A DNA stretch of 63,030 nt, counting the filler, from Reclinomonas americana ATCC 50394 (Eukaryota), in assembly GCA_048213135.1 (NCBI GenBank). It is 7 parts of 3 records of this genome, joined end to end, with 100 filler letters (N's around TTAATTAATTAA, not from the genome) between each part and the next. Parts side by side here need not be neighbours in the genome. Positions count along the whole stretch, not along the records: positions 1 to 6,795 come from PS015202.1; positions 6,896 to 16,247 come from PS015202.1; positions 16,348 to 19,668 come from PS015202.1; positions 19,769 to 35,035 come from PS015202.1; positions 35,136 to 52,786 come from PS015202.1; positions 52,887 to 59,417 come from PS015207.1; positions 59,518 to 63,030 come from PS015209.1. One strand, 5' to 3'. Positions 1 to 63,030 of this stretch are shown one piece after another. The position numbers and the translations under genes were made by a program. The first letter of the stretch is position 1. The number at the start of each line of letters is the position of its first letter. A model generated the notes under the pieces. The model did no database searches and was not told the DNA's origin. It was given only the letters and a program-made list of their open reading frames with translations.

Positions 1-1060
1 GCTGAACGCCTCTTGCACGTCTCTGCGAGGCGAGTGAGTGGAAGCAGTGTGGGGAGGAAGACAAAGAGAGAGAGGCCGAAGAGGAAAGCTGCGAGGAAGA
101 AAGACGGCAGGAAGGAGGACGGGAAGACCGAAGGTGGACAGAAGGAGTGAGAGGGAGAAAAGGGAAGAGGAAAACGAGGCATAGCCAACGAGCGACGCGC
201 GAACAGCGCAACTTGACATCGGCCTTGAGCGACAAGGTCTCGCGCAGCGTCTGCCGATCGACGCACTCCACAATCGCACTGCGCAGCTTGTCGACCTCGG
301 CCTCCCACTCCGATCGCCCCACCTTCTTCTGCAACGCAGTGGCCACCGACTGCCGCGTGGCACGCTCCGCCAGCTCGCGATCCACCGCCTGCACATCGGC
401 CTTGGCCAGCAACGCCTGCTCCACGCGAATCCAATCGGCCTTTCGCGACATGCTCTCCTCAAAGCGCGAGAATCGCTCTTCGGTGCACTCATCGACCCAT
501 CGCCGCACATCGCCGACACTCATCTTGGCCTTGAGCGCCTCACGCACCTCATCCACGCCCGCCTTTTCGTCGAGCGCGCGCGCAATCTCATCGCTGGTCT
601 GCGCCAGCTCAGTGCGCGAGGCCGCCTCGCGCAGTCGCGACTCTGTACGCGCATCGCTCTCCGCCAACGCTCGCCGCAACGCGAGCACCTCCAGTCGCGT
701 CTCCCGCAACTCTTCCCCTTGCTCGCGCACCGTCTCCACCACTGCCTTGATCGTCCATCGCACGATATCCTAACGGCGCCCAAAAAATCAATCACTCTCT
801 CTCAAGTACGTAAGAAAGACATGCACATACTTCTCAGCCTCTCTCTCACACACACTCTCTCTCTCCTTCTCTCTTTTTCTTTTTACCTGAATGTTTCGCC
901 ATGGTCCGAGTCCTTGCGTGAGGTCGTCGACTGCGATGTCCACCAGGCGACGCACTCCAAAGGAAGAGGTGCCTCCTCCTCCTGTGCCACTGCTGCTACT
1001 GCTGCTGCCCCCGCCTGTGTGCAACAACGAGGCACTCTTCTCGAAGAATGCCGACTCCAT
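1..1060 (-). CDS. Coiled-coil protein with KA-D/V-type repeats; 3' end runs off window
   Basis: ATG at 1060 (MESAFF...GPWRNIQ), CAG|GTAAAA intron, then an open helical exon DIVRWTIKAVVETVREQ...SLKADVK; donor GTTGCGC at 212 joins to ..DVQEAFS at the window edge. Confidence 0.65.
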
Positions 1061-1291
1061 TGTCGACGATGGTTTTGAACGAACGTCGCGACGTCGGCGA
1101 TCGTTTGGTGGAGGACGCGCGAACAGTACGTAAAGTTTTGGCGGGTTGTGGAGACGTTTCCTTTGCTGCGTCTGTGACTGTGAAGAGGAACACAAAGTCG
1201 GCTTCTTGCTTTGCTGCCTGCGCTGATCAGTATTCTGAAATTGCATGGCGTGACACGACTTTACACATTGCACGAGAGCTCATCGTCGGCG

Positions 1292-2518
1292 ATGGAAGGC
1301 GTGTGCGTCGATCCGCAGCTCACGCTCTACGAATCTGATGTTGACAGTCCGGGTGACTATGTGGAGTCGGATGAGGAGGAAGAGATCTGCGGAAACTTTG
1401 CTGCAGCTAGCGCTGCCACCACCGTCCGCGAGGGCGAAGACGACTTGCTTGCCGTCACCATGCCCGACTTGCCCATGCTGCGCGACGACTTGAATGCGCA
1501 GGAACGGTGGCTGTGGCACGAAGGCTTCCCGTGGCCCGAGGATGGTCCTTTCAGGTTCCAGTTCGTCAGGATCACCAGCCGCACGAAGCTGTCGCCCGCA
1601 GATGCATGTGCGTACGTACGAGAGTGAGCGTCCGTGCCCACAGTGCCCTCACCTTCGTGTTGTCGACACCCTGCAGGCTTCGCTGTGTACCTTCGGACGC
1701 TGCACACGAGCTCTCACGGCGGCGACCACCCTCAGGCCAGCCCGCTCGATTACGACGTGGCTTTTGCGGAGGAGGTGTTTGTGCGACTGGCCATGCAAGT
1801 CCTTGCCGAAGAGACCATGGCGCTGGTCCTCGAAGCCTGCAACGAGCGACTGGGTCGAGACGGCACACTCATCTTCCTCCGCATTCTCTGTGTGGATGGT
1901 GGAGTGGGAGCTTGGTGGCTGCGAGAGCAGATTTACGACGACCCGAAGCTGCGGCCCCTCGGCAACTTCGCGATGCTGGAGGTTGAACGAGAGGCCAGGC
2001 CAGAGCGCGACTTCCCCGACTCGTATGCTGCTTGTCGCGAAGAGCTGCAGCGGATTCGTACGATCTCCAGGAGACTGTGGACGCGTATCATGACTCGGGC
2101 TCTTGGAGGCTCTGCCGCACCTTCCGAGGTCGAATCGGCAAAATCGTCGCGCTCATGTACCGCAGCTGAAGTGGAGGAGGCCTTGCGTGCCGCCGCTCGC
2201 CTCGGCGGATCATGGAACGAAGAGATTCTCGGCCCCAGGCCTCGCACCTACGCGTGGGATGAAGCGACGGATCCACTGCCTGATCCACGCTTCTACAGCC
2301 ACTGCGATCTGGCCATTCTGGGGTACGCCAAGGGTCACCCTCCGTGGTGCAGGGAGCATGCATCCGTGCCGAGCTTGGTGGATGTCAACTTCCCCTGCTT
2401 GCGCCAAGGGTGTCGTGAAGTGAGTGGCGAAGTGAGTGGTGAAGTGAGGGGTGAAGTAAGTGCTGAAGTGAGGGGTGAAGAGAGTGGTGGAGTCAGTGGT
2501 GAAGTCAGCGGTGATTAA
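1292..2518 (+). CDS. Hypothetical protein, 2 exons, EVSG-repeat C-terminal tail
   Basis: Two long coding-like ORFs joined in frame by a GTGCGT...CTGCAG intron (~1608-1676). Confidence 0.6.
2417..2513 (+). repeat. 12-bp coding tandem repeat (GAAGTGAGTGGT-like x8, EVSG)
   Basis: Directly visible periodicity. Confidence 0.9.
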
Positions 2519-2578
2519 AACGTACCGCTTGGGTTGGTTCAAACAATGCTTCCGCATGTATCACAAAACACCGCAGCC

Positions 2579-3442
2579 TTACGGCGGCGATGCAGCTCGC
2601 AAAAAAGCTTGCACCGCAGGCTCACACTCACTGGGTGGGGGTGCAGAGGCGGCCCAGAAGGCAAGGCGGCTGCGGTCGTCGGGAGCAATGGCCAGCTGCG
2701 GCGGAACCTCCAGGTGGAACTCGTAAATGTCGCCGGTGCGGTCGCGGTGGAAGAGCAGACCGAGCTGGGTGGGGAGGCAGTGAGATAAGCCTTTGCACGG
2801 GATATGCGAAGAGAAGCAACACTGAGCGCAACTTGCATGTACACCAGTTCGACCGACTCTTGGTAGCACTCGATAGAAACAACTGCGCGTGCCGGCGAAG
2901 AAGTGTGAGCGAGTGAGCACATGCAGTCGAGCGGCAGCAACAACACCCGCGCACCATCCTTGAAGTCGTCGGTGATCTCCGTGTCGGTGCTCACGGCTTC
3001 GGAGGGCGGCACCAGGCCGAAGGCGTTGCGCCACCGGTAGTAGTCCTCCCAGATCTGTGTGTTCTGAGTGACTTGCCAGCACTCTGAAAAACTCAGCCCA
3101 CCACACACCAACACACCTCGGCACTCCACAGCGACGCTTTGCGGTGGAGACGACGGGTGCACTCGGCCAGAATGAGATCCGTCAGGCCGCCGGGCATCAG
3201 CTCCGGTGGAAACTCTGGTTCCGTTTCCAGGAACGACAGCAGCGAGTGACACGCATACGAGGCGTCGTGCTCAGCACTCCACGAGTACGAATCCTACACA
3301 CACGTCGAGTCAAATCACCGCGTTTTTTCCCACTCCGCGCTTCGTGCATGAAACCTTGTCGGCCTGCCCGTGCAACGTCTGCACGCAGTGCAACACTTCG
3401 TGGCACGGCACTCGAAAGGCATCCCTGTGCAGGCACATGCAA
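2579..3442 (-). CDS. Hypothetical multi-exon protein, possibly F-box-like N-terminus
   Basis: Exons join in frame: ..RCCRSWKRNQ/SLWSAE/IWEDYYRW../..ELVYMQ|GTTGCGC(2832)/LGLLFHRD..stop 2579. Start uncertain. Confidence 0.4.
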
Positions 3443-3459
3443 AGTGAGCAGCGGGAGGC

Positions 3460-4170
3460 GAGGGAAGAGGAGTCAGAGAGAAGAAAGGAGAGGAGAGGAG
3501 AAGAAAAAGAAGAGAAGAGAAGAGAAGAAGAAATGCATGCGCAGTGAGCAGCGGGAGGCGAGGGGATTCGGAGTCAGAAAACAAAAAAAGGAAGAGAAGA
3601 TGAGGGATTGAAGGAGAAAAGAGCAGAGAAAGAACAGAGAAAGAAGAGAGAAAAGAAGAGAGCAAAGAAGAGAGAAGAGAAAAGAAGAGAGAAGAGAAGA
3701 GAGAAGAGTAGAGGTGAGAGGAGAAGAGAAGAAGAAATGAAGTGAACTACCAGAAGAGAAACACGAGAAGAGAGGGAGTCTTCTCTCCACTTCTCTTCTC
3801 ATCTCTCCTGTCTTCTCCTCTTCTCTTCCACTTTTTCTTCCTTTCTTCTCTTTTCTTTTTTCCTTGTTCTTCTCACTCTTATTCTTCTATTCTCTTCTTC
3901 TCTCCTCTTCTCTTCTCTCCCACGTTTTTCACCTTTCTTCTTTTCTGTTTCATCCTCACCTCTTCTCTTCTCCTCTCCTCTCCTCTCCTCTCTTTTCTTC
4001 TCTCCTCTTCGCTCCTTCTTCTCCTCTTCTCTCCCATTTTTCACCTTCCTTCTTTCTCTTTTTTATTCTCACCTCTTCTCTCCTTCTCCTCTCTTTTTCT
4101 CTTCTCTTCCCTTCTCAGTTCTTCTCTTATCTTCATGCCTTTCTCTCTCTTTCCCCCATCTCCCTCCCCT
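3460..4170. repeat. Polypurine tract followed directly by polypyrimidine tract
   Basis: AG-rich ~3460-3778, CT-rich ~3779-4170. Confidence 0.85.
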
Positions 4171-5071
4171 TTTCCCGACTGTACTTTGCCTCGTCCACGC
4201 ACAAGAACTGTATCAAGTAGCAGCGGCGATCGCTGAGACACCGACGCTTCATCTCCTCCAGGTGCGACGGCGGCAACTTGTTCGGATCCGGGTAGACCAC
4301 TGTCGAGTTTGCACCGTCGGCTATACAACGCAGAGCATCAGCAGCGAAAGAAAGACAGCAGGTTAGAGACCTCGAGGAACAGCGCACCACAATAGGAGAC
4401 CTCGTACTGGATCATGAAGTCGACACCCGACGGCACTACATGCACGACCGGTCAGCGTACTGCCCAACGAAGGTAAGACAAGCTCGTGGGCGACTCACCC
4501 AACGGTGTCACATGGATCTTCTCCAGCCCCGCGACATCGATCCACGGACACGCTCGTCGCACCGCACGCAACGCCGCCTGCACACTCACATCGACCACAT
4601 GTCCGTAATCGAAATGCTGCGGAACATCCAAGTACACCTCCAGTCGATCGCGCAACGCCACCACTTGCCCCACTGTCAACATCGACTCTTCCCCGATCTG
4701 CAAACCGGCCATGAGAAGGACAGACTCTTGCTTGTCTCTCTCTCTTGCTTGTGTCTCTCATTCACCAGTGACAGAGTGAAACAAGTGTCGCCTCGATGAT
4801 GCAATGTGAGACTAAGTCGCGCCAGATCGTCGAGCAATCCATCGTGCATTGCGCGTCGGAAGAAGCGCACATCAAAGATGGAGTTGGAGGCACTGGCGAG
4901 GTCCCACACTGCTTCTCCAGTGTGTGTCTGAGTGGTGGTGGCCTCGGCGTGCCACCACGGGCATGCAGCGGAGAGGCAGAAGCAGTCGAGGAGGTGCAGG
5001 ACGCGCAGTTGGCGAATGATGGACACACCGCAGTCGGGGAGCAGTGAGTCGAGCCAGGCCAGGTCGTCCAT
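4133..5071 (-). CDS. Hypothetical protein with F-box-like N-terminus, 4 exons
   Basis: MDDLAWLDSLLPDCGVSIIRQL...LSAACPWW resembles the F-box pattern; three GT-AG introns restore the frame. Confidence 0.5.
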
Positions 5072-5286
5072 GGCACACGCACACACAGAGAGAAGGAGAG
5101 TGAGAAGTCCTTTCGTTGTCCTTCAGCTTTTTCGAACACACATAATGCATTTANNNNNNNNNNNNNNNNNNNNNNNNNNNNNNCCTCCTCCCCTCACAAA
5201 GAAAAGAATCAACAAACACAACAGAAATCCACTCTCATACACACTCATATTCGCCCCTTGTGTGTGTGTGTAAAGGGGACACTCAC

Positions 5287-5719
5287 CTGGAAGTCACGCA
5301 ATCCCAGCAGCACAATGTCTCCCACTTGAATCCACACCTTCTTTCGCAACTTGCCACGAATGTGACACAATCGCTTCTTCCCGTCAAAGCACTGCGCCTC
5401 AAGTCGCCCGTTGCCAAGCATACGCAACACTTGCGCGTACTCTAAGAGAGAGAGACACACACACACACAAAGAGAGAAAAGTGAGTGAGACATTTCACAC
5501 TTGCACACACTGACTTTTGTTTCTTGTCTGTTGTTCCTCACTTTAGTGTTGTGCGCATGTCTCTCTCTTAGTGTGCCTCTGTGTGTGTGTGTGCGTGTGA
5601 GGAGGTGTCCCTGAAATAGACTGACCTTGGCCTTCCTCGCGAATGATCAAGTCGCGCTTGACTTCTGAGTGCGAGGTGCGGCTCTTGCTGTTCTTGCCAG
5701 TCTTCTTCTTCTTCGGCAT
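5287..5719 (-). CDS. EIF1A: Translation initiation factor eIF1A (exons 1-2; 3' exon missing, probably in gap)
   Basis: Exon 5719-5626 MPKKKK...[11 protein letters not shown] plus exon 5441-5287 [52 protein letters not shown]. Confidence 0.95.
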
Positions 5720-5812
5720 TCTTGTCTGCTCTCTGCTGTTGCTTCGTTGATCGAATCAGTGTGCGGACAAGGTTGTCCTATGTACATTTGTTTGCCCAAC
5801 TTCGTGCCTTTG

Positions 5813-5956
5813 CTAACGACTTGATCCGGCACGAACGGGCGCTTGCTGTTGTTGCTGTTGCTGTTGCTGTTGCTGTTGTTGTTGTGCTTGTTGCATGACG
5901 TAGTCCATCAGCGCTCGTTGCTGCTCTTGTTCACTTCGCTGGGCGAGCTCTTGTGC
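5813..5956 (-). CDS. Terminal exon of an unidentified gene (poly-Q)
   Basis: Branch site and CACAG acceptor, then AQELAQRSEQEQQRALMDYVMQQ..Q(n)..stop. Confidence 0.5.
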   Translation of the reverse strand, partial: AQELAQRSEQEQQRALMDYVMQQAQQQQQQQQQQQQQQAPVRAGSSR

Positions 5957-6089
5957 CTGTGAGACGGGTGGCGTGTGAGTAAGCGGATCGATGGGGAGAT
6001 GAGGGATGGGGGATAGTACGCGTATGAGGCAACTTTGGGAGAGAAGGGAAGAGAGGGGAAGAGAAACGAGACTGGACAGGTTCAGCAAG

Positions 6090-6730
6090 CATTGGAAGCC
6101 ACGCCAACGACGAACGAGCGAGGGAAGGAGGAAGGAAGAAGCGAGAGGACAAGAGAGCAAGAGAGCATGCACCCATTTGCAGACACAGTTGTGAATCGTC
6201 TGCACCTGCCACAGAAGCCAAACAATCCGGCGGCTCAAGCACAAAATGCACAGAAAATGCGCCAGCGACGAGCGAGCAAGAGAAAGAGGAAAGGAAAGGA
6301 GAGCGATGACGAGAGCGTGCACCTACATATATGTACAGACGAGCACAGTTGCACAATCGTCTGCACTTGCAGCAGAAAGAAACCAGACAATCCGGCGGCT
6401 CAAGCTCAAAATGCACAGAAACAACGCCGACGACGAACTGGTGGGAGAATGGGAGAGGAAACGAGAGAACAGGCCAACAAGAGAGCGTGCATCTATGTAC
6501 AGACGAGCACAGTTGCACAATCGTCTGCACGTGCCACAAAGAAACCAGACAAGCCGGATCATGCTCAAAATGCACACAAACCACGCCAGCGACGAACGGG
6601 TGGGAGAATGGGAGAAGAGGAGGAAGAAGTACGCTAGAGAGTGCACCTATTTACAGACACGCGTGGTCGTGCGATCGTCCGCACTTGCCAGTCAAAAAAC
6701 CGGTCACAAGCTCAAAATGCAACAGACAAT
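6090..6730. repeat. Degenerate tandem repeat, ~147-165 bp x4
   Basis: AAAATGCA anchors at ~6243, 6408, 6567, 6714; shared CAGAC...CGTCTGCAC block. Confidence 0.85.
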
Positions 6731-6750
6731 ACACCAGAATACTCTCTCTC

Positions 6751-6795
<45 letters not shown>

Positions 6796-6839
6796 NNNNN
6801 NNNNNNNNNNNNNNNNNNNNNNNNNNNNNNNNNNNNNNN

Positions 6840-6851
6840 TTAATTAATTAA
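6840..6851. other. Artificial scaffold linker TTAATTAATTAA in N padding (also 16292, 19713, 35080, 52831, 59462)
   Basis: Identical six-frame-stop 12-mer flanked by equal N runs, six times. Confidence 0.97.
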
Positions 6852-6897
6852 NNNNNNNNNNNNNNNNNNNNNNNNNNNNNNNNNNNNNNNNNNNNCG

Positions 6898-6945
<48 letters not shown>

Positions 6946-7366
6946 TTGGAGGATCGTGTGAGAGAACGCAGTCAAGACCGATCAGAGTCAACAACAGATC
7001 GAGTCATGCTCAAAGTGCACTGTGACACGCCACGCACGACACACAACGCACGCTCGATCTCTGTGCGCGAGAAGTGATGCAGCAAGAAGAGTGCACACAC
7101 AGAACAGAACATCACAAGACTGATGCAATCACGATGAGTGTGCACGTGCGTGAGCAGCTAAGTGTACATGAGAGAGAGTGTGTGTAAGTGAGTGAGTGTG
7201 TGCGAGAGAGAGAGAGTCTTGCGGTTGAAGTGCATCGTGACGGAGTACTCCGACAATCACTGCTCCACTTCACCGCGAACAAGAACACAGTCACACACAC
7301 ACACACACACACACAAAGAGAAAGCACTCTCTCTAACGCTCTCTCTCTCTCTCACTCTCACTCTCA

Positions 7367-7397
<31 letters not shown>

Positions 7398-7530
7398 CGC
7401 ACAAGATGCTCAGATGCACACAACGCGGTGCTCAAACATGACAAATCATCACCACCTCTGTCACAAACTGAACAACATTGCACTCTCTCTTCCCTTCTCT
7501 TCTTCCTCTCTCACACAGACACAAGCTCAC

Positions 7531-7698
7531 CTGTGCCACTGGCAACGCCACACCCAGCTTGGCATGCACTGAGCCAGGCACCACCACAAACTCCGCCTCA
7601 CCCCGTCTCCCGCGCACCAACCGCTCCTCCTTTCGCCGCCTCCACTCCTCCAACTTCAAGTGCTGCTGTTGTTGCTGTTGCTGTTGTTGCTGTGACAT
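7531..7698 (-). CDS. Possible first exon of an unidentified gene
   Basis: MSQ(n)HLKLEEWRRRKEERL...VAQ ending at CAG|GTGAGC; downstream exons not resolved. Confidence 0.35.
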
Positions 7699-7739
7699 GT
7701 GTGCGCGCTCTCACAAGGGGAAGAGGAATGAAGATGATG

Positions 7740-8375
7740 GGACAACGGACAGTCGCTCGCCGTTTCGAACTGTCCGCATCGCTCTTTTCTCGATCCGTAA
7801 GAGGCATTCGTGCATGATAAGAACAATGCCTCGTAGGCGATCCTCTCCTCTTCTGCATTCTGCGTGCATCCTTCGTTTTTGTGCTTGGTGGACAACGGAC
7901 AGACGCTCGCCGTTGCAGAACTGTCCATTTCGCTTTTCTCTCGCTCCCGCTGTTGCATTCGTTCATAATAAGAACGGGACCTCGTTGGCGATCCTCTCCA
8001 CCACCCCATTCTGCGCTCATCCATCGTTTTTCGAGCGAGGCGGTCGACAGACGCGCTCGCCGTTACAGAACTGTCCATTTCGCTTTTCGCAATTGCATTC
8101 CTGGCACTGAGAACGCAACATACTAGGCGATCCTCTTCACTACCGCATTCTGCGTGCATCCGTCGTTTTTTCATCCTCGGCGAACATGGACAGAGAATAC
8201 GAATTCGAAGAACTGTCCATATCCCTTTTTCCTCACCATTAACGTTCCTGCATACCGGGCGTTGAAGCCGCCTGCATTTGCTTCTCTCATCCTCCACAAA
8301 CTGTGACTCCTTTCACTTCGATATTTGGAGGACAGTGGCGCTCGCTCTGTCCCACACTGTCCATGTCGTTTCCTC
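7740..8375. repeat. Degenerate ~143-150 bp tandem array x5 with GACAG...CTGTCC inverted repeat
   Basis: (G)GACAG anchors at 7747, 7897, 8045, 8188, 8330. Confidence 0.85.
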
Positions 8376-9014
8376 TTTTCATTNNNNNNNNNNNNNNNNN
8401 NNNNNNNNNNNNNNNNNNNNNNNNNNNNNNNNNNNNNNNNNNNNNNNNNNNNNNNNNNNNNNNNNNNNNNNNNNNNNNNNNNNNNNNNNNNNNNNNNNNN
8501 NNNNNNNNNNNNNNNNNNNNNNNNNNNNNNNNNNNNNNNNNNNNNNNNNNNNNNNNNNNNNNNNNNNNNNNNNNNNNNNNNNNNNNNNNNNNNNNNNNNN
8601 NNNNNNNNNNNNNNNNNNNNNNNNNNNNNNNNNNNNNNNNNNNNNNNNNNNNNNNNNNNNNNNNNNNNNNNNNNNNNNNNNNNNNNNNNNNNNNNNNNNN
8701 NNNNNNNNNNNNNNNNNNNNNNNNNNNNNNNNNNNNNNNNNNNNNNNNNNNNNNNNNNNNNNNNNNNNNNNNNNNNNNNNNNNNNNNNNNNNNNNNNNNN
8801 NNNNNNNNNNNNNNNNNNNNNNNNNNNNNNNNNNNNNNNNNNNNNNNNNNNNNNNNNNNNNNNNNNNNNNNNNNNNNNNNNNNNNNNNNNNNNNNNNNNN
8901 NNNNNNNNNNNNNNNNNNNTTCTCTCTCTCTCACTCACTCGCGCTCACTCTCCCTCCCTCCCTCCCTCACTCTCTCACTCACTCACTCACTCACTCTCTC
9001 ACTCACTCATACAG

Positions 9015-9216
9015 TCTCGTTCTGTGAGCAACAAGCATGCGGTGCTGGAGTTTGCGAGTCGCCCGGGAGCGGCGGGCGGAGGTTATGTGGCCACACTGAC
9101 CGACTGCAACTCACGCAACGCCACCTTTGTGAACGAGCGACGCATCTCTGGCACCTCGGCGGTCGTGCAGCATGGCGATCTGTTGCGATTTGGCTTTGAT
9201 AATGGTGCGATTTGGT

Positions 9217-9252
<36 letters not shown>

Positions 9253-12200
9253 AAGAAGAACAGCAACAGAAACAGCAAGACACCGAGGAAGCAGAAAAGT
9301 TCGAGGAGGAGAGGAACAACAACAGCAAGACTATGAGGAAGAGAAGGAGGACGAGAAGAAGAAGAAGAAGAACAGCAACAGCAAAAGCAAGGCAACGAGG
9401 GGGAGGAGGAGAAGAAGGAGTAGAAGAAGAGAAGCAGCAAAACAACGAGGAAGAAGAGGAGGAGAAGAGGAAGAACAGCAAGAGCAAGGCAACGAGGGGG
9501 AGGAGGAGGAGAAGAACAAGAACAGCAACAGAAAAAGCAAGACAACTAGGAAGAGGAGAAGAACAAGAACAGCAACAGCAAGACAACGAGGAAGAGGAGG
9601 AGAAGGAGAAGAAAAAGAACAGCAAGCGATGAATCTGCTCGAGCTGTGGTGCACGTCGAACGAGCTGGACGCTAAGCGCTTGCTTTTACGTCTGCATGCG
9701 TTGGGCTCGACGGCATCGGCAATGTACGGCCGTGTGTTTGAGGAGTACGCCCACACGGAAGACGAAGTAGAAGAAGAGCAAGACAAGGAGGGAGAAGAAG
9801 AACAAGAAGAAGAAGAAGAAGAGCAACAGCAAGACAACGAGGAAGAGGAGGAGAAGGAGAGGAAGAAGAACAGCAACAGCAAGACGACGTGGAAGAGGAG
9901 GAGAAGGAGAAGAACAAGAACAGCAACAGCAAGAAAACGAGGAAGTGGAGGAGAAGAAGAAGAGCGAATCAACGCCGACAGGCACCTTCTCCACACCCTC
10001 CCTCTCTCTCTCCTCTCCCCTCACCTTTCCCTTTCCCACCCTCCTTTCCCTCTCCTCACCCTCCTTTCCCTCTCCTCACCCCCTCTCCTCATTCTCCCCC
10101 TGCCGCATCGCAGCATCATATCGATTTGAGATGCTACCGGGTCAACGCAGTGGCACCATCGTGGCGACTGCCGCAGCGGCCGCTCGAGGCCGCCCATCAT
10201 CGGCATCCGCCTCGCGACCCGCCGTGTCGGCAGTCAACGCAGCGCTGGCGCGTGGTCGCTCGTCGCCGGTGCGTGGCGCCGGTGGAAAGAAGGCGATTGC
10301 GGCACTGGCGCGGCCGCTGATGGCGGGTGAGCCGGAGCGTGTGCACGTGGGCAAGTCGGGATCGGCTGCGGCGCGGCAGGCTGGCGAGGAGGGTGGAGTG
10401 GTGGCCGATGCGTCGTCGTCGTCGGCGTCGGCGTCGTCGGTGCGCGACCTGCCACGCAATGTGCCGCGTGCGTCGCCGTCTCCACTCCGTCGCATGCAGG
10501 ATCGCATGCAACAGCAGCAGCAGCAACAGCAACAGCAGGAATCACAGGCCATGGCCATGGGGTCGTACGATTCATCGCCCGACGAATCCAAGCCGCCACC
10601 GATTGCGCCGTTCCGACATGCAAGTTGCGCTTGTCGCAGCAGCAGTCATGCGGTGTCTCTGTCCATGCACTCATCCTTTCGCGCGACTGCAGGTCGGAGC
10701 CGCGAACCACCCGCGCACTCCATCTCCTTCCCCACGGCTGCCGGTACGTCGTACTATGCCGGCGATATGCAGGTGGTGGAGGGGCCGACGACCGTGATGA
10801 ATATGCCGCCGCCTGGCGATGCGACCAGCACCGCCCCCTCTGCTCCCACCACTCCCGTCTTGACACCAGCACCAGCACCACCTCCCGCCTCAGTCCCATT
10901 GCTCACTGATTCAGCGTATGTGGCCGGATTGCACGAGCAGAGGGCACGGGCCGAGGCGGAGGCACGCATGCTGCGCGAGCGGGAGTTGGAGGATTTGAGA
11001 CGGCGGGCATCGCTGGCGGAGACCAAGGACACACAGATGAATATGCAGCAGCGCAAGGTGGATGAGCTGCAGGCGCGTCTCGATCGGTTGGAGAGCTCGG
11101 GGAATCTGCAGGAGGCGCTAATGGCGCCACCGTCACCGCCACTGAGATCCATGACACCGCCACGCATGATGTCACCGGTGTCCAAGGCAGCCACTCCGGG
11201 TTCGGTGCCGGTGCTGATGGATCAGTCCAGCATGCGCCGACTGCAGGAGGTGTGCGAGCAGGCACACGATTTGCGTGCGCACCTGGAGCGTGTGGCGTCG
11301 CAGACGTCGGAGATTCAGCGACGCGAGCCCAGTGTGCAGAGTCGATGGTGCGTCTATGTCACTGTCCACTCGCTTACCTGTCAAGTGTGCCAATACTTCT
11401 CGTCCGTGCAGGTCTGACGGCAGTGGATTTGGCGGCGTTGGCGGCGGTGGTGGTGACATGGGCGAAGACGAGAATCCACTGTCCATGTTGGTGGACCTGC
11501 AATCGGCATTGACGGCGGCTCGTGATGCACTGGCCATGCAGGAGCAGGTGTGCGCGACCAGAGAGATGCACACGAGAGGCATGTCACATCTCTGACGACT
11601 TGTTTTGTTGGTGCAGATGAACAAGGAGCGTGAGGCGGCGGAGGAATGGAAAAAGGCCAGCATGCGCGAGTCTGGCATTCAAGTGGACACCATGCAAGCC
11701 GATCGCAAGGCTCTGGTCGACAAGAGTCTGGCACTGCGCTCGTTCATTTCGTTGCGCACTCTCCCTTTGTCTCACTATTCGTGCGTACCGTGGTCACTGA
11801 CACGACTGTGCACTGCAGTGATTTGCAACGCGACAATCAGAGATTACGTGTGGATGTGTACACATTGAATAGACAGGTGGAGGGCTTGCGACGAGACCAG
11901 TCGGCACAGCGGACCGTGGCACTGAAGAAGGCGCTGCGGAAATGTCGCAAGGAGTTGTCGATGACAGAGGCTGAGGTGAGGGTGAACGAGAGATTGATGG
12001 AGTGGAGAGACTCGGAACTGAATGAGTTCATGCTGGCAGTTGGAAACCATTTACGGTACGATGCGAGAGGAACACGGGGAACTGAGTGTGGCGCAAGCTA
12101 AGGAGATTGCTCGCTTGCGTAAGTTGATTGAGGAGTTGGTGAGTACACTCTTCCCCCTCCAATGTCTTGGTGACCTGCGCTGCTCACACTGGCGATGGGT

Positions 12201-24238: not shown

Positions 24239-26463
24239 GGACGCCTTCCTGCGCGTTTCCATGCATCTGCAAGCACGACGCAGTGGAAGCTGTGGCAGTG
24301 TGCGCTGGTTGCAACAGCGCGTGGCACTTGTCAGTCGCTCAGTGCAAAGTTTCCACTGCTGTTGTTCTCTCTTGTTGTGCACTGTTGTGTTGCTCACTGT
24401 GCGTTCATAGCGACGTCGGGTCAAGCAGTCGACTCGTTCTCATCGTCTGCGGTTGGCGCTGGCTCCTCGTCGGCCTCTGCTGTGGAGGCGGTCGAGGAGA
24501 TTGGTGGCGCACAGTGTCTCTTGCGCTATGTTGCGTCCGACGACCTCCTGCCGCAGTTGTCGCATCTCGAATGCTCATCGTGCTGTGACAGTTTGTCGGG
24601 GATCGCCCATCGTTGCACTGGTATGCAGCACACCCATGCTATCGCGCTGCTGAACGCGACTCACTGACTGACTGAATAGGATGGCATGTCTGGCGCCGCT
24701 CGAGGGCACCTTCTTCCTCTTTGAGTTCCTCGGCAGTGAGCATGTGTACCACGAGCAGGAGCGCGACTTGGTGGCGTTTTTCCGCACGGCGACGGTCGAT
24801 GTGGATGTGCTGGCGACGTGTGCGGGAGCGGTGCCGGCGCAGAGTTGCGGAGACACGTTGTTGAGCGCTTGTGTGTGAGTCAGTGATGCTGATACCGTGT
24901 GCGCGACAGTGTCCACGGTGTGTGTCTACTCGTCGGTGGCCGACAAGTTCCAGATTCAAGTGCCGTCGCTGTGGACGGTGAATGCGGAGACTGCGGCTGA
25001 AGCAGGTCCGATTGGCGATGTGTTTGCGTGTGAGGTGCGTTCTTGTCGATCCACATGATTGCGCGCTGCCCACTCACGTTGGTGCAGCTGAGGTCGGGTG
25101 TGGAGATCACGGTCGGCCGCCTGTCGACGACGCTGTCGGACGACTTGCCACCAGGATCGGCTTTGGTTTGTCGATCGGAACCCTTGTGTATCACTCCATT
25201 CCCAAGCCAGCCGACCTCACCTCCCTTCCGACTTTGCATGCAGGATGAGATTGTCATGCAGTGCATGACGGATTTCGAGGGCTTCGAGTTCCGACATGCA
25301 GAGCAGATTGCGTGGTTTGCCGGCCGCCCCGACTCGTACTATATCACCGGAGCGCTGGTACGGGAGATTACGTGCTCGTGAGATTGTTGTCACGCTGACC
25401 TTGGAATGGATCCACAGATCCCCGGCAAGACGCTGTCGTTGTGGTGCACGCTGCGAGGGTGGGGTGCGTTGTGGTATGTTGCGTACTCGGCGCACATTGC
25501 GTACTTTGAAGAATTTGCGCCGATCGCCGAGGCCGCGGCCATGTCATTCGCGTTCCTGGACGACGATGGTTGGCTCGCTTCCAACTGATTTGTGTTTTTT
25601 GTGCGAGCGACTCACCTTCACCGCAGCCTCACGACCCATCAAGTACGAGAGAAAGGTCGCGCCCGCCTTCGCTCTCTCCGTTCCCGATGGCTTCACGGTG
25701 CTGGAGGCTGGCAGTGGTCTCCTCGGCATGGATGAGGACGACGACGATGGTGCCGATGACCTCGCTAGGATGGCTGTTGCGTGCACTCGTCTTCCCCCCT
25801 CTTCAGTCACGCCGTTCGTTCACCGCACTGCAGGATCCGTGCCACCTGGTCTCCTTTGTCGGCAACCCGCTGCTGCCATCTGCTGGCGTCATCTCGGTGC
25901 GTGTGTTTGTGCTGGCTGTGCGTGGTTATTTGTTGCTCAATCGTGATGCACCACAGGTGTCGCAAATTCTGCTGTTGGACGGCACGGTGCCGGCGGCAGG
26001 CGACGATCGTGTGACATCTGCAATGAATGTGGCGGCCAGACACGTGTCGCAGCAAGGTGGCGTGCGTGAGGTGGCGCGCGTGGCTGCGTCGGAGATTCGC
26101 GGTTTTGATTTTGAGGTTTCGTCTGCTTGGTGATGGCGGTGATGGACTTCGTTGCTCATGGTTCACCCGCAGCTCAAGTTTGCCAGTGCCCCCCATCACT
26201 CGACGCTTGTGCTGGTGAGCTTCTTTTGCACCAGAAATGCAGACGTGTACTCGGACCTCACGCTTCTCATTTTCCGCTCAGGGAGCACTCTCCGGCGATC
26301 GCACGACACTGATGCTCGTACAGTACTCGGCAGAAGAAGTTGTGTGCATCTCTCTCTTTGTGCTGGAGTCCCGTCGTGAACTCACTCCCTTCCTTGCAGA
26401 GCGCCCAAATGCTCAGCGAAGACGCGATAAGAGAACAGTCGCTGAGCACGTTTGCTTGGAGTG
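24239..26463 (+). CDS. Multi-exon hypothetical protein with possible tandem PsbP/Mog1-like domains
   Basis: About 12 exons join in frame; repeated FQIQVPSLW / FALSVPDGF starts and a WYVAYSA..FEEFAPIAEAAAMSFAF end resemble PsbP-like folds (inference). Confidence 0.55.
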
Positions 26464-26535
26464 AATAATAACAATGCATTAGTTCTTCTTCTTCTTCTTG
26501 GTTGCCTTCAAAACACTGTGCAGACAGCTAGCTCC

Positions 26536-29096
26536 TCACAGCTCAGCAGCCGGGGCTGCAGCTGCATCCGACGCTGCACCACTGCCTTCTGCCACACTTG
26601 CAACCATCACCACGCCCGACTGTGCGCCATCAGTCCTGGAGATGGTCACGGAGGAGGCCGCCGCAGCTGAGGCGCTGCCGGCGTCCACCGAGAGCGCCAC
26701 CATGCTCTCATCGGTCACCTGCGTCACGCCCACAACCACCACTGGCGGTTCGCCAGCGGCCACAGCCTCCGCCTCCCCCGCAGCCACGGCTGCCGCATCG
26801 TCGGAGCGCCACTCTTCCAACACAAAGGTCTCACCGTGGCGGGTCTACGACGGGACGCCCAAACATCAATGTCGGCGCGCACTCGCACGTGGGGTGACTT
26901 GCGGTGCAACACGCAACTGTGATGAAAGCGTCCTCCGCCAAGCCGTACGCTGCCGCCGCCTCGCGCACCTTGATCGGCGGCTCGTGGGTGTCCTCCAGCG
27001 AGAGATTGAAGGTGCCCCAGTGGATGCCCAGTGATCGTCGAGCACGGAGATCAATGTGCATGCGCACGGCCTCCTCCGGATCGACGTGCTGCGGCGCAAG
27101 GAAGCTATGTCACACAAAGTCTGTGAGTCGACACTATGGATGGAGCACGAGAGGGGGGCGACGCGAAACTGCCGCGGGCAATACGCTCCGATCGGAATGA
27201 GGGCCAGATCGAACGGGCCAAAGCGGTCGCCGACTGTGACAACGTCATTCAGCATACAGGGAGGCCACCACACACAAAACAAAGAAAGCGACGCTCAACT
27301 GTGCTTGAATTCGGAGCAGTAGCCAGTGTCGCCGGCAAAGTACATGCGCAGAGAGGGCCAGTCGGGCAGCTGTGGAGGGATGTTCAGCGCGGCGCTGGAA
27401 TCGCTTTGACCGCCAGTGTTTCTCGACACTGCGCGGCAGGGTGAGACACATGGTGCGAGGCGAATGCAACAAGGGTTCACGCACACGTCGGAGCGGCCAC
27501 CAGTCCGAAACCGTCAATGCCATGTGGAATACGCACGACCCAGCCTGCGCAGGGTGGGGGAAAGTGAGCTCCAAGAAGACAGATCAACGTGTTGCGTAAT
27601 ACGCACCACTCCACAGTGTCTTGTCCTTGTCGCGCTGTGAGAGACAGCATTGATGAGGNNNNNNNNNNNNNNNNNNNNNTCGTCGTCGTCGTCGTCGTCG
27701 TCGTCGGGGGGGGGGGGGGGGGGCGAGGACACCACAATCTGCGCACGTACCAGTCCGCGTCGACTCCAATGCTGCGCCGGCACGCACACAATCTCGACCG
27801 GGAAATGGCTCTCGTCAATGGTCTCGGGCACGATGATGTGACTCTCGTACCAGCCAAGCTCGATAATGCTAAGAGCAGGAGTATATCAGCAGCTGTATTC
27901 ATCACACTCTACGGAGAAAGAGACACACCGTTGCTGCAATGCAGAATCGCAGTGAGTGCGGGGCGAGCATGGGCGACGACGACAAGTCTCCAATCCTCAC
28001 CTTCTCGACTCCGCAGTCGGCAATGACTGCGCCGAGCTTCAGCGGCACAAAATACAACGGCTTGTGGTGCTCCTCGATCACGCGAATCGACTTGGTGTCC
28101 AAGTGGTCGTAGTGGTTGTGCGAGATGCACACGGCGTGTACTGGCGGCAGATCGGCAATCTCCACCGGTGGCAACACGTAACGCTTCGGACCCTGTCACC
28201 ATTCGATGAGCATAACAAGCAGCTCGATGCACCAAAGCAAGAGGAGGGGGAGGCACGCAACAAACATCTGCGACGGCGACGCACGCATGCTCCACACTGC
28301 AACGGTCTACATAAGCAACTCGAAACCGAAATCACGAAAGAAAGAGAGAGAGAGAGAGCGCACCAGGATCCGTGAGAATGCTAAAGCCAGCCATCTGCAC
28401 AAATGCGGTCGCATGCCCGATCCAGGTGCACTGTATACACAGACAGCGACACACACGTGTCATGATCTCCGCGTCATGCTCGCACGCGCGCAAACTCCGC
28501 GGCGAGTGACCGACAGACCTGCACCCCGCGAAGTGGCGGACTCTCCAGCTGCATCGAGTCGATCTCCGCCACCGAGTGATGCCTCTCAATGTGCTCCTCC
28601 GACGGGTTCCGACGAAACACAAACTGTGTGTGTGGAGAGTGAATGAGCAGATGGCGCGAGAAAAGGCAGAAAGAGAGGCACAAAGACACACCTTGGTCAT
28701 GGTGCCCAGCTGCACAACACACAGACACGCACACATATGTGAGTTGTGAGGGCACGCACGCAGTGTCGACGAGTGAGTTACGAAACGTTCTTCAAGATCT
28801 GCACATCGCGCCACTGTGTGCCACGAACAGAGAGTCAATAAACGCAACAAAAGCTCACTCTCTTTTCCACTCACACACACACACCGTTGGCCACGGGTTC
28901 ACAAAGTGCACTCCCGATGGCTTTGTGTAAGACTCGCGACCTGTGCCCAGAGTGTCAGCAACACACACAAAGACACTCACTCACACAGAGAGAACATGCC
29001 TGTGATTGGCGACCGCAGAACCTGCTCGGGATCAAAGCCCACCAGTTGCTCAATGGCAAAACCAGCACTCTGACCTGAACCAGTCGCGCTCTGCAT
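26536..29096 (-). CDS. NAPEPLD: N-acyl-phosphatidylethanolamine phospholipase D (metallo-beta-lactamase fold)
   Basis: FVNPW, TWIGHAT, LTDPVWSMRASP, ISHNHYDHLD, PAQHWSRR, YFAGDTGY, GPFDLALIPIGAY, QHVDPEEAV, GIHWGTF. Confidence 0.93.
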
Positions 29097-29175
29097 TGCA
29101 AAAAGAAGAAGATGAGAGTGAGATCCGGCATGAAAATCTGTCATGCTCTTGTCGTGTTTGTGTGTTTTCGCGCCC

Positions 29176-30727
29176 ATGGACGACGACGATGATGGGGATG
29201 AGGTGATGAGTGGTGGAGGAGAGATCGATGGTGATTATGAAGAGGAAGAGGTGATGAGTGGAGCGGGAAGTGCGCCTGCAGGTGAGCAGTCGCGCAACAC
29301 GTTGCATTCTCCACGTGCTCATTCTCTGGCAGGCGATGAGCTGAGTGTGCACAGTGGTCCTGTGGATGCTGCTGCTGCTGATGATAATGAGGTGATGTGG
29401 AGCAAGACATTGTCACCGCGCAGACGGCGACGGAGACGGAAGACGGCGGCGAAAGTTGCGTGCATGCATGTCGGAGGAGTGGAGGTGTGATCATCTCATG
29501 CGCATGTCTACAGGCAGTGGTGATTGTGACGCCGATGGGTGACGCAGAGAGGCCACGAGTGGCGCCACCACCACCACCACCGCCGCCTCCTCCTCCTGCT
29601 GCTCCCCCTCTGCAGCCAGTGACTCGTGAAGAATACGAACGCAGTTGCGCGTTTCACGTGCGTGTGGCATGCATGCAACGCCCGCTGGTGCTCACTGTGA
29701 TTGCTCGCAAGTGGTCGCGGCGCTGCCGGCCTCCACGCGGGCGCGATGGAAACCGCTGCCGGAGAAGACGCAGCGATCGGTGCTGGCCGATGTGCGCAAG
29801 ACGTGCTTGCCGTTGCGTCTTTTCTCCGTCGTGGTGTCGTCTTGTGCAGGTGCCGATTTCCCTTCGCTTGTGCACAGGCATGTGCTGTCGCGGGTGGCCG
29901 TGCCGCGTCGTCGCAAGGCCAGGGAGGCCTCGGAGCGCATCTTGACGCGCTTTGCACGCTCCATGGCCAGCATGCTGGTGGCGCCGCGACCGAGTGGCTT
30001 TGACTACTCCTCGGCTCGAGCAAAGATGGTGTGTATGTGTGAGTCTCGATTCTTGCAGCGCAGCGCTAACACGGGTGTGGATGGATGCAGGCGGCCATGA
30101 CAGCCACTCTGGGCGAGAGTGCCGTCGAGTTGCAGGCGCTGCGTGCGGCGGTGGAGAGCGAGCAGCTGGCGGTGGAGGAGACGGCGGAGAATCTGCGCCA
30201 GTATGCGGCCTCCATGGCGCGGTGGGAGTGCCCGCCGGCCAGGACTGAGGTCTGCTGTTGGCAACAACGAGCGTCCACCACTTCTTCTTCTTCTGACAAG
30301 GCCAGCGTGGCACAGATGCATGCCGTGGTGCGTGAGAGCAACATGCAGGAACTGTTTGAGCGCGCCAAGTCGGTGCCGAGGAGTGCACTCGACTCGGGTG
30401 GTTACAGAGTTGAGGACACTCCAATTACTCCTTGGTAGATTTGACCATGTGCACTCACTTGCCAAGTGGCGTGCAGGAATCGGACGACGAAGAACTGCAG
30501 GAGCTGCGACAGTCACTCGTCTCCTCCTTGCGGTGCCTGGAGGCTGCCATGCTACCGTGCGTCGCCTCTTTGCTCCCTTCCTCCGCTATTCTCTCCCAGC
30601 TCACGTCGCCCGCAGAATGGTGCCTGTGCTGCACGCGCTCGAGGAGCGCCTGGCGGGCACGGACGAACAGCTGGTGGACATTGAGGCGGGCGAGGACGGT
30701 GGGGGCGATCAAGACAGCGAGACATGA
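29176..30727 (+). CDS. CENP-Q/Okp1-like coiled-coil protein (tentative)
   Basis: Acidic N-tail, WKPLPEKTQ, LVAPR..FDY followed by a long coiled coil, C-terminal DDEELQELRQSLVSSL helix. Confidence 0.5.
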
Positions 30728-30751
30728 AAGTAATGCAAAAGTGTACACTGC

Positions 30752-31670
30752 TCAGTTCTCGCCGGCCTCCCACACCTCGCGAATGGCCTCGGCATTCGCC
30801 TCGCCCATCCAGTCGCCCTGGTCGGGGCGTGCCAGCTCCGGTGGAATGGAGCGACGTCCGCCCACGCGCAGCAGCGCCTTGACCACGCGCGCCTCGGGAT
30901 CACTAGTCACTTCCTCCGACATGACGGCGGCGAGGAGCGGCCACTGCCCCATGCGCTCGTCGTCGTCTTCACTGCGATTGCGGAGGGCGTCGGGCGGCAC
31001 CACATTCTCCGCCGTGGCGATCACCTCGATAATCTGCACTGCACTTGCCGCCTCGGCCTCGTCCAGGCAGAAGCCACTGATGGCCGCCAGCAGCGGCGTG
31101 TTGTTGAGCGGCGTCCGGTAGTCGCGGTTGGCGCCGAGTGCCAGCAGCCGGCGCACAATGACCACGTGCCCGGCACAGGCCGCTCGCATCAGTGGCGTCC
31201 AGAACAGCGTCTCCAGGTTGGTCTCTGGCTCGTAGGTGACGCCCGTCGGGTACAGCTCGTTGGGCGGACCCTCCTCCTCGCCCGACGCGTCCAGCTCGCT
31301 CTCCGGGTAGGGCTCGTTGACGCCGCCGACCACATGCCCAATGTTATCCAGTGGCTCCTCGTAGCACTTTTGCACTGCCGCGAAGGCTTCGCGAGGCAGC
31401 ATGGTGCAGTCGACCGGCACATTCTGTGTCTGCACGTGGATGTTAGTGTGGGAAGCAAGAACGGGCACAACGTGATGTACGCACCACAACGAGGGCGTTG
31501 ACTTGCGCCAGGTCGTTTCGCAGCACGGCACGGTGCAGCAGAATGGCATTGCGATTGGCAAATCGCTGTGCACACACAAGAGTCATCAGGCATGCACATG
31601 CACATTCATCGTTACTCTCTCACACCTGCACGATCTCCATGAGGATCTCTTCGGAATCAGGGCCCTCCAT
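30752..31670 (-). CDS. Ankyrin-repeat protein, 3 exons
   Basis: LLHRAVLRNDLAQVNAL, TPLMRAACAGHVVIVRRLLALGANRD, TPLLAAI. Confidence 0.8.
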
Positions 31671-31794
31671 TCTCGCTACTCTCTCTTCTCTCTCTCACAC
31701 AAGCAAGAAAAACGATGTTGTCGACATCGACCCCAATGCACTGACAATGTCGATGTCGACTGCATGTTTTTCTTCACTGATGCCCCCAAGTCGA

Positions 31795-33427
31795 TCACAA
31801 CCGTAGATTACGAAGCGCCGTTACCGGCCGATTTAGTGTGGGTGGGATCGGCAGCAGCCAGCACAGGATGCAGTCGGAGCCAAGCACGGAGCGGTAGTTG
31901 CGCATAAAGCCGACGTTGTACTGGTGCGCGGCCCAGGTGCGTCGATAGCCGGTGGCGTCGGTGTCGTTGGCCGACTTCATCGCCAGCGCGTCAATGGTGG
32001 TGACATTGTAGGCCAGCATGCACAGGTGCCGGATGAAAAAGTATGTCAGCAGCGAGCACAGAGCCAGCGTCAACACGCTGGCCACCACCAGATGCACGGC
32101 CTGGAATACATCGGGCAGTTCGTCGGTGCTGACGGCTCGTGTCTGCGCACACCAGTGTGAGTCGAACAGGAGAGGTACCCGCAGTCACAGGTGCCTGACA
32201 CCGACACTGACCAGCATGGACAGGGTGTCGAGTGTCACCGGCAGCATGGTGCCGCCCATCCACCCACACAGCAACGCCGTGTACAGCACGGTGAGCAGGA
32301 AAAACTTGTGATTGCGCAAGCCGATGCACTGCCCGACCCACATGCAGTGGTGATCCATGCGCAGAATGCACACGTCGCACGTGGAGCAGTGGTGGGTGCG
32401 ATCGGGTTTGATCTCGTGGCAGCGAAGGCACACTTTCGGGTCGAACAGCACGCCCAACAAGCTGCTGACGAATGGCAGCACATCGTTTTGTGCCTTGTTG
32501 TTGCCACCACTCTGTCCGGGCAGCAGCGGGGAGGAAGCGGCGGCCGCGCCGTCACTTGCCGACAGGGCTCCACTTGGCGGCCGTTTTCTAGCATGCGGCG
32601 GAGAAAAGTCAGAGTCGCGATACCCTTGTCTCCAGCTCTGCACGCGCGCACGCACCTGGGTGCTTGTGGACGATCATTTGTCGGATGCACTGGTCGGCCC
32701 GGCGACACCAGTGCCGCCATCCAGTACGACCACTCGAACAGCAGCAAAATGACACCGCCGACAGAGATGCGCACAATGCACCATGCCTGCTCGCACCCAC
32801 GAAAGAGAGAGAAATAGGTGACGGCAGTGCGGGGAAACAGCAAGGGGCACTCACTCGGAGGAGGCGCGTGCTCGGAAATGATTGAGTTCGACATGTCGTG
32901 CGCGCGAAAAATACACACACACAGACACACACAGGGACACGTGCACTCTCTCTCAGTGTGTGGAGGGCGATGATGACGATGATTGTGATGCGCGCGCACA
33001 TCCACTCGGAGAGAGAGAGAGCGAGGCGAATCACCATCAATCATCTTGCTTTCGCGCGCCAAAATCCTTGTTTTCCGCGCCATGACTGAATCTCGGCCTT
33101 GTTTCTTTCCTCTCTTCTCCCCCACCCTCTCCCACCCCCTACCCCCACCCCTCGTTACCATCAGTGGCAGTGCCGGTCGAGGATCGCCCACCTCGTGCAC
33201 CAAGTGTGGCAACACGGTGTACATGACATAGACGCACACGCCGTACAGCAGCACCAGGTGGGCCAGACACATGCCGAGCACGTTGATCGTCGACTGCCTC
33301 CGTGGTCTGTGTCGCAAGAGGGCGACAGAAAGCGTGCAGCAGGAGTGAGAGAGACGAAAAAGAGAGAGGAAGATCACAATGCCGACAATCACCGTGGAGG
33401 CAGTAGACCAAGTGGCCGGTGACCCAT
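31795..33427 (-). CDS. DHHC palmitoyltransferase (paralogue 1)
   Basis: CLRCHEIKPDRTHHCSTCDVCILRMDHHCMWVGQCIGLRNHKFF; NVTTID; YNVGFMRNYRSVLG. Confidence 0.92.
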
Positions 33428-33551
33428 GAGCGGAACTCACGCACACAACAACTCTCCACACAACGCCCACTCCCGACAGACGCACACACACAGCCAGAAG
33501 CAACACCGCCGACGCGGGACAAACCACATACCGGGGATGGTGCCATTTACT

Positions 33552-34929
33552 TCAAGATGGCACATCCAAGTGGCGAGGCAGCGCGTCAGCAGTCGCCGGC
33601 AGCCCTGGTGGCACCACCAGAAGCCACGTCCAGTACCGCGAACCAAACACCTGCTTGTAGTTCTCCACCCACGACCTCGGCGGCTGGCAATCCCACGAGC
33701 GCCTTCGGCCGTCGGACTCACCCGCCTCGCGCAAGCGATTCATCTCACCGGTCGTGAGATCGTGCGCCAGCATGTGCAAGTGTCGGCGCAGGAACATGCA
33801 CACCACGCACGCCAGAGACAGCGTGAGGAGTTCCACCAGCAGCACGTTCACCAGGCGACCCGGATTAATAAGTCGCCGGTGACGGCTGACACGCTGCGTT
33901 CGGCGCGTGAGATGAGACACAGATGCTCATACATACACACTGTGTCGACTCACCTGCCCGTGCAGCACATCGACCAAGTCCGGCAGCAGCGTCACCGCCA
34001 TCCACACCGTGGTCACTTGCACGTAAAACACCAGCAGCACAAAGTACTTGTGGTTGAACAGGCCGACACAGTTGCCGATCCAGAAGCAGTGGTGATCGTA
34101 GCGCACACTGCACACGTCACAGTGTCGACAGTGATGTGTGCGCGCACGCTTGATCTCGTGGCAGCGCACACACAGCGTGCTGATCGGCTGCCCGTTCATC
34201 ATCTTTTTGTGAAAGTGCTCGGCCAGCTTGCAATCGTCAAGCAGCACATCGTGCAGCTGCTCCATGCGCTCCACCACTGTCGATCCTGCCGTCTCCTTGG
34301 CTGCGCCCACCTCCGCATCCAGCACCGCCAGCGGCTCGCCCGGCAACATGTTGCGCACCTTGGCATACGCGCGATCCAGCGTGCTGATCAAGTCAAAATG
34401 CGGCGGTCTCCCCGGCGACATCCACGCCGACATGACATACGCCAGCTCAAGCGATCCCACCAGCAGCACCGTGATCACCGAGCGCGCAATCGTCCATCCC
34501 TGCCTCACCACGACCACATGAGGAGACAGCAACATGAGTAAGGGAGGAAAGACGATGTGGTTGGCCGCAACTCTCCACGTCGTGCTCGGATGCGCGTACC
34601 ACGACGGAATGATGCCCTCCACCACATACACCACTGTGCAGTACACAATCGCCGCCTGTGCCAGTGACATGAAGGCCACGTTTTGCAGCGGGAACAGGCG
34701 CTCTCTGCAGACACCAGACACCAGTCAGTGTCTCTTCCTCTTTCTCACACTCTCAGTTGTCTTACCGCTGCGGGAGGAGGCCTATTGGAGGATACGAGCT
34801 CGGCCTCGGCTTCTTCTTGTGCTCCTTCTCATCGTCGTCGTCGGCGTCTCCACCGCCCTTCATCTGGCGAAAGATATCACGATATCCGCGAGCCGCGTCT
34901 GTCCATTGTCTTCTGTCCATAGTCGACAT
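33552..34929 (-). CDS. DHHC palmitoyltransferase (paralogue 2)
   Basis: CVRCHEIKRARTHHCRHCDVCSVRYDHHCFWIGNCVGLFNHKYF; DLTTGE; ENYKQVFG. Confidence 0.92.
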
Positions 34930-35174
34930 CGACTCAAACAACGAATGGGTGAGTGACAACACGCGCCACTCTGTGTTGTCTCTCACTCACGCGCGCGCTC
35001 TCTTTTGTCTCTCCTGCTCTGTATGTGTGTGTCTCNNNNNNNNNNNNNNNNNNNNNNNNNNNNNNNNNNNNNNNNNNNNTTAATTAATTAANNNNNNNNN
35101 NNNNNNNNNNNNNNNNNNNNNNNNNNNNNNNNNNNTCTCTCTGTTGGTGCTCATGTGTGTGTGAATGCACGCAG

Positions 35175-38100
35175 AGTTTGTGGATCGCGCGGCTGAAGTG
35201 AGTGGCGATGAGGAGGAAGATGACGAGGAGGACGAGGAGGAGGAGGAGATGACGGCCAAGGATCGTGAGTTTATCGGTGAGTGCAAACCTGCATTGTGCA
35301 TCTCTCTCTCCCTGCGCAAGCGCGTGTGTGTGTGTTGTCTTTTGCGCGCGCGCGTGGCATGTCGACTCTGACATCGACGACAACTCATGCACGCACACAC
35401 GCAGCTGGTGCCTCGTCGTCGTCGGGAGGAGGTGCAGGTGCGATGCAACGAAAGCGACGACGTGCGCTCTCTGACGATGAAGAAGGCAACGATGACGAGG
35501 AAGGTGCGCAGCCGTCTGCAAAGGATGACGAGGAAGAGGAGGACGAGGAGGAGGATGAAGAGGATGAGGATGAGGAAGAGGAGGAGGAGGACGACGAGGA
35601 CGGGGAGCCGCAGAAGAAGCGTCGACGCATCGTCTCGGGTCGCAAGCTGAAGCAGCGCAAGGAGGAGTTTATGGCCGAGTTGCAGAATCTGCAGGATGTT
35701 GCGTGTGCAGCAGCAAAGCTCTTCCTTCTCCTCTCCCGCTGTGCACTCACTGACACGAGCGCGTGCATGTGCAGGATGCGGTGCGATCGTCGAGTGACGA
35801 GGCGGGTGGCTACTCGGACGAGGAGAAGTCCAAGGCCTCGTCGCAGCGCAAGAAGAAGAGGAGAAGAAAGGAGCATGCGGAGGCGGGCGGTGGTGCAGGT
35901 GGTGCCCGTGCCGGCAGTGACGATGAGGAGGCGGTGGATGCGCTGGTTGCGAAGAAGAAAAAGAAGAAGAAGAAGCTGTCGGTCGTGGACGAGCTGGAGG
36001 AGATGGGCGAGGAAGACGACGACGTGATGCGGTTACCGGAGGATGTGTACGTTGTCCTCCTATGGCTCCTTTCTTTGAGTGCCGAAACGGGGGAACGCTG
36101 ATGCGAATTGTCGTCGTGCAGGGGTGGTGGCGACAAGCGGCTGACGTCGGTGTTTGGAGATGCGGATCTGCTGGCCGACATGTTACCGCCCGACGAAGGC
36201 ATGGAGGAGGGTCAGTATGGCGACGCGGAGGCTGGATTCGATGTGTACAGCCGCCTCCTGCAGCGCTTTGAGCCCGCCGAGCTCGCCGAGCGTCATCTCA
36301 CCGACGAAGATGCCGTCATTCTCCACCAGGACATTCCCGAGGAGCTGCAGGTGAGCCAGCAAGTGTCTTTTTCTCTTGTGCCGACCTCACACACACGCAC
36401 ACACACTCAATTGTCGTGTGCTCGGTTCCAGGTGCGTCTGCGTCGCCGGCCGCCACCCTCACAAGCGGAGCTGGAGGAGGAGACACGGTGGATCTACCGC
36501 ACGTATTTCGAGACGGACGCCTCGACACGCGCCTACGAGGGATTCGGCATTGACGATCCGCGGTACGGCATGTCGTACGCCGAACTCAAGATCAAGGCCA
36601 TTCGTGCGTGCCTGGTGGGCATGCTGTGCGAGCACCTGGAGCCGGGTTTCTTGTGGATGTACCGCCGCGATGACTTTCCAGACGGCACACTGGTTCGCCG
36701 GGTTCACGCACGCGTCGTCATCCACTGCTGGGTGCTGTTTTTGCTCACTGCGATCTGTGCTTTGTTGGCAGACCGCGGTCGATGTGTGGCGTCTGCTGGA
36801 TTATGATGAAATCTGGGTGCGACAGGCCAGGAAGCTGGCCTCGTTGCGTTCGGTGGTGGAAGCCTACAAGGCCGACGAGGCGCGTGCAGTGGACACGGAC
36901 GAGCAGAAGGCGTTCTTGGAAGCGTTTGAGCGACTGGTGCTGCGAGCCGTGGAGGAGGGTGCGAAGGAGGCCGAGGTCGAAGACATGTTTTCGTACTGGC
37001 AAATCATGACCACTGTGGGCGAGGCCAAGTCGCTGGTCCGGCGTGACGAGTACCATCGATTGGTTCGCGTCGGTTTCAACGAGTACATTGCCAAGTTGCG
37101 CTTGAACGTGCACGAGTACCTCGACACCATTATGAATGCCGGTGTGCCCGAGTCCATTGAGGTGCGTTGTTGTGCGCGAGACAGTGTTGGCTTCTTGTCT
37201 CTCTGACTGTGTGTCGTGATTGCGCACCGTAGCCCTACCACTTGGATCCGGTGGAGTTTGTGTCGCAAGAGTGCGAGCCACTGCTGTTCTCCCTGGAGAC
37301 GTTGACAACGGAGGATGCGGTGCTGGCCGGCATTCGCAAGGTGGTGGCCACTCGCATTGCGCACGAGCCGGAGTTGCGACGCCGCATGCGTGATGCGTTG
37401 CGCGACTCGGCCGTGGTGTCCACCCAGCCGACGGAGAAGGGCGACAAGACGATTGACGTGTTCCATCCGGACGCCAATGTCAAGCGCATTGTCAACAAGC
37501 CGGTGTACAGATTCCTGCGTGATCAGGACGACGTGCACTTCTTGCACATGGTGGTGGCGGAGAAGCGTGGACACATTGAGATTGACATTCGAGACGAGGA
37601 GCCGGAGAAGACGATGCAGAGGGTGCGCAGCGTGCATGTGCGCGGTTGCTGTCGCGCTGTATGTTTTGATGTTGACAAATGTGTCGCTCGCAGGTACTGC
37701 AACCCGAGTGCTTCCTCATTGACAGCCACTCTGCACTCGCCACGGCATGGAACGAGCAGCGCCGTCTCATTCTGCAGGATGTGCAGGAGATGTTGTATGA
37801 GGCGTGCATTCCGGAGATTCGCTCCGAGTTGCTGAAGGTCGCCGAGGACAATGCCATGGATTTGTGTGCGCGCAAGCTGCGCAATCTGGTGTACCATCGA
37901 GGATTCGTGCCCCCCGGCTACAATCCCAACGACGCGTCGGGTCTGTTCTCATGCACGGGTCCTGTGTCGCCGGTGCAGGCACTGATTTGTTTACTTGGAT
38001 GATGCAGATCCATGGTTCCTGGTGGCCTGCGTGTACCAAGATGCCAACAACCCCATTCACTTTGTCAAGGTCACCATGGAAGGCGATGTTGCGTTTGACG

Positions 38101-41100
38101 CGTGGTGTTTTCTTTCCGTCATCGTTGTTGTCTGTGTGTACCGACCTGGCGATTGTTGTTGTTCAGTATGTGGATTCGCTGGTGTGGGGCCTGCGCGACA
38201 TGGCGGGCGGCATGCGCTCCGTCGAGTACACGCGGGACATGGAGAGCCAGCATCACACCCTCGCCATGTGGCTGCAGGAGGGCAATGTGCGCGGCCTGGT
38301 GGTCGGTGTGCGTGACCAGACGGTACGACGGCTGCTCGGCGAGCTGCGCAAGCTGATTGACGAGTCCGCCGACCTCAAAGACCACGTGACGCTGATCGAC
38401 ATGGACGAGGATATTGCAAAGTTGTACGAAGCCGGCGAACTGGCCACAAATGAGTATCCCGACTGGACCGACTCGAATGGTCTGGCCAAGAGGTTTGTTG
38501 ATGGGGACAGGGGTGGGCGATTTGGAATTGTGAGCGCGCACGTGCTAATGGTGATCGCAGACGGTGCTTGTCGCTCGCACGACGAGTGCTGGAGCCGCTG
38601 TGGGAGTTCTCCTGCCTGTTCAACACCAACAAGGACATTCTCAAAGTGCACATGCACACGTTCCAGTCGGCGGTTGCGTCTCTGCATGCTTCCTCAATTC
38701 TTGAAAGACCCGACTCCTCAACTCTCTTCTGTGCAGTTGCCGCAAGACCGTCTCATGATGCGTCTGCGAGAGGAGATGCGCATTGTGACTGCCACGGTTG
38801 GTGTGCGTGTGAACATTGTGATTCATCGACCGCACGCGTGGCCAGTGCTGCAATTCGTCGCCGGCTTGGGACCCCGCAAGGCGCCCGATCTGGTGGTGCA
38901 ATTGCAGAAGCTGGAGGTGCGTCTCTCAGAGTGACTCACTTGCGTGTGCCTGCCACTGCTCACATTCACGCACAACAGGGAGGCTGCTTGCAGTCGCGAC
39001 ACCAGCTGCTGCAGCTGGTGGGTGAGGTAGTTTTCAACAATGCGGCTGGTTTCCTGTTTGTGACGCTGGACGACGAGGAGGGCAGTGGTGGATGTTGCGG
39101 CACGCATCATTGTCCTTTGCTGCGCGCTCTCGCTCATCTTGTCTCTTCTCTCTCTCTCTCTTCTTCTCTCGCACGCGACAGCGCTGGTGGAGCGGAGTCG
39201 CATCCATCCCGAATTCTACCCGCTGGCCATCAAGATCGCCGTCGATGCTCTCGACCAGGAGGTCTCACCGGACCCGATTTTGCGCATGCAAGAGTACTAT
39301 CAGCGTCACATGACGTTTGCCGAGTTGCTCGACTCGGATGGCCTCGATCCGCTGCTCAACTACGTGGACGACCTGAAGCGACGCAATCTGAGTGCGGAGA
39401 CACTCTTCCCCGCTGGTTTGTGTTGGAGGGAGGGGAAGGGAGGTGTTGCGAGATGAGCATGCGCTTGACGAATGCTCTGTGAATGCAGCTCAAATCGAGA
39501 AGCTGGGCATGTGTGCGAGCGAGTACGTCGAACGGAGTGTGCCGTTCAGCAAGGAGCGCACTGTCACTGCGTTGGCGGGTTCGTGTGTGGCCCCCGTCTT
39601 GATCATTTCAGTTTTCTTCATCGTTCTCACTTGTTCGTACAGCCGATCGACGGAAAAATGTTGGCAATGGCAACAATGACGACGACCTCGGAGATGACTT
39701 GGACGATGCGGACGACGACGATGATGAGATTGGCGACGACGAGTTGGCGGCCCTCGGCGGCAATGGCGATGACGCGTGCGTGCTTTTTCCTTGAGAGTAT
39801 TCTCCTCGTGCATTCCTCATTCTTTCTGCTCAACGCGACAGTCAACTTGCCGAGGCTCGTGCGGCTCGTCAGCGAGAGCGTGAGGAGAGGCGGCGGCAGC
39901 GTGAGGCGCGACGTCAAAAGTTGCGCAACCACATCGCCATGCAGTGGTTGCGTCAGGCATGCCACACGTGTTGATTGACCGACGATCTTCTTGCAGACGA
40001 CTGCTGGACAAGACTCCGTTGCAGGTGGTGATTATGCGCGGATCGATCATCAGTGCGGCGTTCTTGTGCCAGCGCGAAATCGATCATGCAGGGGAGGACG
40101 AACGACCGCCGTTTGCGGAGCCGACCATGGAGGAGCGATTCCGCATGCTGTTTGGTGACATTCCGGGCGTGACTCTGATGGAGGGCATGCCGGTGTTGGC
40201 CGAAGTCGTCCGACGTTGCGTTGCTCTCATTCTCTCTCACGCACCTTGTCGTATTTACTCAATCTGTGTGCGCGCGCAGCGGCACAAACGGCCTCCGACT
40301 ACAGCGACAACAAGGCCAGCAAAATCATCTGCCGACTCACCGACAACAGCTGTCCTGCCATCTACTTTGCCAACGACCCCACACCCGCCGAGTGCACACG
40401 TGGTTCGATTTTGGATCTGTGTGTGGAGCGTATCGAGTTGCCGCAACCGTCTGTTGCGTGCCGCATTCGTCTTCTCCGCATCTGTTGTTGTGTATTCGTG
40501 CTGGTTGACATTCGTGTCCAGGAGCCATCCATGATGTTGGATATGGCGCGCGACGCGCCATGGTGGGATCGCATGCAAGTCAAGCTGCAGACGAGAGACA
40601 CTACGCGGGAGCGTGATGCGTCGACCCGCAACTTTGACGAGTACCTGAGATTCACGGCACCGCCAGAGTATCGCGCCAGCTCCTCGACCAGTTGCGTATC
40701 GACTGGAGAAAAGCTGATTTGCTGTGCTGTGTGGCTGCTGATTGTGTTCCTGCAGCCAAGCGGTCGTCGCGCACCCTGGTCAGTCGCCCCATCAATCATC
40801 CGTTCTTCCGCAACTGGACGTGGAGTGAGGCCAAGGAGCACTTGAAGGTGGACCATCCATTGTTGGGGCATTTTTCGGGTTTGTCGACTGACATGGTGAC
40901 GTGATCACGCAGGATGCACCGATTGGCGACCTGATCATCAGACCAAAGCCCGGCAACCATGCGCGCCTCTGCATCAGTTTCAAATTCTTCTCTGGTCTCG
41001 TCAGCAACATCGAGGTGGAGGAGAAGGACAAGCCCAATCCATTAGCACTCGGTCAGCGTTTGCTGCTGGACAAGCACGAGTTTGAGGATCTCGACGAAGT

Positions 41101-42195
41101 TGCGTGATGGCGCACCAGTAGTGTGCGCCTCGCCGCGATGACTCATCTCTCTTGGTTAGGTGTGCGAGCGTTACATTGCGCGGCTGATGACGACCGCACG
41201 CAAAATGGCCGAGCACCGCAAGTTTACCGATGCCACCGAGGAGAAGATTGAGGAGATGCTGCAGGCGGAGCTCCGTGCGAACCCGCGTGCCATCCCCTAT
41301 CGCATTGCCGTGCATCGTGCCACCTACCGCTCGATGCATTTTGCCATTTACTACATGACACGGCACTCGTCGCTGATGCACAAGAGCGTCAAGCCGGCAC
41401 CGGAGGGTTTCTACTTCCGCAAGTCGCTGTTCAAGAAGCCGGAGGAGGTGATCAATGCCTTCAAGAAGGACCTGGAGGAGGAATTCCGCAAGGCACGCTC
41501 CAGTCGCAGTCAGCCGTCGCCTGCTGGCGGCGGAAGCTCGCACGGCATGCCGATGCTGTCACCGCTGCAGTCGTACACCTCACCGCTGGTCAACGAATCG
41601 CCTCGGTCGGGGTCGAGTGGCTCCGCCATCTCCACGCCACCCATGCACTCCAGTACGTCGTCGTCGTCGTCTTCGATCAGCAAGCTTCTTGCGCATTGCG
41701 ATACTCACCTCGTGCGTCTGTGTGTTTGCAGACTCGAGCATGGATCGCTGGATGTCGGCAGCGCGCGGAATCGCACCTCCGATACCATCGCCGAGTATGC
41801 ACTCTGGTGTGTCGACTCCTTCGCCGTTCGGTCGCCCCAGTGGCGGCGGCGGCGCACCGCCACCACCACCACCACCACCGCCGCCATCTGGTGGCAGCTC
41901 GTTCTCGGCACCGCGACCACCACCGTCGTCGTCGGGACGTGCGGTCGGCAGCTCACCAGCCCGCGATTCGTACGGAGGTGGGGGAGCTGGGGGGTACTAC
42001 AACCAACCACCACCACCTCCACCACCACCGTCGTACCCGCAGCAGCCGTCTCGATACGACAACAGTCCGTCGATGGCCACTCCACCACTTTATCAATCGC
42101 CCAGGTCGGGAAGGCACGGTGCTCCGCCACCACCGCCTCCACCACCACCGCCGCCGCCTCCAGAGCGTGCTGACGACGATATGGAAATGGACTGA
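35175..42195 (+). CDS. SPT6: Transcription elongation factor Spt6 (5' end at scaffold edge)
   Basis: Acidic N-terminus, FEPAELAERHLTDED..DIPEELQ, LQFVAGLGPRKA (HhH), VFNNAAGFL, SRIHPEFY, tandem SH2 (INHPFF..FEDLDEVCERYI); about 20 introns. Confidence 0.95.
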
Positions 42196-42278
42196 GCGAA
42201 TGAGAGGGAGGGAGCGGGAAAGAGAGAGAAATGGTAGTGAAGAGTTGTCCTGCGTATCACAATCATCAACAAACAATC

Positions 42279-44974
42279 ATGCATTGGCAAACGCCACTTG
42301 CGTTCACGCTTCTGTTGGTGCTGCTGTCGGTGTTGCCGGCGCAGTATGCCGCAGGCACGGGAGGTGTGTGCGTGTCTGTGTGTACATCGCTCTCTCTCTC
42401 CCCTTCTGTCTCTCTCTCGCATTTCTCCTCACAGATGTGCGCGCAGCAGCATCAACACAGGTTACTGTCAATGTCGCCGATGAGGCCTACGAGACTCGTG
42501 TGGTGGCACCCGTTGCACTGGTTTGTGGCTTTTTATGCGAGAGAAACCGAGAAAGAGAAAGAGAGAGACAACTGACGACGCGCGCAGTCACCAGTGCCGC
42601 CCATCCCTCTGCTCTTCCGATCCGTGCTGGTTGTCAGTGTGGTGTCGCCCAAGGTGATTCCGATCGCTTCACTCCCGCACACTTGCTTGCACCTGCATGC
42701 AACTCAATGCACACACACAGATGGACCATCACAGCCTGCGCGACTTTGTCGGCGCTGTGCACCAGTGCAGCCTCCATCTGCAAGTGCTGCTGGTGTCGTT
42801 TGAGCAGACTGGTGGTCGCCTGTCGGAGGCGTTGACTGGAGAGATCGGTGTCTGGGTCAACACCATGTATGTGCACGACGGGGAGACGAAATGGGACGAA
42901 GAGAGCAGCGATGCTGCATGCTTCTGGTCGGCGTTGCAGGGTGTAGCGAGGCAGCACGCACCCGACAAGGATATGCTGTTCATGCAACCCACGGTGCTGT
43001 TGCACAACTGCCCCATTCGCGGCGCCGAGATCCTCACTGGTGTCACTGCCAAGCCGCTGCCGACAACACGACCCCGCGCCTTCCCCTGGTTGCCACACAC
43101 TGCATGGTAACAGAAGCAGTGCCTTGAACACACTGTGGTTGTAACACGCACATTGACATGCACTTGTGCACTTCAGGTTCCCCCTCAGTGGCCATTCGGC
43201 AGCAAAGTGCCCGACCGGCCGTCGGTGTGATGGTGCCATGCTCTTTGTGGAGAATATGACACCGGCTGGTCGCTGCCACTTGGCGCTGCACAATCGGGAA
43301 CCCGTGCGGCAAACGTCGCTTCTCGTCAACTATTCACCGAGTGGTGCGGTGGAGGAGCGTGAGCATGTCGGTCAGCGCGACTCTGGCTCGGCGGCACCAC
43401 GTCCCGAGGTGTGCGTGCTCATGCCGGCCTACCATCGCAACGTGTCGGTGCCGCTAATGGCGGGCGATCTGTTCCACACGTTCATGAATCAGGTTTGCAC
43501 GGCAACGTCTCGTCGTTGTTCTTCCTGGTGCGTGTGTGACGTGAGTTGTTGCAGACTGTGCCGGCGCTGTTGGAGGACGCTGACGGCTCCTACGACTTGG
43601 CATTCTACTGGGCCATGCACACAGACAATGTCCACCTGGAGCACCCGGGGTTCCTGGAGGCTGCGCTGCTTGGCGAGGTCTGGCGGAAAGCGAGAGAGTG
43701 ACGAGGTGGGTTGTGTTGCTACCTGCTGACTCTCGTCGATTGTCAGTTCCGCAAAGCGGTAATAGCGGCCAAGCGCGCCGATCTCGCCTTGCGCTACGTA
43801 ACGTACAGAACGGCGCTGGGTGAGTTGTTGTGCGATATTTTTCGCCTCTGCCCACGGTGTCTCATTGAGCGCTGCAGGGCCGCCGAGCGACAACATTTAC
43901 TATCCGCGAAACCAGATGGCACCAGTTGCGCGAGTGGGAACAAGCATGCATCTCGCCATCTCTCCCATTCTCTCATCACATAATGCACAGGCTGCCTTTC
44001 GTGATGGATGTGCTTACTTTTTCGTGCGTACATTCCCCGCCTTGCTGTCGTAGGATGTGTCCACGTCTCACGACAGTGGTGCACAGGTCACTGACAATGA
44101 CGCAATTTACACGAAACGCGGCTTCCTCAACGAGTTTTGTGTTGCTGTCGACCGCGGTAGGATTGTTGTCGACGACATACTCACTTTGCTGCGCATGCAC
44201 AGGTGGGTACAAACTCTGCGCTCGCGACTCGATTTCGGGGCGGTGGGAACTGGTTGGCAACGGCGCCTATTCAACGCGTTCATGGTCCCCCGGTCGCACG
44301 TCGAGATCTTTGGCCATGTAAGTGCCTGTGATGACTGTGCGCGCTGTTCGCCTGCTGCTGCTCACTGTTGAGCAACTTCGCAGATTTGGTCGCCGTTCTT
44401 CCATAACTGGTGACTCAAGCAAATTGTGATCCGTTTTGTTGCCACTCTCATCATGAGTACGCACGCAGGGTTGGCGACGACTGGGCGCAGCAAGTGTACG
44501 CCGACGACGACCGAGTGTGGACATCAGTGGCTGTGCACGGAAGCAACGAAACGACATACTGTTGCGCGCGGCACGAGTTGCAATCAATGGCGTGCAATGC
44601 AATCTGTGCTCACACTGCTGTGCTCACAAACAGCGCACTGCGGCTCCCCGTACACCATTCGCGCCTTGCCGTGCACCGTTGAAATGTCGAGAAGAGCCAT
44701 TGCACGATGGCTGCGGCAGAAGCAGCAATTTGCGGCCCATCCGGCAGTGGCGTTGCGTTTTTCAGTGTCTGTGAGAAGGGGGAGCAATAGTGAGAATGAC
44801 TTGTTGTTCTTGTGCTGCAGCGACTGGTTTGGCTCCAAGCTACGCGTGTACGAAGTGGCCGTTGGCAAGGCCATGGCAGAGGACTGGTGTCTGACTGCTT
44901 TCCGGCATCACGTGGGCGCCATGGAAGTCTTCATGACGAATCCTCTCCTCAACAACACACCACCAGGCGTGTAA
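42279..44974 (+). CDS. Signal-peptide protein with C-terminal GT-A (GT2-like) glycosyltransferase domain
   Basis: Hydrophobic leader; VCVLMPAY, AFRDGCAYFF..TDND (DxD), HVEIFG..FFHNWVGDDWAQQVY. Confidence 0.6.
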
Positions 44975-45359
44975 TCAATCTTGTCGTGCACTGCTGCTGC
45001 ACNNNNNNNNNNNNNNNNNNNNNNNNNNNNNNNNNNNNNNNNNNNNNNNNNNNNNNNNNNNNNNNNNNNNNNNNNNNNNNNNNNNNNNNNNNNNNNNNNN
45101 NNNNNNNNNNNNNNNNNNNNNNNNNNNNNNNNNNNNNNNNNNNNNNNNNNNNNNNNNNNNNNNNNNNNNNNNNNNNNNNNNNNNNNNNNNNNNNNNNNNN
45201 NNNNNNNNNNNNNNNNNNNNNNNNNNNNNNNNNNNNNNNNNNNNNNNNNNNNNNNNNNNNNNNNNNNNNNNNNNNNNNNNNNNNNNNNNNNNNNNNNNNN
45301 NNNNNNNNNNNNNNNNNNNNNNNNNNNNNNNNNNNNNNNNNCTAATAACCTCCTGCCTT

Positions 45360-48300
45360 TCACCCGCCCTCACCTGACGGCGACGACGCCAGTGGCAGCA
45401 GAAACGCCTTTGAGTAATCCGTGAGTGGCGAATTCACCGTCACCGTCAGCGATGCCGGCGGCGGGGGAGGCGATGGCGGTACGTCGGCCAGTGTCATGGT
45501 GTTCTGACTCTGACTGCGACTCAGCGAGCGGCTGCTGAGCGACGACGGCGATCGCTGCAGCGACGACTGGGGTGCTACTGTTGTTGGCGCGGCGGTGGCA
45601 GCGGTGGCGGCCAGTGTTGGCGACGTTGGCGACAGCTGCGCCTCGAATGTGATCGACGTGCGATGATTGGCCAGGCGCTGTGATTCGTCGCACATGAGAA
45701 TCGGCAACAAAAAGAGTGAACGCGATCAGTAACGCCGCAACTGGTGACTCGAACGGCACGTGCGATGACCGCGAGCGCGGGCGACCGGTCGGTGGACTGC
45801 GCTGCGGCTGCTCGGCAACGTGCGCCGGCTCCACAGTTCCGCCAGGTGACACATCCTCCTGACTGAGTGCCGACGACGGTCGATGACTCCACGATCCACT
45901 GACAGACGACTGCGCAAAGTCGGACTCGCTCATCGACTCGGAGCGAGCCAGCGTCTCGCTGCGTTGTTGCAGCAAGAGGACGAGTGAGAAACGGATGGAA
46001 AGGTGAGGTTCCGATTCGCAAGCGCGGGTGCACGAAACTTGACACGCATGTGCCGCCACTCCTCGGCCGATTGCCGCGCTGCAGCGGCAGCATCGCGTTG
46101 CAGCTTCTGCGATGTCGCCAACGAGCTGCCAAACACGTGCCGATTGGCGGCGAGCGAGCGCGCAGACAGCGGTCGACCGCGCCGTACGTGCCCACCGCCC
46201 TCGGCACCATCGTCGCCACTACCGTCACCACCATTTCCACCACCGCCATTCATACCACTGCCGCTAACTTCTGCCGCCGGTGTCACATTCGTGGTCCAGC
46301 TGCCGAGATCGGAAATGCCCGACGGCGACAGTGGCATCTCCTTGCGCATCTGCGCAGAGCGCGGTCGCATGGCGGGCGGCACTGCGGTGTGCGGTGGTCG
46401 TGCTACAACGCGACCGCTGTCCAGCTTCACGTCCCACTTGCCCAGATCCTCCGTCTCCTCGGACTCTTCATCATCATCATCGTCATCGTCCTCATCAACC
46501 TCAACAATGTCACTCGCCTCCTCATCCTCATCGTCCCCCACCACGCTCCTTTCAGCACCCATCCCCATGTCGGGAACCTGCAACGACGGTCGGTGCGAAG
46601 CCGTCATCATTACCGACGGCGGTCCAATGTGCGGCTGCGGTCCACGAGCCGCGGACTCGGCGGGTGCGGGGGCAGGCGGCGGTGGCGTGCGTGGTGATGG
46701 TGGCGGGAACCACTTGGACATCATCGGCGCCGGCGTTGTCGAGTGTGCCATGACGGACGACAGCGAGGCGCCAGTGGAGGGTGGCCGGGTGGTGGTGCTG
46801 GCCGACGGACGACGCGAGTGCGACGCGGTGGGACTCGAGCCGGCGAGCACATACTCGACAGGCACACCACCAGCCCCGTAGCGGAAGTCAGCCATCTCGC
46901 GGAAGGTGACGGCCGACCCGTCGGGTGTGAGTGCCGCCGTGGGTATCTTGTTGAAGCGGCGCACGGCGGAGGCGGTCTTCGGGCGTTTCGAGTCGGACGA
47001 GTCGCGCGTACGGTGCGTGCTGCGTGTCGGTGAACAGAATGAGAAAAGTGAGCGTAATCGTCGAGTGTAGGAAAAAGTCGAGCTGCGCAACTCGGCTGCC
47101 GCGGAGAATGGTCGCGCCGTGGACAATGGACTACTCTGCCGCGCCGTGGCCGTTCGTGGTGGTGACTGGTGGGAAGAAAGCATGGACGGTGATGAGCACC
47201 ACGAGGGACAGACAGAGAGAGTTCGTGAGGTTGGTTGAGATTGCACCTCTTCGGTCCGCCTGTCGGGGATTGGCAGCGAAGGTACATCCGGTCGAGCACT
47301 GCGCGACTCAATGAGGAAAACAAGGCGATGATATGTGCGACCACGGCGGCTGAGAAACGTACCGTGGTGACGCTCGGTTGGAGACTGCTGGTGACGCTCG
47401 GTTGGAGACTGCTGGTGACACTCTCGGTGTGTTGGAGGCGGAGCGCACGGGGAGACCCGGCTGCTGTGCCGGAGAAGGCGGTCGAGGTGACAAGGGTGGC
47501 TGGGTCGCAGTCGCTGACGCTGGTGGGGCTGGCGGTGGTGAGGGCCTCGCTGAATCGCCGAGCAATGCTCTCCTCCTGGCGGTCGCTGGCGGTGTCGGAT
47601 CCGGTTGCTTGTCCTTGAAGAACACCGTGCCAAAGCCGAGCGTGCCCTCTGCCGTCACATGGTCTGTCATGATCCACTTTTGCAGGCACGCCGGGCACAT
47701 GCGAGTGGCGGCGCCAGGCTTGCTGTCGGCAACCTGTGTGCGCGATCTTGACGATGCACTGCGAGGTGTGGGAAAGAGAGACGGCTGTGAGCCAACTTGT
47801 TTGACACCCAAAGGAGAATCCTCGCCCTCCCCTTTATCGCAACTGAAAAATGTTGTTGTACGCCTTCTCCTTTTGCAGCATGTCCAGACTGAGATTGTGA
47901 AGCAAAAAGTGCAGTCGCGACAACTCTCGCTCGTACATGACAACTGCGGGGGCACGCAAGGTAAGCCAAGAACCGCAAAAAGAAGTCACTGCCCCCCCTT
48001 CCACCACGAAACTCGTATTCTCCAGCGACGTAATCTCCTGCTTGGCATTGACCAAGTCGCGCTCCTTGTCGAGCAGCTTCCTGTTGAATTCGGCACGAAT
48101 GGCCTCCTTCTCGGCCTCGCAGCGCGCCACCGCACGGTTGGCCTCCACAAGCATCCGATTGACGCGGTTCAGCTCCTCCTGTTTCCGCTGCATCTCTCGC
48201 TGCAGCTCGCGCTTCTCCTGCTCCAACTGCGCCATCTCCGTCTTCATGCGATCCATGGCAGCCTGCATGGCCATGCGTTTCTGCGCCTCCTCCGCCAGCA

Positions 48301-49930
48301 TCTGTTCCAGTCGGGCAACTCGCTGTTGAATCTCCTTCTTCTGGTCCTCGAGGTCGCGAATCTGTGACTGCGCAGCCTGCCACTCCTGCACTTTGCGCGC
48401 CATGTCTGCACGCAGCCGCGCCGTGTCGGCACGCAACGCCGTCACCGTGTCCTCCAGCTTCTCAAACTTGTGCTCCTCCACCTTGGTCTCATCCAGCTGC
48501 AGCTTGTCCACGAAATCATTCAACTTGGTGGTCAACGACTTGACGTGCCCTTGCCACTTGTCGTTCTCCGACTGCGCGCGTCGGGGGGGAGAGAAGAGTG
48601 AGGTGGCATGAAGGAGAAAGGACTGTGAAGAATGAACGCAACGCCTAATCTGTTAATCTCCTTTTCGAATCGCGCGCGCAACTCGCGCTCCAGCTCGGCA
48701 AGCACCAGTGCACGTTGGCGCGTGAGCGCGTTACGAATGCTGGTCTCGATGCCCTGGCGAATGGAGGTGATTTGCGCTTCGTGCGACTCAACCATAAACT
48801 CACGCAGCGAGGACCACTTTTCACGCTGCGCCGACGTGGCCGCACGGTGCAGATCCACCGCACGAGTGAGCACTGGAGTGGAGAAAGAGAGTGAGTGTGC
48901 AACGCCAACGTGGACGTCTGGGGAGGGGATCACTCTGCAGACCTTGTTCCATCAGTGAACGCTCCGCATTGTCGTCGGCCTCGAGCACCTTGAACAGAAA
49001 CGTGGACGATGTCGACGGCACCATGGCCACGGCACGCACCTCACCACGCATGGTGTTGCGCGAGATACGCACCGACTCGATCAGCGACCGCATGCGCGCC
49101 TCAAACTCAGGCATCTGCGGATCGAGGTTCTCCACATCCTCCGACTCCATCAACGTCGTGTTGAAGACCGGCGAGAGCAGCTGCGTCGGCGACGTCGCCC
49201 GCATCGTGGCCATACTCGACGGCGTGATCGGAGACGGCGGCGACTGCTGCTGCTGCACCGACGCGGCCGGTGGTGGCGGCGACGACGACAAGGACGATGT
49301 GCTCACAAACGAGGTCGCACGCCGCGGTCTCCCACGATCCGCGCCCAGCACCGCCATGGATGCCGACCGCTGTCGCATCACTTGCGGTGTGGTAGGCGGC
49401 ACCGATGACTGCGAACTCTTTTCCTCCTCTTCCTCCTCCTCCTCCTCTTCTTCTTCCTCATCATCCTCTTCAGGTTCCGGCGACGGTGGTAATGGCGGTG
49501 GCGATTGACGCATCAATGACCCTCTCCTTGCTGGCGACATTCCCATGGATGGAGGAGGCGAGGACGAAGATCCACGTCGCTCCATCATGACTGGAGAGGC
49601 AATGGTCGCCGAGCGTTTCCTTCCTCCGCCACCTCCACCTCCGGCCTGTGCTGGTGGCTGAGGCAGCGGTCGCAGCTCCAGTCCAAAGTCAGGGTACGCC
49701 GCATTGCGGTCGACTCGCCGCTCAAACAGCGCCTCGGACTGCTGCAGTGCCTGATCCAACACATACTCGGCAATGTCCTGAGCGTGCCAACGATGAGCGA
49801 CCACTCTTTGTGTGTGGAAGGGAGAGAAAGAGAGTGTGTGTGTGAGTGTGAGTGGTACCTTTTTGGTGTTGGAGGGCGAGAAGAACGGATCGTTCTCCAT
49901 GCCGTTCAGCAACGGCGGCGGTGAGGCCAT
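45360..49930 (-). CDS. Large low-complexity and coiled-coil protein
   Basis: Consecutive long minus-strand ORFs joined by GT-AG introns; strong heptads at 48000-48850. Confidence 0.65.
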
Positions 49931-50295
49931 CGCATCAACACACGACGATTGATATTGAGTGATCGATGAAATTGCGGCGCGCGACGTCGATCCACGACGT
50001 CACGAGCGTGGGGTGAAGGGGAGAGAGCACGCAGATGGCACACGCACGCACGCGCGTAAGTGCAGTTGGCAAGTCCGCGCGTGCCAGTGCGCGACGTCGA
50101 CGTTCAATTTACATAATTTTTTTAGCAGCAGCAGCAGCGACGTGTGGCGCCAATCCTCCACGCGGCGCTATTGCTGCCGTCTGCCTGCACCACTCCATGG
50201 AAAGCCACTCGCCCGCAACGGCCAAAGTCCGGAACGATCATCATTTTGGGGGGTCGATATCGACAGGACGATCAATCCATCGTTTTCGCATTCGC

Positions 50296-51260
50296 ATGTT
50301 TGTGAGAGGGGTGACCGCCGCATGGCGGCGCTTCGTGTTCCCTCCATTCCCCTCATCGCTGAGCAAGCAAAGGCACACATTGCCGGCGGTCGTCGCCTCC
50401 TCTGCCTCGCCTCCACAATCCTCCTCGTCATCATCATCGTCATCATCAGCAGCGGCCGCGACCGCGGGCGGAGTTGACGCCGGTGGCCATGTCCGTCGCC
50501 GCCACTTGTGGGTCGCCTCTGCAGCGCCTGGGCGACCTATTGTTGACACAGAGCATGCACTGCTCTCATCGTCATCGTCATCTGCGACGGCGTCGGCGAC
50601 GCATGAGCTGCACAATCATCATCAGCTGCATCTCTTACCAAGGTGAATAGCACATCAGTTTCGCGCGCATGCGTGTGTGTGTGTCTCGACTGCTCTCCGT
50701 GCGAGTCGACACGCAGCCACACGTAGAGCGCGCGCGCGCGCACAATGAGTGCATATGCGCGCGTGTGTGTGTGTGTTGTTCGCGCAATGTCGACTGGTGC
50801 GCTCACTCTTCTTTTGTGTATTCTCGCAGCTCATCGCCGCCTGCGCCTGCGCACTGGGGCAGTGGTGTGTCGATTGCCAGTGTGTCTGCATATGTCGCAC
50901 ACGCCAAGGCGCTGCTTTCGGCGTATGGCAAGGTCGGCTTGTTGTGCTACACGGCGTGTTCGGTCGCCTCCCTCGCCACCTCGTGTGCACTGGTGCACTA
51001 TGCGTCATTAGGTGAGTGAGGCGCCTCTGTCTGTGTCTGCGTATACGCCGCCTTGTCTGACTTGCGCGCGCGTGTGTTGTGCATCAGACTTTGTGTCGGC
51101 AATGTTGCCTGCAGCAGTGCTGCCGGCGACGGGCACGGCGGCGTCTACGTTTGCCACTGCGTACATCTTGCACAAGATGACGATGCCGTTGCGGTTGCCG
51201 TTGGCGCTGGCCATTACGCCGCCTGTGTCGCGCTGGTGGAATCGAATCCCCAGGAGGTGA
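50296..51260 (+). CDS. FAM210/DUF1279-family mitochondrial membrane protein
   Basis: ALLSAYGKVGLLCY and ASTFATAYILHKMTMPLRLPLALAITP; presequence-like N-terminus; 3 exons in frame. Confidence 0.75.
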
Positions 51261-52290
51261 TCGATTGTCTTCGTCTTCTTCTGTGCTGTGTCTTTGGTGG
51301 TGTCGTGCCATTTGGGGTGCAACGGCCTGCCGGACGCCGCAGACACACGCATCGCGTGTGTGTGGAGGGCTTGGTCCTTCCCTTACTGTCTTTTTATGTT
51401 CTTTTACTCTCTGTTGTTTGCACGAGAATAGCACACATTAAGTATTGTTGCTCTTCTCCCACCTCCTTCTTCTTCTTCTCCCTCGTCTGTTGTATCAAGT
51501 AGTAGATGATCGCTCGCACTCTCTCTCTTTCTGCCCTCGATGTCGAGGAGAAATCAGTGAAAGAGATTCCGAGGTTTGGTGGAAAAGGTGGTGGTGGCAG
51601 GGGGGTGGCAGGTGCTGGTTTTGTGCTCGGGGTTGATTCTCCTGTCGGGGGTGCGTGTGGCAGAAGTATCTGTCATGAGGGGCAAGCAGTGGGGCGGAGG
51701 ATTTCGAGAAGTAGTCATGGCGACTGGTGCATCGCAGCAGTGCGCTCGGCGATCTGGTTTCTCGAACGCGCTCCAGTATGCCAACTCGTAGGAGTGGAGC
51801 GGTGCTGCGGTGCAGCAGTCGCCGGCATGCATAGGCAAGGGAAAGCAGCAGGCGATGAGGGCAGAACCTTTGCACAAGCAGCACTGCAATCTGCATCGTG
51901 GTTTGTGACGAAACCAGGTTGAACTTGGTCACTGTTGTTGTTGTTAGCACTGTAGACATCGTTTGTGATGAAGCTGAACAAAAGAGAGCATGCTAGATCG
52001 CAGTTCTCGACTCGTTCAACAGCTCTGGGTGGTGTTTTTCGATGTGATGAATGCGGTTGCAGCTGGCGATCATCAACTATTGTCGTGTTGTTGATTAGGG
52101 TGACGGCGTATACACAAGCCATCTTTGATACTTGTGTGTGCGTAAGGACGCCCATCCCTGCTGCCCTGTCCGAATAAACTCAAGGGGTGCACCATTTCAC
52201 TGCAACCGCCACCGGGGAACACACGTTGCTCCGTCGACGACGACAGCAGCAAGACAGACATACAACCAACAAAAAACAACCAGCGGTAGG

Positions 52291-52786
52291 TTACTCGCCA
52301 CCGCGCAGCATCGTCGGCTCCTCCTCGCCCTTGATCGACACGTTGAAGTTGATGCTGCAGAAGGAGGAGAAGGGAGAGTCAGCACCGGTATGTCCGTTTT
52401 TTCCATCAACAACAAACAAACACGAACCAAGAGATGACGTTGCCGCTCTGGTCCTTGCCGATGGCTGCGAGACAGACAAGGTCAGCGATGTGCACAAAGA
52501 GCGCAAGCAATCAACACAAACAAACACATACCCTGGCCCTTGAACGGTCCCGAGATCGGGAGTCCGGGGATCTCATCCGACACGGTGCGCGAGTACGGGC
52601 CCTGCAGAGCACAACGAGAACGTGAGTGGATGGCGACACGAGGAGAAGAGAAGAATAGAGAGAAGAGACGCAACAGCCTTGATCGGGCACGGGTTGTAGG
52701 GAGCAATGGTGCTGCAGAGATCGACAGTCTTGTCCAGCACCTTGATGTTGAACGGGCCGCGCACCTCAATGTGCAGGTTGCCGCCG
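52291..52786 (-). CDS. ML (MD-2/NPC2-like) lipid-binding domain, C-terminal exons
   Basis: VLDKTVDLC....CPIKAGPY..GPFKGQA..DQSGNVISCINF. Confidence 0.8.
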
Positions 52787-52886
52787 NNNNNNNNNNNNNN
52801 NNNNNNNNNNNNNNNNNNNNNNNNNNNNNNTTAATTAATTAANNNNNNNNNNNNNNNNNNNNNNNNNNNNNNNNNNNNNNNNNNNN

Positions 52887-53229
52887 GCATAGGCACTTGC
52901 TGCTGCTGTTGCTGTTGCTGCTGCTGCTGCTGCTGCTGTGGTGTATGCGCCTGCAACAGCTTCTTCTTCTCCACCGCCATCATCTCTCCCAGAGAGGGAG
53001 GAGGCGGAGGAGGAGGAAGAGCAGAAGCAACAACAGGAGGAGGAGGAGGTGGAGGAGGAGGCAGTGGTCGCGCAGTGCCTCCGGGTGGCATGACAACAGG
53101 AGGGCGTGCGAGTGGCATGCTGTTGCTGCTGGTGGGCGCTGTGGAGGGCGTGCCTCCTCCTGCGCGCACCTTCTTTCCGGTGCGTTGTTTGGCCAATGAC
53201 ACGGCGGAGGTGTTGCGGCGACCGCTCAT
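52887..53229 (-). CDS. N-terminal fragment of a Pro/Gln-rich protein
   Basis: ATG 53229, open to scaffold end; poly-Pro then SLGEMMAVEKKKLL. Confidence 0.5.
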
Positions 53230-54250
53230 GGGCGCAAAGAAAAAAGATAATAAGTGACAAGGACATTATGCGACGTTACGTGTGCAGTGGCGAAGGAGAA
53301 GAAGCCTTGAGGGGTTGCATTGTGTGTGGGTTCGAGTAGTGGAGCAGAGAAGATTGACACGGTGTACATGCGTACATGATCGAGAATGTACGTATACAAG
53401 CATATGTGGCTCTTGTGCACGTGCTGGTGGATCCGGAGCATGGTGAACGTGCGCACGTACGATCTTTACGCGTGATCATGCTTGTATGGGTGAATGCGCA
53501 TGCGGTCGCGACTCGGCATACGATGCTGCAGCTGTTGCGCGTGACGTCGACGTCAACGTCGCGGGAATATTATTTCGATCGCGAATTCGAACACGCTGCG
53601 CTGCGTGCGAGTGGGGAGAAGGTACTGCGTGTGCTGAACGATAGGTGGTGGTCCGAGGTGGTCGACTTGGCTGCGAGCCCGACGAGTCGTCGACGTCAAC
53701 GTGTCGAACACAGCTGCAGTTGCATCCAGCTGATACAGTGCACTCGCAGCGCTCGTATCGAAACCACATTCCATCCGGCACCGCAGGCTCGACTGATACC
53801 AGTGCGTTGCACACGCGGGAGTGGTGGCCCGGGGCCTCTGAGATCAAATGCGCGCCAAATGCAACCGTTGGTACCACAAACAAACTCCGTCACTTTTGTT
53901 GTATTGCCCCATTCAGACTTTTTCTCGCAGTGGTGAGCAGTCGTCGTGTCTCTCATTCCGCCACTGTCTTTGCATCTCTTCACCCTCACTCCTCCGTGTT
54001 CGTCCCTTGCCGTGTCTCACACGACGCTCTTGTTTTCTTCCTGTTGTCCGCCACTCTCTCTCTCTCTCTCTCTCTCTCGAGCTCTCACTTTCTGCTGCGC
54101 GCGCGACTGCCTCGCTCGTACTTCTTCGCCCTCATGGTCACCTCACCTTGCTCACTCTCTCGCACTATCACCAGTTGACTCGTCACGCGCAAACGCCTCA
54201 TCTCTTTGTTTTTGTGCGTGTGTCTGTTCGCGCGCGCAGAGAAAGAGAGC

Positions 54251-55543
54251 ATGGCTGGACCCACCCTCTTGCGCCCCACCGCGCTGCTGTGCCTCGTCGC
54301 ACTGCTGTCGCTGACTGTGCTGTGCAGCGCTGCAGCTGCCGCAGGTGAGTCCACACGAACGCACGAATCAGTACCAAAACACCCACACCGCACATTCCGA
54401 TGCATCATGCCTTTTCGCGCGCTCTGCGCCTTCTTGGTCTGTCGTGATGTGCATTGGCAGTACGAGTTTCTTCTCATCTTGTACATGTGCCATTCACTGT
54501 ACTGCCTTCGTGAAGGCGTGTAATCATATGTGTGTTGTCTCCTTTTCGTGAATATTTTTGCTGTTCACGTGCTGCACCCTGGTTTTCCGCCGACTCTCCC
54601 TTCCCTGTTCCACTCTCTCCTCTCATTCTGTGCCTTTTTTCTGCGACTGTTTACACACGTTGTTGCAACATTCCTTCCGCGATTCTATCTCCGTGCCCTT
54701 GCGCGCGAAAGCCGACCGTTAAAGCTCATCTTTTCGCGCCCAATTTTGATCTTCCAGTCATCTCGCCCTCCAACATCGCCATCAAGGCCGGCACCGCTGG
54801 CCAGATTGTCGACATCAATGTCAGTGGCTCGGCCATTGCCTGGTCGACTGCCTCCACCGCCACTCTCTTCCTCGACCGCTCGTGCACTGGCGTGTCGCCG
54901 ACCACTGTCGTCAACTCCAACGCTGCTGCCTCGCTCACCTTCAACGCGTCGGCTGACGGCAACGGTGGTGAGCGCTACCTGTGCATCGACGTGGACGGTG
55001 CGGGCACGGCCGCTCGCAACGAGTTTGTGGCCACGGTGTTTGTCTGTTGCGTCTCACTCATCACATGCGCGCAGTCATCATCATCACTCTGTCGCTGACT
55101 CTCTCTCTCTCTCTCTTGCTCTTCCTTCCCGACACACGCAGACGCCATTAGCACGGCAAACAGGACGCCGCAGCTGGTGAATGGTCTCGCCGACTATCGC
55201 CTCACGGTGACTGGTAATCACTTTGCCAATCGTCAACTGGGCGCTGGTGGCTCGTTTGGCCTGTACGCGGCCGCTGACTGCAGCGGATCGCCGGCTGCCA
55301 ACTCGAGTGCCACACTGTCGACCAGCGATGCTTCTGGTCAGCAGGCTGTGTTCTCGGTGGCCACTGGCGCGTCGTTTGCACAGGGTGCTCTGGGCGCGAC
55401 AGCGACTGGCTCGTGCACGCTGGCGACACCGGGCGTGTACTATCTGTGTGGCAAGTTGCGTCGACGTGTGGAGAGCAAGAGAAAGACAGTCTGTGGTGTG
55501 GTGTGCAATCATCTTGGGCTCCGCCGTCTCTACATCTTGTCGG

Positions 55544-55579
<36 letters not shown>

Positions 55580-55941
55580 TGTGGTGGGGTGGGGGGGGGG
55601 GGGGTAGGGGGGTAGGGTGTGTCGTCGTCGTCGTCGCGTCTCTCGTCGCTCTCTCTCTTCTTCGTTCTTTCGTTCGTTCGTTCGTTCGTTTCGTTNNNNN
55701 NNNNNNNNNNNNNNNNNNNNNNNNNNNNNNNNNNNNNNNNNNNNNNNNNNNNNNNNNNNNNNNNNNNNNNNNNNNNNNNNNNNNNNNNNNNNNNNNNNNN
55801 NNNNNNNNNNNNNNNNNNNNNNNNNNNNNNNNNNNNNNNNNNNNNNNNNNNNNNNNNNNNNNNNNNNNNNNNNNNNNNNNNNNNNNNNNNNNNNNNNNNN
55901 NNNNNNNNNNNNNNNNNNNNNNNNNNNNNNNNNNNNNNNNN

Positions 55942-56033
<92 letters not shown>

Positions 56034-59000
56034 GTCGTGTGTGTGTGTGTGTGTGTGTGGGGGGTGTGGCGTGGGGGGGGGGGGGTTATGACTGTGCCCT
56101 TGAGCACTCTTGCATCCTCTCTTCAGCTTTTCTTCTTTGTCCACGTGGTTTTTTCCTCTTCCTCCTCATATCCTCGCTCTTCGCTGTGCTTGACTCTGTT
56201 TCTCTCTCCCTCCCTCCTCCCCTCGCTCACCCTTCCCGTCCTGCAGGTTCCAGGCCGGCGGCAGCGCCGTGTACCGCCTGCAGACAGTACCACTCATCGT
56301 CACCGCCGCCTCGTCGACTCCAATCATCTCCTTTGCCGCTCCGCCCGTGCTCAAGTACGGCAGCGCCAACTCGATTGTGATTGGTTCCTCTGCCGAGAAC
56401 CTCACCGACTGCACGAGCTTCAAGCTGGTGCCGGCGGGCGCCGACTGCGCCACTCTGTCGGACTACTCGACACTGACGGGCAGTGTCGGCGCATCGTTCG
56501 CGAGCGCCGGTGCCGATGCGTGCCAGTTCATCACTGGCTGCCGCCTGTACCGCGCCACCATCACCCCGAACGGCTCGACCGGCGGTGGTGCCTTCAAGTT
56601 GTGTGTGGCGGCCAATAATGGACCGTACGTGCCGGCGGAGGAGTCGTTCACCTCTGGGTTTATGACTGCCGGCGGTCTCAGTCCGAGCAGCCCCTTGCCC
56701 TCGTCGACGCCTCTGGCCGCCAAGCCGAGCATGTCAACACTGGCGGTGACAACGACCACCATCCAGTTCACATTTGCGCGCGAGTTCTTCCGCCGTCCGC
56801 GCGTGTTGCTCGGCTTCACCAGTGTCGGCAGCCAGGTCACTGGAGGCATTTCCACCCAGGCGAACGAGCCTACTGATGGCACCTTTGCATTCTGTGCGGA
56901 GCCGGTGGTGACTGTGGCGAGGCTGTCATCTCGCTGCTACGGCGTGTCGACTAACGGTCAGCCGGGACCGACCATCACACTGAGTTGCGTTCACTGAAGC
57001 GCGGAGAGAGATAGCGAGAGGAGAAGTGTGACTCACGTGCTGCTCGTGCAGGCTACCTGGCGTACTATGTGCACCAGACCAATGCGCTGTCGATGGATGG
57101 TCAGCGCACGCTGACGAGCAAGGCGTGGTTGACGGATGCGGTGAACAAGAGCAGCTCATCTGTTGCGTCTCTGTTTATCTCATGTATGTCCGCCACGTCA
57201 CCGAATGTTGACTTGCCCGGCGATGCGCAGTTGGTGAGCGTGTCGTCCCTGTACCAGTTTGCGTCGGTGCCGTCCATCCCCGTGGCCGTGATGGGCGTGC
57301 TGTCGATCCGCCAGTCGGCTGTCGGCAGCGATGGTCGCATTCGCGGCGACAACTTTTCGCTGTCGAACAGCTCGGCCTCGCGCTCCAGCTTCGTCCTCAA
57401 GGGCACGGTGAACGGCGACTCGCGCATCGAGGCAGTGTCGGCGCGCTTTGCTGTGGCACCGACTCGCCCCGACAGCACCAACAACAGCGGATTCGTCATG
57501 CTGTCGGGTGGTGCGTGCTTTGCATACAGACAGGCTTTCTTTATGGCGATCGGCGGACAGGTTCTTTGGTCCGCCGCTGCCGTCATATCTTTCTCTCTTC
57601 CTCTCTTCTCTCAGGCGTATGTGTGAGAGAGTATTGCAGTGCGAGTGAGATAAGATAAGAAGCACAATCGATTCTCGATCGATCCTCGCAGTCTTTCTCA
57701 GTCACGATCGGTGAGCACTCACCACGCCTCTCTCTCGCACACACGCTCACCTCTCTCTCGCTGCATGTTTGTGCGTGTGTGTGTGTGTGTGTGTGTGTCT
57801 TTCATATATCATCCCTCTCCACGCCCGCCCCCCCCCCTCCCCCTCCTCTCTCTCTCTCTCTGCATTTGAGAAATTTTGTCTAAAATATTTTGTCCAGAAA
57901 CGACGCACCCCAGCAGCGCATCGACGCAGACCGCCAGTCTGGTGACGCCGTCGACCCCCAATGGCCTGCTGCGTGCCACCATCAGTGTGCAGCTGTTCTT
58001 GCGTGGGTGGAAATCGTCGGCGGTCATTGTGCAGAACCGCGTCGATCAGCAGTCGCTGCAGTTCACCACCAAGCGCCTCGGCAACGAGGACTACGTGACG
58101 GCAATTTCGTTCAACGCCAGCGGCGCGGACACGTCAGACGTTGTGTACGTGACGTGGGTGGCGATTGGTCGTGCGGCGCAAGGCGCGCCGATCACGTGCC
58201 CAGCCGGCTACAGTGGCTCCAACTGCGGCGTGTGCACGCTGCCCGACGGCACCACGACGTGCTCACTGAACCGACGTGCGGTGCTCAGCTGCGCCTACGG
58301 CACCACTCAGATTGTTGCCGAGTGTGCCGAGGGTCGCGAGTGCTCGGAATCGTACGGCACGGCGCAGTGCGAGTGTTCGACTGATGGCACCACTTGCTCG
58401 AGTGGGGGTGACTGCTGCAGTGGAAATTGTGATGGCAATAATCAATGCGCGCCGGCCTGCGTTGGTGACCTGCCTCTGGGCGAGCGCTGTCGTGGAAACG
58501 ATACGTGCTGCTCTGGCCATTGTGTCTACGGGGTTTGTGCTTCAAGCTGCGGCAGTGATGGACAGAGCTGCTTCCGCGGCGAAGAATGCTGCTCCGGAAA
58601 TTGTGACAACACGGGCATCTGTGCACAACCATGCACTCTGGGTGCCATTGGCGATTCGTGCTCGTCGGCGACGGAATGCTGTGATGGCTTTTGCGTGTAT
58701 TCAGTCTGTGCATCCAGCTGCGGCGCAGACGGCGGAAGTTGCAATGGCGACTCCGAATGTTGTCCGGGTAGCTCGTGCCAGTATGGCACGTGCACGGCAG
58801 CATGCACGCTGGGTGCCATTGGCGACAGTTGTGAAAACGTTACTTCTTGCTGCAGTGGGTTTTGCGTGTATTCAGTCTGTGCATCCAGCTGCGGCGCTGA
58901 CGGCGATCGCTGCAATGCTAACGATGAGTGCTGCTCATCCGTTTGCAACAACAGTCTCACGTGTGAGGCGGCATGTACGGCCGAGGGTGGCAGTTGCAGC

Positions 59001-59066
59001 TCGTCCACAGAATGCTGTGGTGGAGACTGCGTTTACCAAACCTGCACTGCTACGCCGCCGGTATGA
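54251..59066 (+). CDS. Secreted protein: beta-rich modules, lectin-like segment and tandem six-Cys (C-C-CC-C-C) repeats
   Basis: Signal peptide exon; exons join in frame; C-terminal repeats such as CGADGGSCNGDSECCPGSSCQYGTC. Confidence 0.75.
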
Positions 59067-59351
59067 ACCCTTGGAGCTGATGGCGACTACTGTACCAATG
59101 CGACACATTGTTGCGGCGGGGTTTTGTGTGTATTCGGGGGTGCAGCTCGAGCTGCGGTGCCGTCGGCGACTACTGTCTTGCGAGCCTCGAATGTTGTTCT
59201 GGGGATTTGCAGCGGTTACACGTGTGCTGCTGCCTCTCTTTCCTGAGCAACTTTGCATTGTTCTCTTTTTCTTCATGCTGTGTACGACGTGCCTTCAATG
59301 TTGCAGCAGCTCTGCTTGCATCTCCACTCTTCCCTCTCTCTCTCTCACACA

Positions 59352-59395
<44 letters not shown>

Positions 59396-59644
59396 GTACG
59401 TACGTACGTACGTACGTNNNNNNNNNNNNNNNNNNNNNNNNNNNNNNNNNNNNNNNNNNNNTTAATTAATTAANNNNNNNNNNNNNNNNNNNNNNNNNNN
59501 NNNNNNNNNNNNNNNNNGAGAGAGAGAGAGAGAGCAATCAAGAAAAAGAGAGATTGAGAGTGGCAAGACAGCTGAGAGACGGAATGAAAGGCAGATAGAC
59601 GACGCGAGAGAGTGGGAGAGAGACACTGCAAACGCGAAACGCAC

Positions 59645-60879
59645 CACGGCACAATGGCTGTTGCATTCCGCGAAATGTCGGCACGAAAAACGGGTGAGTT
59701 GGCGGAATACAGGATGACGACAACGAGTGGGAATCACGCACCACCGACCACACCGACCGGCTCGTGGCGGGTGAAGGTAGCCAGCTGCAGAGAGAGAGAG
59801 AAGGAGAGTGAGCAAATAAAAAAGAAGAAAGTGGTGGCGAACACGGTGCAGACGAAACGTTGCCACCTGACAAACACGACAGTCAGCAACAACGACAAGC
59901 AAACAAGGGTGAGAGAATCAAAATGCAACACACCGGCTGGGATCACCTTGCCGCAGTTCTTGCCTGCACAGCGAGAGAGAAGAGTGAGGAACTACACTTG
60001 TCTCGGAACAATTCACAGCGGGAAACAGCAAACAACAGCACCAGCCCAGCCAGCGCTGCACACACACAATGCACAGTCGGCAGCAGTCGCAAACAGGTGA
60101 AAACAGACAATGTGAGAGGGACAAGTGAAAAGAGACGTGAGAAAGAGAGATGCAAAGGCGCAACTAGTAGCGGAAGTGCTTAGCGGCGCCAGCCATGTCG
60201 ACATCGCGCGCTTGCTTCACCGGCTGCATCAGCAGCACGTGATTGCATCAGCACACGAAAGAACAGTCAACCGAAAAATCACTCTGCCACAAGAAGAACA
60301 CCTTTCCGTTGTCCATGCTCTCGAGGACCGCCAGGTTATCGGCGTTCTCCTCAATGAGCTCGGCGAGGCGGTTAAGCAGGCGGTAACGCTCGTCGCCTAC
60401 ATAACAGAAGAGAGTGTAAGATGACGTAAATGTGTGGGGGAGAGAGAGAGAGAGAAAAAGGCGTGTACCAGTGGACTTGCGCCAGGTCTTGAAGGCCTCA
60501 GTGGCAGCGGCCACGGCCTTGTCGATCTTTACAGAGACAAGACAAGTGAGAAAGAGAATAATTTCTCCGATGATGACAATCATCATTATGAAAGAAGAGT
60601 GTATGAGACGCAACATCAGCGGCATCACCCTCGGCGACCTGTGTGTGTGTCACAGAGAGCAGGATGAGTGACAAGAGCAAAAGAAAAGGGGCGAAATGTC
60701 GCGCTGCAAACAAACAGACACGCGCGTTGCAAAGAAGGATGCACAGATTCTCTTTGTTTGTCGTGTGTGTCACGTAACTTCCACAATGACTTCCTCAGTG
60801 ACGGGGTTGATGACGGGGAAGGTCTTGCCGGAGACAGCCGGGACGAACTCGTTGTTGATGAAGAGCTGAGAGAGACACA

Positions 60880-60910
<31 letters not shown>

Positions 60911-61205
60911 GAGAGAGAAGGAGGGGAGGAGGAGGGAGAGAGAGGGAGAGGGAGAGAGAGTGTGTGCGAGTTCGGAGAATCACCGGAGTGAGATGCGAGA
61001 AGAGTGTGAGAAGGTGACAGGAAGAGTGTGTGTGTGTGTGCGTGTGTGCGTGTATGTGTGTGTGTGTGTTCTGAGAGGAGAGAGAGAGGCACAGATCTCT
61101 CTCTCTCTCTCTCTCTGTGTGCGTGTGTACGTGTGTGTGTGCGAAATGATATTGTTTGTAAGACGCAACGAGTGGCGGGGGGAGACGGACGCTGGAGCTG
61201 GCCAT
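59645..61205 (-). CDS. ALDH: Aldehyde dehydrogenase (ALDH1/2-like), N-terminal 11 exons
   Basis: LFINNEFV..SGKTFPVINP, VAEGDAADIDKAV, LESMDNGKP, FRYYAGWA, TRHEPVGVVGAIVPW. Confidence 0.95.
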
Positions 61206-61622
61206 GATGATGATGTTGAGAGGGTTTGAGTAACGGGTGGAGGAAGGGAGTGCTGGTCTGCGCTTGCAAGACGCTGTTTGGATAAAAGTGAAAAGTTTAG
61301 AAGATTTTTTTGGTGTTCGGAGTGGCCGCCTATTCAGGTAAAAAACACCGTGGTTGGCTTTACACGATTCACACACACGCGCGCGCGCTCTTGTCTCTCT
61401 CTCACACACTCTCTCCTCCACGATGATGCTGATGATCTGCGACGCGCGAACATACGTTCCCACGTTCACGCATTTACGCGGCACTGCAATGGGGATAGAG
61501 AGTGAGTTGTCGGTCGTGTTGTTGGCGTCGTATACATGCGCGTTACCTTGGTGCCTTCTGTGTGGGGCAGGAGGAATGGAGGGGTTAGATGTGGGAGTGG
61601 AGAGGGGTGGGGAACAGGGGGA

Positions 61623-62766
61623 TCACGAAACCTTGCCGCCCTTCTTGCCGCCGCGGAGGGAGACGCCGAGGGCGCGCTCCATCTTGGCGATCAGGCCGTT
61701 GTTTGGTATGGCTGCAAAAAGGGGAAGCGATTGAGGAAAAGGGGGAAAGGGGAAAGGGGAAGGGGGAATTAGGGAAAGGGGAAAGGGGGAAGGGGAAGAG
61801 AGGACGACAAGAGAAGAAGAGAAATGAGGAGGGGAGGACATGAAGAGGGAGGGGGAACAGAGGAGAGGAGAAAATATGATGCAGCGAGCCCCATCAGGAG
61901 GAGATAACAGGGTGAGAAATTCTGCGCCCTCCTCGATGACATGAGGAAGACGAGAGATAAAGATGGACGAGAATGCGCTGTCCCTCTCGACAAGCGAAAG
62001 GCGAACGGCGAAGCCCCTTAGGGAGGAGGAGAGGGAGTGAGAATGCAGCTCTCTTCTGAACGACGAGGAAAAGAGAAGACAGAGATGAGAATGCCCTGTC
62101 CTTCTCGACAAAAAAGCAGAAGACGAAGCCCTTGGGGGTAAGATGCAGCGCCATTCTTGACGAAGGGGGAGAGAGAAGGGAGACAGAGAGAGAGAGAGAG
62201 AGACGAGTGTGCACCGCTCATCTCGAAAAAAAGAAGGGAGAAGGCGAGCCCTACCGAAGGAGTGGAGAGAGAGTACGAATTCAGGGCAGAGAAAGACAGA
62301 GAGACGAGAGTGTGCCGCCCTCGACGAGTGAAGGGAAAGACGAAGCCCTTCGGAAGGAGTGGAGACAGAAGTGTGATTCTCGAAATTCGCAGCCGCCACA
62401 TCGTGTTGGAATCCATCGACTCACCCCTGCCACTCTCGTACTCGGACACTGCGCATCGACAATCAGCACGCAAGCACAGCCAGAAGAAAGAGCACCGCGC
62501 GCAACGCACCCGTCTGCGGCTTCTCATTGATCGCCGTGGCCAGCTCCTTTTGCGTCCTGCAAGCAGAGAGAGAGAGAGAATAAGACACCCGTTCTCTCCC
62601 CCACTCTCGCATGAGTTCGCGCGCGACGCGTACCAGCCCTTGGCCTGGCGCGCCTGCTGCAGACGACGGCGCAGGTCCACCGACACGTGCTCCACGTGCA
62701 AGTCGTCCTCCGGCTGCTCGAGCTTGCGCGCGTTGGCCGAGGGGGCGTGCTTGTTGCCGGTGGTGA
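61623..62766 (-). CDS. MBF1: Multiprotein bridging factor 1 (MBF1/EDF1); 5' exon(s) beyond window
   Basis: [54 protein letters not shown] after splicing. Confidence 0.95.
61885..62390. repeat. Intronic degenerate ~110-125 bp tandem repeat x4
   Basis: Recurring GAGAATGC..CTCGAC..CGAAGCCCT blocks within the last MBF1 intron. Confidence 0.65.
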
Positions 62767-62883
62767 CTGCGCAAAAGAAAGAGTAGGGGAGGAAAGGGGA
62801 AGGGGATGAGTGAGGGAGAAGGGAGAGGGGGAGAGGGAGAGAGAGAGGGAGAGGGAGAGGGGAGGGAAAGAACAAGAGAAGAT

Positions 62884-62928
<45 letters not shown>

Positions 62929-63030
62929 CGAGCGTAGAAACAGTAGAAGTCGAGAGAGGTGGGTAGAACGTGAAGAAGACGAGAGAGCGCGACGGTGGCG
63001 GGGAGAGTACGGGAGACGGAAGGGAGAGAA

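Follow-up and report, generated by a model that had tools for sequence, protein, structure and literature searches.

Do introns that begin with GTTGCGY form a genuine class in this DNA, and how would a spliceosome find their 5' ends? [quoted passage not shown] A sequence-only reading of the window (the whole stretch of DNA analysed, 63,030 nt, from an intron-rich, GC-rich eukaryote) had proposed about 40 introns with this donor, offset by one base from G/GTGCGT (slashes mark the cut). Direct inspection found the motif, in the orientation given, at all 30 of the sites it had listed.

We counted 86 copies of GTTGCG on the two strands of the window, and 11 of GTAGCG. The heptamer GTTGCGT occurred 39 times against 11.5 to 13.1 expected under Markov models of order 1 to 3, an excess of about threefold. 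Within predicted genes, 28 copies lay on the sense strand and 0 on the antisense strand (P = 7.5e-9), and control hexamers showed no strand bias inside those genes. GTTGCGY occupied 64 sites, 44 of them in sense orientation within predicted genes, so that the proposed 40 or so introns are reasonable as an upper estimate; 26 to 29 were backed by our gene parser.

That parser used codon bias, GT..AG ends, acceptor, branch and length, and took no account of any donor sequence past GT. It was self-built and crude, was trained on the 63 kb, and got many of its 146 introns wrong. An in-frame refinement that drew on donor hexamer frequency and converged incompletely left 136 introns. All junctions rest on reading frames and homology. 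The motif-blind parser chose 22 of the 64 GTTGCGY sites as exact donors, and 27 of the 30 sites near a predicted intron start were in frame with it (offset 0 mod 3). Control hexamers were picked at 0 to 3% of their sites (GTCGCG, 2/94; GTGGCG, 0/106; GTGCGC, 0/95; GTGGTG, 3/152), and GTAGCG at 0 of 11. Eighteen of the 30 listed sites were exact parser donors and three more (29812, 21095, and 39920) were in frame with a predicted intron, although a second in-frame GTTGCGT at 39947 is indistinguishable from the copy at 39920. The remaining nine had no predicted intron. By eye, most of these had an open upstream frame with a plausible branch and AG; 16117 runs up against an N gap, and microsatellites follow at 55455 and 61169. 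The features are as follows.

35165..42195, plus strand: Spt6 gene (Pfam Tex_central, HHH_7, and SH2_2 exon matches; parser model)
35698, 38088, 38673, 39920 or 39947, 40215, 40453, 40691, 41099, plus strand: GTTGCGY donors of Spt6
20861..22277, minus strand: uS5 gene, organelle/bacterial type (Ribosomal_S5 N-terminal domain match)
21095, minus strand: GTTGCGT donor of uS5, 73-nt intron
16621..19630, plus strand: predicted gene with GTTGCGT donors at 17028, 17270, and 18600 (exact donor-blind parser calls)
18142, 18372, plus strand: GTTTGT donors of the same gene
19819..20411, plus strand: RhoGAP gene, GTTGCGC donor at 20063, 59-nt intron (exact parser call)
27682..28288, minus strand: metallo-beta-lactamase fold (NAPE-PLD-like) gene, GTTGCGT donor at 28261 (exact parser call)
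59734..60640, minus strand: aldehyde dehydrogenase (ALDH) gene with very small exons (Aldedh match on exon 60272-60394)
60164, minus strand: GTTGCGC donor of ALDH (exact parser call)
60614, minus strand: GTTGCGT donor of ALDH (in frame; CTCAC branch, AAG acceptor)
10624, 11751, 24844, 25776, 29455, 29812, 39094, 43925, 55046, 56984, plus strand: further parser-backed GTTGCG donors
26917, 45741, 48642, 52674, minus strand: further parser-backed GTTGCG donors
16117, 24530, 44561, 44752, 55455, plus strand: listed GTTGCGY sites without a parser intron (motif, inspection by eye)
212, 2832, 60614, 61169, minus strand: listed GTTGCGY sites without a parser intron (motif, inspection by eye)

Five junctions were free of gaps against homologues or Pfam profiles. 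Four of them are in Spt6, where about 8 of about 22 credible introns carry GTTGCGY donors: alignment to 23 full-length Spt6 homologues is ungapped across the junctions at 38088, 38673, 40215, and 41099, and the SH2_2 profile crosses 41099 from positions 48-108 to 111-210. At 38088, a GT-AG cut yields Tyr, where the 10 homologues shown have L, V, M, or K; a cut one base later would yield Asp, and the mostly hydrophobic position would favour the GT-AG cut. The fifth junction is in uS5, where the S5_C profile stops at 29, one residue short of the upstream exon's end, and restarts at 31, exactly where the downstream exon opens. Homology confirms the cuts proposed earlier at FEDLDE/VCERYI in Spt6 and AAICG/VLGI in uS5. 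The proposed NAPE-PLD (28261) and ALDH (60164) junctions have parser frames as their support, with a Lactamase_B_2 match on the downstream exon of the former gene; the second ALDH junction, at 60614, is in frame, but has an AAG acceptor and no parser call. Around 20063, the RhoGAP profile matches at 1-74 upstream and 91-147 downstream, but the junction falls in a variable loop. A GTTGCGG form occurs at three parser-backed donors, of which 24844 and 39094 came from in-frame refinement only, while the donor-blind parser had itself called 45741 as well. Reading frames and homology show GTTGCGY sites to be real donors that open GT-AG introns cut directly before the G of the motif. Parser-backed examples lie on six of the seven scaffolds over which the class was said to extend; on scaffold 1 (1-6795), just the motif and open frames were seen.

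GTTGCG accounted for 23 of 146 predicted introns and 29 of 136 after refinement (16 to 21%), compared with 10 to 11 for GTGCGT, 7 to 9 for GTTTGT, and 4 for GTGAGT. It is therefore the largest single donor class in the window. The one-base offset from G/GTGCGT is supported and the class is large, but its description as a second class beside a usual GTGCGT donor has to be reversed. For context counts, we compared GTTGCG donors (class B, n = 22) with normal-register GTNNGT donors (class A, n = 28). Class B introns are short (58 to 109 nt), the branch motifs CTCAC, CTCAT, and CTGAC within 45 nt of the acceptor are common to both classes, and a GCAG acceptor is found in 14 of 22 class B and 23 of 28 class A introns. 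Because the classes share length, branch motifs, and acceptor, one type of spliceosome probably serves both. GT and AG ends, a frame restored on removal, and a branch A near a YAG acceptor mark the introns as U2 type. Minor introns have an RTATCCTT donor and a TCCTTRAY branch site; we ruled out this U12 type, given the GTTGCGY donor and branch motifs like those of other introns. Introner elements or repeat-derived introns were likewise rejected, since interiors showed no similarity beyond splice signals (B-B pairs resembled A-A and A-B pairs).

Class B has an exon context of its own. The -1 base was A in 13 of 22 GTTGCG donors, T in 6, and G in none, whereas GTNNGT donors had G in 20 of 28 and A in none (Fisher P = 1.3e-7 and 1.4e-6). 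The background before any sense-strand GTT is 21% A and 16% G. Within the motif, GCG is near-invariant and the +3 base must be T: among GTN-GCGT forms, T was found at 39 sites (20 used), against 1, 13, and 21 sites for A, C, and G. GTAAGT (0 of 7 sites) and GTTGAGT (0 of 2) went unused.

We consider it reasonably likely (roughly 60%) that GTTGCGY, the commonest donor of ordinary short GT-AG introns in the window, is recognised by U1 pairing shifted by +1. The footprint G-T-T-G-C-G-T matches that of G/G-T-G-C-G-T, the sole difference being at the second base. U1 would pair one base out of register: intron +1G would take the usual place of exon -1G opposite C9, +2U would be the single mismatch, +3U would replace +2U opposite A7, and GCGU at +4 to +7 would stand in for +3 to +6. 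The exon -1 base would then face U10, which would account for the preference for A. Cleavage would be fixed later by the U6/U5/Prp8 active site, at the sole GU present; we infer both this later choice of cut and the U1 register. Using a standard U1 5' end (AUACUUACCUG), from which the organism's own U1 may differ so that energies are model values, we computed -2.5 kcal/mol for the class B consensus in the +1-shifted register, +4.8 in the canonical register, and +3.6 with a bulge. In this model, shifted pairing is more stable than canonical pairing, and -1 A and +3 U are as a shifted register would predict. The human control site ACA/GUCAAGUAUA behaves likewise, and our script reproduces the -6.5 given for the human shifted control in Table 2 of PMC4856993. 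The T common at -1 (6 of 22) could form no pair with U10. That -1 G is missing is only a moderate departure from the 16% background, and it does not follow from pairing alone, as G.U is allowed.

Under standard U1, GUGCGU (-8.9 kcal/mol) and GUGAGU (-12.2 kcal/mol) pair far better than shifted class B, and shifted GUUGAGU (-6.6) would be preferred over GUUGCGU, yet neither of its two sites is used. So weak a duplex fits poorly with the most used and most specific donor. The weak pairing and the unused GTTGAGT make an altered U1 5' end a serious possibility, if one we hold tentatively and rate below the shifted-register explanation itself. The sequence-only reading had put forward an altered U1/U6 register, a variant snRNA or modified spliceosomal proteins as candidate causes. 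Positions 5 and 6 could read GC (ACGCAC for ACUUAC), making G/GUGCGU and shifted A/GUUGCGU both strong, or a second, dedicated U1 variant could pair GUUGCGU in normal register. Such a change would modify the shifted-register explanation rather than exclude it. With a hypothetical ACGCAC U1, GUGCGU reaches -16.5, shifted cca/GUUGCGU -10.1, and GUUGAGU only -4.4, which is the observed order of use; the near-invariant GCG and the unused GTAAGT and GTTGAGT are all unexpected under standard U1. Precedents are described for Entamoeba and Mastigamoeba (10.1101/2022.06.08.495308), and the idea was raised for Ostreococcus (PMC2483917). On the other hand, ACGCAC would bring no gain over standard U1 in pairing with GTTTGT and GTGAGT, which serve as donors too. 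ACGCAC is our own construct; searches at gathering or E<=1 thresholds found no snRNA gene, U1 included, in the window.

A bulged register, in which +1G and +2U pair normally and an additional U at +3 (or +2) bulges out so that GCGU pairs as in GUGCGU, is improbable. The motif can be read as GT + T + GCGT, and PMC4856993 gives bulges of one nucleotide at +2/+3 and +3 as validated in human donors. However, a bulge would retain the -1G:C9 pair that class B lacks, a looped-out base could be any base when only T is used, and its energy is the less favourable. The -1 A preference, the lack of -1 G, and the obligatory +3 T therefore favour the shifted register, so that of the shifted or bulged pairing first suggested, the former fits and the latter is disfavoured.

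Less probable still is that the motif records ancestry rather than recognition, left by a burst of intron gain in which an element ending in GTTGCGT inserted at A^G sites. The A/.../G exon context does resemble a shifted proto-splice site, with G right after the acceptor in 11 of 22 class B and 7 of 28 class A introns, but this difference is not significant (P = 0.083). Class B interiors are no more alike than other intron pairs (all-against-all scores: B-B mean -0.16, maximum 0.16; class A, -0.27 and 0.14), and the 28/0 strand bias, with half of GTTGCGT copies used, points to present-day selection on the motif. A chance motif or wrong boundaries, with the true cut at a nearby GT or one base off, we discount almost entirely: nine of 30 listed sites have no parser intron and the copies at 39920 and 39947 look the same, but the enrichment, frame, strand, and homology tests all speak against it.

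The shifted register might even be the norm here, a doubtful but consequential reading in which an altered U1 5' end (e.g., ACGCAC at positions 3-8) or a second U1 variant makes W/GUUGCGU the strongest and commonest donor, coexisting with normal-register G/GUNNGU under the same spliceosome. If true, a shifted U1 register would for the first time be seen to define a major intron class in any organism, and the few examples of intron signals coevolving with snRNAs would gain one of a new kind. U1 register and cleavage position would be separable genome-wide, offering a natural system for how the cut site uncouples from the register and a plentiful supply of natural substrates for work on the U1 to U6/U5 handover. 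In practice, a gene finder that learned from GTNNGT donors will misannotate a large share of this organism's introns.

Our literature search found no description of a GTTGCGT-type donor class, though several known systems share parts of it. In Archamoebae, Entamoeba U1 ACAAAC faces GUUUGU and Mastigamoeba U1 ACGUAC faces GUACGU; as in the window, an atypical donor consensus is lineage-wide and suspicion falls first on an altered U1 5' end (10.1101/2022.06.08.495308, as far as available). Those donors are in normal register and the U1 change was found, whereas the main donor of the window is one base longer. The Mamiellophyceae (Ostreococcus and Micromonas; PMC2483917 and PMC3879977) have GTGCGT, -1G, and a CTGAC-type branch, like the normal-register form here, and it was for the GTGCGTG donors of Ostreococcus that Irimia and Roy raised a changed U1. 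Their genomes are intron-poor or carry introner repeats, and the available parts of these descriptions mention no GTTGCGT form. In the library searched, no homologue of the SH2 exon of Spt6 exceeded 38% identity (best-scoring match, 35%), suggesting that the source is not a close relative of this group. Human bulge sites, predicted at 68 (+2/+3) and 51 (+3) donors (Roca et al.; PMC4856993 Table 3), likewise place one more nucleotide between GU and the bases that pair with U1 positions 3-6, but class B differs in exon context and T-specificity. The human +1-shifted sites of Roca and Krainer, as summarised in PMC4856993, also have a GU donor cut at GU, a +2 mismatch, and best U1 pairing displaced by one base. 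The human sites have AAGU downstream, the window class GCGU with -1 A and no -1 G. All validated noncanonical registers together make up 3119 of 201,541 human donors (1.5%) in that source; in the window, class B makes up 16 to 21% of all introns predicted, and about 8 of 22 in Spt6, the best-supported gene.

At all 30 sites where a sequence-only reading had proposed introns beginning GTTGCGY, with an extra T at +3, that motif was present on the proposed strand. Its frequency exceeds chance: GTTGCGT occurs 39 times on both strands combined, against a Markov expectation of 11.5 to 13.1, and the hexamer GTTGCG occurs 86 times. The +3 variants GTAGCGT, GTCGCGT, and GTGGCGT are represented by 1, 13, and 21 copies, respectively. 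Inside predicted genes, GTTGCGT was found 28 times in the sense orientation and never in antisense (p = 7.5e-9), a strand bias that is absent for GTCGCG, GTGGCG, and GTGAGT. The surrounding sequence (63,030 bases from seven short scaffolds with N spacers between them) has a GC content of approximately 55 to 60%, plentiful (GA)n and (CA)n repeats, and genes densely split by introns; its top 7-mer is GAGAGAG/CTCTCTC (364 copies). An Rfam search of the window returned no family at the gathering threshold and, at E ≤ 1, only low-complexity matches below gathering scores (3654-3872, 7180-7420, 22044-22156, and 61071-61117). The (GA)n-type stretches at 3654-3872 and 61071-61117 gave spurious miRNA and snoRNA matches of this kind on both strands.

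All junctions were assessed from the window sequence, homologous proteins, and the literature. Introns were predicted with our own dynamic-programming gene parser, which scored codon usage, GT..AG boundaries, and intron length together with acceptor and branch signals derived from a first pass, and which was blind to donor positions from +3 onward. The first pass, made without the acceptor/branch model, was too noisy. The codon table was self-trained on 17 ORFs of the window (GC3, 0.75). Its first self-training was unstable, and it was retained since 5 of the 17 ORFs fell among the nine Pfam-supported ORFs, one of which had a match (RhoGAP) slightly under the curated cutoff. The donor hexamers found most often in the 146 introns that it predicted were GTTGCG (23), GTGCGT (11), GTTTGT (7), and GTGAGT (4). 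The sequence-only reading had treated the extra-T form as secondary to a usual GTGCGT donor; instead, no other donor is as common in the window. The parser's exact donor was GTTGCGY at 22 of 64 sites, and the offset was 0 modulo 3 for 27 of the 30 GTTGCGY sites near a predicted intron start. Control hexamers were rarely or never chosen (GTCGCG, 2/94; GTGGCG, 0/106; GTGGTG, 3/152; GTGCGC, 0/95). Although crude, and incorrect for many of the other introns, the parser could not have generated the GTTGCGY pattern through its errors. When the donor was picked from the alternative GTs in frame according to hexamer frequency, a heuristic procedure that oscillated and left nine introns still changing, the counts among 136 introns were GTTGCG 29, GTGCGT 10, GTTTGT 9, and GTGAGT 4. 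This refinement placed at least one donor wrongly, at 36714, where the alignment shows an insertion; the original call of GTTCGCC at 36693 fits better, and GTTCGC there is a probable Spt6 donor. The class had been placed on all seven scaffolds, and the parser supported it on six of these.

Individual junctions were examined in the following genes:

35165..42195 (+), Spt6
20861..22277 (-), uS5
19819..20411 (+), RhoGAP
59734..60640 (-), ALDH

A search with the Spt6 SH2 exon found 116 relatives, the top-scoring one at 35% identity and none above 38% among full-length matches; the nearest named relatives, from Naegleria, lycophytes, and a marine transcriptome, were all approximately 30 to 35% identical, too distant to indicate the lineage. 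When the spliced Spt6 model was aligned with 23 full-length Spt6 proteins, the GTTGCGT junctions at 38088, 38673, 40215, and 41099 lay inside conserved blocks and were free of gaps. At 41099, the SH2_2 profile matched over positions 48 to 108 and then over 111 to 210 from residue 3 of the downstream exon. In uS5, the profile likewise continued across the junction at 21095: S5_C position 29 falls one residue short of the end of the upstream exon, and position 31 is the opening residue of the exon that follows. These alignments bear out the cuts Spt6 FEDLDE|VCERYI and uS5 AAICG|VLGI of the sequence-only reading. At the RhoGAP junction (20063), about seven profile positions are absent in a variable loop. 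Moving both the cut and the acceptor one base downstream would leave the frame identical at GTTGCGY junctions. At 38088, however, it would place Asp where ten homologues have mostly hydrophobic residues, L, V, or M (nine) or K (one), and it would demand a TT..GN intron; this placement was rejected. Spt6 is the gene with the best support, and about 8 of its 22 credible introns start with GTTGCGY; its other donors vary, and GTGGAC at 40848 and GTGTCT at 36363 were confirmed by alignment. Two GTTGCGY copies at 39920 and 39947 (+) lie 27 nt apart, in frame, with one shared acceptor, and may be tandem alternative donors; this region of Spt6 is not conserved, and the alignment does not separate the two.

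The ALDH gene has unusually small exons throughout, and its exon ORFs gave no homologue match when used as queries. Its GTTGCGT intron at 60614 (-), spanning 60527-60614, is in frame and seems to end ..CTCTGTAAAG|ATCGAC, an AAG rather than YAG acceptor that is unusual amid the dominant GCAG. An apparent 14-nt micro-exon coding AGWA (60042-60055, -) separates the GTTGCGC intron at 60164 from the one that follows. Elsewhere, an exon at 16075-16116 (+), which we take to be kinesin-motor-like, ends VRVRPFNEREINMG, with GTTGCGT directly after it at 16117; this intron reaches the N spacer at 16248, and the gene is truncated by the scaffold end. In the second DHHC gene, a predicted 91-nt intron (34705-34795, -) starts GTATCCTCC, resembling a U12-type donor, for which the motif is RTATCCTT; the ACACTGAC about 22 nt before its CAG does not clearly match a U12 branch site. 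A long Cys-rich ORF at 57870-59063 (+) matches Pfam Conotoxin_I2 (E = 2e-7), with no stretch passing alone; it probably encodes a repetitive extracellular domain rich in Cys, not a toxin.

Introns with GTTGCG donors resemble those with normal-register GTNNGT donors, such as G|GTGCGT, in median length (68 nt in both), branch motifs, GCAG acceptor, and phase, and their interiors show no extra mutual similarity; they are therefore served by a single spliceosome type and do not form a repeat family. The acceptor consensus is an extended GCAG|, with G at -4 in 21 of 32 training introns and 65 of 89 "good" introns. U12-type introns were rejected on their different donor and branch motifs, and an introner family on the lack of interior similarity.

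The two groups differ at the last exon base. Position -1 was G in 20 of 28 GTNNGT donors and A in none, whereas it was G in 0 of 22 GTTGCG donors (p = 1.3e-7), A in 13 (p = 1.4e-6), and T in 6; the background before sense-strand GTT is 21% A and 16% G. Derivation of the extra-T donors from G|GTGCGT was rejected on this count, as a +1 G-to-T change predicts approximately 43% G at -1 and a T insertion predicts that G would remain there in approximately 71%. The extra base at +3 must be T. Among GTT-NN-GT heptamers, the only ones used had GC (20 of 39 sites) or TC (3 of 12) at NN, and GTTGAGT and GTTTTGT were unused. The second extra-T heptamer, GTTTCGT, begins introns at 26116 (+), 46038 (-), and 48012 (-). 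GTTCGT donors, for example the one at 39579, may have their shifted equivalent in this heptamer. GTGCGC and GTGCGT are similarly abundant (95 versus 94 sites), yet they were the exact donor 0 and 11 times, while +7 was C in 5 of 22 good extra-T introns. The normal register thus requires T at +6, and the equivalent +7 position tolerates C.

Over seven bases, GTTGCGT and G|GTGCGT differ solely at the second. U1 could therefore occupy the same footprint on both, with +1G facing C9, +2U mismatched, and +3U facing A7; GCGU would fill the slots from +3 through +6, and position -1 of the exon would face U10. Such a +1 shift in register would account for both the preference for A over G at -1 and the obligatory U at +3. 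The cut would then be fixed at the sole GU by the catalytic spliceosome, and U1-independent definition of the cleavage site is established.

The sequence-only reading had allowed for either shifted or bulged U1 pairing. With the extra U looped out, the donor should retain G at -1, which was seen in 0 of 22, and should be indifferent to the looped-out base, yet T is required. Pairing energies with the standard U1 5' end, taken as printed in PMC4856993 with a script whose value for the human shifted control (-6.5) agrees with the published one, were -2.5 kcal/mol shifted, +3.6 bulged, and +4.8 canonical for the extra-T consensus. The bulge is therefore disfavored, and the shifted register is supported, albeit by indirect sequence evidence.

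Standard U1 does not fit every observation. GUGCGU (-8.9 kcal/mol) and GUGAGU (-12.2) pair far more strongly than the extra-T consensus, and in the shifted register GUUGAGU (-6.6) should outrank GUUGCGU, yet GTTGAGT donors are absent. Despite its -2.5 kcal/mol, GTTGCGT is the most specific donor, with half its copies used. A changed U1 5' end or other altered snRNA is an attractive possibility. A hypothetical U1 reading ACGCAC gives -16.5 for GUGCGU, -10.1 for shifted cca|GUUGCGU, and -4.4 for GUUGAGU, fitting the observed order, and changes at U1 positions 5 and 6 have precedent in the U1 sequences ACAAAC of Entamoeba and ACGUAC of Mastigamoeba, according to the preprint 10.1101/2022.06.08.495308. 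Both the standard U1 and the ACGCAC model leave the T at -1 (6/22) and the total lack of G unaccounted for. If the U1 5' end is standard (AUACUUACCUG), it would indicate a weak shifted register with protein help; if it reads ACGCAC, or if there is a second U1 whose 5' end is complementary to GUUGCGU, a co-evolution reading would be supported.

The existence of a GTTGCGY donor class is thus confirmed from sequence, in a stronger form than first proposed, and is of clear interest for splicing evolution. Literature searches for the motif and for altered donors, which covered few subscription journals and returned mostly primer matches, described no GTTGCG donor class. GTGCGT(G) is the donor consensus in Ostreococcus and Micromonas, but the accessible text of PMC2483917 and PMC3879977 contains no extra-T form. 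In humans, PMC4856993 gives validated noncanonical U1 registers at 3119 of 201,541 donors, with predicted bulge sites numbering 68 at +2/+3 and 51 at +3. Shifted and bulged registers are therefore established yet rare in humans, whereas the extra-T class is the commonest donor of this window.

Follow-up and report, generated by a model that had tools for sequence, protein, structure and literature searches.

The ALDH gene near the end of this stretch raises the question of whether the last base of an exon decides which of two kinds of donor the following intron carries. A sequence-only reading had noted that the ALDH introns after an exonic G begin with unshifted donors of the GTGCGT kind, that those after A, C or T begin with shifted donors of the GTTGCGT kind, and that the last exon base therefore appears to set the donor register. 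We examined this proposal in ALDH itself and among the introns predicted across the window, by which we mean the whole stretch of 63,030 nucleotides that was analysed, an intron-rich draft scaffold of a eukaryote with about 57% G+C and 18 runs of N.

In ALDH the observation is confirmed. All 11 donors lie on the minus strand at the positions that had been proposed, with the preceding bases that had been given. The six that follow G are all unshifted, and the five that follow A, C or T all fit GTT(G, A or T)CG(T or C) (Fisher p = 0.0022). The exons, which in order measure 36, 87, 24, 58, 95, 59, 14, 30, 8, 43 and 13 nt, join into 155 codons without a stop, and all ten complete introns are of the GT-AG type and leave an open frame when removed. 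The gene continues on the far side of the N gap at 59418-59517; because the gene enters this gap, the acceptor of intron 11 falls outside the window. Intron density is high: the first 155 codons hold 11 introns, roughly one for every 42 nt of coding sequence, and three of the exons (14, 8 and 13 nt) are microexons.

The placement of these donors has the support of homology. A protein search with the ALDH piece gave one match, the ALDH homologue P0001, which aligned to the joined exons with a score of 330 and 75 identities in 152 residues; three short gaps in this alignment lie within exons 2, 4 and 9, and none lies at a splice junction. The reading frame of exons 4-5 also matched Pfam Aldedh (E = 1.2e-7). 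At each of the ten complete introns we swapped in the other in-frame GTs within 45 nt and rescored the homology, and every swap cost 10 to 59 points of score, except where no alternative free of stops was available. Since this test makes no use of a donor motif, the ALDH donors are fixed by homology independently of the motif. The coordinates of these introns, and of those discussed below for the Spt6 gene, are collected in Table 1.

Table 1. Positions of the ALDH and Spt6 features in the window. The slash marks the exon-intron border, with the last exon base in lower case; costs are losses of homology score for alternative donors.
Feature	Position	Strand	Donor	Remarks
ALDH, 5' part	59645..61205	-		11 exons; ATG at 61205
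ALDH intron 1	60866..61169	-	shifted, c/GTTGCGT	acceptor TCTCAG; alternatives at +39 and -21 cost 10 and 12
ALDH intron 2	60639..60778	-	shifted, a/GTTACGT	
ALDH intron 3	60527..60614	-	shifted, t/GTTGCGT	
ALDH intron 4	60397..60468	-	unshifted, weak, g/GTACAC	
ALDH intron 5	60224..60301	-	unshifted, weak, g/GTGTTC	site 30 nt downstream costs 14
ALDH intron 6	60056..60164	-	shifted, a/GTTGCGC	
ALDH intron 7	59964..60041	-	unshifted, g/GTGCTG	14-nt exon precedes
ALDH intron 8	59867..59933	-	unshifted, g/GTGTGT	
ALDH intron 9	59785..59858	-	shifted, c/GTTTCGT	8-nt exon precedes
ALDH intron 10	59658..59741	-	unshifted, g/GTGCGT	
ALDH intron 11, donor	59639..59644	-	g/GTGCGT	placed by reading frame and motif only
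Spt6 gene	about 35165-42195	+		Pfam on stop-free frames
Spt6 intron	38673..38736	+	shifted after G, g/GTTGCGT	four homologues span the junction; the sole alternative donor costs 94
Spt6 intron	41099..41159	+	shifted, a/GTTGCGT	found with 4 of 5 Spt6-like homologues; three align across the junction
Spt6 donor	38917..38922	+	unshifted, g/GTGCGT	alternatives cost at least 55
Spt6 predicted donor	39776..39781	+	unshifted, c/GTGCGT	gene finder; homology does not decide

To cover the remainder of the window we used a Viterbi gene finder that combines codon log-odds, an acceptor matrix and a donor score, the last taken over intron positions +3 to +9 from two class matrices. The exon side is left unscored, and the -1 base can therefore vary freely. 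The finder called 124 introns, distributed over 20 gene models; the shifted class accounts for 48 of these introns, and 96 of the 124 carry a clear donor motif (score of at least 3). It recovered eight of the ten complete ALDH introns, including those around the 14- and 8-nt microexons, and its errors in this gene were to put intron 5 at 60271, to fuse exon 1 to the upstream gene and to miss the last two donors. We also drew a filtered set of 63 introns, comprising those no longer than 400 nt that have a motif score of at least 3 and an acceptor score above 0 and for which splicing is required to keep the frame open. The window-wide counts given below are thus counts of predicted introns in 63 kb; homology supports ten introns in ALDH and about eight junctions in Spt6, and the two classes have been sharpened by training their matrices iteratively from seed motifs.

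The link between donor class and -1 base holds beyond ALDH. Among all 124 predicted introns, 43 unshifted donors follow G and 33 another base, as against 6 and 42 for shifted donors (Fisher p = 6e-7). The corresponding figures are 30 and 24 against 3 and 39 for the 96 introns with a clear motif (p = 3e-7), and 21 and 14 against 2 and 26 for the filtered set (p = 1.4e-5). When ALDH was taken out of the filtered set, the 59 introns left were divided 20 and 14 against 2 and 23 (p = 8.5e-5), and with other intron penalties p lay between 1e-6 and 8e-5. We further replaced the donor score with a flat one that treats all GTs as equal. The motif was then present at 64 of the 195 chosen donors, compared with 10% of GT sites, and the motif-bearing donors again divided by class, with 19 unshifted after G and 13 after other bases against 4 and 28 shifted (p = 1.9e-4). 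At motif sites in the window that were unused as donors we found no link to the -1 base (73 after G and 505 after other bases for unshifted sites, 18 and 102 for shifted sites; p = 0.46).

These results bear on the possibility that the pattern is due to chance or to the way in which the exon borders were drawn. ALDH supplies a sample of only 11 sites, and the borders were picked by eye and were partly motif-led. Yet homology places the ALDH donors without the motif, and the link survives both the removal of ALDH and a motif-blind donor score and is absent where the motif is unused; we find it scarcely credible that an artefact of this kind would account for it.

It is clear that the link is real, but that it is a tendency rather than a rule. 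The stronger claim, that the last exon base sets the register, does not survive the 96 donors with a clear motif: 24 of the 63 that follow a base other than G are still unshifted, and 3 of the 33 that follow G are shifted. Given these exceptions, the perfect division in ALDH is best seen as the lucky extreme of a real tendency. The sequence-only reading had itself listed unshifted donors after a non-G base near 1608, 36047, 39392, 39776 and 41653, and all five are present. The two classes also depart differently from background. G at -1 is enriched at clear unshifted donors (30 of 54, against a background of 26%; p = 6e-6), whereas shifted donors have it in 3 of 42 cases, a frequency that does not fall significantly below the 15% at which G precedes GTT (p = 0.2). 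The shifted class is accordingly one without enrichment of G at -1; avoidance of G is not demonstrated.

Two further groups of donors deserve mention. At 11 of the 24 unshifted donors after a non-G base, and at 9 of 14 in the filtered set (for example 33239, 37632, 39776 and 36047), a G is found at -2, a pattern that hints at a third register with a bulged -1 base. In addition, donors of the form g/GTTTGT or g/GTTCGT recur on the plus strand, at 12768, 18142, 18372, 25166, 38493, 39416 and 39579; these have T at +3 and GT at +5/+6, follow G, and stand outside the shifted class.

Spt6 offers a second gene in which homology can be brought to bear on the donors. An exhaustive protein search with the Spt6 piece yielded 18 relatives, all of them weak, and a spliced aligner with linear gaps over-called introns in this gene, so we kept those junctions that were common to several homologues. 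Alignments to these weak homologues that span a junction give six shifted donors, after T, T, G, T, A and A, and three unshifted donors, after G, G and A. The shifted donor at 38673 is the clearest counter-example to the -1 rule. It had been put forward as the one shifted site preceded by G. The site is indeed such a case, but it is not the sole one, for an exact GTTGCGT also follows G at 39947, inside a predicted intron.

Other searches for comparative material were less productive. Protein searches with the SH2 piece of Spt6 and with the uS5 piece returned no matches, and the organism is without a close annotated relative in the protein libraries searched. No relative emerged when metagenome data were scanned with an Spt6 exon, and an eIF1A exon retrieved 80 loci, none of them a usable relative. 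None of these loci longer than 2 kb comes near the GTTGCGT density of the window (about 0.6 per kb); two shorter ones, of 1.1 and 1.4 kb, contain 2 copies and 1 copy, for densities of 1.84 and 0.70 per kb, and such small numbers allow no judgement. Within the window, two tandem DHHC paralogues gave two comparable intron pairs, and as both are unshifted they are uninformative.

We note several features of the window that surround these genes. Pfam also identified genes for eIF1A, an FHA protein, RhoGAP, uS5, a metallo-beta-lactamase-fold protein, an ankyrin protein and the two tandem DHHC proteins; the scan of listed stop-free frames covered the first 300 of 512, with the remainder (36674-63028) outside it. 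The best PDB matches of the uS5 gene (20823-22277, minus strand) are bacterial 30S S5 chains and not cytosolic uS5. Being of bacterial type, this protein probably has an organelle role, and for the same reason we dropped uS5 as a check on exon borders. The DHHC palmitoyltransferase paralogues (32188-32673 and 33930-34724, minus strand) have two introns that share an identical stretch of 17 nt, and the finder fused the two genes. The six scaffold joints at 6796-6895, 16248-16347, 19669-19768, 35036-35135, 52787-52886 and 59418-59517 each consist of 44 N, TTAATTAATTAA and 44 N. The last of these cuts the ALDH gene and is adjoined by an (ACGT)n run at 59396-59417. A long T/A homopolymer run at 22952-23137 and a (GTC)n run at 55942-56037 both abut assembly gaps.

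The GTTGCGT motif stands out even when gene models are set aside. The window contains 39 copies, compared with 12.4 +/- 3.5 in shuffles that preserve dinucleotides, and none of 100 shuffles reached 39. The base before the motif is T in 19 copies, A in 9, C in 9 and G in 2. When all 16 dinucleotides before TGCGT were tallied, an excess was seen only for GT (39 against 12.5 expected), GG (27 against 12.7), TG (33 against 15.8) and CG (29 against 18.8); the TG excess belongs largely to (TG)n repeats, by our reading of the list of sites. AG, conversely, is depleted (5 against 12.7 expected). One copy, at 5422-5428 on the minus strand, is a chance occurrence in a coding exon of eIF1A, where it encodes V-L-R of the conserved domain and is not a donor.

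The sequence-only reading had also proposed that the two kinds of donor are forms of a single element, and G/GTGCGT and /GTTGCGT do align as one G-K-T-G-C-G-T. The consensus of one class, W-G-G-T-G-C-G-T, matches that of the other, W-G-T-T-G-C-G-T, when moved by one base, and the agreement extends into the exon. Base composition at -1 of the shifted donors (A18 C8 G3 T13) is like that at -2 of the unshifted donors that follow G (A11 C4 G4 T11; p = 0.71). The -2 profile of the shifted class fits the -3 profile of the unshifted-after-G donors (p = 0.46) and differs from their -2 profile (p = 0.03), and moving the unshifted-after-G profile by one base makes the shifted class 12.3 bits likelier at positions -2 and -3 together. 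Among predicted donors, then, both the donor consensus and the exon flank behave as a shifted register would have them, coming into agreement after a move of one base.

We therefore believe that the causality is better put the other way round: instead of the exon's last G choosing the register, the intron's own first G takes the slot of the exon's last G in the shifted class. As the slot is filled in this way, the shifted class needs no exonic G at -1, and its -1 position acts like a -2 position. The first G of the element is itself often missing, as follows from the 24 of 54 clear unshifted donors that come after a base other than G.

Donors are known to show dependence between the -1 base and positions within the intron, and this favours a more ordinary account, namely that there are two unrelated donor consensus types together with compensation, such that the strong GTTGCGT needs no exonic G and the weaker GTNNGT sites lean on one. 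ALDH would seem to agree, because four of its six donors after G are weak (GTACAC, GTGTTC, GTGCTG and GTGTGT) and all five shifted donors are near consensus. The window as a whole does not. In 9 of 13 strong, exact GTGCGT donors the -1 base is still G, against 3 of 42 in the shifted class (p = 2e-5); unshifted donors score equally on the motif after G and after other bases (4.93 and 4.96, p = 0.81); and compensation does not predict the one-base offset at -2 and -3. We consider this account unlikely.

The exon side also weighs on the idea that the shifted class pairs with U1 in the normal register, with one U of +2/+3 bulged. Such a register has the merits that it exists in human cells, according to the accessible portion of PMC4856993, and that it keeps the cut aligned with U1 as normal. 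It would, however, lead one to expect G at -1 to be as common in the shifted class as in the other, or commoner, and the frequencies are 3 of 42 and 30 of 54. This deficit, together with an exon-side profile that is offset by one base, makes a +2/+3 bulge quite improbable.

At their 3' ends the two classes are alike. The acceptor YGCAG, a CTCAY motif, base composition and a median length near 72 nt are common to the predicted introns of both, although part of the likeness at the 3' end is built in by the acceptor matrix. The acceptor is strict, Y-G-C-A-G (for example at 60056, 59964 and 38736), and of 76 predicted introns 59 have G at -4 and 73 have C at -3, figures that are somewhat inflated by the same matrix. 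Both classes occur side by side within genes: ALDH has five shifted and six unshifted introns, and 9 of the 22 predicted introns of Spt6 are shifted. We looked as well for introner-like mobile introns, and rejected them when an all-against-all blastn of the predicted introns of up to 400 nt returned just two short pairs.

These shared signals tell against a separate machinery for the GTTGCGT introns, whether a second U1 variant or a separate, U12-like snRNA. A long, almost invariant donor without an exon-side G does recall the U12 type. But the two classes do not differ in 3' end, CTCAY motif, length or composition, with the reservation just made for the 3' ends, and the classes are mixed inside both ALDH and Spt6; we rate a dedicated snRNA as very unlikely. 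What we regard as demonstrated are the two classes, their link to the -1 base, the one-base offset on the exon side and the common 3' signals.

We are thus inclined, by a modest preponderance, to the reading that there is one element, W-G-K-U-G-C-G-U, which is read in a single register, most likely by U1, and is cut at the GU that it contains. Under this reading, the spliceosomal introns would carry one 5' recognition element, of roughly that form, and the first factor to mark the donor, most likely U1 snRNA through its 5' end, would read it in a single register, with the G of the element opposite the second C of the U1 CC pair and UGCGU opposite the stretch 5' of CC. The cut would be set later, at the GU within the element. 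If K is G, this GU would begin at the second G and the first G would stay in the exon, giving G/GUGCGU; if K is U, it would begin at the first G, and the cut would fall one base upstream, giving W/GUUGCGU. Shifted-register pairing, rare among human donors, would then be employed by about 40% of the predicted introns here.

The suggestion that the element is read in a fixed register fares well insofar as a shared register is supported. As for the components, the role of U1 as the reader, a match between its 5' end and UGCGU, and the setting of the cut by U6/U5 are all inferred, and the canonical U1 is an awkward fit here. With the canonical 5' end, duplexfold gave energies of -1.4 to +0.5 kcal/mol for shifted sites and did not return the shifted register, and the sequence G/GUUGCGU paired more strongly (-5.6), yet is rare among donors. 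The conserved C also fits poorly opposite the U1 pseudouridine. Because canonical pairing is weak, the model requires either a U1 5' end adapted to UGCGU or help from protein. An Rfam scan of the window reported no snRNA and no other family.

A fuller version, which we offer tentatively and would not yet bet on, is that recognition and choice of cut are uncoupled on a genome scale: a remodelled U1 would read UGCGU and the upstream G, about 40% of introns would be cut one base upstream, and the third group, with G at -2 and another base at -1, may bulge the -1 base. If confirmed from RNA, the organism would offer a natural case of a non-canonical U1 register serving as a main mode of donor recognition and not as a rarity, and how the spliceosome sets the cut independently of U1 could be tested in it directly. 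There is a practical side to the matter for annotation as well: a single donor matrix anchored on GT would mis-score about 4 of every 10 donors here, and would also expect a -1 G that is absent.

Comparison with known systems helps to place these donors. U12-type donors are long, nearly invariant and lack an exon-side consensus, and the shifted donors resemble them in being long, nearly invariant and without an exon-side G. They differ in donor sequence and in sharing their 3' end and branch-like motif with the other class. Branch-site and 3' signals of their own, as U12-type introns would have, are not seen in the shifted class, YGCAG, CTCAY and length being the same in both.

The unshifted consensus, G/GTGCGT, is the same as that of the Mamiellophyceae, where the donor is GTGCGTG in Ostreococcus and AG/GTGCGT in Micromonas (PMC2483917 and PMC3879977, as far as their accessible text extends); a GTTGCGT class goes unmentioned for them in that text. 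The candidate branch motif is CTCAY here, unlike the CTGAC of those algae, and we claim no kinship. Metagenome loci L036 and L009, which are presumed to be Mamiellophyceae-like, have many g/GTGCGT and only these, with no GTTGCGT class. In a literature search that left subscription papers mostly outside, GTTGCGT or GUUGCGU was unreported as a donor consensus and turned up in unrelated uses only. The G/GTGCGT donor is thus already known from Ostreococcus and Micromonas, while for GTTGCGT as a major shifted class we found no report.

The closest parallels come from human donors. Roca and Krainer reportedly described, in 2009, U1 pairing in a shifted register with atypical human 5' splice sites, and the +2/+3 bulge register is said to have been described by Roca et al. 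in 2012. The bulge would account for the one additional base that separates GU from the consensus further downstream, but the -1 G that it predicts is absent here (3 of 42). Tan et al. 2016 (PMC4856993) describe the shifted register, and also U1 pairing away from the cut, with U6 then setting the cut; the same source discards a bulged -1 register for human cells, and estimates the validated non-canonical registers together at 1.5% of human donors, compared with the 39-44% of predicted donors (48 of 124 overall) that fall into the shifted class here. The core in this genome, UGCGU, also differs from the human consensus. In its predicted geometry the shifted class nonetheless follows the human shifted register closely: all contacts of the donor move by one base with respect to the cut, cleavage is still at GU, and the first G of the intron replaces the last G of the exon.
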